Both the position numbers and the translations under genes were made by a program. From assembly GCA_047947115.1 (NCBI GenBank), contig CP170459.1:2016001-2080000 (forward strand): DNA of 64,000 nt, given 5' to 3'. The stretch's first letter is position 1. The number at the start of each line of letters is the position of its first letter. The notes under the pieces are model-generated. The model saw only the letters and a program-made list of their open reading frames with translations, was not told the origin of the DNA and did not search any database. This DNA is from Verrucomicrobiota bacterium (lineage in GTDB: Bacteria; Verrucomicrobiota; Verrucomicrobiia; Limisphaerales; AAA164-E04). Positions 1 to 64,000 of the stretch are shown in pieces.

Positions 1-1281
1 TACGTTGCTGCCGCTGTCATGGCCACTCCGGGCGGCCCCGCGCACGTGATGTTGACGGATCGCATAGCCGAGCATATTCCCGGATGCAACATGGCTTTTC
101 GGGCTGATGCGCTCAGGAAGGTGGGTTGTTTTGATCCTCAGTTCAGAGTGGCGGGTGATGATGTTGATCTGTGCTGGAGGTTCTTAAAGCGAGATATGAC
201 CATTGGATTCGCTCCCGGAGCTTTCGTGTGGCATCATCGGCGCTCGACCATCGGGGCGTTCATACGTCAGCAGATGGGCTATGGAAGGGCGGAATCGCTT
301 TTGTTTCGCAAGTATCCGTCGATGTTCAACGCACATGGAGATCATGTCTGGCATGGTCGCATATATGCCGAGCGACGTTTGGATCACACATTGGGCACTC
401 CCAGGGTGTATCATGGACTTTATGGCTATGCTCCGTTTCAACCTCTTTATGGAGGCGTGCCTTCGCGATTTGCCGCTTTGCTGACTTCGTTTGACTACCA
501 TTTACAGACGACTTTTCCCCTCCTGATGGCAGGGACGAGTGTGCCGTTTTTAGGTGGTTTGGCCTGGTGCAACCTGATGGCCTTCCTGATGGTGGGTATT
601 TGGAGCGCTGCGGCAGCCCGTATTCCAAAGGACCGACGCAAGTGGTGGGGACGGTTTCTGTTGATCGCATTGCACCTGGCTCAACCCATGGCACGGAGTC
701 TGGCCCGACTGCAGCAATGGACCCGCATGCGACAAACGGGAAACGCTTCCCGCGAACGTATGGAAGCCATGTGCCTGACCTATCGAGGGGGGAGGTTTGA
801 TCGTGTTTCATTCTGGAACGAGACATCGGCGGGACGCCCCGAGTTCTTTGCCGCCTTCCGGCAGCGATTGGCCAAACTCCCCTGGGATATCTCGCTCAAC
901 ACTCATTGGGATCGATTCGATGCCTGGTTGCCCGGCGGTTGGTGTTTCGATCTTCAGGTGTTTTCCGTGGACGAGTATTTCAAGGATGGCAAACGGCGTG
1001 TTAGTTTCCGGCTCGATCCCAAACCCACTTTTATGGCGCGCACCTGGTTGTTCTGGCTGCTTGGGGTGGGTATGGGTTTGGTTGGTTTTTTTGGGGTGAC
1101 TGTTTGGTGTCTGATCCTTCAAATGGGGTTGGCCGGCGGCGCATGGATGGCCTACCGTCACCTGCGGCAGAAACTTCTGGCCGAATGTCTGGTTGAATTG
1201 GTGGAAACAGCGGATACACTCGGCTGGACCTTGATGACAGACTCCGAATCAACGACTGTCGAACAAAGCAACGATTCATGA
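1..1281 (+). CDS. Glycosyltransferase family 2 protein, C-terminal part with membrane helices (5'-truncated by window edge)
   Basis: Frame is open from base 1. [27 protein letters not shown] and VWHHRR are GT2 motifs; hydrophobic C-terminal segments; stop overlaps the thyA start (ATGA). Confidence 0.85.
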
Positions 1282-2072
1282 AACAATATTTGGATTTGCT
1301 CAACCTCGTGCTGAACGAAGGGAAAGAAAAGACCGACCGGACTGGTACGGGAACGATCGCTGTCTTTGGCGCCCAGGCTCGGTTTCCGTTGCAGGATTCG
1401 TTTCCCGTTCTCACCACCAAGAAACTACATCTCCGCAGCATCATTCACGAATTGCTCTGGTTCCTGAAAGGGGAAACCAACATCGGCTACCTCAAGGACA
1501 ACGGTGTGTCCATCTGGGACGAATGGGCGGATAAGGAAGGAAACCTTGGTCGTGTGTACGGCGCCCAATGGTGCGATTGGCGAACGCCCGATGGACGATC
1601 CATCAACCAGATCGACCAGGTGATCGAGGATATTAAAAGGACTCCGGACAGTCGTCGTTTGGTGGTGTCTGCTTGGAATGTAGGTGAGATTGACCAGATG
1701 GCCCTGGCGCCCTGCCACGCCTTGTTTCAGTTTTTTGTGATCGACGGGGAATTGAGCTGTCAGCTTTATCAACGCAGTGCTGATTTGTTTCTGGGAGTTC
1801 CTTTCAATATCGCTTCCTATTCGCTGTTGACCCTGATGGTGGCTCAGGTATGCGGATTAAAACCGGGAACCTTTGTTCATACTTTTGGTGACCTGCACCT
1901 GTATTCCAACCACCTGGAACAAGCCCGGCTTCAATTGTCACGCGAGCCAAGGCCTTTGCCGAAAATGAGGCTCAATCCGGACATCAAGCATATCCATGAT
2001 TTCAAGTTCGAAGACTTCACGCTCGAAGGCTACGATCCTCATCCTGCCATCAAAGCTCCGATTGCGGTTTAA
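1278..2072 (+). CDS. thyA: Thymidylate synthase
   Basis: MKQYLDL...[18 protein letters not shown] (catalytic Cys), [19 protein letters not shown]-terminal PIAV; 264 aa. Confidence 0.98.
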
Positions 2073-2075
2073 TCC

Positions 2076-2546
2076 ATGAAGCCCTTTCAAGCCATTGCGG
2101 CCATGTCGGAGAACCGGGTGATCGGTGTTGAAAACCGTATTCCCTGGCATATTCCCGAGGATTTCAAATGGTTCAAAAAGAAAACCATGGGGCAGATTCT
2201 CATTATGGGTCGCAAGACCTACGAATCGATCGGACGCCCTTTGCCCGGACGGGAGACCGTGATCCTCAGTCGCTCCGGTTATGAGGTTTCCGGATTGCGG
2301 ACCTTTGAGGGCGTTCAGGATTTGATGGAGTGTTTCAAAGGAGATCAACGCATCCCGTTCATCTGTGGAGGAAGCGATATCTACCGGCAAACCCTGGAGT
2401 TGTGCAGTGATCTGTACCTGACCCAGGTGAAGGGATCATTCGAGGGTGACGCATTTTTCCCCGAGTTCGAGAGCTTTTTCCAGAACCCGGAAACAGTTCT
2501 TTCCCACGAACAGTTCACCGTGCTTCATTATCGTTCGCAGAGGTAA
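2076..2546 (+). CDS. folA: Dihydrofolate reductase
   Basis: AAMSENRVIG, IPWHIPEDFKWFK, IMGRKTYESIGRPLPGR, GDAFFP; starts 3 bp after thyA. Confidence 0.97.
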   Translation: MKPFQAIAAMSENRVIGVENRIPWHIPEDFKWFKKKTMGQILIMGRKTYESIGRPLPGRETVILSRSGYEVSGLRTFEGVQDLMECFKGDQRIPFICGGSDIYRQTLELCSDLYLTQVKGSFEGDAFFPEFESFFQNPETVLSHEQFTVLHYRSQR

Positions 2547-2738
2547 ATGCTTTGTTCATCGTCAGTGTCCGCGTGAGTGCTTCTTGCTGAGCTTGCGAAA
2601 AGGCGGTAGGCGATAGATTCATCCATGGCTTCCCGAAACGAACGTCGTAGAAAAGTAAGGACCCCACAAGGGCGCATCGGGACGTCACGATCTGCTGAAC
2701 CAAGATTGGCAAAAGAAAACGCAACACTTGCATCATGG

Positions 2739-2861
2739 TATAACGTTTGCCAAAAGTAATTTCAGAAATAACTCTGCGTCACTGCGTCCCTAGCGCAGCG
2801 GGCGTGAGAATAAGAAGCATCAGCGGGCCCTTATGCGCAAATACTTTTGGTAATCAGTATA
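2739..2861. mobile_element. MITE-like dispersed repeat, copy 1 (123 bp, TATA ends, imperfect terminal inverted repeats)
   Basis: TATAACGTTTGCCAAAAGTA...TACTTTTGGTAATCAGTATA; near-identical copy at 20870-20993 with unrelated flanks. Confidence 0.8.
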
Positions 2862-2941
2862 ATCCTAAATCGGTCCATGATTCCACCGCTTTGAGCAAAT
2901 GACAGGCTGTCAAGGTTTCTGCCCGTTTCCCTGGATCGTCT

Positions 2942-3200
2942 TTAGTGGTCCAATTCAACAGATACCACTTTGGTTCCTTGCGCAATGATTTTGCACTGTT
3001 CCTCATAAGTATCGAAGAATCCTTTCAGAAAGATTTTCCACTTTGAGTATTTGTGGATTTCGTTAAAAGCGATGACTGGGATTTGTTGCTGAAGTTCATT
3101 CAAACGGCAGTGATCTGCCACGCCCTCCGGTCCTTTCAGCAGGATCTCTCTATGCTGTATGTTATCCCAATCCAAGTAGTGCGAAGCAAGATGTGATTCT
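2942..3200 (-). pseudogene. Fragment of AAA+ ATPase (AAA_14/DUF4143-type)
   Basis: YLDWDNIQHREILL...VIAFNEIHKYSKWKIFLKGFFD resembles the Walker-B region (xxDEIHKY..WK..LKG..D). Walker A and the C-terminus are absent. Boundaries approximate. Confidence 0.65.
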
Positions 3201-3309
3201 TTCAGTTTAATTCGACTGCAATTGACTCGACGGGTGTAGCAGCAAAAATGAAATAGGTGTGGAGGCTTGATTGCCAACCGGTTCTGCACTGTTTCACGTT
3301 GGGAAGTGC

Positions 3310-4062
3310 TTATTGCAAAGGTCTCCTGACCGGTTCCTCCACTCCACCGTAGAAAAAGTGATGGGACCCGATCATGACTTTTGGTTTTTGGATGTATTTA
3401 TTGGCATTGACCCATTCAACATGGCCGTCCAGATAGCCTTCGTTCGATCCTTCCGGCGCATCTCCTTGACGGTTGAAGTGATTGACGCCTCGCATCAATG
3501 GGTCCGAGTCACCAGGGCGCTTCCAGTCGCCATCCAGTTGTCGATTGATATCGGTCCACAACACTTTGTAATAGGGATTATCGGTGTTTTTTTGAGCGAA
3601 GATGGGAACCCCGGCATTGAAGATGGATTTGTCGGGGTAGTAACTCTGGTTTTCGTTGTAAGCTTTGTTGGCCGCCCAATAGACATATCCGAACACTGAT
3701 TCACGGCCTCCGGGCCAGGTCCAGAAATCATCTCGCCCCCACTTTGCGTTGGAGGGGCAATAAAAAGAAGTACGCGGTACGCCATACTGTTCGTGGTAGG
3801 TGTCTCGGAATTTGACCGAATACCAGTGCGGGTTGATGTTGTCGGTCGGCTGGAAGTTCCCTTCGTAATCATCTGAATACATGAGGACAGCGTAGGTCAA
3901 CTGTTTGATGTTGTTGATGCAGGAAGTGCGCTTTGCCTTTTCCTTGGCTTTGGACAAAGCTGGTAAAAGCATACCGGCCAGGATGGCGATGATCGCGATG
4001 ACCACCAACAATTCAATCAGGGTAAACCCATGAGCCGTACGGGAGTATGTGCTGCGTTTCAT
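3310..4062 (-). CDS. Prepilin-type N-terminal cleavage/methylation protein (PVC pseudopilin-like, H-X9-DG type C-terminus)
   Basis: G^[46 protein letters not shown]...[13 protein letters not shown]; start placed at MKRS. Confidence 0.92.
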
Positions 4063-4173
4063 GATGAGTGGGCATTTTATAGCAGCGAATGTTGAAGAAC
4101 ACAAGATTGAGATTGTGAAGGGGATGAGGTGTATCTGGTTGCTTCGAGTGGTGTGTTTTGCGACATTGTCGCC

Positions 4174-7100
4174 ATGTCAACTTTCTTCCAGAATCACATA
4201 TCTCGGATCAGGAAAGCTGCTTATGCTTCTTGTTTCGGTCTTGTCTGGGCGGCCTGGTCCTGGAGTGGTATCTCAGTTGTTCGAGCTCAGGAGCCCGAAT
4301 TGGCTGCAGATTTGGTTCAAATCAGAAAATTGGAATTTGCGGCTTCTCCCCAGGCGGTCGGTTTTACCCGGATGCCATCAAACGTCACTCGGATGACATG
4401 GACCAATCTGGTTTCTCCCGAACAGGTGGAACTCAATCGCATCCTTGAAAACGGGTCGGGAGTGGCCGCTGGTGATGTGAATGGTGACGGTTTGTGTGAT
4501 TTATATTTCGCAACCCTAAATGGTCCCAATCATCTTTGCCTGAACCGAGGTGCTTGGGTGTTTGAGGATGTGGTGCTCGCCGGTGGTGCCGATTGTTCAG
4601 GCCAGGCCTCCACCGGAGTGCTGTTAGTGGATTTGGATGGTGATGCGGATCTTGATCTGTTGGTCAACGGTATTGGGACGGGCACCCGCATGTTTCTGAA
4701 TGATGGGGCAGGGCGCTTTTACGAAAAAGTGGATTCGGGGCTGCTTCACAGGGGGGGATGCATGTCCATGGCCATGGCCGATGCAGATCAGGATGGAGAT
4801 CTGGATCTGTATGTCACCCACTATCGCGAAAACACCTGGAAGGATCTGCCTCCCGGAGTGAATCCACGGGTGATTCAAAAAGATGGGAAACCTTATGCCA
4901 TGCCCGATGACCGTTTTGTCGCTGTGGCCTCCGGCGGACCTCGTCCTCAGATCATTGAAATCGGCGAGCCGGATGCCTTTTATCTGAATGACGGGAAGGG
5001 TGTTTTCACAAAGCAGTCCTGGATGGAAGGACGGTTTCTGGATGAACATGGAAACCCTTTGTCGGACCCACCCAGGCATTGGGGGTTGTCGGTGATGTTT
5101 CGTGATTTGAATGGCGACAAATTTCCGGATCTGATCGTGTGCAATGATTTTGCCTACGGTGAGGATCAGGTCTGGATCAATCAGGGCAAGGCGGTGTTTC
5201 GTCAAATCTCCAATGCCTCCATGCGGCAATCCAGCTGGTCTTCCATGGCGGTCGATGTGGCCGATATCAACCGTGATGGGCATGATGATTTTTTCGTGGT
5301 GGAAATGCTCAGCCGTCAGCATTCCAAGAGAATGACCCAACGGGCAAACCAGGAGACGGGGATTCAGTGGCCACCGGTTCGCATGCCCCTTGACCGGCCA
5401 CAAACCCAGAGGAACACATTGTTCATGGGGCGAGGGGATGGCTCTTACGCGGAAATTGCCAGGTTCGCCGGTTTGGATGCCACAGAATGGAGTTGGGGAA
5501 CAGCTTTTCTGGATGTGGATCTTGACGGATGGGAGGATCTGTTGGTGGCAAACGGAAACAATCATGACCTCCTGGATGGGGATGCGACCATTGCTGCCGT
5601 GACGCGGATGCGGTCGGCTCCAAGAGGCCGGACTCCGAGAACATTGTTGATGTATCCGTCCCTGTACACGCCCAATCTGGCTTTCCGTAACAGGGGCGAT
5701 ACCACCTTTGAGGAAACGAGTGATCAGTGGGGCTTTCACGATGCCGGTATTTCGCAGGGTTTGTGTCTGGCTGATTTGGATGGGGATGGGGATTTGGATG
5801 TGGTGTTGAACAACCTTCAGGACAAGCCGGGAATTTATCGCAATGACGCCACCGAACCCCGCATTTCTGTCTCGCTGGCGGGACGGTTGAACAATTCGGG
5901 AGGCATTGGCGCGCGGTTAATCCTGGAACCAGGCACCCCTTCGGATGTTCCGATCCAAACTCAGGTCATGATTTCAGGAGGGCGTTACCTTTCGTCCGAC
6001 CAGTCTCATCGGGTTTTTGCTTTGCCTGAGCAAATGGAAAAAGTGCGATTGAAAGTCGAATGGCCCTCCGGACGGAAAACTTTGCTGGATGGCATTCAAG
6101 CCAACGTTCATTACCACATTCGCGAACCAAACAATAGCATAGCAGAAACCACTGTCAAAAAGCAGGGTTTAACCACTAAACCTCTCTTCGAAAATGCGTC
6201 ACTACCGTTGAGTGTCGAGCATGCTTTCGAATCTCAGCCCGTCGAGCTGATTCCGCAACCGATGTTGCCCTACCTGATCGACCGGAAAGGCCCGGTCATG
6301 GATATGGCGACAACTCCCGCGGATGGGGAGTTGTTGGCGATAGGCCATGGAGCATGGTTTGGGGTGAGATCTTCCTTGGAACCTGGGAAAGTGGTCTCGC
6401 CCGGGGGAGCACATGGGTTAGCCTTGCATGGAAATGTTCGGGATGTCGCTGTCTGGACAGAGATCGATGGCATTCCTCGAGTGGCTGTTTCCATCAGTAA
6501 CCTCAAGGTGCTGGCTTCAGAGGGGCTCAAAGGGGTTCGATCGCATGCGAGTGTTCACATCTACAAATATCAGAAGGGTGTTCTAACGCTGAGTGAGTCC
6601 CTGATGGGACACGTGACGATGCCTGGCACATTGGCGCTGATTGATTACGATTCCGATGGCGACAAGGATTTGTTCGTAGGGGGACGCATGAATGCAGGCA
6701 GATATCCCGAACCGGCCATCTCAAGGCTTTATCGTAATGATCAGGGGCGTTTTAAGCTGGACCTTGATCAGAGTCGCGCCTGGTTTTCCATGGGGTTGGT
6801 CACCGATGCGATATCGGTGGATTGGGACGGGGACAAAGACATGGATTTGTTGGTTGCCTGTGAATGGGGCACCTTGCAGTTGTGGGACAATGTTGGAGGC
6901 AGTTTTACTGAGAAGACCGGGGCGGTTGGGTTCGCTGCACGTAAAGGTTTGTGGACTGCTTTGGAAGTGGTCGATCTGGATCAGGACGGGGATATGGATA
7001 TTGTGGCTGGAAATTGGGGAAACAATACCTCCTATCAAAGCCACCTTCATCACCCAGTGCGCATCTATCATGGAGATCTGGATCGCAACGGGACCTATGA

Positions 7101-7689
7101 CGTGTTGGAGAGCTACTTTGATTCAGAGCTAAAAGCACAGGTGCCTGCGCGAGATCTGATTGCTCTGGGAGAAGCCTTTCCTTTTATTCAGTCAAGGCAT
7201 CGAACTTATGTGGGGTTGTCCGGTCTCGGAGTGGAGCAGCTTTTTGAAGGAGTTGCGACTCTGGATCAATGGGTGGAAGCGCAAGATCTCGAGTCGGGGG
7301 TTTGGTGGAATGAAGGAGGGACTTTCGAATGGCAGGCGCTTCCGATGGCAGCCCAACTGTCCCCCGTCTCATCCATTGCAGTTGCCGATTTCAACGGGGA
7401 CAATCGACCTGACATTTTTCTGGGGCAAAACTTTCAGGCGATACGACCTGAAAACTCCAGATTCGACGCCGGTTTGGGTTTGGTTTTGATCAACGAAGGG
7501 GAAAAGAAATTTCGCTCCTTGTCTGCGGTAGAGAGTGGCATGCGTTTGTTAGGGGAACAAGATGCCGCATGGGCTGTTGATTGGAATCAAGATGGGCGGA
7601 CGGATTTGCTGGTTGGCCAGACCGCTGAAGCGTTGCAATTATTCCTTCAAACTAATGATCCTTCGATTGCTGCCGGTGCTCGTCAATGA
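4174..7689 (+). CDS. Large secreted FG-GAP/VCBS-repeat protein with ASPIC/UnbV domain (CRTAC1-like)
   Basis: Many DxDGDGDLDL Ca-binding repeats; GGIGARL...GGRYLSS...VEWPSG ASPIC/UnbV segment; signal-peptide-like N-terminus. Start uncertain (4129 or 4174). Confidence 0.88.
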
Positions 7690-8419
7690 TTGCCAGTGCT
7701 TGCGAAGCGCTCATCCTGAAGGCGAAATCGGTCACATGTGACAAAGGGGTTTCATCCGGATTGATCTCAATGAGAATTGCCCCCGCCTGTTTTGCTGCGT
7801 GAGCCAATCCGGCTGCGGGATAAACGACCGAGGAAGTTCCCGCTGAAAAAAAGACTTCACAGGTGGAAGCGACGGACTCGGCTTTTCGCATGGCGTCCAT
7901 TGGCAGCGACTCACCAAACCACACCACACCGGGTCGCAGATAACTGCCACAACATGGACATTTGGGAGGAAGTGTGGAAGTGGGGGCCCAATGTTCGATT
8001 TCATGTCCGTTGTCAAAGCAAAGGGTGCGGTGAATATTTCCGTGAAGTTCGATGACTTCCGTGGAGCCAGCTCTTTGATGAAGGCCGTCCACGTTTTGGG
8101 TGATCAGGTGAAACGCATCGATGTGATTTGCCAACGATGCGATGCGTTTGTGGCCTTCGTTGGGCCTTGCCTGGGAAATTAAATTGCGGCGGTGCTCATA
8201 CCAGTTCCACACACGTTCGGGATTGCTGAGAAATCCTTCCGGACTGGCGAGCTCTTCGGGACGATAGTTTGCCCACAGGCCTGTTTGGGCGTCCCGAAAT
8301 GTGGGGACGCCGCTCTCCGCAGAGATTCCCGCGCCCGTCATCATAGTCCAAATGCTTGTTTTCAGCAGAATGGAATGGAGGTTGTCCGGGATGGATTTCG
8401 TGTGAATATCAATGGGCAT
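7652..8419 (-). CDS. cobB: NAD-dependent protein deacylase (sirtuin, class III)
   Basis: TGAGISAESGVPTFRD, TQNVDGLHQRAG, ELHG, RPGVVWFGE, GTSSVVYPAAGL, EINP. Confidence 0.95.
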   Translation of the reverse strand: MPIDIHTKSIPDNLHSILLKTSIWTMMTGAGISAESGVPTFRDAQTGLWANYRPEELASPEGFLSNPERVWNWYEHRRNLISQARPNEGHKRIASLANHIDAFHLITQNVDGLHQRAGSTEVIELHGNIHRTLCFDNGHEIEHWAPTSTLPPKCPCCGSYLRPGVVWFGESLPMDAMRKAESVASTCEVFFSAGTSSVVYPAAGLAHAAKQAGAILIEINPDETPLSHVTDFAFRMSASQALAIIDEHRQQSKDH

Positions 8420-8511
8420 TTACAGATATCATGGTTGCCAGCAGGATTTCCTTCAAGTAGGTTCCGGAGATTCTTTTTAGTCCGGCATCAAGGATCAAAA
8501 CAATATCGCAA

Positions 8512-10611
8512 ATGACACCATCGCAACAGCAACGAATCAAATCATCGACATCCATGTTTGCAAGTTTCCTGCTCTGCTTCTTCGTGGTGTCCTCTGGTGG
8601 GGGAACAACTGCGGACTTCAAGTTCTTGCAGCCTTTCGATGCAGGTGGGGCGGTCATTGACGCCGTGGTAAGTGCGGAAAGATCCGACCGCAATGACATG
8701 GTGCGTTCTTCGTTCGGTCCGCTGCAGGTTGAAAATCGATGGGACGTTGGGGAGATGTCCGATGAGGAGCAGCTTTATTTGGAATTGGTGAATCGAGCAC
8801 GTGCTAGCCCTGCGGCTGAGGGGGATTGGTTGGTGGACACCGGTGACAAAGACATTCTTTCTAACCTATCCTTTTTCAATGTGGATCTTGATCGAGTGTT
8901 GAACGATCCCGATTACGGGTTTTACCAGTTGGCTTCAGCGCCACCACTGGCTCCCAATGCCAGGTTGAATCAAGCGGCCAGGAAACACGCCCGGGACATG
9001 TTTGAGAACACGTTCCAAGCTCATGTGGGCAGCGATGATTCCACTGCTGGGGATCGGATCTCGTCGGTGGGATATAATTGGGGGGCTTACAGTGAGAATG
9101 TTTTCGCCCAGGCGGATTCAGTTGTCCACGGTCATGCTGGATTTCAAATTGATTGGGGTTTTGGTCCCGGTGGTGTTCAAAATCCTCCCGGTCATCGTAT
9201 TCAGATTCACAACGGTAATTATCGGGAATTCGGAGTGGGTGTAGTGAAAGGCAATAAACTCAATATGTTTCCCGATAGCAATGATCCAAAATACCGAAAT
9301 GTCGGTCCGCAGTTGGTGGCGCAGTTGGTGGCAAGGGAGTTCATTGACGGGCCATTTATTACTGGAGTCGCGTTTTACGATTTCAATGGAAATGCCTTTT
9401 ACGATTTGGGTGAAGGATTGGGGGGGGTCGCTGTGACAGTCCCGGGGAGCCTGTATCATGCCGTGACCGCCTCTTCCGGCGGGTATGCCATCCCTGTGGA
9501 TACGAACGGGAATTACTCCATCGGCATGGAAGGAGTGGGGCTGCCAAGTCTGACCTCTTCGGTCGTTGTTGCCAACAGAACCAATGTTAAAAAGGATTAC
9601 ATAGTGGATTACGCGCCAAGCGTGACGGGACCCTTAAAGCCTGTCCCCGGATTGCCCGCGACTTATCAGGTCAACCGCTTGCCTTTGGCTGAGAAATATC
9701 AAATCGAGCGGAACATCAGTGCCCCATTCACCGCAACCGAGGGTGGCGAGCAGGGGATGGATGAATTCAACTATGTGGGTATCGGTTCCTATACAGTGCT
9801 TCAATCGGTCATTACACACGCAGGAACCCATGCATTTCGTCTTGCACACAATGCTCCCATTGGTGATGAATTTCTGGAATGGAATCGAAATTTTGTGGTC
9901 AGTCCCGATGCTTCCATAACGTTTCAAAGTCGGTTGGGAAGTGCTTTTGAAAATGAGACCGCTTCCTTTCAGGTGAGTCCTAATGATGGAAAGAATTGGC
10001 ATTCGTTATGGACACAGGTCGGCACGTCATTAAACAGTAATCCGGTACTTGCACCTTCCGAGAGGGCATTCTCTCCGCGCGTCATCGATTTGAGTGATTT
10101 TGAAGGGCAAACCATCCGTGTTCGTTGGGTGTTTGAATTCACCAGGGGGCGTGTTTGGGTGGGCAGCGATGAGTTCCAGGGAACTGGGTGGTATATTGAT
10201 TCGATCAGCGCTACCGGATTGAAGTCTCTCGAAAGTACCGTATTTCCGGAGCAACCTGGAAACTCATTCACCATCACGCCTGAATCGACAGAACCCTTCA
10301 CACTCAGAGGGCGCGCTTTTATCAAAGGAGAGTGGCGCCCCTGGGGTGATCGTACGGCGGTCGGCGATTCGAGTTCCCAACTTGGTGCGCGCATTTTGGG
10401 AGTGAGCCAAAGTGGATCTCTCATGACAGTTCAACTTGAAATCCCGGGTGGAAATGGATCAGCCGTTTTTGAGTCGGCTAGTGCACTGAGTGGTCCATGG
10501 CTTCCGGCGGTTCCTGTATCTGTGGATCCGGGGCAACAACAAAATGTTCTGCACATCACCTTGGAAATCGGAACGGATGCTAATCGTTTTTTTCGAATCC
10601 ATACCGAGTGA
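8512..10611 (+). CDS. Secreted CAP (SCP) domain protein with beta-rich C-terminal domains and terminal RFFRI module
   Basis: EQLYLELVNRAR, LNQAARKHARDM, H.GSD, GHR...REFGVG CAP motifs; hydrophobic N-terminus. Confidence 0.82.
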   Translation: MTPSQQQRIKSSTSMFASFLLCFFVVSSGGGTTADFKFLQPFDAGGAVIDAVVSAERSDRNDMVRSSFGPLQVENRWDVGEMSDEEQLYLELVNRARASPAAEGDWLVDTGDKDILSNLSFFNVDLDRVLNDPDYGFYQLASAPPLAPNARLNQAARKHARDMFENTFQAHVGSDDSTAGDRISSVGYNWGAYSENVFAQADSVVHGHAGFQIDWGFGPGGVQNPPGHRIQIHNGNYREFGVGVVKGNKLNMFPDSNDPKYRNVGPQLVAQLVAREFIDGPFITGVAFYDFNGNAFYDLGEGLGGVAVTVPGSLYHAVTASSGGYAIPVDTNGNYSIGMEGVGLPSLTSSVVVANRTNVKKDYIVDYAPSVTGPLKPVPGLPATYQVNRLPLAEKYQIERNISAPFTATEGGEQGMDEFNYVGIGSYTVLQSVITHAGTHAFRLAHNAPIGDEFLEWNRNFVVSPDASITFQSRLGSAFENETASFQVSPNDGKNWHSLWTQVGTSLNSNPVLAPSERAFSPRVIDLSDFEGQTIRVRWVFEFTRGRVWVGSDEFQGTGWYIDSISATGLKSLESTVFPEQPGNSFTITPESTEPFTLRGRAFIKGEWRPWGDRTAVGDSSSQLGARILGVSQSGSLMTVQLEIPGGNGSAVFESASALSGPWLPAVPVSVDPGQQQNVLHITLEIGTDANRFFRIHTE

Positions 10612-10759
10612 TCGGGCAAATCTTGTTTCCGACAATGATTTGCGAGTCATCTGAATCTGTCGTTTAATCACCTCTCATGACATGTCGCGATTGACACCAT
10701 TAAAATTGCCGAGCACCCAAGTCTTGATTTTTGTACGCGATTCATGATGAGATGCGCCT

Positions 10760-12388
10760 ATGCAGATCCTTTCCATTAAAAATCATCGTCAGAGATCGGT
10801 GTTGTCGTGGGTTTTTTGTGCACTTATCGGTGTCTGGTTGGATGGGAAAGCAGCCGATCAGGGCAAACGTCCCAACATCCTGTTTGCCTTTGCAGATGAC
10901 TGGGGGCGGTATGCAAGTGCCTATGCTGCGGTGGATGGTCCGGGCACCATGAACGATGCCATTCAAACACCTCATTTCGACCGTGTCGCACGTGAGGGGG
11001 TTTTGTTCAAGAACGCGTTTGTGACCGCGCCTTCCTGCACACCTTGTCGTAGTTCACTGCTTTCCGGTCAATACTTCTGGCGAACAGGTCAGGGAGCTAT
11101 TTTGCAGGGTGCAAAATGGGATGCCAATATTCCTTCGTATCCGTTGATCCTGCATGATGTCGGGTATCATATTGGTGAAACGTATAAAGTATGGAGTCCC
11201 GGTTCTCCAGTGGATGCCCCTTACGGAGCGGGTAAGTATGCGTATCAAAGTGCGGGCGGCAAATTCAACCAGTTTTCGCAGAACGTCACCCAGATGGTGC
11301 GCCAGGGAAAATCGATAAAAGAAGCCAAACAGGTTCTTTACGACGAGGTCATGCGGAATTTTAACGACTTTCTGGAAGCTCGACCGGACGGTCAACCCTT
11401 CTGCTATTGGTTTGGACCCACTTTGGTCCATCGCAAATGGACCAAAGGTTCGGGCAAGGAATTTTGGGGGATTGATCCTGACGCATTGAAAGGAAAGATG
11501 CCGGCATTTTTACCCGACGTGCACGAAGTACGCCAGGATATGGCCGATTATTTCGGTGAGATCCAGGCGTTCGATGCCGCACTGGGACTGATGCTGAAGC
11601 GTCTTGAGGAAATGGGAGAGTTGGACAACACCTTGGTCGTTGTCAGCGGGGATCATGGTGCGCCCGGATTCCCGAACGGGAAATGCAATCTCTATGATTT
11701 TGGCGTTGGCGTTTCTTTGGCCGTACGTTGGGGGGATTTCAACGGTGGCCGGGTGGTCGAGGATTTCATCAACCTGATGGATCTGGCGCCTACCTTTTTA
11801 GAAGCCGCCGGCGCCAAAACTCCTTCTGTGATGACCGGACGCAGTTTCGTGTCCGCTCTCAAATCGGATCAATCCGGATGGATTGATCCGACCCGCAACT
11901 GGGTGGTGACCGGGCGCGAACGTCATGTGGCCATGTCGCGCGAGGGGTATGTGCCATATCCACAACGTGCCCTGCGAACACCGGACTTCCTCTATATCCT
12001 CAATTTCGAGCCCCATCGTTGGCCGATGGGGGATCCATTGCATATGGGGATGGATAAACGTCCCTCTCTGGAAGACCTCACCGAACGAACCTTCGTCACC
12101 TACGCCGACATGGATGCGAGCCCCACCAAAGCCTGGTTGTTTGATCACGAGTCAGATGCCTCATGGAAGTGGTATTACGATGTGGCATTTGGACGAAGAC
12201 CTTTTGTGGAATTATACGACTTGAAACGCGACAAAGATCAGATTCGTAACGTTGCTCAAAGCGTTGAATACGCAAGGGTGAGAGGGAAGCTCCATGAGCA
12301 GTTGATGACAGTCTTGCGCGATACCAATGATCCAAGGGTCACCCAGGAATCCCCTGTTTTTGAGCATGCACCATTTGCCGGAGAATAA
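10760..12388 (+). CDS. Formylglycine-dependent sulfatase (S1 family, sulfamidase-like)
   Basis: RPNILFAFADDWG, CTPCRSSLLSG (CxPxR), GDHG, GK.NLYD.G, ELYDL..D..Q..N. Confidence 0.93.
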   Translation: MQILSIKNHRQRSVLSWVFCALIGVWLDGKAADQGKRPNILFAFADDWGRYASAYAAVDGPGTMNDAIQTPHFDRVAREGVLFKNAFVTAPSCTPCRSSLLSGQYFWRTGQGAILQGAKWDANIPSYPLILHDVGYHIGETYKVWSPGSPVDAPYGAGKYAYQSAGGKFNQFSQNVTQMVRQGKSIKEAKQVLYDEVMRNFNDFLEARPDGQPFCYWFGPTLVHRKWTKGSGKEFWGIDPDALKGKMPAFLPDVHEVRQDMADYFGEIQAFDAALGLMLKRLEEMGELDNTLVVVSGDHGAPGFPNGKCNLYDFGVGVSLAVRWGDFNGGRVVEDFINLMDLAPTFLEAAGAKTPSVMTGRSFVSALKSDQSGWIDPTRNWVVTGRERHVAMSREGYVPYPQRALRTPDFLYILNFEPHRWPMGDPLHMGMDKRPSLEDLTERTFVTYADMDASPTKAWLFDHESDASWKWYYDVAFGRRPFVELYDLKRDKDQIRNVAQSVEYARVRGKLHEQLMTVLRDTNDPRVTQESPVFEHAPFAGE

Positions 12389-12496
12389 TGTCCGGTTGTC
12401 CGCTGCGGATCAGATGATCTCGAATAAGATGCAACGTCCTGCAGCGAGAAGGTTTCAAATTCCCTGTCTTACCCATTTGTCATTCCTGTGAACGAT

Positions 12497-13159
12497 ATGA
12501 GCCATTCTGAACATAAAGCGGTGATCTTCGACATGGACGGCGTGTTGACCGATTCCGAACCCCTTATCAATGAAGCTTCCGTCCTGATGTTTCAGGAACT
12601 GGGCGTCAAAGTTCAACCCGAAGATTTCTACCCCTTTGTCGGGACGGGCGAAAAACAATACATCGGCGGTGTGGCGGAGAAATACGGTGCCACGATCGAT
12701 TTGTTCGAGGCAAAAAAGCGTACCTATGAAATTTATCTGAAACTGGCTCCACGCAAATTAAAAAGCTTTCCAGGCGCGATTGAATTGGTTCATCAATGTC
12801 GTGCGAAGGGATGGAAAGTAGCGCTCGCATCCAGTGCCGACATGATCAAGATCGAAGCAAACCTGACTCAAATCGGTTTACCGGTTGACGAATGGGATGC
12901 CATTACGGGTGCGGATCACGTTGAACACAAGAAGCCGGCCCCCGATATTTTCCTGGCATCAGCCAAACAGCTCGGGGTGAAGCCCGAATATTGTGCGGTG
13001 ATTGAGGATGCCGAACATGGTGTGCAAGCAGCCAAGGCGGCCGGTATGCGTTGTGTTGCCGTGATGCATACGTTTGCGGAAAATAAGTTGGGTCGCGCTG
13101 ATTTGATTAAATCTCACATCAAAGATATTGATCTTAGGGATCTTTTTGGGGACGAATGA
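12497..13159 (+). CDS. HAD-superfamily phosphatase (subfamily IA)
   Basis: IFDMDGVLTDSE, LASS, KKPAPDIF, IEDAEHGVQAAKAAGM. Confidence 0.92.
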   Translation: MSHSEHKAVIFDMDGVLTDSEPLINEASVLMFQELGVKVQPEDFYPFVGTGEKQYIGGVAEKYGATIDLFEAKKRTYEIYLKLAPRKLKSFPGAIELVHQCRAKGWKVALASSADMIKIEANLTQIGLPVDEWDAITGADHVEHKKPAPDIFLASAKQLGVKPEYCAVIEDAEHGVQAAKAAGMRCVAVMHTFAENKLGRADLIKSHIKDIDLRDLFGDE

Positions 13160-13417
13160 AGCGGTGGATTGAGGCGAGCGAGTGTGTAGATCAAACTGGG
13201 TGCACAACTGAAAAGGTGGCGCCCCGCTGCTTTGGGGCCGACGGCGCGTTGAGGTTTGCGAAAACCTGCCGTGTTGAAAGAATACGCCACCGGACGCGCA
13301 GCAGTGCATCTCTACCAAACTGCAGTCGGCATCCCGGCAATCTGAATCGCTCCCATTCACTCAAGCCTTCCCACACCTTTGCTTGTGTCCTGCCTCTGAT
13401 CCATCTATGATGCGCCC

Positions 13418-15568
13418 ATGAATTTCCTCGATTATCTGGTCCTGCTGGGCTACTTCGCCTTGATGATATGGATCGGCCGTGTGGCCATGCGGCGAGTCAA
13501 AGCCCAGGAAGATTACTTCATGGGGGGGCGCCAGTTTGGCAAATGGTTGCAGGCCTTCGCCGCATTCGGCGCAGGCACGGGATCCTCTGACCCGGTCAAT
13601 ACTGCCCGCACGAGTTTTACCAGCGGCATGAGCGGTATATGGAGCACGATGTCGTGGTTGTTCGTGACGCCCTTTTACTGGATCACAGGTGTGTGGTACC
13701 GGCGCATGCGTCATATGACGCTCGGAGACTGGTTTGTTGAGCGTTATGAATCCAAACCCATGGGTGCGGCTTACACTATCTTTGGTTTGTTGTTTTACAT
13801 GGTTTACGGCTCGATGCTTTTTTCCGCCATCGGCAAAGTGGCCGCCCCTTTGCTGGGAGATGCCATCGTAATTGGAGGGCAGTCTTATCAGTTGGAATAT
13901 GTGCTCGTTCCAGCCATTGCGGTCATTGTGATTGTTTACGGAGTGCTGGGGGGACTTACGGCTGCCTACTGGACGGACATGGTTCAGGGCATTTTTATCA
14001 TCTTGCTATCCATCATGCTGGTTCCATTTGGTCTGCATGCTTTGATTGAACGGTTTGGAGATCCTTCCACGGATGGTTTGATGACCGGGTTTCGCATCAT
14101 GCACGAGCAGTTGCCGGCTGGTATGTTTCAACTGGTGGGATCTGCCAATTCCAGCGAGTTTCCATTGTATCGCATCGTCGCGGTCACATTGATCTCCCTG
14201 ATCGGTATCGTGGTTCAACCACACTTCATCGCGACGGGTGGTGGTTCCGCCAAAACCGAGCTGAACGCCCGTGTGGGCCTTGTCGCAGGCAATCTTGCCA
14301 AACGTTTTTGTACGATTGGTTGGGCGATCACCGCCCTGATTGTTCTGGCGTTGTTTGCGGATAACGCGGAAGTCATGAGTGATCCCGACCGCGCCTGGGG
14401 AATCGCCTCGCGGGAACTGTTGGTGCCTGGTTTGAGGGGGTTGATGCTGGCTTGTCTGTTGGCGGCATTGATGAGTTCCGCCGACACCTACATGCTGGTC
14501 AGTTCCGCCTTGATAGTTCGCAATATTTACATTCCTTTCGTCAATAAAAATGCCTCGGAATCCGCCTGTCTGACCATCGGACGTGTTTCCGGCATGTTGG
14601 TTATCGTGGGGGCCGTGGTGGTTTCATTGAAGATGATGAATGTATTCCAACAGTTGCAACTCACCTGGGTGTTCCCGATCCTGTTCGCGGCTCCTTTCTG
14701 GATCGGCATGTATTGGCGTCGTGCCACCACTGGTGCAGCTTGGGTCACGATCGCGTTCTCCACCTTGTTTTTTTTCATCGTTCCCAAATTGATTCCGGTG
14801 TTGATGCCGGGCATGATGGAAAATGAGCGCTTTACCGCCGTTACCGACCAGGTCACCGTGCAAATCGAACGAACCGCCGCTCCCTCCGATATTCGCCGGC
14901 GAAACATGGAAATCCAGGAATACGACAAAGCCCTGGCGAATGCCGGGGATGACGCGAATCTGATCGAACAGCTTGGACCCAGACCGGCGGCCATCGAAGC
15001 AGGTCAGACCATGTTCGATACCCTGACTACCGGCGGCAAATCGATTTACTGGTCTGGTGGAGTTACACCTTTGGAAGGGGCCCGGTTGGAGGAAACGGAT
15101 CGCAGACAAGAAGGTTCCAAAACGATAGTTGTGCGGAATTACACCGGACCGATGAAAGGCAGCGGAGAATTTCGACTTGATTTCCTGGTCTATGATTTCC
15201 TGGGCCTGGATCTCAAACATCGGTCCGATTCCATGTTGGCCACGGTGGAATTGCCTACAAAGATCGTTCTGCCTTTTATTGTGATGATCGTCGCGAGTTT
15301 GATTTCGCCACGCAACTCAAAGGAGGCTTTGGATCGCTATTACAGCAAGATGAAAACGCCGGTGGAACCTGATCCTGAGAAAGACAAAGCCGCGCTGGAA
15401 AACATGTTGGCCGACACTGCAGGTCGTGAAGCCAGGAAACTCCTTCCCGGAAGTGATCTGGAATTCGAAAAACCCAAGTTGCTGGACATTTTGGGATTTG
15501 TGGGCACATTTGCCCTGTGCTTTCTGATCATCGGGTTGGCAATTTGGATGGCGGGTCTCGGTGGTTGA
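13418..15568 (+). CDS. Sodium:solute symporter family protein
   Basis: EDYFMGGR, GGLTAAYWTD, GLRGLMLACLLAALMSS; many TM helices; large hydrophilic insertion near the C-terminus. Confidence 0.92.
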   Translation: MNFLDYLVLLGYFALMIWIGRVAMRRVKAQEDYFMGGRQFGKWLQAFAAFGAGTGSSDPVNTARTSFTSGMSGIWSTMSWLFVTPFYWITGVWYRRMRHMTLGDWFVERYESKPMGAAYTIFGLLFYMVYGSMLFSAIGKVAAPLLGDAIVIGGQSYQLEYVLVPAIAVIVIVYGVLGGLTAAYWTDMVQGIFIILLSIMLVPFGLHALIERFGDPSTDGLMTGFRIMHEQLPAGMFQLVGSANSSEFPLYRIVAVTLISLIGIVVQPHFIATGGGSAKTELNARVGLVAGNLAKRFCTIGWAITALIVLALFADNAEVMSDPDRAWGIASRELLVPGLRGLMLACLLAALMSSADTYMLVSSALIVRNIYIPFVNKNASESACLTIGRVSGMLVIVGAVVVSLKMMNVFQQLQLTWVFPILFAAPFWIGMYWRRATTGAAWVTIAFSTLFFFIVPKLIPVLMPGMMENERFTAVTDQVTVQIERTAAPSDIRRRNMEIQEYDKALANAGDDANLIEQLGPRPAAIEAGQTMFDTLTTGGKSIYWSGGVTPLEGARLEETDRRQEGSKTIVVRNYTGPMKGSGEFRLDFLVYDFLGLDLKHRSDSMLATVELPTKIVLPFIVMIVASLISPRNSKEALDRYYSKMKTPVEPDPEKDKAALENMLADTAGREARKLLPGSDLEFEKPKLLDILGFVGTFALCFLIIGLAIWMAGLGG

Positions 15569-15627
15569 TCAGGGTTTGGCAAAGTTTCAAAGGAAAAACC
15601 AGGGCACAGGCAGGTCCGGTCTTGATT

Positions 15628-16140
15628 ATGAATACAACTAACAATTTTAAGAATTGGTTGGCGGTTGCTATGACAACTTTGAGTGTCGCAACCTGGATCC
15701 TCGCGACAGGATGCGGGGGTGTTTATTCCTCCATCGAAGAAGATGTTCATTCCGATGCGCTGGTTGTGGTTCATGATAATAATTTTGCAGCCAAAGTTCT
15801 TGAATCCGATCAACCCGTCATGGTTGATTTCTGGGCTACCTGGTGTGGTCCCTGCCGTCAAATGGCACCTCTGATATCCCAACTTGCAGATGAATATGAA
15901 GGACGGGCTGTTGTAGCCAAATTGGATGTCGACCGAAGCGCGGTCATTCCGAAACAATACGGCATCATGGCCATCCCGACATTCATCGTGTTCCATCGAG
16001 GCAAAGAAGTGGCTCGTTATGAGGGGATGACTTCTTATAAGGGGCTCAGCTCCATGCTTGAAAAACCGATGGGTTCCGAACCTCAGACACCAGAACCCGG
16101 ACCGGTTCCCGAAACGCCTTCTGCTGAAGAAGCCCTGTGA
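15628..16140 (+). CDS. Thioredoxin with N-terminal lipoprotein-like signal
   Basis: VDFWATWCGPCR, YGIMAIPT; N-terminal hydrophobic stretch ending LATG-C. Confidence 0.88.
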   Translation: MNTTNNFKNWLAVAMTTLSVATWILATGCGGVYSSIEEDVHSDALVVVHDNNFAAKVLESDQPVMVDFWATWCGPCRQMAPLISQLADEYEGRAVVAKLDVDRSAVIPKQYGIMAIPTFIVFHRGKEVARYEGMTSYKGLSSMLEKPMGSEPQTPEPGPVPETPSAEEAL

Positions 16141-16982
16141 CCGCTGAATCCGCACACACACCTCCGGCGCCTTCTGTCATCGGCCTGATAGCGGGTGGCC
16201 TGTCGTTGCCCATTGAGTTGGTGAAATTATTGCGTGCCGCCGGTTCGTCAAACATCGTGGTGGTGGCTTTTGACGGGGAAACCGATCAGGTGATAGAGTC
16301 ACTGGCGGATGAGATCGCCTGGATCAAGGTGGGTCAGCTCACCAAAATGATCCGCTTTTTCAAACAGCATGGCGTCACACAATGCTTCATGGCGGGCCGC
16401 ATCGCTCCGAAGAACCTGTTTGATGTGCGTCCCGATTTACGGGCTGCTTCACTCCTGTTTCGACTCAAAGAAAAGAACGCACATACCATCTTTGGCGGCA
16501 TTGGAGATGAATTGAAAAAAGATGGCATCGAACTGATTGAAGCTGTCCCCTGGCTCAAACCTTTGATGCCGGTTGAGGGTTTTTCAATCGGCAAGCAGAT
16601 GAAACCCACCCAACACGATGATGTCGCGTATGGATTTCGAATTGCCAAAGAAGTCAGTCGACTGGAAATCGGGCAAAGTATTGTTGTCAAAGACGGCACC
16701 GTGTTGGCGGTTGAGGGATTCGAAGGAACCGATGCTTGTCTGAAACGGGGAGGCCAACTTGCGGGCAAAAAGGGGGGAGCCATTGGCATCAAGGTTGCCA
16801 AACCCGGCCACGATATGCGATTTGATATTCCATGTATCGGGTTGCAGACCATCGAAAACTGTATACAACATCAGTTCCGAGCCCTTGCCTTCGAAGCCGG
16901 TAGCATCATCCTGCTCGAAAGAGAAGCCATCGAGCGCCGCATCAAAGGAGAATCCTTCACCCTCCTATCCACACAAGATTGA
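16137..16982 (+). CDS. lpxI: UDP-2,3-diacylglucosamine diphosphatase, LpxI family
   Basis: IGLIAGG..LP, EIGQSIVVKDG.VLAVEGFEGTD, KVAKPGHDMRFDIPCIG. Confidence 0.9.
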   Translation: MTAESAHTPPAPSVIGLIAGGLSLPIELVKLLRAAGSSNIVVVAFDGETDQVIESLADEIAWIKVGQLTKMIRFFKQHGVTQCFMAGRIAPKNLFDVRPDLRAASLLFRLKEKNAHTIFGGIGDELKKDGIELIEAVPWLKPLMPVEGFSIGKQMKPTQHDDVAYGFRIAKEVSRLEIGQSIVVKDGTVLAVEGFEGTDACLKRGGQLAGKKGGAIGIKVAKPGHDMRFDIPCIGLQTIENCIQHQFRALAFEAGSIILLEREAIERRIKGESFTLLSTQD

Positions 16983-17136
16983 CAAACAGGCAGAACGTGG
17001 CATCCCGCCGCGTCCTCATGGCGATCGATCCCCCAAAAAAACTTTCGGCGGCAATCCCCAAACCTCCCCCTGTAGAAGGCATGAACACTTTTGGGAAATC
17101 AAAAAATGCCCATAGCCAGATCTCTTCCACAAGGGA

Positions 17137-17994
17137 TCAGCGGAGTCGATAAAAGCGTTTGGGCCGGGTGATTTTCTCTTGGTGATATCCGGGTTCTTCG
17201 GTTGGTAGAGTCGTCCATGGACCGGACAGGTTTTCGGATGTTTCCAGCATGCGTCCAGGTTCCCACTTCAGGCGCAACATGCCCTTTTCAATTTCGTAGC
17301 TTGAGAATTGTTGGTTTGCGGCATGGTCTTGTGCCCATTGATCCAACATCGGTGTCAGGGTAACACGCCACAGCCTGTAGCCACCCGAGTTCATGTGCAA
17401 CCTGTCGCTCAGAAAGAGCTGTGGGTAGGGTTGCCCCGCTTCGTCCACCATCGGAGTATAGATGTCGAAATAATATCCCCCATTGACTTCCGCCAATTCC
17501 GAAAGGCATTGGTTCAGTTGCTTCATTTCTTCAAGCAGATGGCGGCGGGCAGGACTCGGTTTGACCGACATGAATGCAAAAGAACTTCCTGGGAGTTGGG
17601 ATTTCATCCGTTGGATGAAGGTTGCATAATCCGCCGAAACTTCCTCAACCGTGCGCCCACCCGCCAGATCATTATCCCCTTCATACACCACCACCAGGGA
17701 AGGCTTATAAGGAACCACCAGTCGATCGAAATAGTGAAGCAGGTCGGGCATGGTCGATCCCCTGAACCCTCGGTTGAGCACGGGAAAGTTGGGGAATGAA
17801 GATGTCAAATTGCTCCACAGTCGAATACTGGATGAACCGACAAATAGAACCGAATGATCAGCGGCCACGCTCGTGTGATCTGATTGCTCAAATGCTTTGA
17901 TGTCACTCTCAAATCGCGTCGGATCCTGTCCCATCAGTGAGGACAAACTGAGGAAGATGCGGGTCATGATCAGAATTAAAATGGGGCGCTGCAT
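17137..17994 (-). CDS. Secreted SGNH/GDSL hydrolase with terminal RFYRL module
   Basis: FVGSSSIRLW, NRGF.GS, YEGDND, SDRLHMN..GY (catalytic DxxH). Confidence 0.9.
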   Translation of the reverse strand: MQRPILILIMTRIFLSLSSLMGQDPTRFESDIKAFEQSDHTSVAADHSVLFVGSSSIRLWSNLTSSFPNFPVLNRGFRGSTMPDLLHYFDRLVVPYKPSLVVVYEGDNDLAGGRTVEEVSADYATFIQRMKSQLPGSSFAFMSVKPSPARRHLLEEMKQLNQCLSELAEVNGGYYFDIYTPMVDEAGQPYPQLFLSDRLHMNSGGYRLWRVTLTPMLDQWAQDHAANQQFSSYEIEKGMLRLKWEPGRMLETSENLSGPWTTLPTEEPGYHQEKITRPKRFYRLR

Positions 17995-18001
17995 GGTGGG
18001 G

Positions 18002-18038
18002 AAAAGAAAGGGCGCCGATCCATGGGATCAGCGCCCTT
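18002..18038 (-). terminator. Rho-independent terminator candidate
   Basis: On the minus strand AAGGGCGCTGATCC-cat-GGATCGGCGCCCTT followed by TCTTTT, just downstream of the 18055-20679 gene. Confidence 0.65.
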
Positions 18039-18054
18039 GACTGGTAATATGGAA

Positions 18055-20679
18055 TTATCGAATCACCCTGAAGAATCGGGCGGGCTGATCTGCCGTTAGT
18101 TGAACTTCACCCGAATCGCTGTTCAATGTGATTGTCTGGGCATCGGTCCATTCCATGAAATCTTCGGTTGATTGGATGGTATAGGTTTGTCCTGACTTTC
18201 CATGAACCGTAAATTTCAGGTTGCCGCCATCGCTGCTTACGCTGCTGATGGAAACTTCTTCCACGCCAGGAAGCCCTCCTTCCCAGTCTATTTGAAGAGC
18301 GCCCAGATAGGTGAAATGATTGCCGTTGTCGTTGTTGGGCCCGGGAGCGATATTGATGGTGATGGTGCCGTCTGAAGCCGGTTTCATGTTTTCGGCAATC
18401 GCTGTGCTATCAATATTACCTGCGACGTTCAGGTAAGTGATTGATTCGTTGCTTCCCGTGACCTTGTATTCGGTTTCCCGATTGTCGGTGGCGTTGCGTG
18501 ATCCATAAAAGGTCAGTGTGTAAGCGGTCGCAGGGTCGAGTCCTGTCAGTTGAAAACTGGGAAACACATCCACCAGTCCACTCCATTCCTCACTGTTTCC
18601 AAAAAGTGAATCCTGAGTGACGGTTGTGGGGTAGGGGGCCGCTTCAGTGGTTCCCGCCTGATTGACGCCGTTGAAACGTGCGAGCATTTGAATGCCGAAG
18701 CCTGTGTTCACGCCATTTACCGCAAGCAATCCGCTCAGCATCCCATTGTCCGTTTGGCCCACCGAGCCTTGGAAGTTGTTCCAGATATTCCCGTCAGCGT
18801 CTGCCACGGTTGCAAAGTCCGTGCCTCCCGCATCGATGAGAATCTGAGGTTTGAAGCTGGGCTGCCAATCGACGCGCATCGCGCCAAGGTATGTGAAGTG
18901 GTTGCCGTTGGTATTGTTGGGGCCGGGGCCCATTTCAATCAGGATTTCTTTGTTGGCGTCCGGGCGGATGTTTGAAACGGTGACGGTGCCGTCTGCATTG
19001 GAGGCTACGTTCAGATCTCCGGTTTTTGAATTGTTACCGGTAACGGTGTACCTTGTTTCACGGTTGTCGCCTGCTTCTCTGGAACCGAAAAAGGTGAAAT
19101 CATAGGCATTGTCAGCATCCAATCCGGTTAATTTGAAAGCGGGAAACACGTTTTCCTGTCCGCCGAATGGTTCGGTGTTGCCAAATAAAGAATCAGCGGT
19201 GGCTGATGCGGGGAACAGGGTGGAGGTTTGCAGTCCGGCTCGATTGACCCCGTTGAATCGTGAGACCATTTCAAGGCCGATATTAGTGCGGATGAATTCG
19301 GTTGAGATCAGACGTTCCATCTTGCCGTCGTTGGTGAGTCCGATCGATTCTTCGACATTGTTCCAACTTTCGGGTTCGGTTTGAACATCGATTTCCGTGG
19401 TGGTGCCGCCACCAAAATCAAAAAGATAGGTCAGGTTTTCACTCGGTGATTCGATCTTCAGAACCCCCAGATAAATGAAGTGATTCGCGTTGTTGTTGTT
19501 TGAGCCGGGCGTCATGTCCACCTGGATTTCCCCGAGGGAATTGGGCTGGATGCCGGCTGCGGTAACTGTTTCCGCAATGTTGTCGGCGACATTCAACGCC
19601 ACTTCTGCTGTGGAGGCTCCCGTCAGGGTGTAAAGCGTTTCGCGATTGTCTCCCGCCAGTCGGGATGCGTAAAAAGTGATGTCGTAACTTTTGGCGTCAT
19701 CCAATCCGCCAATGATGAAACTCGGAAGTATGTCCTCCAACCCGCTGAACACTTCCACATTTCCAAAAAGCGAATCAGAAGTCGCTGTCGCCGGAAAAAT
19801 GCCCGAGTCTGAAGTCCCAGATTGGTTGACTCCGTTGAATCGTGACAACATTTCTATGTACATGTTTGAAGAGTTGCCTTTTGTGGATACGACACCTTCG
19901 AAAATACCGTCATCGGTCTGTCCGACAGTGCCTGTGAAATTGTTCCACTGGATGGATTCTCCATCGGCGACCACCGTGGTTGTGGCGTCGTTGGCTCCAA
20001 AATCGATGAGAGCTGCCCAGCCGGCGGATGATTCGATCCCGAGAACACCAAGGTAGATGGTGTCGTTCCCGGCCGCATGGTTGCTGCCTTTGGTGAGGGT
20101 GATGAGGATCTCACCGAATCCATCCAAACCAATGCCCTCTGCTTGAACAGTGTTGTTGACGTTGCCTGAAGGATTCAGGGACACGGTCTGTGTGGTTGCC
20201 CCGGCCACGCGATATTGGGTTTCCCGGTTGTCTGTCGCTGTTGTGTCGGAGGCGTAGAAAGTCAGTGTATAGGTATCGCTGGAACCTTCGGTCCCGATAA
20301 TTGCCAGCGACGCTCCGCCCGAGTTGCGAATGAGTGAATCCGAACTGGCGGACGCGGGAAAGGTCGATGAACCGGTTGTTCCATCTGTATTGGGGGCGGC
20401 TTCAAAGAGCTGGTCAATCAGCAGGGCAATCCCTGTGTCGTTTCCCTCGGTGTCTGAAATAGGAATGTTGTCGAAGAAGCTGGAACCCGTGTCAGCATCG
20501 ACATTGTTCCAGAAGACCGGAGGTCGGGCGGTCTGATTGTCTCCTCCACCAAAGTCAAACAAGAGGGATTGAGTCTGGGCGAATGTTTGGATGTTCGCCT
20601 GCGTACAAAAGCAACTGATGATCACGGCATATAAAAGCCGACTTAGATGGTAATCATTGATATTCATTGTGTCTTTCAT
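18055..20679 (-). CDS. Secreted protein with four tandem ~185-aa beta-rich repeats and terminal RFFRV module; function unknown
   Basis: Signal peptide; repeats of DFGG...WNN...DSL...Y..TFY.SR..DNRET.Y...LNVA.N...NHF.YLG.L.I. Confidence 0.85.
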   Translation of the reverse strand: MKDTMNINDYHLSRLLYAVIISCFCTQANIQTFAQTQSLLFDFGGGDNQTARPPVFWNNVDADTGSSFFDNIPISDTEGNDTGIALLIDQLFEAAPNTDGTTGSSTFPASASSDSLIRNSGGASLAIIGTEGSSDTYTLTFYASDTTATDNRETQYRVAGATTQTVSLNPSGNVNNTVQAEGIGLDGFGEILITLTKGSNHAAGNDTIYLGVLGIESSAGWAALIDFGANDATTTVVADGESIQWNNFTGTVGQTDDGIFEGVVSTKGNSSNMYIEMLSRFNGVNQSGTSDSGIFPATATSDSLFGNVEVFSGLEDILPSFIIGGLDDAKSYDITFYASRLAGDNRETLYTLTGASTAEVALNVADNIAETVTAAGIQPNSLGEIQVDMTPGSNNNNANHFIYLGVLKIESPSENLTYLFDFGGGTTTEIDVQTEPESWNNVEESIGLTNDGKMERLISTEFIRTNIGLEMVSRFNGVNRAGLQTSTLFPASATADSLFGNTEPFGGQENVFPAFKLTGLDADNAYDFTFFGSREAGDNRETRYTVTGNNSKTGDLNVASNADGTVTVSNIRPDANKEILIEMGPGPNNTNGNHFTYLGAMRVDWQPSFKPQILIDAGGTDFATVADADGNIWNNFQGSVGQTDNGMLSGLLAVNGVNTGFGIQMLARFNGVNQAGTTEAAPYPTTVTQDSLFGNSEEWSGLVDVFPSFQLTGLDPATAYTLTFYGSRNATDNRETEYKVTGSNESITYLNVAGNIDSTAIAENMKPASDGTITINIAPGPNNDNGNHFTYLGALQIDWEGGLPGVEEVSISSVSSDGGNLKFTVHGKSGQTYTIQSTEDFMEWTDAQTITLNSDSGEVQLTADQPARFFRVIR

Positions 20680-20697
20680 GGCTGACTAAAAAGCTGC

Positions 20698-20714
20698 GGA
20701 TTGTCATACAATCC
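20698..20714. promoter_or_regulatory. Palindromic operator candidate (GntR/FadR-like TTGT-N3-ACAA)
   Basis: GGATTGT-CAT-ACAATCC, perfect 7-bp arms, 18 bp upstream of the 20679 start codon. Confidence 0.5.
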
Positions 20715-20869
20715 AACCCTTGGAATATAGGTGAATCGTGCTCGACCATGCAAGAAGGTAGAAGGTGGCGTCCTCTTTGAATAGTGAATTCAAAATGGTG
20801 AATAGTAAATTATCTGGCAAGGGTGCCCGGTGAGAATGTGCCCTCCCGGCGCGTGCCTTGTGGTTTGCT

Positions 20870-20993
20870 TATAACGTTTGCCAGAAGTAATTTCAGAAAA
20901 AACTCTGTGCCACTGCGTCCCCTAGCGCAGCGGGCGTGAGAATAAGAAGCAACAGCGAGCCGTTATGCGCACATACTTTTGGCAATCAGTATA
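20870..20993. mobile_element. MITE-like dispersed repeat, copy 2 (124 bp)
   Basis: TATAACGTTTGCCAGAAGTA...TACTTTTGGCAATCAGTATA; aligns end to end with 2739-2861. Confidence 0.8.
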
Positions 20994-21122
20994 GTTCCAA
21001 TTGCCTTTCAAAGGAAAACCCCTGGGCATCGGCTTCCCCCGCATCCCTATCGATTGGCACTACCTGAGGTTGCCGTAGGGTAAATGTGGCGTCCTGCCAC
21101 GCCCCAGAGGGAAGGGGGAGAA

Positions 21123-21542
21123 TCAAATATAATACATTTCCCGGGTTTGATTGTCCTCTTCGAGGATTTGCTGGAAATTGACCGATTCAGCTTTTTGATC
21201 CAGCGTGGTTTGCATATCAGACCAGACTTTTCGAAGTGCCTGAGGACATTCCTTGCTTTGAAGGGCTGCGGGTTCGAAGACCGCTCCATGGATGCACCGC
21301 AAAATCTCGGCCAAGGTTATTTCCTCAGGGGCTTTATTCAGCATGTAACCGCCCTCTTTGCCTCGAATACTTTTTACGATTCTTTGACCCTTCAGTTCGA
21401 TGAGAATCTGTACAAGATAGTTCTGAGGAATGCTTTGCTCCTTTGCCAGATCTTCAACTCGAACGGATTTTCCTGACGGATACTGGCGGGCCAACCCCAG
21501 TACCGCCCGTGCCGCATAATCGCTTTTGACGGATAACTTCAC
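21123..21542 (-). CDS. Rrf2 family transcriptional regulator (CymR-like)
   Basis: KSDYAARAVL.LA, YLVQIL..LK...IVKSIRGKEGGY.L.KAPEEITL; lacks the three-Cys IscR ligand set. Confidence 0.92.
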   Translation of the reverse strand: MKLSVKSDYAARAVLGLARQYPSGKSVRVEDLAKEQSIPQNYLVQILIELKGQRIVKSIRGKEGGYMLNKAPEEITLAEILRCIHGAVFEPAALQSKECPQALRKVWSDMQTTLDQKAESVNFQQILEEDNQTREMYYI

Positions 21543-21705
21543 TTTGGCACATCATGCCTCAACCCCTCCAGGAGGGCAATCATTGAGTCTTTGTTTTCTG
21601 GTTTGACATAAGCTGGTTCGAGAAAATCCGGAATGGCAGGTCGGGGTGGTTTGCCACTGCAGTGTGGTGTTTGACCTCGAACGCTATTGTGGTTACGGTT
21701 TCCAG

Positions 21706-22611
21706 ATGCAGTTATGGGTCAATGGTGAACAGGTTGCTCCGGAATGGATCGAAGAAGAATTTGCTCAGATCAAGTCCTGGCACGAACAGCGCAGTCAGGT
21801 GAGTTGCTGTGAGCGAGACGACGAGTTTCGTTCACAAGCCAAGTCCAATGTGGTTGGGCGGCTATTGCTGAATCAAACCGCGGATCGGGAAATGCCCGAT
21901 CCCTCTCCAGCCGAGATTGGGAAAGCTTTGGAACAGTTGCACGCGGATTACGGGGGTGAGGACGCCTTCAAGGCTGCTATGGGAATTCAAGAAGGCCAAT
22001 CCGATTTTGTTCAACGCCAGATCACCGTCAATCTCAAAGTCGATCAACTGATCCACAACGTCTGTGGTGATATTGACTCCCCCTCTGAGGAAACGTTAAA
22101 GCAATATTTTGAGCGGCATCCGGAAGCCTATACGACCGAAAAAAAGGTCCGAGCCCTGCACATTTTCAAATCCCTTCGCCAGACCGAAGATAAGGAGCAA
22201 TTGTTCAAGGAGTGTTGCGCGGTTCGGGAAAGACTTGTTGCGGGTGAGGATTTTGAGACGATCGCTCGCGAGTTTTCCGACAAGCCTGCCGAGGAAATTG
22301 ACCTGGGGTTTTTCAAGCGCGGGGAGTTGATGGATGAGTTCGAGTTTGTCGCATTTTCCATGGGCATCGGTGAGGTCAGTCCGGTTTTCTCATCTTTTCA
22401 TGGTTTTCATCTGGCGAAGGTCATCGAAATTCAGCCTTCCACACTTCAACCGTTTGAAGAAGTCAAGGATGCCGTCAAAGATGCGTGGATTCAGCAGACC
22501 CGATCTGAGAAGATCGAGGACTATATGGAAAAGTTGAGAGCCAAAGCTGACATTAAGGAAATTGATGATGAAAAAGAGGGCGGAGCTGGCGAATCCTCAT
22601 CCGTGGATTGA
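21706..22611 (+). CDS. PpiC/parvulin-type peptidyl-prolyl isomerase
   Basis: VRALHIF, GEDFETIAREFSD, DLGFFKRGEL..EFE..AF, GEVSPV.SSFHGFHL. Confidence 0.88.
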   Translation: MQLWVNGEQVAPEWIEEEFAQIKSWHEQRSQVSCCERDDEFRSQAKSNVVGRLLLNQTADREMPDPSPAEIGKALEQLHADYGGEDAFKAAMGIQEGQSDFVQRQITVNLKVDQLIHNVCGDIDSPSEETLKQYFERHPEAYTTEKKVRALHIFKSLRQTEDKEQLFKECCAVRERLVAGEDFETIAREFSDKPAEEIDLGFFKRGELMDEFEFVAFSMGIGEVSPVFSSFHGFHLAKVIEIQPSTLQPFEEVKDAVKDAWIQQTRSEKIEDYMEKLRAKADIKEIDDEKEGGAGESSSVD

Positions 22612-22649
22612 CAACTATATGCTCTTCCTTGAGATGCTTTCTGAAAAAT

Positions 22650-22680
22650 AAATCGGCACCCGTTTCCGGGTGCCGATTTT
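22650..22680 (+). terminator. Rho-independent terminator (possibly bidirectional)
   Basis: AAATCGGCACCCG-tttc-CGGGTGCCGATTTT downstream of the PPIase gene. Confidence 0.75.
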
Positions 22681-23209
22681 CCCCACTAATGTACCATTCA
22701 CCAGACTTCCTTGGCGTCTACTCACTGAAAGCCACTTCGACCCCCAGCGTTTTCAGGTACAAAAATTAAATTCTCAACGAACAACTTCCTCATATCTAGC
22801 ATTTCAGATTCCATTTTCAGATATGAGAATGCCAGAGATTTTTCTGTGGATATTTAATCAAGATGGCTTTTTTTGAGCACGATGAAGTATTTTTCTCAGT
22901 GAGAATTGGCTGCGTGAAGAGAAGGCAAGCGCATTATTCTTAAAATATTTCTTAGAGATGCGAATCGGATTTCAAAGGATCAAGCACTCCATGGTTGGAA
23001 CAGATTAGGTGGTGTTCTGAATCAGTCAGGGAAGCCTTCTCTGTGGATTTTATATGGAGATGATCTATGAGGAATGGTAAACGGGGGTCTTGGAAGTTGA
23101 GTTTTTGCTCAATCTTTGGCATCATATTTGCAAACAGAGGCTTAAAGAGGCGCGTGCTCGATTTGTGTGTAAACGCGTCGATCACGAATCTGCAATCGAA
23201 CCATGGCGG

Positions 23210-24052
23210 CTATGCTTCGAATTCCACCACAATGGTGGTGATGTTGTCTCTCCCTGAAGCGTCAAGTGATTCTCTGACAATACGTTCAGATGGTATCATG
23301 TTCTGTAGATAAGGGGGAGGGGTGACCACTGTTTTCTGAATGGCATAGTTTGACAAGCCATCGGTTACGCCGTCTGTGCAAAAGACCAGCTTGTCGCCTG
23401 CGTTTAAGTCGAGATAACCTAACTGAGGCTGGTCGAAGCCTTTACCGCTCCCGATGCATTTTTCCAGAACGTGATAGGATTTGTCCCGCTTGGCTTCGGC
23501 CGGCGTGAGTTTTCCTTCCCGGACTTTGCGTGCCGCCACGGTGTGATCTTCCGTTATCTGAATAATGTCCTGCCCTGCGGGGATTTGATAAATCCTGCTG
23601 TCTCCCAAGTGAGCAAAATGCAAACGACTCCCGTCGACCCATCCCAAGCTTAACGTGGCTCCCATATTGCGGCATTCCTGGTAGTATCTTGAGATTTCGA
23701 TGATGGCAGTGTGGATTTCTTCACAAAATGCCGTTAACAATTCCTGGTGATTGATTTGGATTGATTTTTTCCCCTGATGAAATTTGCGTGAAATGAGTTT
23801 GGAGATCGATTTCAGAGCCGATTGACTGGCGTATTCACCTGCCTGTGCGCCCCCGATACCGTCACTGACGGCAAAAATGAAATGATTTGAATCCAGCGGG
23901 AAATCTCCAACTTTTCCAAGGTATTGCAGTTCCTGTAAGTCGAACTTGACCAACAGGAAAGCATCTTCGTTGTTGGGGCGAAACCGGCCTGGATTGGTCT
24001 CGGCGGTCCATTTGACCTCGCGGATGGCTTGGCGGGCGGAGTTTTGGCTCAT
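23210..24052 (-). CDS. PP2C/PPM-family Ser/Thr protein phosphatase
   Basis: GRFRPNNEDAF, AVSDGIGGAQAGEYAS, HLGDSRIY, CTDGVTD, GRDNIT. Confidence 0.93.
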   Translation of the reverse strand: MSQNSARQAIREVKWTAETNPGRFRPNNEDAFLLVKFDLQELQYLGKVGDFPLDSNHFIFAVSDGIGGAQAGEYASQSALKSISKLISRKFHQGKKSIQINHQELLTAFCEEIHTAIIEISRYYQECRNMGATLSLGWVDGSRLHFAHLGDSRIYQIPAGQDIIQITEDHTVAARKVREGKLTPAEAKRDKSYHVLEKCIGSGKGFDQPQLGYLDLNAGDKLVFCTDGVTDGLSNYAIQKTVVTPPPYLQNMIPSERIVRESLDASGRDNITTIVVEFEA

Positions 24053-24465
24053 TTATTTTGTATGACTTCTTCCTGGGTTAGACCTTCCCCAGAATCCTTG
24101 AGGGTGGCGAATTCAAAGTCAATAATACAAAATCGTCCCAGTTGAGCGCTATAGGTAACATTGCGGGCAAACGGGTCATCATGTACGACACCATACTGTT
24201 CCAGCTCGTTGAAAAGGGACTTTAGCTTGGATTCGCTCAGACTTACAACAATCGCACCCACATTGGTGGTTATCAGGTAAAGTTCATCGGGATCAGCAAA
24301 GATCACTTCAGGGACGAACGGACAGCCCTTTTGTTTCAAATGTTCCAAGATGTGCACTTCATTCTCAAAGCGCTTCTTGGCATATTTCCCCAAAAACCGT
24401 TTGTGAACGCGACCATCGAATCCAATGTGAACGGTGGACCGCGGTGTGTTCTTCATTTCTCGCAT
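24049..24465 (-). CDS. Minimal protein-kinase-like-fold protein (138 aa)
   Basis: VHK (beta3 Lys), FENE (alphaC Glu), HDDPFARN (HxDxxxxN), IIDFEFA (DFG-equivalent); stop overlaps the PP2C start. Confidence 0.78.
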   Translation of the reverse strand: MREMKNTPRSTVHIGFDGRVHKRFLGKYAKKRFENEVHILEHLKQKGCPFVPEVIFADPDELYLITTNVGAIVVSLSESKLKSLFNELEQYGVVHDDPFARNVTYSAQLGRFCIIDFEFATLKDSGEGLTQEEVIQNK

Positions 24466-24547
24466 GCCAAATGATGGATACCTCCATTCCGTGGAAATAT
24501 CCAGCCTTGATCGTAATAAACGGTCCTTCCAAAAATAATTTGAGTGC

Positions 24548-24563
24548 TGGTAAGCTTTTTGCT
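24548..24563 (+). promoter_or_regulatory. Sigma-54 (-24/-12) promoter candidate for glutamine synthetase
   Basis: TGG-TAAGCTTTTT-GCT has exact GG-N10-GC spacing, ~70 bp upstream of the GSII ATG. Confidence 0.65.
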
Positions 24564-24630
24564 TAACTTTAGGCTCGGCTGCTGATGAAGCGCCCTTGTG
24601 ATAAGAAAATCCAAATTGATTGACTCATAT

Positions 24631-25644
<1,014 letters not shown>

Positions 25645-25668
25645 TCTTGAAATATCCATTTTACCCAC

Positions 25669-25704
25669 AAACCTTCCATCCAAATGCGGATGGAAGGTTT
25701 TTTT
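25669..25704 (+). terminator. Rho-independent terminator after glnII
   Basis: AAACCTTCCATCC-aaatgc-GGATGGAAGGTTT followed by a T tract. Confidence 0.85.
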
Positions 25705-25834
25705 GTGTTCGCTCATAAACAGAAGAAATGATCGGATAAGGTCCAGCGCATTCATTCATGGTGGCGCCGGTTCGCAAATGCATTGGTATAGCTGGGGTTC
25801 CAACCCCATTTTTTTGTCATCAAAGTGGCAATTT

Positions 25835-26215
25835 TTGGTCTGCTCCCGATGAAAAAATTGCCTCAGTATTGGCCGATCGCAAGCGCCTCCAACAAGTCTT
25901 GATCAATCTGGTCAACAACGGAATCAAATAGAATCGAAAGGGAGGGCGTTTGTCATTTACAGTGATCGTTTTTCCTCAGGCCCCGTCCAGATTAAAATTC
26001 AAGACACCGGAAACGGCATATCCTCCGAGAATCAAAGGCGATTGTTCAACCCGTTTGATCGATTGGATGTTGATCAAAGCGATGAAAAGATTGAAGGCAC
26101 CAGGCTGGGACTGTCGATCAGGAAGAAGTTGGTGGAGTGTATGGGGCCAGTATTCATGTCACATCTAAGGAAGGAAAGAGTTCTGCTTTTACCGTCGAAT
26201 TGAACCGAATTGCAG
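25835..26215 (+). pseudogene. Degraded histidine kinase HATPase_c domain
   Basis: Manual translation across one stop and two frameshifts: ADRKRLQQVLINLVNNGIK* (N box) / QDTGNGIS...RLFNPF (G1, F) ...EGTRLGLSI.KKLVE.MG (G2) / IHVTSKEGKSSAFTVEL. Confidence 0.85.
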
Positions 26216-26303
26216 GGGAGTCGACTCTTGTTGAGGGGGGGGGCGAGCAACGTAACCTTTAAAAGGTGTTTGAAAGTTTCTGATCCTTTGACATCCTGGA
26301 GGC

Positions 26304-27767
26304 ATGTACCTTTTGCGCTTATTTCAAGTTCATTGGCTGCTTTTTATTGCTGCGTCTGTTCAGGCCGTCGAACGTCCGAATGTGCTGTTCATTTTGGTGG
26401 ATGACCTCGGTTACATGGATATTGGCGTCAACAACCCGGACACTTTCTACGAAACCCCCAACATTGATCGATTGGCCGGGGAAGGAATCAGGTTTACCAA
26501 CGGTTACGCTGCAAACCCTGTCTGCAGTCCGACCCGATACAGCATCATGACCGGTAAACATCCCTCACGTGTGGATGCCACGAATTTCTTTGACGGAACC
26601 CGAGGAGGTCGGTTCAAACCGGCGGCACTCAATGATCGCATGCCCCTTTCCGAGATCACTCTGGCGGAAGCTTTCCAGGAAGCGGGTTATGCCACGTTTT
26701 TTGCCGGCAAATGGCACCTGGGCCCGACTGAAGAATTCTGGCCTGAACACCAGGGCTTCGATGTGAACAAAGGCGGTTGGCGGGCTGGGGGGCCATTCCA
26801 GGCAGGCAAATACTTTTCGCCATATGCCAATCCAAGACTGGAAGACGGACCTGAAGGGGAACACCTGCCGCATCGTCTGGCTTCTGAAACCATTGAGTTC
26901 ATTAAAAACCATCAACAAGGAAACTTCCTCGCCTATTTGTCCTTTTATTCCGTGCACACTCCATTGTTGGCACCCCTGCATCTGGTAAAGAAGTACCAGG
27001 AAAAAGCTGAACGATTGGGGCTGGCAGATAAAGAGGCATTCCGGAAAGAGGAACAGGTCTGGCCCAACGCCAAACAAGGCCGGAAGGTTCGTTCGCTTCA
27101 GTCACATGCGGTCTATGCCGCCATGATGGAAGCCATGGATGCCAATGTGGGACGTGTTCTCGATGCCTTGAAAGAACTGGATCTGGATGATTCCACCATC
27201 GTGTGTTTCATGTCCGATAACGGAGGGTTGTCCACCTCCGAAGGATCCCCCACTTCCAATCTGCCCCTGCGTGGCGGCAAGGGGTGGCTTTACGAAGGCG
27301 GGATACGTGAGCCTTACATCATCAAGTGGCCGGGTATGAGCCGTCCCGGTGGCACCAGTGCCTACCCGGTCGTGAGCATGGATTTTTATCCAACCCTGCT
27401 GGATCTGGCTGGGTTGCCCCTAAAGCCCGAACAACACCTTGATGGCGTATCCCTCGCTCCCATACTTAAGGGGGGCGCTGCGCCTTATCGCTCGGCTCTT
27501 TATTGGCACTATCCTCATTACAGCAACCAGGGAGGATTTCCCGGTGGAGCCATTCGTGAAGGGGATTGGAAATTCATCGAACGGTTCGAAGACGGGCGTG
27601 CCCACCTCTATAACCTTCGAGACGATATCGGTGAAACCAGAGACGTGATCGAACTCCATCCCGACAAAAGCGAACGAATGCGAGCCAGTCTGCACGCATG
27701 GTATCAGGAAGTGGACGCCAAATTTCTTGAACCCAAAGAGGATGGCCCGATGCCGTGGAGGCCATGA
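26304..27767 (+). CDS. Formylglycine-dependent sulfatase (S1 family)
   Basis: RPNVLFILVDDLG, CSPTRYSIMTG, GKWHLG, SDNGG, GKGWLYEGGIR. Confidence 0.96.
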   Translation: MYLLRLFQVHWLLFIAASVQAVERPNVLFILVDDLGYMDIGVNNPDTFYETPNIDRLAGEGIRFTNGYAANPVCSPTRYSIMTGKHPSRVDATNFFDGTRGGRFKPAALNDRMPLSEITLAEAFQEAGYATFFAGKWHLGPTEEFWPEHQGFDVNKGGWRAGGPFQAGKYFSPYANPRLEDGPEGEHLPHRLASETIEFIKNHQQGNFLAYLSFYSVHTPLLAPLHLVKKYQEKAERLGLADKEAFRKEEQVWPNAKQGRKVRSLQSHAVYAAMMEAMDANVGRVLDALKELDLDDSTIVCFMSDNGGLSTSEGSPTSNLPLRGGKGWLYEGGIREPYIIKWPGMSRPGGTSAYPVVSMDFYPTLLDLAGLPLKPEQHLDGVSLAPILKGGAAPYRSALYWHYPHYSNQGGFPGGAIREGDWKFIERFEDGRAHLYNLRDDIGETRDVIELHPDKSERMRASLHAWYQEVDAKFLEPKEDGPMPWRP

Positions 27768-28029
27768 TTTGTAACATATTACAACGCATTGTGATGTGTC
27801 TTTGAAGGAGGGGATGCTTCGGCATAAGTTGAGACCCTCGAAGAACAGGATTTCACCAGTTAGTTTCAAGGAAGGTATGCCGACACAAAGAACTGTCTTT
27901 CTTTCTTCCAAGCCTCAATGGAAACAATTCTAGCCTTGCCATTACCAAATCCGAGGGCATGATCCTTTTCGTTTCCATACCAACGGGTGTCCACTGGAAC
28001 CCAGTGATTCGATTTCAAAGTAAAAGGAC

Positions 28030-29058
28030 ATGAAAAAAGCAATGATCAATAGTGTAGGCGCGGCGATGTTGTGTGTGACCGCGACGGTGCAGGGTGGAGA
28101 GCTCGCCGGTAGCGCTCCCTTCCAATTTCGCTATGCGGCGGATCTGAGTGAGTTACCAGCAGAAGTGGCTCCCAAAGTGCCGGGTGCCCACGGTGGATTT
28201 GCCGTGGATAACAAAACCGGCGAAGTGTTCTTCGGCCTGAAAGGGGCCGGCATCATCTGGATGAGCAACGACCTCACCGAAAAGAAGGTGCTGCCAGTGA
28301 CCGAACCGCTGATCCTCGAGGGGAATTTCCACAACACAACCATTCTTTATCGGGGTGACGGCGAACGATTCCTCGCTTTGCCGGATAACGAACAACACCG
28401 CGTTTACATTGTATCGGATGAAGGCAAATTGGTGTCTGTTCTGAACTCCCCTCTCGATCTGAATGATTACTACGGAGGCGGTGGCGCTTTCAACCCAACA
28501 GACACCGAGTATGCCGACGGCAAGCTGTATGTTGCGGACGGTTATTCAGCCGGAAATTTCATTTCCATTGCCGATCCCTGGACAGCCAGCTGGACGGATG
28601 AATATTTCGGCGGAAAAGCCAGCGGTGCTCGTGAATACGGTTTGTTCGGAACCGCGCACGGAATCACTCTGGAACCACACACCAAACGGCTCGCCATCGC
28701 TGACCGCGCCAACTCGCGCGTTCAGGATTTTGATTTTCATGGAACGTTTCTGGAAAACGTGAATCTCCCTGCAGGATCATTGCCTTGTGACATCGATTTC
28801 TACCAGAGCTTTGTCTTGGTAGGATGCTTGCGTGGACCTCAGGGCTATACTTCGGCTCCCTGCTACGTCGTCGACAAGGACGGTAACCTTCTTTCCGAAG
28901 TGAATCCGAAGAAAGATTTCGGTTTGGAATTGTTCACTCACATTCACAACGCTGCCTGGAAACCTGTCTACGGCGAAAATGGCAAGGTTGAAAAACTTTA
29001 CGCTCTGGCAACCGCCTGGAACCCTGGTGGATTCGCAGTGATGGAAGTGGTGCGATAA
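28030..29058 (+). CDS. Secreted NHL-repeat/beta-propeller protein
   Basis: Signal peptide; FNPTD...LYVADGY, FGTAHGITL...LAIADRANSRVQ.F NHL-type blades. Confidence 0.78.
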   Translation: MKKAMINSVGAAMLCVTATVQGGELAGSAPFQFRYAADLSELPAEVAPKVPGAHGGFAVDNKTGEVFFGLKGAGIIWMSNDLTEKKVLPVTEPLILEGNFHNTTILYRGDGERFLALPDNEQHRVYIVSDEGKLVSVLNSPLDLNDYYGGGGAFNPTDTEYADGKLYVADGYSAGNFISIADPWTASWTDEYFGGKASGAREYGLFGTAHGITLEPHTKRLAIADRANSRVQDFDFHGTFLENVNLPAGSLPCDIDFYQSFVLVGCLRGPQGYTSAPCYVVDKDGNLLSEVNPKKDFGLELFTHIHNAAWKPVYGENGKVEKLYALATAWNPGGFAVMEVVR

Positions 29059-29077
29059 CCTGAAGACCTTTCTCTTC

Positions 29078-29113
29078 AAAAGCCGCTGGTTTTCACAACC
29101 GGCGGCTTTTTTT
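29078..29113 (+). terminator. Rho-independent terminator (between convergent genes)
   Basis: AAAAGCCGCTGGTT-ttcac-AACCGGCGGCTTTTTTT. Confidence 0.85.
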
Positions 29114-29158
29114 GTGGCTCCACCCACATAAGGTCTTTGCTTGGGTATTCTGAAAGCT

Positions 29159-30337
29159 TTAAGTCAAACGGGAAACCGGATGACTCATCGGCCCCTGAAA
29201 TTTTTCAAGGTAATAGGCCAGATCGCGGCGATACTCCGAGTCAATGTTCAGTTGGGTGAGTTGCTTGTGAACGATCGCCAATCCTTCGCCGTACGATTCG
29301 GCTTTTCTCGCGTCATCGTATCGTCTTGATGGATCGGGATTGAGCAATCGTTGTAAGATTTCCACGAACTTTTCATTGCGGGTGACATAGGTCGGCAGCA
29401 TGCGGGGGAGTTCCTTGGGGAGACGCCACTTGATCTCTTTCAATTCCTGTTCAGTGATATCCGGGTTGATGCTGAGTGGTTTTCCTGTCATCAGAAACAA
29501 TCCCACCAATCCCACTCCATATACATCCGACTGCACGGTGGCTGGTTGTCGGTCATGTATCTCAGGCGCCATGAACATCGGGGTGCCCAGCAGGATGCGC
29601 GATTTCTCGTTGATCAGGTTGGCACGGCCGAAGTCGATGATCTTCACATAACCCAGCGGGTCGATCATGGTGTTGCTGGGCTTGATGTCACAGTGCAGAT
29701 AGTTGGAGGCATGCAAGGTTTCCAGTCCGGAAAGCATCTGCCGCATGATGTAGATTGCCACTCCCGGCTGGATGCACAATTGTTTGTTGTGCCAATTAAA
29801 AATAATTTTCATCAAGGTTTCCCACTCCCGGCCCGAACACCTGGATTTGACCAGTTGTTGAATGTTGGGGTCGAGGAGTTGAAGAAGCGTGATTCCGCGA
29901 ATCAACTCCATCTGAACGAAACCGATGCCGTTTGTTTCCTCATAGATATCACAATCCACCAGGTTGGGAGATCTTGCCGCCTGCAAGCGAGAAACCTGAG
30001 CTGCAATCCTCCCCATGTCGGTCCAGTACTTTTTGACATTTGGATAAATGCCCGGATCAAACACCTTCACCGCGTGCTCGGTCACGCAACCTCGTGAACC
30101 GTGGCGTTGTGCGTGAAACACCACTCCCTGCTGCCCACTCCCAATGCGTTCCCGAAAACGGTAGGCCACCGGGTAGTAAATGGATTGGGAATGAACAATG
30201 GACTGAAAATTGTCGATCAACTGACGGTGCCCCATCCCTGGCGCGGAAGCCGACACGTCAGAATCAGGAACCATCGCTGTTTCCACCATCGTGGGTGTCT
30301 CGCTCATTGCGATTGTTTCGTCCTGATCTGCTTGCAT
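29159..30337 (-). CDS. Hanks-type Ser/Thr protein kinase, soluble
   Basis: IGSGQQGVV, AVK, HCDIKPSN, DFG, GTPMFMAPE, SDVYGVG; no TM segment seen. Confidence 0.93.
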   Translation of the reverse strand: MQADQDETIAMSETPTMVETAMVPDSDVSASAPGMGHRQLIDNFQSIVHSQSIYYPVAYRFRERIGSGQQGVVFHAQRHGSRGCVTEHAVKVFDPGIYPNVKKYWTDMGRIAAQVSRLQAARSPNLVDCDIYEETNGIGFVQMELIRGITLLQLLDPNIQQLVKSRCSGREWETLMKIIFNWHNKQLCIQPGVAIYIMRQMLSGLETLHASNYLHCDIKPSNTMIDPLGYVKIIDFGRANLINEKSRILLGTPMFMAPEIHDRQPATVQSDVYGVGLVGLFLMTGKPLSINPDITEQELKEIKWRLPKELPRMLPTYVTRNEKFVEILQRLLNPDPSRRYDDARKAESYGEGLAIVHKQLTQLNIDSEYRRDLAYYLEKFQGPMSHPVSRLT

Positions 30338-30509
30338 GGCTTGATGTTGTCTGGTTGGTCGTAGCTGACAATTTTCACCGCCGAGTCTTCACAGTTTTAG
30401 CCAAAAGGCAAGGATCAACACGAAGGACCATACGAGCAGAATAGAGCCATCTTGGGGAATCCTCTTTTCATGCTGTCTCACTTTTGTGACACTCCCCCCA
30501 TAACCCATC

Positions 30510-31850
30510 ATGAATTTCAAAAACGTAAATGCCTTTTTATGGGGGATGTTGATCACCTTGAACGTGGCAGCTGATTCGGCTAGGCCCAACATCGTGCTCA
30601 TCCTCGCCGACGACCTTGGGTATGGGGATCTCGGTTGCTACGGTAGCCAACTCAACCGAACTCCCAACATCGACCGATTGGCCAAGGAGGGACTGCGGTT
30701 TACCGATTTTCACAGCAACGGCTCCATGTGCACCCCGACGCGTGCTGCCTTGTTGACCGGGCGTTACCAGCAGCGGCTTGGAACAAAATTCGAGGGACCT
30801 TTGAGCGGCAAATCGGATTACCTTGACGGTATGCCGCTTGAAGCGGTGACCATGGCCGAAATGCTCAAGCAGAGGGTTTTTGCGACTGGTATGTTTGGCA
30901 AGTGGCACTTGGGCTATCAGCCTCCATTTTTACCGACACGGCAGGGTTTCGATACCTTCGTGGGCCTGACTTCCGGGGACGGCGATCATCATACCCATGT
31001 GGATCGTTCCGGGCGTCCGGATTGGTGGTCTCAGGAAAAAAGAATCCAAGAGGAGGGATACACAGCCGATTGGCTGACGGATCACGCTATTCGGTTTATC
31101 GAAGAAAAACAGAATGAACCTTTCTTTGTTTATCTGCCGCACCTGGCCATTCATTTTCCCTGGCAAGGGCCGAATGATCCGCCGCACCGTGAAGTCGGAA
31201 CCGATTACTGGAACGACAAATGGGGGATCCTTCCGGATCGAACCAACGTGGCGCCGCATGTCAAGGCGATGGTGGAATCACTGGATGCGAATGTAGGGCG
31301 TTTGATGGAGACTCTGGATCGACTGAATCTGGATGAACGCACCCTTGTTGTTTTTATGTCCGACAACGGTGGTTACCGGTTTTACGGTGATACACATCAG
31401 AACATTTCAAGCAATGGAGCTTTGAGGGGCCAGAAGGGCACCTTGTGGGAAGGTGGGCATCGTGTTCCTGCTATTGCTCGATGGACCGGACGTATCAAAC
31501 CGGGAGAAACGGACGAATCGGTGATGGGATTTGATCTCTTTCCAACCTTCCTGAGTCTCACCGCCAATCGTGTGGAAACCTCTGGATTGATCCTGGATGG
31601 TATGGACCTTTCACACTTGTTGTTACAACGTGAACCTTTGCCTGACCGAACCTTGTTCTGGCGGGATGGCAATGAATTTGCCGTTCGCAGTGGTCCCTGG
31701 AAATTGTTGCACCCGGGCGATCAACAGTTCCGCTTGTTTGATCTCCATCATGATCCCGAAGAGAAGCACGATGTGGCCTCTCTTCGTGCGGATCAAGTTC
31801 GGCGCATGTTGAACCGGTATAAGGCCTGGGAGGCTGAAATGGGATTGTGA
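30510..31850 (+). CDS. Formylglycine-dependent sulfatase (S1 family)
   Basis: RPNIVLILADDLGYGDLGCYG, CTPTRAALLTG, GKWHLG, SDNGG, KGTLWEGGHRVP. Confidence 0.96.
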   Translation: MNFKNVNAFLWGMLITLNVAADSARPNIVLILADDLGYGDLGCYGSQLNRTPNIDRLAKEGLRFTDFHSNGSMCTPTRAALLTGRYQQRLGTKFEGPLSGKSDYLDGMPLEAVTMAEMLKQRVFATGMFGKWHLGYQPPFLPTRQGFDTFVGLTSGDGDHHTHVDRSGRPDWWSQEKRIQEEGYTADWLTDHAIRFIEEKQNEPFFVYLPHLAIHFPWQGPNDPPHREVGTDYWNDKWGILPDRTNVAPHVKAMVESLDANVGRLMETLDRLNLDERTLVVFMSDNGGYRFYGDTHQNISSNGALRGQKGTLWEGGHRVPAIARWTGRIKPGETDESVMGFDLFPTFLSLTANRVETSGLILDGMDLSHLLLQREPLPDRTLFWRDGNEFAVRSGPWKLLHPGDQQFRLFDLHHDPEEKHDVASLRADQVRRMLNRYKAWEAEMGL

Positions 31851-31854
31851 TGCC

Positions 31855-32532
31855 CTATTTGCCTGCGGAAGGACGTGGTATGCTGGATGAGATTTGCGTC
31901 AGCAAGTTCTCGTAAATGTTGGGGACCGGCGCGATCAGAACACGTCCCGTTCCCTTGATGACGCTGACCAAACCTTCTCCGGACGCCATCGAACTGAGGA
32001 TGCCTTTCGCCGCTTTTTTAATGGCGTAGTCAAGGTGGGCTTGTCGGGCCACAGCAAAGGAACCGTCCACTGTCAGAGTTTGATTTTCCAGATCCACGAT
32101 TTCGATTTTGCCGGGTGCCTGAATGATGACCTGTCCGGTTCCTTCGACTTTTGTTTGGAAGAAACCTTCACCGCCGACCAACCCTGTGATGGCTTTGTTG
32201 CGGAAAGCGCCCGTTTCCACCGAACCGTCCGAGCAGACGTAGGCCCCCTTGTCGAGAATCCAGGCTTCGTTGTTCAATTCGAGCGTGTGATATTCGCCGA
32301 AAATGGGCGGGCCGAAAAAGATGTCTCCGGTTCCCTTGTAAGCTGGCTTGAACACGGATTCCTGTGTGACGAGTGACTTAAGGAATCCTGTCGCCGACGG
32401 CATTTTGGTGGTGAGTTCAATGTCGCCCAACATGTAATGCAAAGCGCCTGCTTCGGCTCGGATGGTTTCGTTTTGAATGGTCGCTTTGACCATCTTGAGC
32501 CCCTCTTTTTCGATGATTTGAAATGTTGCCAT
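31855..32532 (-). CDS. AIM24 family protein
   Basis: ETIRAEAGAL, Y.GTG, GGEGFFQTKVEGTG.V, VDGSFAVA, SGEGLV..IKGTG.V. Confidence 0.88.
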   Translation of the reverse strand: MATFQIIEKEGLKMVKATIQNETIRAEAGALHYMLGDIELTTKMPSATGFLKSLVTQESVFKPAYKGTGDIFFGPPIFGEYHTLELNNEAWILDKGAYVCSDGSVETGAFRNKAITGLVGGEGFFQTKVEGTGQVIIQAPGKIEIVDLENQTLTVDGSFAVARQAHLDYAIKKAAKGILSSMASGEGLVSVIKGTGRVLIAPVPNIYENLLTQISSSIPRPSAGK

Positions 32533-32656
32533 AACTTGATTGAATCAGTGTTGATAATGAGTTCGATCCCATCGTCTCAGACAGTTGGCCTGGATCAAAA
32601 TATAAAATACGACCGTCTTTGTAAGCAGGGAAGGGTCAAGCCAAAAAATGGAAACC

Positions 32657-33178
32657 AACAATCGGAGGGGTAAGCTCCGTCTGACACCCACTTCAAACCT
32701 TATGCTTATCGAACCCCGATCAAGGTACAATGGAAACGCCACAGGATAGCAAACACCCACGACTCCCCACGTTCCACGTCTCTTGCTCAGGAATAGTTTG
32801 AGGTTTCAGTATGGGACTGGGCGGAGCCATTCCCTCCATTGTTATTGATAGGAGGGGTAAGCTCCGTCTTGCACCCACTTCAAACCTTATGTTTATCGAA
32901 CCCCGATCAAGCTACAATGGAAACGCCACAGGATAGCAAACACCCACGACTTCCCACGTTTCACGTCCTTTGCTCAGGAATAGTTTGAGGTTCCAGTATG
33001 GGACTGGGTGGAGCCATTCCCTCCATTGTTATTGATAGGAGGGGTAAGCTCCGTCTTACACCCGCATCAAACTTCATAACGATGGAACCATTTTTACGCA
33101 GCAATGGAAACGCCACAGTCATTCGACTAAGCTCAGCCTCCCCGCATTCCATCTATTTTGCTCACCCCCTCCATTGTT
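32657..33178. repeat. Tandem array of 187-bp units with inverted ends (two full units and one diverged)
   Basis: GGAGGGGTAAGCTCCGTC starts at 32664, 32851 and 33038 (period 187). The full units end GG(C/T)GGAGCCATTCCCTCCATTGTT; the third unit retains CCCTCCATTGTT at ~33167. Confidence 0.92.
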
Positions 33179-33259
33179 TGAAACATGAACTGTACCCAGT
33201 TGGGAAGCGGGCCTGCAAAGGATCTTGTCCCCAGGCTTGGTCTCTGCTACGGTCCGCGT

Positions 33260-34486
33260 ATGCGCTTTCGACGGCGATTGCGGATAATCGGATGGATGAT
33301 CCTGGGCTTGTGGATGTGCCTTTCCTCTGCCCGGGCGCAGATAGATCCTGTCGACAGGCAGATGTTCCAACTGGGATACAACCAACCTTTGCAGGGGCGC
33401 GGCCCGATTGCCGGATACGCCTTTTATTACCTCAACAAACCGACTGCATTCAATCGCACCAACCTAACCTTTCGTTTGGCCGTAGCGCCGGTTTTTTTGG
33501 ATTCACAACTGGGTATCAAGGATGTCCTTGGTCCCGATACTGATTTGGCTGTTGGATTGGAAGGGGGTGGTTTTGCGGATAGTTTCGCGGAGATGCGGCG
33601 AGGTCGCTTTGTGCGCGGTGAATCGTTTGTGGGACATGGCGGCGGGACATCCTTGAGTTTGTTCCATCGGTTTAATCCCGATAGCCGCATCCCGCTTAAC
33701 GCCATCTTGCGCGGTGGATTTCATTATGCCGCATACGGAAGGGAAGATCGAACAGATCCGACGTTTGAGCTCCCCGATGATTTGAAGAATTTTAGTTTGC
33801 GAACCGGACTGCGTTGGGGGGGGCGAGCTCCGGTATTGTTTCCAAAAGTGGCCATGGAACTGTCCATCTGGCACGAAACATTGTTGCGTGGATCCCCTTC
33901 TGACTATGGGTTTGGAAATGATCGCACCGTGAATGATCGCAGTCACCTTTTTTGGACACGGGGTTTGCTTTACTACACTTTGCCGGAGAAGGGGCATCAG
34001 TTCTCTTTCAGTGTGACATTGGGAACCAGCACCCGGGCTGATCGTCTGTCCGCATACCGGATGGGTGGTTTTCTACCATTGATCGCTGAGTTTCCGTTGA
34101 ACATTCCCGGGTATTATGCGCAGGAAATCACCGCAACCGATTTCGCCTTGTTGAACGGATTTTACTCCATTCCGCTGGACCACGACAAAAACTGGTTCCT
34201 GGCATTCATGGCGGGAAGCGCTGCGGTGGACTACCTGCCCGGCTTGCAGCAATCAGGTGACTGGCACACCGGGGTGGGGGGAGGCATTCGGTATCGATCT
34301 CCCAATCGTGCCTGGCAGATTGCCCTGGGATACGGATACGGATTCAACGCCATTCGCAAAAGCGGACGCGGAGCTCACAGTATCGGTATCCTGTTGCAGT
34401 ATGACTTTGATCTCGGGCAGCCATTGTTTGATCCCGGATTGCCCCCGAGTCAATGGAGGGGTTTTGACCGTTTGTTTGGCCGTTGA
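33260..34486 (+). CDS. Probable outer-membrane beta-barrel protein of unknown function
   Basis: Signal peptide (…SSARA-Q); alternating Gly/aromatic amphipathic strands (GVGGGIRY, LGYGYGF, IGILLQYDF). Confidence 0.65.
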   Translation: MRFRRRLRIIGWMILGLWMCLSSARAQIDPVDRQMFQLGYNQPLQGRGPIAGYAFYYLNKPTAFNRTNLTFRLAVAPVFLDSQLGIKDVLGPDTDLAVGLEGGGFADSFAEMRRGRFVRGESFVGHGGGTSLSLFHRFNPDSRIPLNAILRGGFHYAAYGREDRTDPTFELPDDLKNFSLRTGLRWGGRAPVLFPKVAMELSIWHETLLRGSPSDYGFGNDRTVNDRSHLFWTRGLLYYTLPEKGHQFSFSVTLGTSTRADRLSAYRMGGFLPLIAEFPLNIPGYYAQEITATDFALLNGFYSIPLDHDKNWFLAFMAGSAAVDYLPGLQQSGDWHTGVGGGIRYRSPNRAWQIALGYGYGFNAIRKSGRGAHSIGILLQYDFDLGQPLFDPGLPPSQWRGFDRLFGR

Positions 34487-34737
34487 TGAGAGTTTTTTTA
34501 CAAGGATCAATCTTTTGCACAGAGCATTTATTTTTGTTTGCTTTGGAGAGGAAGTTCTTCAAGTTTATTAAAAAACCGGCCGGGAATGGACAGGCCCAGA
34601 GGATTATAGAAACAATGGACGCTGGCTCTGTGTATGTATGGGCTGTTCGGCTTCGAGGGGACTGTTGAAAAGGGGAGTTTGTCGAACGATGGGATTTACA
34701 AAAACAAATCACAACACAAAAACAGAAGGATAAGAAC

Positions 34738-35538
34738 ATGTCAGGAATGCATGAGGTGGATTACCAGATTTACGGAGCGGAAATGCAGTTTGTCGAAGTG
34801 GAACTCGATCCACAGGAGGCCGTGGTTGCCGAGGCGGGCGGTATGATGTACATGGACCAAAGCATCAAAATGGAAACCATCTTTGGTGATGGATCCGCGG
34901 AGAGGTCCGGATTCTTCGGCTCGCTGATGAGCGCTGGTAAACGCCTGCTCACCGGTGAATCGCTTTTCATGACCGTTTTCTCCAACCAAGGCATGGGCAA
35001 GGAACGCGTTGCCTTCGGTTCACCCTACCCGGGAAAAATTATCCCCATGCACCTTTCCGAAATGGGAGGAGAAATCATTTGTCAAAAGGATGCCTTCCTC
35101 TGTGCCGCAAAAGGCGTCAGCATCGGCATCGCTTTCCAAAAGAAGATAGGGCTCGGTCTGTTCGGTGGTGAAGGCTTCATCATGCAGCGTCTGCAGGGCG
35201 ACGGATGGTCATTCATCCACGCAGGCGGCACTCTCTACGAACGTGAATTGGCTCCGGGTGAAACCTTGCGTGTCGATACCGGGTGTGTTGTGGCCTATCA
35301 ACCCGGTGTGGATTTCGATATTCAATACGTCGGCAATATCAAGTCCGCCGTCTTTGGGGGTGAAGGTTTGTTCTTTGCCACACTCCGTGGCCCCGGTCGC
35401 GTGTGGCTCCAATCACTGCCGTTCAGTCGACTCGCAGGGCGTGTCCTCGCCTACGCGCCTCAAGCCGGTGGCAAATCGCGCGGTGAAGGTTCGATATTGG
35501 GTGGCATTGGTGGTTTGCTGGATGGAGATAATAGTTAA
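34738..35538 (+). CDS. AIM24 family protein (TIGR00266-like)
   Basis: [72 protein letters not shown]. Confidence 0.93.
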
Positions 35539-35539
35539 G

Positions 35540-35942
35540 CTACATCCTGCTGCATTTGGTTGGGGTTTTGGGCGCTTGTATCAAATAGGCGTTTTGGAAT
35601 TGCACTGCGATTTTGCGCAATGCCTTGTCGCGTGTCCAAAGAGGATAATCGTGTAAGATGCTCGACGTGAGGAGGTGTGCGTCTGTCCACCCGAGCCCCA
35701 GTCCAAACAGACTCCTTTGTTCTATCAATTCAAATACATCGCGATGATTGGCAGCAGGGACTGTTGGAAGGTTTTTTAACAGACTAAGTGTTGCCTTGCG
35801 CTTTTGGATGTTGCCACAGGAAAGCTCCCCAATGACGAAGGGGTGGGTGACGACTCTATCCTCTTCCAGTGATGTCGCCAAAAGGGCGTCTCCTTTCTGA
35901 AGGTGGTCCTGTCCACAAGGAAGTACCGACCAATGCATCCAT
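35540..35942 (-). pseudogene. vapC: PIN-domain VapC-type toxin, frameshifted near the N-terminus
   Basis: ATG at 35942 reads MDALVGTSLWT; a 1-nt shift then gives DHLQKGD...HPFVIGELSCG...GLGWTDAHLL...LWTRDK.L. The first catalytic Asp (VDTS) is Gly. No antitoxin recognised upstream. Confidence 0.78.
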
Positions 35943-36185
35943 TATACAGATTGACGCCTCTTCTGTCCCTTGTGACGTGCATGTTCAAAGATGCCATCCA
36001 AAGGGAAGTCCAGACGTGTTCGAGCCACAAATCGCTTTATACTGCTTCGGTAAACTATAATGAATCATGACAAGAGCAGGCCTCCCGAAACGAAAGGGAT
36101 TTCGAACGCCATAAGGGATGCGTCAGGGACGACAAGTCTCTACCTGGGCGAATGCCAGGTAGATCGGATTGACATCTGGAAATCT

Positions 36186-36242
36186 TAAACAACAATAAAA
36201 AAATACTGAAAAACAATAAAAAATAATTGAAATACAGTTAAG
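36186..36242. promoter_or_regulatory. Tandem operator candidates upstream of the XRE regulator
   Basis: AACAATAAAAAAATA occurs twice 21 bp apart, forming imperfect palindromes TACTG-N5-CAATA and AATTG-N5-CAGTT; TTGACA lies just upstream. Confidence 0.5.
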
Positions 36243-36261
36243 TTTAAGGTTTTGTTGCCTG

Positions 36262-36546
36262 GTGTCTATTGAGCTTAAACTAGATGTGGTGATGGCGGAT
36301 CGGAAGGTTCGGTTGAAGGATTTGGCTGAAAAAGTGGGGATCACTTTGGCCAATCTGTCGAATCTCAAGAACGGCAAAGCCAAAGCCATCCGGTTCAGTA
36401 CTCTGAACGCCATCTGCCATCATCTTGCATGCGAACCGGGCGACCTGATCCGCTTCAATCCTGATCCTGAAGCCCAGGAACAGTTGACTGACGAACACAC
36501 TTTTGCCGCCCCTGATATCTCCCTGCCACCTGATTTCCTGGATTGA
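36262..36546 (+). CDS. XRE/Cro-C1 helix-turn-helix regulator (YozG-like)
   Basis: LDVVMADRKV.L.DLAEKVGITLANLS.LKNGKAKAIRFSTL.AIC..L.C.PGDL. Confidence 0.93.
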   Translation: MSIELKLDVVMADRKVRLKDLAEKVGITLANLSNLKNGKAKAIRFSTLNAICHHLACEPGDLIRFNPDPEAQEQLTDEHTFAAPDISLPPDFLD

Positions 36547-36551
36547 GTTTA

Positions 36552-36744
36552 TTTAGACAGTCGGCGCATTCGCGGGAGATACGGGATGAACAGGATATGC
36601 AGGATGAGAAAATGGTTAGGGCAATTTGGGGCAGCAGGCTTCCCATTGGATGGTGTTGGGGATCGGATGTCACAAGGGGCGGGCCGAGAATGACCCGATC
36701 TACCTAAATAATCCATCCTATCAATCCTGTTCATCCTGTCTAAA
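36552..36744. repeat. Inverted-repeat element built from ~9-bp (A)CAGGAT units
   Basis: TTTAGACAG...GGGATGAACAGGATATGCAGGATG on the left; CATCCTATCAATCCTGTTCATCCTGTCTAAA on the right. Confidence 0.65.
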
Positions 36745-36816
36745 AAAACAAAACGCTCAATTCCTCAGGCCACAAGCGAGCTTGCAAACCACGGCAAACT
36801 GACTTTAGATGCTGTC

Positions 36817-38589
36817 ATGTCCACAACCCGTCGCTTAATGAGTGTCATCTATTCCTGTATGATAGCGGTTCTGCTGGTAAGTGCCTTCCATTTACCGACG
36901 AATGCCCAAGACAACAGTCTACCTGACACCTGGCGCGCCCAAAAGCGTCTGATCGATCTGCACCAGCACATCAACTCCACGGAAGAGCACCTGAGTCGGG
37001 CCGTTCGCATCATGGACCGTGCAGGTGTTGGCATTGGAGTCAACCTCAGCGGCGGCTATGTGACTCATAAAGAAGGAGAACCGTCCGCATTGGAAACGAC
37101 CAAAACACTTGCCGATAAACTGTTTCCGGGCAGGTTTGTTCAATACATGAATCTCGATTACAAGGACTGGGATGAACCAGACTTTTCAGAACGCGCCGTC
37201 AAACAGATCGAAGACGGCCATCGACTGGGGGCTGCCGGACTGAAGGAATATAAGCGATTGGGACTCTATTTACGCGATGGAGCAGGGGAATTGATCAAAA
37301 TTGACGATCCCAAACTAGACCCCGTTTGGGAAAAATGTGGGGAACTGGGCATGCCTGTTTCCATCCATGTGGCCGATCCGGTCGCCTTTTGGCTCCCATA
37401 CAACCAGCGAAACGAACGCTGGACCGAGCTGAAAGACCATAAAAGCTGGTGGTTTGGGGATCCCAACATCTTTCCCCCTCACAAGGATCTGCTCGCTGCC
37501 TTGGAACGTGTCATCACCCGACATCCTAAGACCACCTTTGTTTGTGTTCATTTTGCCAATAACCCGGAAGATCTGGACTGGGTTGAAACACAACTCGACA
37601 AGCATCCCAACATGATGGCCGACCTGGCCGCGCGCATCCCTGAAATCGGGCGCAAAGATCCGGAACGGGTGCGTCGCCTCTTTGTGAAACATCAGGGTCG
37701 CATCCTGTTCGCCACCGATTTTCAGGTTTACAACCGATTGACCCTGGGTTCCGGAGGCAGCGGCCCGGCTCCGACGGATGACGATGCCCAATCGTTTTTC
37801 GAGAAGCATTGGCGCTGGCTGGAGACCAATGATCAAGATTTCGAGCACATGACCCCGATTCAGGGCGACTGGACCATCAGCGGAATAAATCTTCCCCATG
37901 ACGTCCTACGCAAGATCTATTTCGACAATGCCCGAAAACTATTGGCCGCAGGCTTGCCCAAACGGGAAATCGTTGCGGTTTCGATTGCGCAGGATTTCGA
38001 AGTGACCGGCGATCTGTCGCACTCTTCCTGGCAGAAAGCAACTCCTACCTACCTTGAGCAAACTTCGCTTGATGGAACGGTTCGGCCCGAATCGAGCACA
38101 GAAATCAGAGCCCTCTGGACCGAGGAGTTTCTCTACATTGGATACAAGGCTTCCTTTGAAACATTGAATACCTTTCAGCCGCCCAACCTCACCGGCGAGC
38201 GGATTGGTCTATGGGAAAAGGATGTGGTAGAGGTGTTTATTGGCTCCCAACCGGATAAAATCAATCGCTACAAAGAATTTCAGGTATCACCGACCGGCGA
38301 ACGACTGGATCTCTCGCTCGAGTTGCCCGACCGTGACTTTGAATGGTTCAGCGAATGGGAAACAGCCGTTCACATCGATAAAGATGCTCACATTTGGTCC
38401 ACAGCCATGAAAATTCCCATGAGATCCATTGCTGACACCGGTTCAAATTCACATCCCGGCAAAGGAGACCGATGGCCGGTGAATTTCTATAGAATGGACA
38501 CGCCGCGCAAGGGATTTCTGGCTTGGAACCCGACCATGCACGGTTCTTTTCATCGCCCTGAACGCTTCGGTTGGATGAGATTTGAGTAA
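36817..38589 (+). CDS. Secreted amidohydrolase (Amidohydro_2) fused to a CBM9-like C-terminal domain
   Basis: IDLHQH, GLK, PVSIHVAD, VH, FATD; C-terminal IRALW...LYIG...LWEKDVVEVFI...YKEFQVSP.G...NFYR...AWNP...FH.PERFG. Confidence 0.86.
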   Translation: MSTTRRLMSVIYSCMIAVLLVSAFHLPTNAQDNSLPDTWRAQKRLIDLHQHINSTEEHLSRAVRIMDRAGVGIGVNLSGGYVTHKEGEPSALETTKTLADKLFPGRFVQYMNLDYKDWDEPDFSERAVKQIEDGHRLGAAGLKEYKRLGLYLRDGAGELIKIDDPKLDPVWEKCGELGMPVSIHVADPVAFWLPYNQRNERWTELKDHKSWWFGDPNIFPPHKDLLAALERVITRHPKTTFVCVHFANNPEDLDWVETQLDKHPNMMADLAARIPEIGRKDPERVRRLFVKHQGRILFATDFQVYNRLTLGSGGSGPAPTDDDAQSFFEKHWRWLETNDQDFEHMTPIQGDWTISGINLPHDVLRKIYFDNARKLLAAGLPKREIVAVSIAQDFEVTGDLSHSSWQKATPTYLEQTSLDGTVRPESSTEIRALWTEEFLYIGYKASFETLNTFQPPNLTGERIGLWEKDVVEVFIGSQPDKINRYKEFQVSPTGERLDLSLELPDRDFEWFSEWETAVHIDKDAHIWSTAMKIPMRSIADTGSNSHPGKGDRWPVNFYRMDTPRKGFLAWNPTMHGSFHRPERFGWMRFE

Positions 38590-38743
38590 TAAAGCTTGAT
38601 CCCATCCCCGAGCTGCCCCTTAATGAGGCCGCCAGGGCCCATGGATTGTGGACTTACGAACCCCGCCAGGGCAGGAATGCAGCAACGGTAGTTTGCTCTG
38701 CATATGCCGTGGTCGCCCTGGTATTTTCCTCCCTTTTTTGAGC

Positions 38744-39063
38744 GTAGCCGCCTTCGCAAGAAGGTGGTCAAGTGTGTCTATATATTCCCAAAAATCCTTT
38801 GAACCCCTTTGGAAATCCACGCTTTTGGAAGCGCGGCTACGTAGCCGCCTTTGCGAAAAGGTGGAGGAGCGCATTCGAATGGGTCGGTAGGGTCCTCTGG
38901 TGTTGGGGTGATTCTGCCACGCTTTTGGAAGCGCGGCTACGTAGCCGCCTTTGCAAAAAGGTGGAGGAGCGCATTCGAATGGGCCGGTAGGGTCCTCTGG
39001 TGTTGGGTGATTCTGCCACGCTTTTGGAAGCGCGGCTAGGTAGCCGCCTTTGCAAAAAGGTGG
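38744..39063. repeat. BIME-like array of alternating GTAG-type REP palindromes, period ~100 bp
   Basis: GTAGCCGCCTT(C/T)GCnAnAAGGTGG at 38744, 38841, 38941 and 39040, alternating with inverted CCACGCTTTTGGAAGCGCGGCTA(C/G) at 38817, 38917 and 39016. Confidence 0.88.
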
Positions 39064-39122
39064 TTTCCGTGAATGTCCAGATTGTGCTTGGCCAGGAGTG
39101 GATTGTAGGAGATACAGGGTTG

Positions 39123-41768
39123 ATGCTTCGTGTTTTTCTCTGTTGGTTGTGCTTGGTTTCGAGTCTGGCTTGCTTTGCTGAGCCACGGGTTCTTCATGTT
39201 CAGTGGCTTGCCAATGGTTTGCTTGAGCTTGAAGTTCGGGTGGACGACCTTTCAGAAGATCCTGTTTTTGCTGTGGTATGGAGTCAGGATTTGGCAGCGC
39301 CCTTGGCTTCCTGGGAACAATCGGACATTCAAGGACAACAGCTTTCCGATGACGGTTTATGGTTGGTCCAGGTCGAGGCATTTGGTTCGGGGCAGGCGTT
39401 TTATCGGATCATCCAGACAGATGGTCTGACGACTTCTTCTCCCATCGTTCTCTCTGAAATCTGCTCTTCCAATGCCGCGATTTTGATGGATGAAGACGGC
39501 GATTACTCGGATTGGATCGAGCTTTGGAACGGTGGTGATTCTATCGTTTCCTTAAATGGTTGGTCGTTATCCGACAGGGTCGATCCGCAGGATGCCTGGT
39601 TGTTTCCCGATGTCACCTTGGAGCCGAAGGAATACCTGCTGATTTTCGCATCAGGTAAGGATCGCCGTTTGGTGATTGATTCATTACACACATCTTTCAG
39701 GATCAATGCAGATGGTGAACCGGTTGTATTGCGTGATGCCGAAGGCAGGTTGGTGGATGCGGTTCGGTTGGGGGCGCTTGAGCAGGATGCCAGCCTGGGG
39801 CGTTCGGGCATGGATGGTTCTCAGTGGTTGGTGTTCGATGGGGATGCGGTCACTCCCGGAACATTGAATCGGGATGCGGGGGTTCTATTTGTTGAGCAAC
39901 CGGAACCCAGCTTGCAGCCGGGATTTTACGATCGTTCGATGACCTTGAATTTCGGAACCTTAATGGCGGGATTGACCGTATATTATACGGTGAACGGAGA
40001 TGATCCGTTGGACAATGGAGTGGAATTCGAAATTCCACTGAAGTTGGAGCAGACATCCGTAGTGCGAGCGGTGGCTGTGAATGCCCATGGCGATCGGAGC
40101 GAGGAGATGACGGGAACATACTTTATCGGGGATCGCCCCACTTTGGCGGTTGTTTCTCTGGCGGCCCCGGCGAGTCATTTTGAGATCCGGGACGGGTATC
40201 TTTACGGATTTGGAGAACACATGTTCGGGCGAAGAGGGACTGTGACCGCCAATTTTCCTTATTCGGCTTCCAACGCATGGAAGGACCGCGAAGTTCCGAT
40301 TTCTTTTGAGTTGTTCGAACCGGATGGGACTCGCGGTTTTCAGCAGGAGCTTGGAATTAAAGTCTTTGGCGGATGGGGATCGCGTGGATATCCCCAGAAA
40401 TCCCTGGCATTCTTCGCAAGAGCCGAATACGGGAAAGGAAAAGTGCGTTATCCGTTGTTTCCGGATTCGGATATCGATGCTTTCGAGTCTTTTGTTTTGC
40501 GCAATTCCGGCAATGATAATCAGAGCACACATCACATTCCACCCCGATCCGAGATTACTGCTTTTGGTCGACCGCAATCGAATGGAAGTTACTTTGTAAA
40601 TGGTAACTATACCTTGATGCGTGACGCCATGATGCAACGACTTGCCGCCAATTTACAGGTGGATCGACAGGCATATCGTCCGGTGATTGTTTACCTGAAC
40701 GGCGAGTATTGGGGGATTTACAATCTACGTGAAAAGTTGAATGAGCATTACGTGGCATCGCATTATGACCTGGAAGCGAATGAGATTGATTTGATTGAGG
40801 GTTATGGAACGGCCAATAGCGGAAGTTCCAGCCAGTACAGCGCGATGCGAAATTACATGGAAAGCTTGTCGCTGGCATCCGAGGATCGATATGCTCGGGT
40901 GGTTGACAACTATCTGGATGTCCAGAGTTTCACGGACTATCACCTGGCAGTCATCTATTTTCAAAACTTTGATATCGGCAACATCAAACAATGGCGTGCC
41001 CGGCGCGGGGGGAAGTTTCGCTGGATGCTCTATGATCAGGACTACGGATTCAACCTATGGAAACGGGAGGTATATCTGCCTGCCATGCGGCGTGATTTCG
41101 CGGATTACGACAACATGTTTGATTTCCACACCAACGCATCCGGTAACGGCACAGGATGGCCCAACTCAGGTGGGCGGACCATGATGCTGCGTAAGATGCT
41201 TGAGAATGATGGTTTTCGCACTCAGTTCATTAATCGTTGTGCTGATTTGTTGAATACCGATTTTGAAAGTGAAAGGGTTGTCGGTGTCATCGAAGAAATG
41301 GCAGCCGTCATCCGGCCGGAAATCCCTCGTCATTTGGCAAGGTGGAGTTGGGGGGCGTTGCTTGAACGCAACCACGGATCGCCCTTTGATGAAGAAGACG
41401 AGCCTCTGTCCATTGAACAGTGGGAATCCCATGTTCAGGGTTTGAAAGAATTTGCACGGGAACGTCCCGAAAAACTGCGTCACGATCTTATGTCGCATTT
41501 CGGTATGACCTCGGGCATATACCGCTTGCAAGTTCAAGTCGAGCCACCTGAGGCTGGGGTGGTTCATATTAACTCCACAACGCATCACGAGCTTCCATTA
41601 TCTGAGGGTATTTACTTCAGTGATGTTCCGATAGGATGTGTGGCTGAGGCTTCCGATGGGTATCGGTTTAAGGAATGGGCTCCGTCAGGCCAGACGACAG
41701 AGCTGATCCAGTTGCACCACCCGGAAGTAGCACTCGTTCAGCTCAAAGCCATCTTCACTCCTCAATAA
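39123..41768 (+). CDS. Secreted CotH-kinase-family protein with lamin-tail and Fn3-like domains
   Basis: LSEI..SN...DEDGDYSDWIELWN (LTD), PGFY...YYT.NG.DP, G..SR..PQKS, LRNSGND, YLNGEYWGIYNLREK, W.LYD.D.GF. Start moved downstream of the REP array. Confidence 0.88.
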   Translation: MLRVFLCWLCLVSSLACFAEPRVLHVQWLANGLLELEVRVDDLSEDPVFAVVWSQDLAAPLASWEQSDIQGQQLSDDGLWLVQVEAFGSGQAFYRIIQTDGLTTSSPIVLSEICSSNAAILMDEDGDYSDWIELWNGGDSIVSLNGWSLSDRVDPQDAWLFPDVTLEPKEYLLIFASGKDRRLVIDSLHTSFRINADGEPVVLRDAEGRLVDAVRLGALEQDASLGRSGMDGSQWLVFDGDAVTPGTLNRDAGVLFVEQPEPSLQPGFYDRSMTLNFGTLMAGLTVYYTVNGDDPLDNGVEFEIPLKLEQTSVVRAVAVNAHGDRSEEMTGTYFIGDRPTLAVVSLAAPASHFEIRDGYLYGFGEHMFGRRGTVTANFPYSASNAWKDREVPISFELFEPDGTRGFQQELGIKVFGGWGSRGYPQKSLAFFARAEYGKGKVRYPLFPDSDIDAFESFVLRNSGNDNQSTHHIPPRSEITAFGRPQSNGSYFVNGNYTLMRDAMMQRLAANLQVDRQAYRPVIVYLNGEYWGIYNLREKLNEHYVASHYDLEANEIDLIEGYGTANSGSSSQYSAMRNYMESLSLASEDRYARVVDNYLDVQSFTDYHLAVIYFQNFDIGNIKQWRARRGGKFRWMLYDQDYGFNLWKREVYLPAMRRDFADYDNMFDFHTNASGNGTGWPNSGGRTMMLRKMLENDGFRTQFINRCADLLNTDFESERVVGVIEEMAAVIRPEIPRHLARWSWGALLERNHGSPFDEEDEPLSIEQWESHVQGLKEFARERPEKLRHDLMSHFGMTSGIYRLQVQVEPPEAGVVHINSTTHHELPLSEGIYFSDVPIGCVAEASDGYRFKEWAPSGQTTELIQLHHPEVALVQLKAIFTPQ

Positions 41769-41902
41769 ACCAATGTGGTCACTCTGATGGATCATATAAA
41801 GCCTGGGATCAGAAATGTGTAGCGGGTTTTCGTGTGGTAAAGTTTTAAAACGTCCTGGCTTATTGTTTGCACTCGGCATGAACATGGTCTAACTATGTGG
41901 CC

Positions 41903-42250
41903 ATGAAATTACAGATTTACCAAATTCTGCATGTGGCCTCCATGGTGGTGTTGACCGCCTTCACCTTCATGGCCTTTGCAAACCCTGATCCGAAAGGGAA
42001 GAAGAAAACCATGATGATCACGGGCATGATGTCCCTTCTGATGCTGATTGGTGGCTTTGGCATGCTTGCGGTGTTGAAGTATGGTTTCCCTGCCTGGGTG
42101 TTCCTGAAGATTGTGTGCTGGCTTGGGTTGAGCGGCATGGCTGGCATGGCTTATCGTAAACCGGAAAAGATGGGCACTTGGAAATTAATGAGTCTGGCAT
42201 TTCTGCTCGTTGCGATACTGACGGTTTATCTCAAATCCAGTTTTGAGTGA
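41903..42250 (+). CDS. Small four-TM membrane protein (SirB2-like)
   Basis: YQILH, four hydrophobic helices, WVFLKIV.W, C-terminal VYLK. Confidence 0.65.
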   Translation: MKLQIYQILHVASMVVLTAFTFMAFANPDPKGKKKTMMITGMMSLLMLIGGFGMLAVLKYGFPAWVFLKIVCWLGLSGMAGMAYRKPEKMGTWKLMSLAFLLVAILTVYLKSSFE

Positions 42251-42449
42251 TTCTGTGAGTCCTTGCTCCTTTGCTGGATAAAGTTGACCTGACCTTTCAC
42301 TAGGGGTGGATGGTTGCGGGTTTGTGCTGATATGTCGCAAGCGGACTAAAGTGTGCCGAAATTGGTTTATTGTGTCTCCAGGCGTTGTCTTCAGTTTGTC
42401 ACATCATCCATCTTGTCCGGAACTCTTCGCTATGTAAGCTTTCGGTCAT

Positions 42450-42683
42450 ATGAATAAGCACAGATCATTTAGAGCAACTGATATTTCGCTGAGAGACATA
42501 CCCGGGTTTCTTGTTGCGTACGTCATCATCTCCATCATTTCGATCCTTCTTGGAATTCTTGTGGAGCAAATGTCCGATTTTTGGCGGGGCACACTTGTGG
42601 GAGCAGGGGGGGCGATGGTGGTATCGTACTTTCTCATGCGTCCCAGGCAAAAAACAGACGATTCATCAGCCAAAGATCAATAA
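42450..42683 (+). CDS. Hypothetical small two-TM membrane protein
   Basis: 77-aa ORF filling the intergenic gap, with two hydrophobic segments and a charged tail. Confidence 0.45.
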   Translation: MNKHRSFRATDISLRDIPGFLVAYVIISIISILLGILVEQMSDFWRGTLVGAGGAMVVSYFLMRPRQKTDDSSAKDQ

Positions 42684-42719
42684 ATCTGCGGAAGATTTTC
42701 TTTCAGCCTGATGCTCGCC

Positions 42720-45275
42720 TTACTTCGTGTAGACCTCCAATTTATGTATCGACCAGAATTTTCCCTCGGCGAACCCGTGTTGACTGATGCGGACGTGGCG
42801 GGTTTTGATGCCTGGTAGCATCATGTCGAGCATGGGGTTGTCGCTCTCTCCACGAACAATGGGATCGCTCCAGGTTTTTCCGTCATCGGATATTTCCACA
42901 CTGTACTGACGGGGGTAGTCAAAGGCTGAAGGCTGACAGTCAAGGACGATGGAAGTGATCTCCTTGGCTTCACCCATGTCGAAGGCGAACCACATGCCCG
43001 GGCGCTGCGTGATGCCTGTATCCCACCGCGAACTTGGATTCCCATCGATGGCTTGACGGCTTTTCTGTTGATTGTGACTGGCGCTCAGCACCCAGGACTG
43101 CATCTGTTTTGATGGGATGGGCGTGATCTTCATGATCTCATCCGCTTGCCACATTGTTTTTTTGTCCAGAATGGTCGCCCGAACCGCAGCCACGTCTTCG
43201 GGACTTATGGACGGTGCCCGGTTGCCCCATTGGGTGCGAACGTAGGTGAGAACGGATGCGATCCATTTGTCGTCATAACTTTCCAAGGGCAGCATGGGAC
43301 CGGGGTAGGTCTTGCCATCCAGTTTGCCCATCATTCCTTTGAGAACAATTTTGATGGGGATATCCATTTTGCCAACCAATCGAGACGAGCCTGCCAATGG
43401 CGCGCCGAGTGTCATGTTTGGGATACCTTGAACCGGTGTGCCTCTTCCGTCCTCACCATGACAGGCCGTGCAGATGGCTTTGTAGTTCGTTTCCCCTTGA
43501 GCGAGTAATTCGCTGTAAGCACGCCGGCGTTTGGCATCTTCCTGCCGGGTTTTCATGTGCTGGATCACTGCGGTGACGTTTGGATTGGTGGCAAATTGCT
43601 CGCTGATTTGTTCGATGATGGGAGATCCTTCCGATGCGCCTGTATGAGCCAGTGAGAGGACGAGTTGAATGGCGATGTCCGGGTTTGTGTCTCTTGTCAG
43701 TTTGGATAAATGTTGGATCACTTCTTGATTCCCTGAACGGATGGCTGGTTCTAACATTCGGATCGCACCGGCACGAACACGGTCATCGGAATCATTCAGC
43801 TTCTCCAGGAGCAGGGGAACGTCACTCACTCCCAAACCATCCAGGGTCCATAAAGCATGCAATCTGCCTAAAGGAAGTTCCTCTTCTCGAGCCATTCTTT
43901 CCAGATCCGGCGCAACTGAAGCATCACCACGCACAACGATCAGTTTTTGTGCTTCATCGCGCCACCAACCGTTTGGATGCGATAGGTGTTGGGTTAATTG
44001 CTTTGTTGTTTCTTTGAGTAGATTTGGTTTGGGGCCGCGTTTCGTTGATTGATGCACGATGCGATATATCCTTCCCCGACCGATGTTCTTATCCAGTCCA
44101 TATTGTTCAACGACACCACGCAGGTAGGAACCAGGTCGGACCCAGGCGCCTTCCTGGATGATGCCGCGATACATGTCGCATATGTAGAGGCATCCGTCAG
44201 GGCCGGTGGCAGCGTGGACCGGACGAAAATTGGCATCTCTGGATCGAATGAATTCTGTTCCGGGCGTTGCATTTTTCAAAATGACTTTTCCGTTTTCGTG
44301 GACAACTTTGGCCCGTCGAACGAGGCGCCCCACTGGTTCAGGGATGATGTAGTCGCCATAAAAATCCGATGGCAGATGATTCCCGCGAAAGATATGTTGA
44401 CCGGCGCATCCAGTGAAGTTGTTCAGGGTCAGTTGATCCTTTCGATAACGTCCTTGTCCGCCCTGCACATCGGGAATTTGAACCAAAGGAAAAACTTCGT
44501 GGAAGCCGGGTTCCTTTTCTCCCGGCAGAGAAAAGCTGCCGTAGACCAAAGGTTGTTGAAATGCTTGAGCGGGATTTTCTCCCCCGGCAGTGCAGAAGAA
44601 GTTGCGACCGACATCGTCGTGCGTCACACCCCATTGTCCTGATCCATTGGGTAATTGCTCCGATACAATTCTGTCGCCCTCCCAACGATAGCGTCGGTTG
44701 GTGTAAGTGACATACATCCAGTTGTCGATGTTCCAGACCAGGCCGCTTGGTTGATGCTCAAGGTTTCCGCCGCGTGGGCCGCCTTCGTAGACGAGTTTCT
44801 TCTCATCCGCAACGCCATCGCCATTCGTATCGCGGTAGCTGTATAGATCGAAAGTGTCCGTTTCACGGATGATGACCCGATCCCCGAGTGGTTGAATCAT
44901 GCGGGGCATCACCAGCTTGTCGACGAACACAGAGCGTTTGTCCATCCTTCCATCGTCATCAGTATCCTCCAGTAGCACGACACGACAGACCGGGTCGTGT
45001 TCGTTCTTGCCGTCAATGTCCTGCATGTAGGTGTTCAGTTCCGCCACGTAAAGTTTTCCATCGCCATCCCAGGCCATGGCAGCCGGTTCTTCCACCATAG
45101 GCTCTGCGGCGACCAGTTCCACGGAGTAGCCTTCCTGGAGTTCCATCAGGGCCATGCTTTCTTCCGGGGAATAGACGCGCGCTTTTTGATCGTAGAGATT
45201 TTGGTCAAAGGCTGCTCCATGAGCCAGGAACGTGACCAATGCAAATAGTATGAGGTACAAGTTTCTTTGTGACAT
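42720..45275 (-). CDS. PVC-type beta-propeller dehydrogenase-like protein with HEAT repeats, c-type cytochrome and F5/8 (discoidin) domain
   Basis: VELVAAEPMVEEP..MAWD.DG.LYVAE, FRPV....GPDG.LYICDMYRG, LSHPNGWWRD.AQ, CTACH heme motif, AIDGNPSSRWDTG. Confidence 0.88.
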   Translation of the reverse strand: MSQRNLYLILFALVTFLAHGAAFDQNLYDQKARVYSPEESMALMELQEGYSVELVAAEPMVEEPAAMAWDGDGKLYVAELNTYMQDIDGKNEHDPVCRVVLLEDTDDDGRMDKRSVFVDKLVMPRMIQPLGDRVIIRETDTFDLYSYRDTNGDGVADEKKLVYEGGPRGGNLEHQPSGLVWNIDNWMYVTYTNRRYRWEGDRIVSEQLPNGSGQWGVTHDDVGRNFFCTAGGENPAQAFQQPLVYGSFSLPGEKEPGFHEVFPLVQIPDVQGGQGRYRKDQLTLNNFTGCAGQHIFRGNHLPSDFYGDYIIPEPVGRLVRRAKVVHENGKVILKNATPGTEFIRSRDANFRPVHAATGPDGCLYICDMYRGIIQEGAWVRPGSYLRGVVEQYGLDKNIGRGRIYRIVHQSTKRGPKPNLLKETTKQLTQHLSHPNGWWRDEAQKLIVVRGDASVAPDLERMAREEELPLGRLHALWTLDGLGVSDVPLLLEKLNDSDDRVRAGAIRMLEPAIRSGNQEVIQHLSKLTRDTNPDIAIQLVLSLAHTGASEGSPIIEQISEQFATNPNVTAVIQHMKTRQEDAKRRRAYSELLAQGETNYKAICTACHGEDGRGTPVQGIPNMTLGAPLAGSSRLVGKMDIPIKIVLKGMMGKLDGKTYPGPMLPLESYDDKWIASVLTYVRTQWGNRAPSISPEDVAAVRATILDKKTMWQADEIMKITPIPSKQMQSWVLSASHNQQKSRQAIDGNPSSRWDTGITQRPGMWFAFDMGEAKEITSIVLDCQPSAFDYPRQYSVEISDDGKTWSDPIVRGESDNPMLDMMLPGIKTRHVRISQHGFAEGKFWSIHKLEVYTK

Positions 45276-45403
45276 AATTTCTCGGTTAAAGTTCTGCCGG
45301 GGAAAGTGACAAATCTCAGGTTGGGTTGCAAGCGCGTGGTTGAAATGATTGTGTGGCTTGTCAAGTGGGGCTTGCCCTCTTCACCCATCCAGCCTTGTGT
45401 CGC

Positions 45404-46195
45404 TTATTCTCTCCCGTTTTCCCAACAAAGACAGGTTCGTTTGGTGAGTGATTGAAAGCCCAAACGCTTTAATATAGGGAAGCTCTCGGAGCCGGCATCC
45501 ACGGCGCACCAATCGTTCCCTGTGGCTGCGGCGGCTGTGGCGCGTTCGGCGACCATGGCTCGATAAATGCCTTGCCCGCGCCATTCAGGCAAAACCGTCC
45601 CACCAAACAACGAAGCAAAAGGGCTGCCCCGCCAGTGGATTGCCCAGGAAGTGCCCACAGGTTGATCATGGTTATATGCGACCAGCACCGTGCTGTCTTC
45701 AGGGTGATCTTTGACCAGATGGGTCAACCAACGCGTGACGAAATCATGGTATTGTGTTCCCCATACCAAATCGGACACATGAAGCGAATCGGGTATGTCG
45801 CGCGGCTGATCCAGCTTTCGAATCAGTACGTTGTGAGGAGATTGAACCGGTTTAATCTCTGATGATTTGCAGATGACCAATGTCTCCTCAGAGTCGATGA
45901 CAAATCCATGGTTTGTCAAACGATCGACCAGGTCCTTTGGTTGATCATGGTTGTAAACATACCACTCGCAGCTGTGGCCAAGTTTTTGGAAGTAATCCTG
46001 GTGAATTTTAATTTCCCGATCAGCGTTGTTTTCGTCGAGATCGCTCCACACAATAAAGTTTTCGGAAGGGAATGCGCTCGGTCCCGTTACACGGGTGACC
46101 CGGTCCAGGCGCTCCACTTGGTGACCCACACATCGGCAGTCACGCCGCACATGTTGGTCGAACAGCTCGAGCAGTGATTCATGATCCAGGGACAT
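45404..46195 (-). CDS. GNAT family N-acetyltransferase
   Basis: GGTVLPEWRGQGIYRAMV (motif A), S.PILKRLGF; start placed at MSLDH. Confidence 0.88.
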   Translation of the reverse strand: MSLDHESLLELFDQHVRRDCRCVGHQVERLDRVTRVTGPSAFPSENFIVWSDLDENNADREIKIHQDYFQKLGHSCEWYVYNHDQPKDLVDRLTNHGFVIDSEETLVICKSSEIKPVQSPHNVLIRKLDQPRDIPDSLHVSDLVWGTQYHDFVTRWLTHLVKDHPEDSTVLVAYNHDQPVGTSWAIHWRGSPFASLFGGTVLPEWRGQGIYRAMVAERATAAAATGNDWCAVDAGSESFPILKRLGFQSLTKRTCLCWENGRE

Positions 46196-46276
46196 GGTTC
46201 GACATCCTACCCAGAGATTCCTCCAATCCAAACGCTCTTTGGAGGGCGGCATTTGCCCCAATCAACAAGTGAGACG

Positions 46277-47944
46277 CTACTTTTGAATGAGATCAATGGC
46301 GGCCTTGGCCAGTGCGTCGCCGATGAGGAAATAACTTTCCGCGTTGCCATACCAGTGGTGGCCGTGGGTGATATTGGGTGATCGTTCCTTTGGACGGGCA
46401 AAGGCAGTGGTTTCTACGAAAGCGGCGTATTCCATGCGTGCCGTTCCTTCGCGTTGGGCTTTGCGGAATTCAGCCATGTTGCTTTCCTTTATGGCGGGGC
46501 CACCGTTTCCAAGTTCGCCGACTATGAAGGGCAGTTGATGGGCGTTGAATTCCTTTCGCACATCTTTTGCGAGATTCACGAGATTGTTCGCATATTCAGG
46601 AATGGCAGGTTTTGTCACCATGTCATTCCATCCCTGCATCCAGACGAAGCCCGCCAGTTCGTAAGGAACTTGCCCAAGGCCATCAAGGGCTGCGTGGATC
46701 TCTTCGATCATCTGCGTATAATAAGGGCCAACCTGGCCGCCTGAGCTCGGTGGTCGAAAATCAACGTGGAGACTTTTGCCTCCCCATGCCGTTTTAATCA
46801 GAAATACCGGTTCCTCGAAATAGTCGCCAACCACGTGTCCAAATTGAAGTTCCGGGCCGATATGGCTGCTGCCACCGTAGCCTGTGTAGCCAACTGTCAG
46901 GTTACCTTTCCGATGTTCGTCTTTGGATTTGTATGATATCTGGACATCCTTTCGCTCAACCCAGTTTCCATGTTCATCTTTAAGGTGTTTCATTTTAAGG
47001 GCACTTTCGGAATGTTTCATTGACCATTCCAGATTGCCTTTACCTTCATTGTAATACTGAGGGTGATCCATGGACACCACGCCTTGACCTTGCATGTTTG
47101 ATTGGCCTGCGAGGATAAAGACTTTGGTGGGAACGTGTTCTGTTGGTTTTTCGGGTGGCGTCACTGAAGTCGAAGCTTTCCCGGATGCGAAAGGTTTCGA
47201 TTCCTTGGGCGCGGTTTGAGGTCGAAGGCGCAAAGTGACCTGAGTGCCGATCCCGGGGAGTTTGCTGCCAGCAAGGCTCCAGTTCAAAGCAGCGTTGTCG
47301 TGGCTGCGGATATCGGGAAGACAAAGAACTTCATCGCCGAACGTTGTGATCGACATGACGTTTCCGCTTCGGTCGGCAAGGTATTGTGGAGCCCCTCCTT
47401 CCTTGTCAGGAATCAACTCAGAACCCGCAAAAAGGAATGTGTGGGTTGGAAATGTCTCCCCATCCTCATTCACCATGAATTCCCTGATGGGTTTCTCAAA
47501 CGACTTGCCGGACTTCTCATCTTTGGAGACAAGGAACACATCCACTTTACCTCCTGACGGAGGTACGGGAACCCACATGGTTCCCGAATTTCCGATGGAT
47601 TTGCTATGAGCTGGGCGCCCTGCTTCAGCGCCCAATAGAAGCAATGCCGCATGGATGTCCCTGGCGGTGGCTTCGACGGCAACAATGGACTCATGTTCCT
47701 TGGTGCCTTTGGTGCAGGCAACCAACTCGAGCATCCCTTCCTCAAGGCAGATGCGTGCATCAATGTCCACATACCATTCGGTGGTATTGATACTCAAGCC
47801 TTGCAGATTGAGGGCTTTGTTCGGGGCTTCCTCTCGAGGTTTTAGAGTTTCCTTACCCCCAACTGCCCCGTCAGCATTGATGGGTGAGCATCCCCAAACA
47901 ATCGCCGCCAGGAACCATAACGCTAAGTGACAATAAGATCTCAT
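46277..47944 (-). CDS. Lipoprotein: YdjY-like domain fused to sialate O-acetylesterase (SASA/SGNH) domain
   Basis: Lipobox VWG-C; LELVAC..GTKEHES...HAALLLLG; Pro/Ser/Lys linker; VFILAGQSNMQG, GPEL.FG, IKTAWGG, WMQGWND, HHW.GNA. Confidence 0.8.
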   Translation of the reverse strand: MRSYCHLALWFLAAIVWGCSPINADGAVGGKETLKPREEAPNKALNLQGLSINTTEWYVDIDARICLEEGMLELVACTKGTKEHESIVAVEATARDIHAALLLLGAEAGRPAHSKSIGNSGTMWVPVPPSGGKVDVFLVSKDEKSGKSFEKPIREFMVNEDGETFPTHTFLFAGSELIPDKEGGAPQYLADRSGNVMSITTFGDEVLCLPDIRSHDNAALNWSLAGSKLPGIGTQVTLRLRPQTAPKESKPFASGKASTSVTPPEKPTEHVPTKVFILAGQSNMQGQGVVSMDHPQYYNEGKGNLEWSMKHSESALKMKHLKDEHGNWVERKDVQISYKSKDEHRKGNLTVGYTGYGGSSHIGPELQFGHVVGDYFEEPVFLIKTAWGGKSLHVDFRPPSSGGQVGPYYTQMIEEIHAALDGLGQVPYELAGFVWMQGWNDMVTKPAIPEYANNLVNLAKDVRKEFNAHQLPFIVGELGNGGPAIKESNMAEFRKAQREGTARMEYAAFVETTAFARPKERSPNITHGHHWYGNAESYFLIGDALAKAAIDLIQK

Positions 47945-48095
47945 GATCAATTGGTTTTCATGCCATTATTATTTTTTGCGAGGCATTCCTCAAACACGAA
48001 AAGATCGCCATGATTCGAAGCTTAAAACACATGTGCGGCAGTATCAAATGCAATTCCCATGGCTGTCAGAAATCCGGTATCTCTTCATGATAGAA

Positions 48096-48189
48096 GGCTA
48101 TGCCGGTTACAACGGCGAAGTCCGGGCCCGGGCTGATCACATCCAGTAAATGAAGGCCGGCGAAAATGTAAACACCAGTAATGGACTCT
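48096..48189 (-). pseudogene. Short remnant of a LysE/RhtB translocator N-terminus
   Basis: Manual translation VYIFAGLHLLDVISPGPDFAVVTGIA contains the family's SPGPD motif; the rest of the gene is absent. Confidence 0.55.
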
Positions 48190-48272
48190 CACTCGCCGTT
48201 GCACAAGTTCCATCCAGTCCTAAAGAGTCTGGATGTGGGGTCAATCAATATTCCGACTATTTTAACCAGTTG

Positions 48273-49880
48273 TTAAGCAGTGATGGCAGCACGTTCGTTT
48301 CCTTCTGAATTCGTTTTTTCCAGGAAGTAATCGTAGTCGCCCGCATATGAAGTGACAGTGCCCTTGTTGACATGTAATACTTTGGTGGCGAGCTTGCGGA
48401 TGAAGTGGACATCATGGGAGATGAACACCAATGATCCTTCATATCGCTCAAGCGCAATAATGAGTGACTCAACGGTCAGGATGTCAAGGTGGGTGGTCGG
48501 TTCGTCCATGAGCAGGAGATTCGGGGGATCTACCAAAAACTTCACGAGGTTGAGCCGGCTTTTTTCACCTCCGCTCAGCACGGTCGTTTTCTTATAAATC
48601 TCTTCCTTGCGAAACATGAATGAACCCAGGATGCCGCGTGCTTCATCCTCGCGAATTTCCGGGGCAGCCTTCATGACTTCGTCGATTACCGTGTTATTCG
48701 GATCCAATGATGCGGCGCGGTGCTGGCTGAAGTAGCCGAGTCGACAGTTGTGTCCTTCGGTTCGTTTGCCTTTTTGGAATTTCAATTCTCCTGCTAGAAT
48801 TTTGAGAAGGGTTGATTTTCCCGCCCCATTCGGGCCGACGAGCACCGTGCGATCGCCCCGCTGGACATCCAGGTCGAGCCCTTCATAAACCTTGTTGTCT
48901 CCGTAAGCCATGTGAATGCCTTCCAGTGAAATGGATCGTTGACCGCCACGCACCGGGGAAGGGAATCTGAAGGGGTAAGGTTTGCGGGGGGGGACGGGCT
49001 TTTTGAGCATCACCATTTTGTCCAGCATCTTGAGTCGGCTCTGTGCCTGCGCGGCCTTGGAGCTTACATTGCGGAATTTGCTGACGAAATCCTTGATCTC
49101 CGCAATTTCCTTTTGCTGGTTTTTGTAGGCTGCAGAATCCCGAACAAACGCTTCCTGCTTCTGAACTTCGTATTCCGAATAGTTGCCTTTCCAGGCGAGA
49201 AGTTTCTTGTCCGAGAACTCGAACACTTTTTGCACGATGTCATCCATGAACTGGCGATCATGGGAGATCAACAGTACGGCACATTGCTGATTCTTCAGGT
49301 GATTTTGAAACCAAAGCAAGGCACTCAGATCAAGATGATTGGTCGGTTCGTCCAGCATGAGCAAATCGGGTTCCATGGCCAGCAAACGGGCAAGATGCGC
49401 ACGCATGACCCATCCGCCGCTCAATTCAGCAGCCGGACGCGTAAAATGGTCTTCTGAAAAACCCAGTCCATGCAACATTTTCTTGGCCTTGGCTTCGAAC
49501 TGTGGATCGTTCAGAGCGTCAAATTTTGCCTGTGTCTCATAGTATTCGATGCATTCACAGGTGCCGGCTTCCTCCAGTTTGCGAAGCTTTTCTTCCAACT
49601 CCGGGATGGCACCAGCCCGGCCGGTGGCTACTTCCAACACAGTCTCATTGCCGAGTGCTTCTCCTTCCTGCGGGAGGTAGCCGACGGTCGTCCATTCGTC
49701 CCGGTTGATTTCGCCTGAATCGGCCGTGTCCTCACCCAGGATGAGAGAGAAAAGGGTGGTCTTGCCGGAGCCGTTGGGGCCGACCAAGGCCACTCGATCG
49801 CCGTAGTTTATGGTCATGGATACGTCCTCGAACAAGGGCGTCCCTGAAAATGCTTTTGCTAGGTTACGAATTGTTAACAT
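48273..49880 (-). CDS. ABC-F family ATPase
   Basis: Two ABC domains (GPNGSGKTT, LSGGW, LDEPTNHLD; GPNGAGKST, LSGGE, MDEPTTHLD) with an inter-ABC linker and no TM segments. Confidence 0.95.
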   Translation of the reverse strand: MLTIRNLAKAFSGTPLFEDVSMTINYGDRVALVGPNGSGKTTLFSLILGEDTADSGEINRDEWTTVGYLPQEGEALGNETVLEVATGRAGAIPELEEKLRKLEEAGTCECIEYYETQAKFDALNDPQFEAKAKKMLHGLGFSEDHFTRPAAELSGGWVMRAHLARLLAMEPDLLMLDEPTNHLDLSALLWFQNHLKNQQCAVLLISHDRQFMDDIVQKVFEFSDKKLLAWKGNYSEYEVQKQEAFVRDSAAYKNQQKEIAEIKDFVSKFRNVSSKAAQAQSRLKMLDKMVMLKKPVPPRKPYPFRFPSPVRGGQRSISLEGIHMAYGDNKVYEGLDLDVQRGDRTVLVGPNGAGKSTLLKILAGELKFQKGKRTEGHNCRLGYFSQHRAASLDPNNTVIDEVMKAAPEIREDEARGILGSFMFRKEEIYKKTTVLSGGEKSRLNLVKFLVDPPNLLLMDEPTTHLDILTVESLIIALERYEGSLVFISHDVHFIRKLATKVLHVNKGTVTSYAGDYDYFLEKTNSEGNERAAITA

Positions 49881-50252
49881 GGATCAAAATGACAACTTAC
49901 GCAGGCACAGACGCTGCGGCCTTTCTTAAGGAAAGGGAAGTCGAGACAAAAGGGATTATTCAATCGGGTCAATAAAAAAGGGTTGAGGCTGGCCTTCAAT
50001 TTTCTTGGTCAGGAACGCCGCAAGGGGAGTCAATATTTGTTAAAGACGATCCTTATCCCCCGGAAAAACGCCTGAGCATGGGATTTTTCCGTATTTCCTG
50101 ATGTGACTGTCGTCGTTCATGTGGCGCAGTCCATGAACTCGAGCTTTTGAGACAGTGAGAGACGGTCGGCAGGATTCTTGGGGAACCGTGTTGCGTCAGG
50201 TTGTGTGATTTCCTTGGTCACGGCTGGTGTTTCAAGTCGGGATCATGTCCGC

Positions 50253-51296
50253 TTACTCGGGGCCTGATGCCTCCCGCACGACTCTAAATCCGGTGTAGAT
50301 CGAAGCATCACCGGACTCGGCATAGGTGCGTATCGTTGAACGCACGGCCGCCGGCGCACAGGTCCATGCGCCTCCTCGCAAGACACGCCAATCACCAAAC
50401 GCGTGTTGATCCGTTTTATCTTCAAACAAGGGATCAGTTAGGAGGACTTGATCCCTCTCCTGTCTTGGAATTCCATCATAAATGCGTTCGTATACATCCT
50501 CTGACCACCGATCCTGACACCACTCCCAAACATTTCCATGCATATCATGAATACCCCAGGCATTGGGTTTGAATTTTCCCGCCAGAGCTGTGAAAACATA
50601 TCCATCTCCGTCTCCTTTCTCAAGTTGCACGGCACGCTGATATCGGGTTGTGTTGGGGAATGCTTCTTCCAGTGAGGCGTCGGCCACATTGGCATGTGAA
50701 TATGCCTCCTTTGGATCGCTCCCCCATGCGTACCAGGTTTTGGTTCCCGCTCGACAGGCCAATTCCCATTCGGCTTCGGTTGGGAGTCGGTAAACCATGC
50801 GTTCCTTTTCAGAAAGCCAGGCGCAAAAAGCGGTCGAGTCCTTCCAAGTCACACAAACAACCGGATGCCGATCGGTTTGTTCAAATCCGGGGGTTCTCCA
50901 GGTTATCATCGGATCCTGATGAAACCGATCCACGTAATCCTTTTCCTCCGGGAAGAATCCCAATGCTCCGTCACCTGTTTCCGCTTCGGTGACGTAACCG
51001 GTGGCCTCCACAAACTGCCGGAACTGACCCACCGTTACCTCTGTTTGCCCGATGTCAAATGCCTTGGAAATGTTCACCCGATGAGAAGGCTTTTCATAGC
51101 GCAGGTCCTGAGCGTTGCTGAAGGGATGCTGACGATCAAATAGTCGTTCACGCTGTTGATCCGTGTCAAACCCTCGTATGTATTCCATCGGCTGGATGCG
51201 GACAAAGGTCATTCCGATGGAATCCTTTGCTGATGCTGCCTTGAGTCCCAGTAATAATCAGATCCCGCAACAAACGAACAGTCGTTTCGTATTCAT
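50253..51296 (-). pseudogene. FGE/SUMF1-like (FGE-sulfatase domain) protein with an in-frame TGA in its signal peptide; downstream ORF 50253-51212 intact
   Basis: ATG at 51296 overlaps the upstream stop and reads MNTKRLFVCCGI*LLLGLKAASAKDSIGMTF; TEVT..QF, RLPTEAEWE.ACRAG, DMHGNVWEWC.D, RVLRGG.W, GFRVV. Confidence 0.8.
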
Positions 51297-52612
51297 GCCA
51301 GCAATTCACTGATCACACCCCGGCTGTCCAGGAAAGGTTCTTTCAGCTCGATCCCCATTTGCTGCACCATGGTCTGCCACAGAGATGAAAGCGGTGTGTT
51401 TTCCTTCAATTGCAGATGTGTATGATGTTTGATGCCGAGTCCACTGCCACCGGAAAGCATGGTGGGCAGAGTGTCTTTGCTGTGTCCGATCCCCATCCCA
51501 CTGGAGAAACCGAGCATGGTATGATCCAGCAGTGTTCCCTCTCCATCCCGTATCGATGTCAGGCGGTTCATGAAATAGTACCAATGGCTCATGTAGATGG
51601 TGTCTACTTTGGCCAGTTCTTCCAGGTTCTTGGGGTCATTACCGTGATGGGTTAATTCGTGGTAACCTTTGGAAACTCCAAACTCCGGATAAACCCCACC
51701 GGCCAGTTCGGTTCGAACCACATAACTGATCACACGTGTGGAATCGGTCTGAAATGCCAGAGCAATCAAGTCGTACATCAACTTGGCAAAGATATCGTAA
51801 ACGAAGCGACCGTTTCCTTCTGGAGCGATGGCTTTTTCATAATCGCCAAATCCCTTGAGAGAAGGGTTCGGTTTGGGCCGGTCAGCCCAGTCCAGTTCGC
51901 GTTCCAATCCACGTTCCACTTCACGAGCGGAATGAAAGTATTGATCCAATTGCTCCTGATCCGTTCGTCCCAGTTGGCGTTGAAGATCCTTCGCATCCTC
52001 CATCACCGCATCCAGCACACTCCCTCTCTGACGAAACTCCTGCTGTTGTGCCGTACGATCCTGTTCGTTGGTTGCCCGGAACAAACGGTCGAACAATTGT
52101 TTTGGGTCGTTTTCAGCTGGCAGGGGCACACCTTGACGATTCCAGGAAATCGTTGCCAGCACCTGGCTGCCGAATCCCGTTCCACGCTTGACGGACAACT
52201 GCAGGGATGGAAACCGTGCATGCTTTCCTTGTTGTTCCGCAACCCGTTGATCCGGGGAGAGGATCTGCTTTGCCCCGCGCTCAACGCCTGTCGCAAAGGG
52301 GTAGGCGCCATCGTGTCCGCCGCCATGTTCGAGCCAGGTGCCGGATAGGACCGTAAATGCGTCTCGATGGGATTCGAGAGGGTGCAGAATGCGCGAGAGT
52401 TTGGCTTCGTGCCCAAAACCTTCCGGGTAAAACTGGCGCATGTTCATACCGGTTCCGAAGTAGAACATCCCCATACGTGGAATGGTTTTCATTGGGCTGA
52501 CGGCTCCCAGCCGCAGGGGCATCATGGCTTCCAACAAGGGGAGAGCCATGCAAGTTCCGGCACCGCGCAGAAAACGGCGGCGATCCATTGGTTTGCGTAA
52601 TGAAAGATGCAT
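51293..52612 (-). CDS. DUF1552 family protein
   Basis: DRRRFLRGAG..MALPLLEAM, S.DQ..A......RFPSLQL, P..LFDRLF, SVLDAV, LAFQTDSTRV, H.L.HH, LLD...GFSSGMG..H...LP. Confidence 0.9.
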   Translation of the reverse strand: MHLSLRKPMDRRRFLRGAGTCMALPLLEAMMPLRLGAVSPMKTIPRMGMFYFGTGMNMRQFYPEGFGHEAKLSRILHPLESHRDAFTVLSGTWLEHGGGHDGAYPFATGVERGAKQILSPDQRVAEQQGKHARFPSLQLSVKRGTGFGSQVLATISWNRQGVPLPAENDPKQLFDRLFRATNEQDRTAQQQEFRQRGSVLDAVMEDAKDLQRQLGRTDQEQLDQYFHSAREVERGLERELDWADRPKPNPSLKGFGDYEKAIAPEGNGRFVYDIFAKLMYDLIALAFQTDSTRVISYVVRTELAGGVYPEFGVSKGYHELTHHGNDPKNLEELAKVDTIYMSHWYYFMNRLTSIRDGEGTLLDHTMLGFSSGMGIGHSKDTLPTMLSGGSGLGIKHHTHLQLKENTPLSSLWQTMVQQMGIELKEPFLDSRGVISELLA

Positions 52613-52623
52613 GGGTTTGATGG

Positions 52624-55158
52624 TTATTTTGATGAAAACTGTGGGCTGGTGACTATCATTCCAATTAAGGCCTGTAATGTGTCACCTTGTTGAAACATGG
52701 AATCAACCGTCAGTTGCAGGAATGCATCATCCGTCGGTTCAACCGGGCGGCCGAGTGCGTAGATCATCATTTTCTCAGCAAGGGCACGTCGAAATCTGTC
52801 GGCTTGTTCAAGCATGAGAGTCCGGAACGATTCAAACGAATCAAACGCTTCGCCATTGGGTAAGCGGCCACTGACGTCAATTTCAGGTCCACGTTCCCCG
52901 TGGAAATCCTCCCCGTCCTGCCGCGTGCGCCACTTGCCGATGGCGTTGAAGTTTTCCAAAGCCAATCCATAAGGATCCAGAGATCGATGACAACTGGCGC
53001 AGGTTTCGATTTCCTGATGTTGCATCAGGCGTTTGCGCACACTGAGACGTTCCCCTTTGATATTCGGTTCCACTTCACCTGCATTGGGGGGAGGCGGATC
53101 CGGTGGATCATTAAACAATACTTCCCTCACGTATACAGCCCGCGAAACCGGTTTGGTTCGAATCCCGTCGGCTCCGGCAAGATGAACCCCCATCATGCCG
53201 AGAATTCCGCCTCTTGGTGAAACTGCCGGCAGATCGACTTTTCGGAAGGCATCGCCCTTGATGTCAGGCAGGTCGTAGTGTTTCGCGAGTCGTTGGTTCA
53301 CCACGACAAAATCAGCATCCAAAAACTCCAGCACAGAAAGGCGCTCATTCAAGACTGTCCGGAAAAAAGCAAGAGCCTCTTCCACGGCATCATGTCCCAA
53401 CTTCGGACTTTACTGCCGGTAAATGTTCTTATCCGGTGCGAAGGCCAAAAAGGTCTCGGTTCGCAACCATTGCCGCGCAAATCCCTGAACAAAGCGTTCG
53501 ATCTTGGGATCTGCAAGCATGCGACCCACCTGCCGCAACAAAGTCTTCGGGTCATGTAATGCACCCGTTGAAGCCAATTCGAAGAGTTCCTCGTCAGGCA
53601 TGCTGTTCCACAGGAAATATGACAATCTGGAAACCAGTTCATAATCATCAACCGGACCACGATCGGAGTTTGTCGATGGTTTGGAAAGGTAAAGGAATTT
53701 GGGGGAAACCAAAGCGGCGCAAAGCCCGACCCGCATTGCCTCATACACGTTGGCACCACGGTCCAGTTCGGTTTGGATCACTTTGAGAACCGGATTTATT
53801 TCGGTGGAATCTACCGGCCTTCTCCAGGCTTTCGGTAAAAAATTCTTCAGAATACCACGGGCATGATCCAAATCCGAATCTCCCTGATACGAAGCATGAA
53901 ACAGGTCAGTGTGGCTCTTGGGTGGCCATTGATCGTAAAGTGGTCCTTCAACTTCCAGGTAATCCAAAAAGAGATGTGGATACTTGGATACATCCAGTTT
54001 CTCAGGATCGGGCGTGGAACGATCTCCTCCCCATCCTTCGGCAATTTTACGTCCTGCCAGCCGTATAGTCCCGGTGAAATCACCCGCTTCGCCCAGGTCC
54101 CGGTTCCTGCGCATAAAATGTTCACCCGGCCGCTGGCTCATGTAAAGATCCGTTTCGTTCTCCATGTGGACTTCAAGTTTTCCGCCCAGAGTGTCGCGTG
54201 AAACGACCACCGTATACGTTTTCGGTTGATCCCAAGCTGCGTCCACGTCCACTTCCATCAAGGTTTGCATGTCTTCATTGGGGTGTTTATGGGTCAGCAC
54301 CATTCTCGGCAACTCGCCGTCCGCACCTGGAACAGCCCCCGCTCGAATGGTGAATCGATAGAAACCATTGACCGGCGCCACGTTGTTATCTTGACGGCCG
54401 GGATATCGAAGCATGCCAAAGGATCGGGTGTTTCCTTGGATTAATTCCAAGCCACCCTTCACTGTATTCATGCCAAGCCGTGAAACGAGGTAACCAATCG
54501 CAACGCTGTCTTCGATTTCTTCGAACTCCAGACGCATGGTCTCGGTGGGGTATTCAGGTGGGCCTTCCACGATGGCGCGTTCCGCAATGCCGCGTGCGAC
54601 ACGGTAATAGAGCTCCAGTAGCGATGGATCCAGCAACAACGCCGCACCGACTTTGTCAAATCCGTCCGATGTGCCGTCTGGAGGCAAGGTGTCCAATGGA
54701 CTTTCTCCCGCAGCAAACTTCATGGATAACAAGTCCTCTATCGTGTGCGTGTATTCGTGGCGATTCATTCGGTGCAACGGCACCCGGTCCCCGACAGACT
54801 TGCTCTGTCGGGCCAATTGACGCAGTTCCGAGGCGATCCATTGGGTAACCAATGCAGAACGCTCAATATCCGGACGTGGTTCATTTTCCGGGGGCATTTC
54901 TCCCAGATGAATTAAATCGCGCACCTCCATCCACGTCGCCGCTGTCTTACGATCCGCGAAGTCTTCTCCCAACACATCCAGACGCAAATCTCCCTTCTGC
55001 TTGTCCGCACCATGGCACTCAACGCAATGCTCCTCCAAAAAAGGACGGATCACCGAGCGAAAAGAGTCAGACTTCGCTTCAGCGCGTCCCTCCATACACA
55101 TCACCCACAACAAGGCGAAGCCGGCTCTGAACAATCTTTGGTAGTCCGGTTTTTTCAC
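52624..55158 (-). pseudogene. DUF1592-family (PSD/PSCyt) diheme cytochrome-like protein interrupted by one in-frame TAA at 53410-53412
   Basis: The two track ORFs are in the same frame (…KNIYRQ*SPKLGHD…). CVECH, RMNRHEY, ELVSRLSYFLWNSMPD, RGGILG, PV.R, CASCH..LDP.G..LENF, YALGR. Confidence 0.87.
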
Positions 55159-55225
55159 GATGCAAACATTTCCAATGAAAAGTTGATAAGAACCGCAAAG
55201 GTCATCAAGCAACTGGATGCAATTG

Positions 55226-57706
55226 TTAACGCGAACGGAAGATTTCGCTCATCAGGCATTTCGTTACAAGGGTGCGCAGGCCATGTCCATCTGTCTGGAT
55301 TTTCTCTTGTATTTCGTCTATCTCAAATTGGTCTTCAATTTCCATGAAACGGCCTGTCGAGTATGCAAGCATTTGAGAAATCAAATGGCGTGTAAAAGGG
55401 TTGATGCGGTTTGTTTTCAGCACTTGTTTGAATGCGTTAAAACTCTGGAATGCTTCCCCGGAAGGCAAGGTGCCAGAGGCATCAATGGGCTGTGCCTCTC
55501 CTTTGGATTTCTTTTGATAAGTCTTCCGCCAGCGCCCCAGTGCATCAAAGTTTTCCAGGGGAAACCCCAGAGGATCCATTTTGCGGTGACATTCTGCGCA
55601 GGTTTTGGAGGCACGATGCTTCGCCAAACGTTCTCGAATGGTCGTTGTTCCACTGACATCCGGTTCAATGGCCGGAACTTCATCAGGGGGAGGAGGTGGT
55701 GGCGTGCCAAGGATGTTTTCGGCTACCCAGGCTCCACGTGTAACCGGAGAAGTGTCCACCCCGTTCGCGCTTACCATCAGCACGCCTGCCATGCCTAAAA
55801 CTCCACCCCTTTGTTCATTTTCCTGAAGCGAAATCCTTCGGAATCCGTCAGACAATCGAAGCGTTTCCTTTTCCGGAAGTCCGTACAGCTTCGAAAGTTT
55901 CTTGTCGACAAAGGTGTAATCCGCATCCAACAAATCTGCCACGGGACCGTTGTTTTTTAACAAGTGGTGAAAGAAAAGGTGTGCTTCCTTTTTCATGGAT
56001 GTTGGCAGATCTTCAGCGTAATAATCACGCGCGGACTGACGTGGAGGCGGTTGCGATCCCAATTTTCCCAGAACCAGCCAACTGTCGAGGAATCCTTCGA
56101 CAAATCGACCGGACCTTGAATCGTTCAATAATCTTTCGACTTGCTCCCGCAGCACCACATCCTGGGCCAGGCTTCCTTCCGCTGCCAGGTTCAGTAGAAT
56201 GGCGTCGGGAGGTGAGGACCACAGGGCATAAGATAAGCGGGAAGCGAGATCGTGGGGAGACAAGCGTGACACACCTTCAGGGGTGATTTCACTCAGATAC
56301 AAAAACGACGGAGAACACAGTATCAATTTGAGAGTGTCCAGGGCTGCTTGCCTGGCTGTGATTCCCTCCATCAAACCTTGTTCATAGGTTTTTGTAAGGT
56401 GTTCCACATCTTCCTCGGTCAATGGGCGGCGAAATGCTCGCTCCGCGAAGGCCAGGATCTGTTGCTTGGCGTGGGATTCCTTGAACCCTCCCATTCCAAA
56501 GACGCTTTGTTCCTCGAGACTTCCGTCGGGTTCCTTCATGGGCCCATGAATTGAAATCTCGGAAATTCGTATGTGCGGTAGTTTTCCTTTCGTCAAAAGA
56601 TCGGCGCGATTCACATCGGCACTGGTTTCGCGTCCCAGTTCTTCTTTGTAACGTTTGTTCAATTGAATGACCGAAGCCCGTGATTCGTAGGCTCCGTTTG
56701 GGAAAATAAACCTCGGCGTCTGCCCGGTTTCAAGCCACACCCGAAACGTGATCCAGTCTGGAGCTTTATCCGCCACTTCCACCGGTTCCGCGAGCAGGGG
56801 TTCCACCCCTTGCGGGTAATGAATATGGCCTTTCCTCACATCACCCGGAACTACGGCCAGAAGAAACGGTTCAGAAAAATCCATTCTAAGAATACTCGGA
56901 TCGTAATGGGTGTCCCGATGCATCGCTTGTGCGAGCACTTTGATTTCATAAAGACCGGATACGGGAACCCCTTCGAGAAAGTCCTCAATGTGGCCATATC
57001 CTCCCTGGCGGGTATCGGTGTTGGGTTGTTCGTACAGGCACAGGTAACGATAGTCAAATGCCGCTCGATGTGCCCCACTCAATTCCTCGTATTGCTTGAA
57101 ATGACCATCAAAATGCCAATCCCGCGGCTCGATGTCGGGTTTGTTCAACCTCAATTCGACCAATCGATCGGCAGCCAGAAAGTATTGATCCAGCAGGAAA
57201 CCGGATGTGATCTGGGATTGCCCAATCGTGTCGATATGGTGACTGGGGTTTTCTTTTGGAAAACCTTCTGTCAGCCCCAAAGTGTCGATCCGTCTGCCGA
57301 ACAACGTTTCCAGTGTGGTTTCGTACTCACGCGTTGAAAGTCGACGCATGATGGTTCGTCCGCCGGTGCTTCGAAAAAGTGTTCGCGCTTTTTGTCTTTC
57401 CTGACGCAGGTTCCTGATGAGTTCCAGGCGTTCTTCGTCGGAAGGTTGATCTGCTTTGGCGGGTGGCATTTCCTTCAAAGTCACCTGATCGATGATTTCC
57501 TTTGCCGTGATGAGGTCTGATTCTGTTTTTATCGGAAGTTGGAAGGTTTCAAATTCACGATCTCCTTTTTCCATCGAGGTGTCATGGCATTCAAAACAAT
57601 ATTGTTCCAGAAAACTGCGAACGTCCTTGGCCTGGAGGTGTTGAACGTAACCAACAAAGCAAAAGACGAGGGCAATAATGCGGCAAAGAGCAGAGGCCTT
57701 CAACAT
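55226..57706 (-). CDS. DUF1592-family (PSD/PSCyt) diheme cytochrome-like protein
   Basis: Signal peptide; CFECH, RRLS.REY, FAERAFRRP, LASRLSY.LWSSPPD, RGGVLG, SPVTRGAWV, CAECH.KMDPLGF.LENFD. Confidence 0.92.
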   Translation of the reverse strand: MLKASALCRIIALVFCFVGYVQHLQAKDVRSFLEQYCFECHDTSMEKGDREFETFQLPIKTESDLITAKEIIDQVTLKEMPPAKADQPSDEERLELIRNLRQERQKARTLFRSTGGRTIMRRLSTREYETTLETLFGRRIDTLGLTEGFPKENPSHHIDTIGQSQITSGFLLDQYFLAADRLVELRLNKPDIEPRDWHFDGHFKQYEELSGAHRAAFDYRYLCLYEQPNTDTRQGGYGHIEDFLEGVPVSGLYEIKVLAQAMHRDTHYDPSILRMDFSEPFLLAVVPGDVRKGHIHYPQGVEPLLAEPVEVADKAPDWITFRVWLETGQTPRFIFPNGAYESRASVIQLNKRYKEELGRETSADVNRADLLTKGKLPHIRISEISIHGPMKEPDGSLEEQSVFGMGGFKESHAKQQILAFAERAFRRPLTEEDVEHLTKTYEQGLMEGITARQAALDTLKLILCSPSFLYLSEITPEGVSRLSPHDLASRLSYALWSSPPDAILLNLAAEGSLAQDVVLREQVERLLNDSRSGRFVEGFLDSWLVLGKLGSQPPPRQSARDYYAEDLPTSMKKEAHLFFHHLLKNNGPVADLLDADYTFVDKKLSKLYGLPEKETLRLSDGFRRISLQENEQRGGVLGMAGVLMVSANGVDTSPVTRGAWVAENILGTPPPPPPDEVPAIEPDVSGTTTIRERLAKHRASKTCAECHRKMDPLGFPLENFDALGRWRKTYQKKSKGEAQPIDASGTLPSGEAFQSFNAFKQVLKTNRINPFTRHLISQMLAYSTGRFMEIEDQFEIDEIQEKIQTDGHGLRTLVTKCLMSEIFRSR

Positions 57707-57715
57707 GGCATTCCA

Positions 57716-58999
57716 TCAAGAAAAGGTTCCGGTACTGGTGCCAAAGGAATCGACTTCCATTCCCATCTTCTGAGCAATGTCGAGGTAAAGATTGCAAAGT
57801 GGCAGTTTGTCACCTCTCTCTTCTGTCACATTACGGAAAGATCCATGATGGTATCCCCCTCCGGCGAGAATGATGGGCAGGTCGGTGTTCTTATGTGAAT
57901 TTCCATCGCCCATGCCACTGCCAAACAGGACCGTTGTTGAATCCAGCAGGGAACCTTCCCCGCATTGCTTGTTGGCCAATTGGGTCAGGAAGTGGCCAAA
58001 GTGCTTTATTTGATAACGTTCCAGTTTAATCAGATTTGCGATCGTTTCCTCGTCATTGCCATGATGAGACATGCTGTGATATCCACGATCGATGCCCAGG
58101 TGCTGCGGCAGGAAACTTCCCCCGATTTCAAGAGTCGCCACCCGGGTGGAATCGGTTTGCAGGGCAAGTGCGATCAACTCATATAGCAAAGGTAAATCAT
58201 CGACAGTGTTTTTATTGTCTGGTCGGTCGAATGGAGCTTCCGGCTTGGGGTGTGCCGTCCACCTTTCGCGTAATTCCAAACGTTTTTCCACATCACGCAA
58301 AGAAGTGAAATACTCGTCCAATTTCTCCCGATCTTCTTGATTCACTTTGGTCGACAGTCTTTTTGCTTGCTCCCGGACCGCATCGAGAATGGAGCCCTGA
58401 ATTTGGTTCTGACGTCGTTTTTGGATCTGGGTTTCCTTTGAATCGGAAATAAAAATCTTTTCAAACAATTCGGCAGGCCCGGTGATTGGAGGCACACGCA
58501 CACCCGACCGTGTCCAGGCAATCTGGCATCCCCCATGAATGCCGCCCTCTGAGCCGACGGTCAATGACGGAAAACGCGTCTGCATTCCCAGGGAGTCGGC
58601 AATGAACTGGTCGATGGTGACATTTCCATCCGGCATGTCCTTGGCCTCGTGGTGGAGCACTCCTGACAGAAAGGTGTGCACCGCAAAATGCCCGCCTTTC
58701 AGTCCATGATCGAGCCCCCTGTAAACAGTGAACTGTGATCGGTTCGATTCCAGAGGCTCCAGTAAAGGGGTGGATGGGTATGCTTCTCCGGTTGAATCCG
58801 GGAAAAAACTTTCCCTCTGAAAACCAAGCAAATTGCCAATCGCAACAAAACGACGAGCGCCTTCTCCCGCGCCTTTGAATGTCTGGACGGCCTCACCATT
58901 TCCTATAGAACTGGCTGTCAACGAGGGGAGGCAAGGCAGGGATAAAGAAGCCCCCAAGGAGTTCAACACGAAGCGGCGACGAGACATTTTTGAATTCAT
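57716..58999 (-). CDS. DUF1552 family protein
   Basis: SRRRFVL...GASLSLPCLPS, TIDQ.IA....QTRFPSL, SILDAV, LALQTDSTRV, YHSMSHH, LLDST.VLFGSGMGDGNSH...LP..LAGG. Confidence 0.9.
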   Translation of the reverse strand: MNSKMSRRRFVLNSLGASLSLPCLPSLTASSIGNGEAVQTFKGAGEGARRFVAIGNLLGFQRESFFPDSTGEAYPSTPLLEPLESNRSQFTVYRGLDHGLKGGHFAVHTFLSGVLHHEAKDMPDGNVTIDQFIADSLGMQTRFPSLTVGSEGGIHGGCQIAWTRSGVRVPPITGPAELFEKIFISDSKETQIQKRRQNQIQGSILDAVREQAKRLSTKVNQEDREKLDEYFTSLRDVEKRLELRERWTAHPKPEAPFDRPDNKNTVDDLPLLYELIALALQTDSTRVATLEIGGSFLPQHLGIDRGYHSMSHHGNDEETIANLIKLERYQIKHFGHFLTQLANKQCGEGSLLDSTTVLFGSGMGDGNSHKNTDLPIILAGGGYHHGSFRNVTEERGDKLPLCNLYLDIAQKMGMEVDSFGTSTGTFS

Positions 59000-59233
59000 A
59001 AGGATGGGTGCGTTGGGTTCACTCAAAATCAAATGGTTTGTTCAGACCCGGCATCATACAGGAATGGTTTTCGTTTCAGGATTCAATGGATCAAAACTGC
59101 ATGAATCCTTCGTTTTTTGCAAGTAAGTTTGGTTCAGTGAACTTGTTGAAGCCAAAGGAAACTTCACAGATCGTCGAAACGCTTGTTCATCCCCAAAAGG
59201 ACATCCGGTTCCACTTGATCGCGCAACTCTGCC

Positions 59234-62086
59234 TTGGGATGGCCCGGGGCTGACCTTCATGTCACGGAATGCGTTGGAGAACGAGGTGAGGGAGGTTTTG
59301 ACTTTTTTGCGAACCCTACTCCCGGAGGTCCGAACGACACCGCGCACGGTCTGCCGGTTTTGGAGCGGGTTGAATTCTTTCCTCCCAGCCGGACCTTTAC
59401 CGGTTCGCTTGAGTTATCCCTTTCTGGTGGTGTCGAAGGCGACGTGATTCGCTATACAACGAACGGTCAGATCCCGACTGAATCGTCCACGAGGTATAAC
59501 GGCAGCCCGATCATGCTGACCCGTAGCACACAGGTGCGTGCGAGACTATTTCGTACCCTGCGCGCAGCTGGCCCGGTGAGTTCAGGCGCTTGGACATCCA
59601 TTGATTCCAGCCTGCAAAACTTTACCTCGAACCTGCCTTTGATTGTTTTGGATAACTTCGACAGAGGCTCCGTCACCAGCGGCCCCGATCCGGAACCAGG
59701 CTACTTCACGCTATTGCAACCAATCGAAGAAGGCATCACTCAATTGGTTGGTGCGCCCCAGGACGCGCATCGTATGGGATTCAAACGTCGTGGCGCCAGT
59801 ACGTTAAACGATGCCAAAGGAAACTACCGGATTGAATTCCGGCAGCAGGACAGTGAGGAAGATCAAAACGTCAATTTGCTGGGGCTTTCAAAACATCCGG
59901 AATGGATTCTGTTTGCTCCATACCGTTTTGATCGTTCCCTCGTTCGAATCCCTTTCATTCATCAACTCAGCAACAACATTGGTGAATACGCTCCACGATC
60001 TGTTCCTGTGGAGGTTTTTCTCAGCACCAGTGGCGGTCGGGTCAGTGAAAGCGATTATCAGGGAGTTTACGTGCTCCAGGAACGGATTTCGCGGGATAAG
60101 GACCGGGTAGACATCTCCCGACTCGGACCCGAAGATACCGAAGAACCGGATGTCACCGGCGGATACATTCTGAGCATTGACCGTCGCGATCCCGGAGACA
60201 ATGGTTTCCGCTCAAGCCTGGGACATCCAGAAGATCCCGCCATTGCCGGTCCCCAACCCTGGTTCAACTTTGTCTATCCCAAGGAATCCAACATCCTTCC
60301 GGAGCAGCGTGACTATATCATGGGATACATCGACGAAATGGAATCCGCACTCTACTCCCCCAACTTCAAAGATCCAATGGAGGGTTATGCCAATTGGATC
60401 GATGTGGATTCCTTCATTGGGCATCACCTCCTGGTTACCTTCACCAAAGATCCCGATGCGCTGCGCCTCAGCACATACATGAATAAACCGCGGAATGAGA
60501 AGCTGCGAATGGGGCCGATCTGGGATTTCGACCGAACCATGGGGAATGACGCGGACGGTCGCTCCGGGAACCCGGAAGGGTGGGATCCCCCGTTTGAGAC
60601 GGCTCAGTTTTTCCTATACGATTGGTGGGGGCAGCTCTTTAAGGATCCAAATTTTTTCCAGGCTTGGATTGATCGCTGGCAAGCATTGCGCGAAAGTGAG
60701 ATGAGCGACACAAAGCTCACGGAACTGGTGAGCCACTTCGCCGTGCAGGTCGAAGCCACGCAGGAACGTAACTTTGTTCGTTGGCCCGAGGTTTCCCCAA
60801 ACGGCGGAGAATTTTCAAATCTGCCCGGATGGGAAGGGGAAGTGGATCATTTGAAACAGTGGCTGGTCCGGCGAGCGGCTTGGATTGACAGTCAGTTTCC
60901 CTCAAAACCGACATTCAGCCAGGCGGGTGGTTCATTCACGCCGGGCACCTTGCTTTCTATTTTTTCGACGGGGAACGATGTATACTACACGACAGACGAT
61001 ACGGACCCCAGAGCATCGGGAGGTTCCCCATCCAATACGGCAATCAAACAAACGTCTCCTGAATCAGCCTTCGAACTGAACCGGTCGGTTGTCATTACAG
61101 CTCGAGCCTTCAACGGAACCGACTGGAGCAGCCCGGTTCGCAGAGTCTTCGTCACGGGGGCAACGCCCTCCAAAGCAAACCTTGTCATCAGTGAACTCCA
61201 TTATCACCCATTGGACCCAACAGCGACCGAGATCGCCGATGGCTGCACGGATGCCGATATGTTCGAATTCATTGAGTTGACAAATATTGGCAATGAATCG
61301 CTTGATTTATCCGGCGTTCACTTCAGCGATGGCTTGGAGTTCGAGTTTGCACCGCAAGGATTGGGGGCCCCTGAGATGGCTCCTGGAGATTCTTTGGTGC
61401 TGGTAAAGAACCTGGAAGCATTCGAATCGAGGTATCATCAAAGCTTGGCGCGAATCCAAATAGGCGGAGTTTACAATCTGAACTTAAGTAATGGGGGAGA
61501 GCTGATTCAACTGCTCGATGCAAATGGAAATGAGATCCAAAGTTTCGCCTACGGAGATTCATCGCCCTGGCCCGACACCCCTGATGGTACCGGGCCAAGC
61601 CTGGTCTTAAGCGACGTCTGGACCAATCCTGATCCCTCCCTGCCGGAAAACTGGAAACCAAGTTTCAACTTCGGAGGCACTCCTGGTACGATCGAAACAG
61701 GAACAGGCGGTTTCACCGGAGATCCTTTCGCAGATACCGACGGCAACGGGTTTGCCGACCTTTTTGATTATGCCTTCGGCAGCTCTTCAAATCCCGGCCA
61801 ATTGACCTTGCCGACAGCTTTGATCGTTCGCATTCCTGACGAGATCGAAAACGCTGAATACTTTGCGATTCAATATCACCGGAATCCTGACGCAACAGAC
61901 CTGGGCTTCTCACTGGAAGGATCATCCGACATGCTCTCCTGGAACAGTGTTGATGAAGATTTTCAGCATATTGAATCCACGATCCAACCGGACAATACTA
62001 TTCGAGAAACATATCGCGCCCACACGCCCATTCTGCACGACGATCGCATGTTTATAAGAGTTGCCATCCACCTGAATCAGCCTTGA
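59234..62086 (+). CDS. CotH-kinase-family protein with Fn3-like and lamin-tail domains; N-terminus appears truncated
   Basis: Recognisable sequence begins at FFANPTPGGPN (typical LTD end); IRYTTNG..P, KRRGAST, Y.GVYVL.ERI, MGPIWDFD, LVISELHYHP...EFIEL.N; no signal peptide. Confidence 0.82.
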   Translation: MGWPGADLHVTECVGERGEGGFDFFANPTPGGPNDTAHGLPVLERVEFFPPSRTFTGSLELSLSGGVEGDVIRYTTNGQIPTESSTRYNGSPIMLTRSTQVRARLFRTLRAAGPVSSGAWTSIDSSLQNFTSNLPLIVLDNFDRGSVTSGPDPEPGYFTLLQPIEEGITQLVGAPQDAHRMGFKRRGASTLNDAKGNYRIEFRQQDSEEDQNVNLLGLSKHPEWILFAPYRFDRSLVRIPFIHQLSNNIGEYAPRSVPVEVFLSTSGGRVSESDYQGVYVLQERISRDKDRVDISRLGPEDTEEPDVTGGYILSIDRRDPGDNGFRSSLGHPEDPAIAGPQPWFNFVYPKESNILPEQRDYIMGYIDEMESALYSPNFKDPMEGYANWIDVDSFIGHHLLVTFTKDPDALRLSTYMNKPRNEKLRMGPIWDFDRTMGNDADGRSGNPEGWDPPFETAQFFLYDWWGQLFKDPNFFQAWIDRWQALRESEMSDTKLTELVSHFAVQVEATQERNFVRWPEVSPNGGEFSNLPGWEGEVDHLKQWLVRRAAWIDSQFPSKPTFSQAGGSFTPGTLLSIFSTGNDVYYTTDDTDPRASGGSPSNTAIKQTSPESAFELNRSVVITARAFNGTDWSSPVRRVFVTGATPSKANLVISELHYHPLDPTATEIADGCTDADMFEFIELTNIGNESLDLSGVHFSDGLEFEFAPQGLGAPEMAPGDSLVLVKNLEAFESRYHQSLARIQIGGVYNLNLSNGGELIQLLDANGNEIQSFAYGDSSPWPDTPDGTGPSLVLSDVWTNPDPSLPENWKPSFNFGGTPGTIETGTGGFTGDPFADTDGNGFADLFDYAFGSSSNPGQLTLPTALIVRIPDEIENAEYFAIQYHRNPDATDLGFSLEGSSDMLSWNSVDEDFQHIESTIQPDNTIRETYRAHTPILHDDRMFIRVAIHLNQP

Positions 62087-62161
62087 ACTGCGTCACACAT
62101 GACGTTATGATCCTGCGGTCGGGAATAGGTGATTTACTGGGGGAATCGTGGCTAGTACGTA

Positions 62162-62635
62162 TTATTCATCCTTTTGCACAATACCTACCGTTGCAACTTC
62201 CAGTGTAATGACTTGATCACGCTTCTGAGTTGTGATTTTGAAGGCAACTTCTTTTGCGCCGTCGATGTTCTCCAAGTCCATATACGCTGGAACATTGCTT
62301 AATGACTTACCTGTCCTTGAAGTGTAGGTAATGTAACGCCTTATAGTACATGCTTTGCAGTGGATGGTTTGCCCACACCCTCCTGGTAGTTGATGATTTT
62401 CGCATGAAAAGACTTCTCCTCCCAATTTTCCCTGCATTGATTGCCTATCCGCTCCCAAAAAATTTTCAGCGGATCGATTTGCAGAAATGACTCTTGCATT
62501 TCCATCAACGACAAAGACGGGAGTCTGTATGGAGTCAATAAACTCCTGCATGGGCTGCCCGGATCCTGCCATGAGTCTGCCCAAACATTGCTTGCATATA
62601 CCATGGCTTACTTTTTGTTCCTGTGTGCATTCAGA
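62162..62635 (-). pseudogene. PAS-domain protein, 5' end cut by the ISL3 fragment
   Basis: VSHGICKQC...FIDSIQTPVFVVD...ISANRSA...GGEVFSC...GGCG....CKACTIR. The frame continues upstream of the track start into IS sequence. Junction approximate. Confidence 0.7.
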
Positions 62636-63037
62636 GCTAGAGGAATTGGATTTGAAGAATTTAGCAACCGGAATCGCCTACCAGATGCGATTGAATTTCC
62701 AACAAGTCTATCGCAGTCGCAATGAGGTTACAGCGCGAAAAAACATGGTCAAATGGATAGGATGGGTAAAACGAAGGGCGAAAAAATCAGGGGATATGTT
62801 GGAACCAATGGTCAAGGTGGCAAACAGTATTGAACGTCACTTGGAAGGTATACTTGCTCATTGGAAAAAGAAACTGACCACAGCGTTCATGGAAGGATTG
62901 AATAGCGTTTTCAGCGCGGTCAAGCGGAAAGCCAGGGGCTTTCGCTCATCCGTATACATGACCACCATGCTTTACTTTGTAGCCGGTAAACTCAGAATCC
63001 CAGCTTAAGTTAATTCCACTGGAATTATCGAAGAACC
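62635..63037 (+). mobile_element. ISL3-family remnant: transposase C-terminus and right end
   Basis: AYQMRL..Q.VY...PMVKVA.SI..H.EGIL...TTAFMEGLNS....KRKARGFR.....TMLY...GKL; ends ...CGAAGAACC (reverse complement GGTTCTT, ISL3-type terminus). Confidence 0.88.
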
Positions 63038-63279
63038 TTAAATTTGTTCACCAACTCCAGTCGGATGGCTTCCAGAGTTGAAGAAATGTGCGCAAGGGCT
63101 TCGTTTCGATCCATCGTGTGATTGGCGCATACAACATCGAGATCGATAGAAAGGCGTAGCATGTTTCGAACAAACAGGTTGATTGCCGTGCCACCTTTCA
63201 AAATGAAGTGGGGATGTTTGAAAACGACTGGTGCCACTTCCAGAAGCAGGCGTGCCGCGTTGTGATAGTTCTCATTCAT
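63038..63279 (-). pseudogene. abiEii: AbiEii/AbiGii nucleotidyltransferase toxin, N-terminal fragment
   Basis: FILKGGTAINLFVRNM.RLSIDLD; truncated at the ISL3 end after ~80 codons; start overlaps the antitoxin stop (TGATG). Confidence 0.85.
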
Positions 63280-63692
63280 CAGGGATTCAGAATAAGAGTC
63301 CGGCCATCTTTGAGACGTTTTACCCAACGACTGTTGCCATTTTTGCTTCCAACTGCTTGTCGTGCGGCTTCTGCCCAAGGCAGACTGAGTTCCTCAGCCC
63401 AGATCACGCACAAGCGGACTGCCTTAATCATTCGGCAATGCTTGATCAAGGTCGAGAGCTGCTTGGTTCTCAGTTGGCGAACCGATTCCATGATGTTGCG
63501 AGTTTCTTCAAGGGATTCATGAGTGTCCAGTTCGCTGAGCATTTCCAGCAGAGCACGTTCCGGGGTTGATACCGTGGGGCCATTTGGAGAATTGTGCAAT
63601 GGAGACAAACAGAAGCCGGCAGGTAAATGATCGTCGAACAACTTGGATGATGTATATCGAGCTTGAAAACGGTCGGTAAACCACGACGGGAG
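63279..63692 (-). pseudogene. abiEi: AbiEi type IV antitoxin, C-terminal fragment
   Basis: LPSWFTDRF.ARY....LFD...VSTPERALLEML....EETRNIME.V..LR...L..L..HC..IKAVRL; N-terminal part replaced by IS21 sequence. Confidence 0.8.
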
Positions 63693-63938
63693 AGAACCCT
63701 TCTTCTTATGTTATTCCATTGTTCCATATCGGCATACATGCTCCTTTCTTAGCATGATGCCGCACTTTTCGACTGTCACTTTCCTGACCCCGACCCGCCG
63801 CACTTTTCGACTGGCGCCCACACCGGGAATCGGTGGTAAAAGAATCGACCGAATCTTGTGGAAAAGCTTGTTGTATGAAGGCAGCCAAATAAGTCTTATT
63901 CTTGTCTGGTGGAAGTATGCCCGAAGAATCGATCGACA
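63693..63938 (-). mobile_element. IS21-family remnant: left end and first ~16 codons of istA
   Basis: AAGGAG RBS followed by MYADMEQWNNIRRRVL (IstA-like N-terminus); end begins TGTCGATCGATTCTT, with an internal repeat GGTCGATTCTT ~85 bp inward. Confidence 0.65.
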
Positions 63939-64000
63939 AGTGCAGTGTCCAGAGGTCGTGTGATTTTCGAAACCAGCACGGTTGCAGCGAGGGAGCCGGC

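Follow-up and report, generated by a model that had tools for sequence, protein, structure and literature searches.

A widespread terminal module on diverse exported proteins of Verrucomicrobiota and its candidate link to an Amuc_1098-type secretin operon

Four proteins with unrelated bodies, encoded in a 64,000-nucleotide stretch of a Verrucomicrobiota genome (the whole stretch of DNA analysed, hereafter the window), end in copies of one small module. The module is a genuine feature, found widely in the phylum and absent from the family catalogues; its distribution is like that of the T9SS CTD, but by the tests run it is not a T9SS CTD, a PEP-CTERM tag or an FN3 domain. What appears from the sequence evidence to be new is the link of the module to a MUL2-type secretin operon, together with its occurrence in genomes without GspD. 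The preferred reading, given a probability of about 0.4, is that the module is a folded address tag and that a chosen subset of cargo is exported or displayed at the cell surface by a secretin system, for which the Amuc_1098-1101 (MUL2) type is the most likely candidate.

Four carriers in the window and one module family

The genome is a single contig of 6.08 Mb and is 95.8% complete. The window holds four carriers, each with one terminal module:

8512..10611, + strand: carrier 1, a CAP-domain exported protein of 699 aa (ORF and domain search)
10396..10608, + strand: terminal module of carrier 1, divergent core type (held-out profile, E 0.026)
17137..17994, - strand: carrier 2, a GDSL/SGNH hydrolase of 285 aa with a signal-peptide-like start (ORF and domain search)
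17140..17304, - strand: terminal module of carrier 2, short subtype of ~55 aa (held-out profile, E 1e-5)
18055..20679, - strand: carrier 3, an exported protein of 874 aa with four repeats of ~190 aa and no confident Pfam family
18058..18249, - strand: terminal module of carrier 3, core type, predicted six-stranded FN3-like sandwich (held-out profile, E 2e-13; AlphaFold2 pLDDT 94; fold comparison)
59234..62086, + strand: carrier 4, a CotH kinase / Fn3-associated / LTD protein of 950 aa
61802..62077, + strand: terminal module of carrier 4, long subtype of ~90 aa (long-subtype held-out profile, E 5e-10; hhalign to core)

The four repeats of the 874-aa protein match one another at E 1e-16 to 1e-55 when the pieces are compared by phmmer, although BLAST of the protein did not find them. 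A DxDxNG motif of the calcium-binding type lies directly ahead of the module of carrier 4. Three of the four ORFs have signal-peptide-like starts, as originally predicted, and the CotH ORF as called is the exception; a signal-like stretch is found just upstream of it in another frame, and its 5' end is probably frameshifted by a one-base indel of the assembly.

The original prediction was that four unrelated proteins share a similar tail. The window alone cannot demonstrate this resemblance, since pairwise comparison of the four 80-aa tails finds none significantly alike (best E 3.7-4.6). Genome-wide profiles nevertheless place all four tails in one family. A core profile that was seeded on the four tails and iterated over the 28,428 six-frame ORFs of the genome collected 138 domains in 131 proteins, and reversed ORFs searched as a control yielded no match below E 1. 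When the profile was built from the 136 other copies with the window tails excluded, it recovered the tail of the 874-aa protein at E 2e-13, the GDSL tail at E 1e-5 and the CAP tail at E 0.026 (0.005-0.07 across iterations); it did not match the CotH tail (E 55). The latter is recovered at E 5e-10 by a long-subtype profile of 7 other sequences from which it was likewise held out, and hhalign joins the long-subtype and core profiles at 93.9% and E 1.6e-7 over 33 columns (in a second run, 73.8% and E 2.9e-5 over 62 columns). Family membership, null in pairwise comparison, is recovered for three tails through the held-out genome profile and for the fourth through that of the long subtype.

The motifs first singled out are present in the sequence, with 29, 20, 24 and 36 residues between the W and the F(F/Y/I)R. 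The module is terminal as proposed; it begins upstream of the quoted motif, however, so that the whole measures ~55-92 aa, and of the "five segments" from which a profile was to be built only four had been named. No characterised Pfam or NCBIfam family covers the module: NCBIfam gives no match on the four tails, and a Pfam search of 119 members at E up to 0.1 lists 25 families from which PF00041 is absent.

Module anatomy and predicted fold

AlphaFold2, run on an alignment of 119 copies, predicts six strands with a pLDDT of 94. The mean column identity of the module alignment is only 18%, and the best-conserved positions are G24, Y27, E/Q30, S31, D34, L35, W38 and F63-Y/F64-R65; in the predicted model these residues map to strand C, the C-C' loop (E/Q-x-S-x-D-L..W) and strand F (F-Y/F-R). 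The predicted chain stops after strand F, and strand G is missing. The module has no transmembrane helix and is by prediction all-beta and soluble.

Compared with FN3 and Ig-like sandwiches the model gives Z 6-7.8 with an rmsd of 2.0-2.5 over 61-68 residues, and even the best matches (Z 7.5-7.8) are at a level that is generic for such folds. The alignment covers FN3 strands A-F: residues 3-74 of the 93 aa of Tencon (Z 6.8), and likewise neuroglian (Z 7.0) and 3mpc (Z 6.3). A Foldseek search with the module model returned no match at E<=0.001. At the sequence level the core profile cross-matches true FN3 repeats (3mpc, E 0.007) and a local CBM32 motif (E 2e-5, residues 58-115 of a 136-aa chain), the latter being matched weakly by 8/119 members. 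Membership in CBM32 / F5-8 type C was rejected, as a match to the full-length domain of ~130 aa was not obtained. FN3 (PF00041) was rejected as well: the topology is FN3/Ig-like, but there is no match at the curated cut-off and the six strands differ from the A-B-C-C'-E-F-G arrangement. The module thus resembles FN3 in its aligned strands and sequence cross-matches, and differs in ending after strand F and in being almost always terminal. The cross-matches to FN3 and to the local CBM32 motif suggest an FN3 ancestry, and the module is probably derived from FN3, an origin with which a docking or accessory role is compatible. None of the nearest 30 ESM Atlas clusters has a common Pfam family; among the Atlas matches listed, the three shown are 65-71 aa long and mostly from Verrucomicrobiota.

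Carriers across the genome

The core and long profiles together find at least 137 carriers in the genome, a lower bound in that a single profile missed the CotH tail and two PQQ-dehydrogenase/cytochrome proteins with tails that are module-like by eye. The terminal enrichment proposed at the outset is pronounced: in 121/137 carriers the module lies within 15 residues of the stop, as against ~3.7/128 expected by chance; 7 carriers have it immediately after the signal peptide, and the other 9 at different places. The copies behind the signal peptide and one S8 protease with seven copies near its end make it clear that the module is not strictly C-terminal. Tandem arrays of 7-10 copies with short linkers also occur.

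Enrichment for signal peptides, also proposed, is present and modest. The home-made heuristic used, which is positive in 19% of 150 P-loop proteins and 88% of 25 sulfatases, scores 93/128 carriers (73%) against 48% of other genes and 61% of genes of >=500 aa. Other anchors are scarce among the 128 carriers (a lipobox in 5, a later transmembrane helix in 7), and a DxDx[DN]G motif stands ahead of 17/122 terminal modules.

The cargo types likely are extracellular, judging from their domains. In the 58 carriers scanned these include S8, C11 and M10 peptidases, LamG, PA14, Ig, Calx-beta, CBM9, LRR, CotH and GDSL domains, and there are also an MtrC/MtrF-like cytochrome, 8- and 9-haem cytochromes and a glutaminyl cyclase; 19 of the 58 have no Pfam match at 1e-6. 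Other exported families of the genome lack the module altogether: it is found on 0/83 sulfatases, 0/31 DUF7133 proteins, 0/19 PSD cytochromes, 0/18 DUF1552 proteins, 0/22 FG-GAP/ASPIC proteins and 0/79 pseudopilin-like proteins. Consequently the module marks a subset of exported proteins and not export as such.

Comparison with known sorting signals

Like the T9SS CTD, the module is a small beta-sandwich of ~70-80 aa that ends many unrelated Sec-exported proteins of one genome; the candidate machinery is adjoined by a protease and a propeller protein, both conserved and both bearing the module, in analogy to PorU and PorZ, and the model gives a generic fold match to the C-terminus of PorU (Z 6.2). 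Unlike that CTD, it is linked to a secretin and predicted to have six strands, and some copies stand in arrays or at the N-terminus of the mature protein. Membership among T9SS CTDs was rejected, there being no TIGR04183 or Pfam match and no PorV: TIGR04183 has 0 matches in the genome (no control genome rises above the cut-off either), PF18962 is absent from the Pfam list of the 119 members, and PorV has 0 matches where a Bacteroides control is positive. A search of the genome for SprA gave 0 matches, with the control genomes also silent.

PEP-CTERM likewise marks the C-terminus of many unrelated exported proteins in PVC bacteria, and exosortase is present here. The module, however, lacks the PEP motif, the transmembrane helix and the basic tail and was rejected as a member; without the helix, it cannot work as PEP-CTERM does. 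The genome has two PEP-CTERM matches, neither of them a carrier, and two exosortase genes, one of which lies upstream of the secretin operon.

The nearest precedent in type II secretion (T2SS) is the Fn3 domain of Pel3/PelI, whose loops 3 and 5 are described in sections of PMC7949064 as a secretion signal that contacts GspC and GspD; known T2SS signals are otherwise portrayed there as scattered and protein-specific. Both are FN3-fold appendages, and the module matches Pel3 Fn3 at a generic Z 6.3 (rmsd 2.4 over 63 residues). The Pel3/PelI domain is seven-stranded, N-terminal, confined to one enzyme family, dependent also on signals of the catalytic domain and 2% identical to the module; the module by contrast is portable over >100 proteins and occurs without GspD. 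A full-text literature search that covered mostly open papers found no paper on this domain or on its link to the Amuc_1098 locus.

The Amuc_1098-type secretin operon

The machinery had been called not identifiable in the window. It is indeed absent there, and a candidate, an Amuc_1098-type operon, is found elsewhere in the genome, which has eight secretin loci. The operon reads, in order, a PilM/Amuc_1101-like gene, an Amuc_1100-like gene, a 263-aa gene, an Amuc_1098-like secretin, a 638-aa carrier, a 491-aa gene, a 943-aa carrier and an S8-protease carrier, the Amuc family matches scoring below the curated NCBIfam cut-offs. The 638-, 491- and 943-aa genes are single-copy in the genome. The 638-aa carrier is predicted to consist of a beta-propeller, an FN3 domain, a TSP3-like stretch and the module; its module is 32% conserved, not higher than the rest of the protein (31-48%). 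An exosortase and an EpsI-like gene stand ahead of the operon, and across loci exosortase, EpsI-like and sugar-transferase genes often precede it. The locus also holds housekeeping genes, a 5'-3' exonuclease-like gene and coaE. The secretin, Amuc_1100-like and PilM/Amuc_1101-like genes occur in the same order in Akkermansia MUL2, which sections of PMC13174399 and PMC4960237 portray as a pilus/attachment locus and not as a protein exporter; in this order of bacteria the locus differs in running on into module-bearing genes, which the same sections do not mention. According to these sources no outer-membrane protein of A. muciniphila is more abundant than the Amuc_1098 secretin (PMC4960237, in part), and MUL2 was not detected in Methylacidiphilales (PMC13174399, in part).

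The closest relatives of the Amuc_1098-like secretin come from Pedosphaera, Limisphaerales and Verrucomicrobiota MAGs. Synteny was sampled at 79 loci of related secretins, 36-97% identical in the best segment. A carrier lies downstream at 58/65 loci with >=3 kb of downstream sequence, the order being nearly always kept, and upstream at 0/40 loci with >=8 kb of upstream sequence. In the control, 20 GspD loci picked within the same order, a carrier is downstream in 7/19 with varied order and strand, which is near the genomic background of 31% with a carrier within 10 kb. The gspE-F-G..K..D cluster of the present genome has a carrier after it. The 79 loci are kin, and their synteny may reflect inheritance alone.

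Outside the order a carrier was seen at 5/40 secretin loci, 2/39 by the core profile and 3 more by eye, and the three spotted by eye later seeded the long profile, so that their own scores are circular. In three genomes of family f4 the secretin gene is followed immediately by one whose product ends in the long subtype, and in one further genome (G081) two carriers follow shortly after the secretin. No carrier was seen at two inspected MUL2 loci of genus g6, which is read as Akkermansia-like from its secretin and Amuc family matches. The 491- and 943-aa genes were rejected as phylum-wide partners, having outside the order just 1-2 weak matches in 150 genomes. Within it the 491-aa gene is present in 76/81 genomes and GspD-type secretins in 79/81, and as both are near-universal there they do not discriminate. 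A sequence search of solved structures gave no match for the 491-aa or the 263-aa protein. Prediction of a complex of the propeller-protein module, the N-terminal part of the secretin and the 263-aa protein gave a score of 0.00 and a mark of 0.32, which is taken as no answer and counts neither way.

Distribution over the phylum

Core-type matches are found in 81/151 genomes of the Verrucomicrobiota phylum, at most 38 candidates having been scored per genome, and single weak matches may be cross-matches. The nearest Atlas clusters are also from Verrucomicrobiota, and the module is lineage-centred, as first proposed. A protein library gives 60,531 profile matches, only an upper bound in view of the cross-matches to FN3 and CBM32; of its best 150, 140 have scored matches and 103 of these are of the FYR type, and some of the 150 are true FN3 repeat proteins. 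All genome counts include kin that are not independent, and P values are given no weight.

Full-length GspD is present in 59/61 genomes with >=3 core-type matches, and in the two exceptions GspD is cut by contig ends. The long profile was run on 77 genomes: 35 without GspD, 39 with GspD but no core match, and 3 controls. It finds 3-4 matches in each of four GspD-less g6 genomes and none in the 39 GspD-positive genomes, which thus show neither subtype. Ten of the g6 proteins were fetched; all ten end in the module and eight have signal-peptide-like starts. They are also recovered by the core profile (E 9e-5 to 0.04). Two of the g6 genomes, G063 and G087, each consisting of one contig, contain two secretins and no more, both above the Amuc_1098 cut-off, together with one GspF/PilC-like gene and with 3 and 4 long-subtype matches, respectively. 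Terminal modules in GspD-less single-contig genomes mean that GspD is not required. The rule that modules occur only where GspD is present thus fails overall and holds for the core subtype alone.

An Amuc_1098-type secretin is nearly universal (127/151 genomes). Among module-positive genomes 74/80 have an Amuc_1098-like secretin at E<1e-45, and in 5 of the other 6, which were rechecked, a weaker form was found, so that every module-positive genome checked has one. The secretin is present in most module-free genomes too: 52 genomes with it show no core-type module, and the phylogenetic profiling that had been suggested consequently has little power. Families f8 (0/4) and f11 (0/2) have neither Amuc_1098-type secretin nor module. 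In three f18 genomes, which carry 9-15 modules, the Amuc_1098-like secretins are all diverged, and an Amuc_1101-like PilM is not found at E<1e-15.

Proposed mechanism and alternative explanations

The address-tag reading starts from an observed family with observed terminal position, selectivity and conserved gene order, and from a fold that is a prediction. The g6 genomes with modules and only Amuc_1098-type secretins, the families f8 and f11 that lack both, and the Fn3 signal of Pel3/PelI as a precedent also speak for it. A Sec signal peptide would deliver the cargo to the periplasm, as the sequences suggest by a crude test, and cargo and tag would fold there. Attachment of c-type haem takes place in the periplasm, and periplasmic folding is inferred from the 8- and 9-haem cytochromes among the carriers. 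The tag would then be read as a shape, through the C-C' loop and strand F, with the missing G strand leaving an open edge; a signal of shape would also account for the copies at the mature N-terminus. Finally the cargo would pass through, or dock at, the Amuc_1098-type secretin. PorZ and PorU are dedicated surface components of the T9SS, and by analogy the propeller protein, the 943-aa protein and the S8 protease of the operon could be such components, the S8 protease possibly with a processing role. A bolder form of the proposal, which is held to be somewhat doubtful, is that the MUL2 pilus-type machine is an export/display system, a secretin-based counterpart of the T9SS with the truncated FN3 module as its targeting domain, and that in this order the propeller, 491-aa and 943-aa proteins and the S8 protease form a surface processing complex. 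The tandem arrays of 7-10 copies exceed what an address needs and count against an address tag, as do the modest signal-peptide enrichment and the unexceptional conservation of the module in the propeller protein; that the conserved neighbourhood is centred on one order counts against the MUL2 link, as do the kinship of the 79 loci, the near-universal secretin, the f18 genomes and the description of MUL2 as a pilus/attachment locus.

Export could instead proceed by other signals, with the module acting afterwards as a docking or retention domain in the manner of a dockerin or SLH domain, its partner being a polymer of the surface, a scaffold protein or a second copy of the module, e.g. by strand pairing at the open edge. 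Such a role, thought rather unlikely, would suit a module that can stand first or last in the mature protein as well as in tandem arrays, has no strand G in its predicted fold, sits on proteins of which few hold another anchor, is preceded in 17/122 cases by the DxDx[DN]G motif and is linked to an operon that exosortase, EpsI-like and sugar-transferase genes often precede. A scaffold or complementary partner was, however, not identified in this analysis, the mean column identity is only 18%, and docking alone leaves the fixed link to the secretin operon unexplained. The same link is left over if the module is a passive accessory of FN3 descent, i.e. a stabilising cap, a spacer or a weak carbohydrate- or particle-binding domain. 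Its terminal bias would on this account follow from a supposed geometry in which the two chain ends of a six-stranded sandwich emerge at the same pole and copies cannot be joined in a row as seven-stranded FN3 domains can. The cross-matches to FN3 repeats and the CBM32 motif, the generic fold matches and the many carbohydrate-binding proteins among the carriers agree with a passive accessory; it is nonetheless improbable, because the cargo is very diverse (cytochromes, proteases and glutaminyl cyclase included), large exported families such as the sulfatases are excluded, and tandem arrays with short linkers exist.

The module might also be a canonical T2SS tag read by GspC/GspD. MtrC is exported by the T2SS in Shewanella, and a carrier follows the gsp cluster of the present genome. 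The co-occurrence of the core subtype with full-length GspD is the strong point of a T2SS-only reading, for which Pel3/PelI, with its generic fold match, offers a precedent (PMC7949064, in the sections cited above). That reading was set aside as improbable: it is weakened by the four g6 genomes, two of them single-contig, that carry terminal modules without GspD, the GspD loci show no conserved carrier link (7/19), 39 GspD-positive genomes show neither subtype, and the genomes counted include kin that are not independent.

Significance

Verrucomicrobiota, to which the gut symbiont Akkermansia belongs, play a major part in the breakdown of complex polysaccharides, and a literature search found no account of how they choose proteins for the cell surface. 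In the present genome a 70-residue marker sets >130 proteins that are likely extracellular apart from the 83 sulfatases and from further exported families, and thereby provides an in-silico exoproteome. The link to the secretin operon and the independence from GspD make the question of sorting directly testable, for example in genus g6 with its three or four carriers and two secretins. If the module is indeed the tag of a secretin machine, a machine of the T2SS/type IV pilus type would have a portable, family-wide signal, and the much-studied Amuc_1098-1101 locus would gain a new function.

Secretin loci and their neighbours

Two kinds of secretin gene, that of the Akkermansia pilus-type locus (Amuc_1098) and that of type II secretion (GspD), are represented in the source genome (G000) and its relatives; a prepilin-type gene of the window is listed with them:

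G000:C1:5785517-5807850 (L079, L089), Amuc_1098-type secretin gene run; relatives L095-L173
G000:C1:2365138-2367893, GspD-like secretin as two adjacent genes; related loci L232-L238
G218:C25, G151:C16, G172:C8, G209:C11, G194:C60 and G195:C63, among others, GspD-type match within a giant ORF
Window 3310-4104 (-), protein of the prepilin type whose terminus is H-X9-DG-like

The first run is kept across the order: Amuc_1101-, 1100-, 1099- and 1098-like genes, often headed by exosortase, EpsI-like and WcaJ-like genes, are followed by a predicted beta-propeller protein, by proteins of 491 and 943 aa and then by an S8 protease. The 491-aa and 943-aa proteins are rich in TN dipeptides and belong to no known family; the gene for the former is found in 76 of the 81 genomes of the order. 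In one genome group outside the class (L185-L188, L190, L194, L197, L200, L204) the Amuc_1098-type secretin is followed by a membrane protein of ~680 aa that, by eye, looks like STT3/oligosaccharyltransferase.

The two-gene split of the GspD-like secretin recurs in like form in six related loci and thus looks conserved, and in many genomes of the order GspD-type matches lie within giant ORFs of about 2,900-5,200 aa. Prepilin-type ORFs such as that of the window number about 79-85 in G000, and their products could serve as adaptors for its eight secretin loci.

Carriers of the module

Two carriers of the source genome are:

G000:C1:476355-485420 (L011), S8 protease, 3,021 aa, seven terminal module copies
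G000:C1:1023843-1024874 (L018), glutaminyl cyclase bearing the module

Arrays comparable to that of the protease, with 8-10 copies, occur in public proteins (P0001, P0002). In Bacteroidota a pyroglutamate rule exists, and it is brought to mind by the cyclase together with the excess of Gln at the possible +1 site of the carriers, 60/93 signal-bearing ones genome-wide vs 23% of other genes by a crude, home-made signal-peptide heuristic.

Upstream of the CotH ORF of the window a signal-peptide-like stretch lies in a different frame (59032-59260), a break that is probably a one-base assembly indel. A transposase-like ORF fragment, recognized by eye, adjoins the gene (62487-63008, +). The second CotH/LTD protein (39000-41768, +) lacks the module and so provides a natural control for localisation.

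Multihaem cytochromes with eight and nine CxxCH motifs, one of them MtrC/MtrF-like, also bear the module, and two PQQ-dehydrogenase/dihaem cytochrome proteins have tails that look module-like by eye; this group (L010, L013, L094) possibly points to surface electron transfer.
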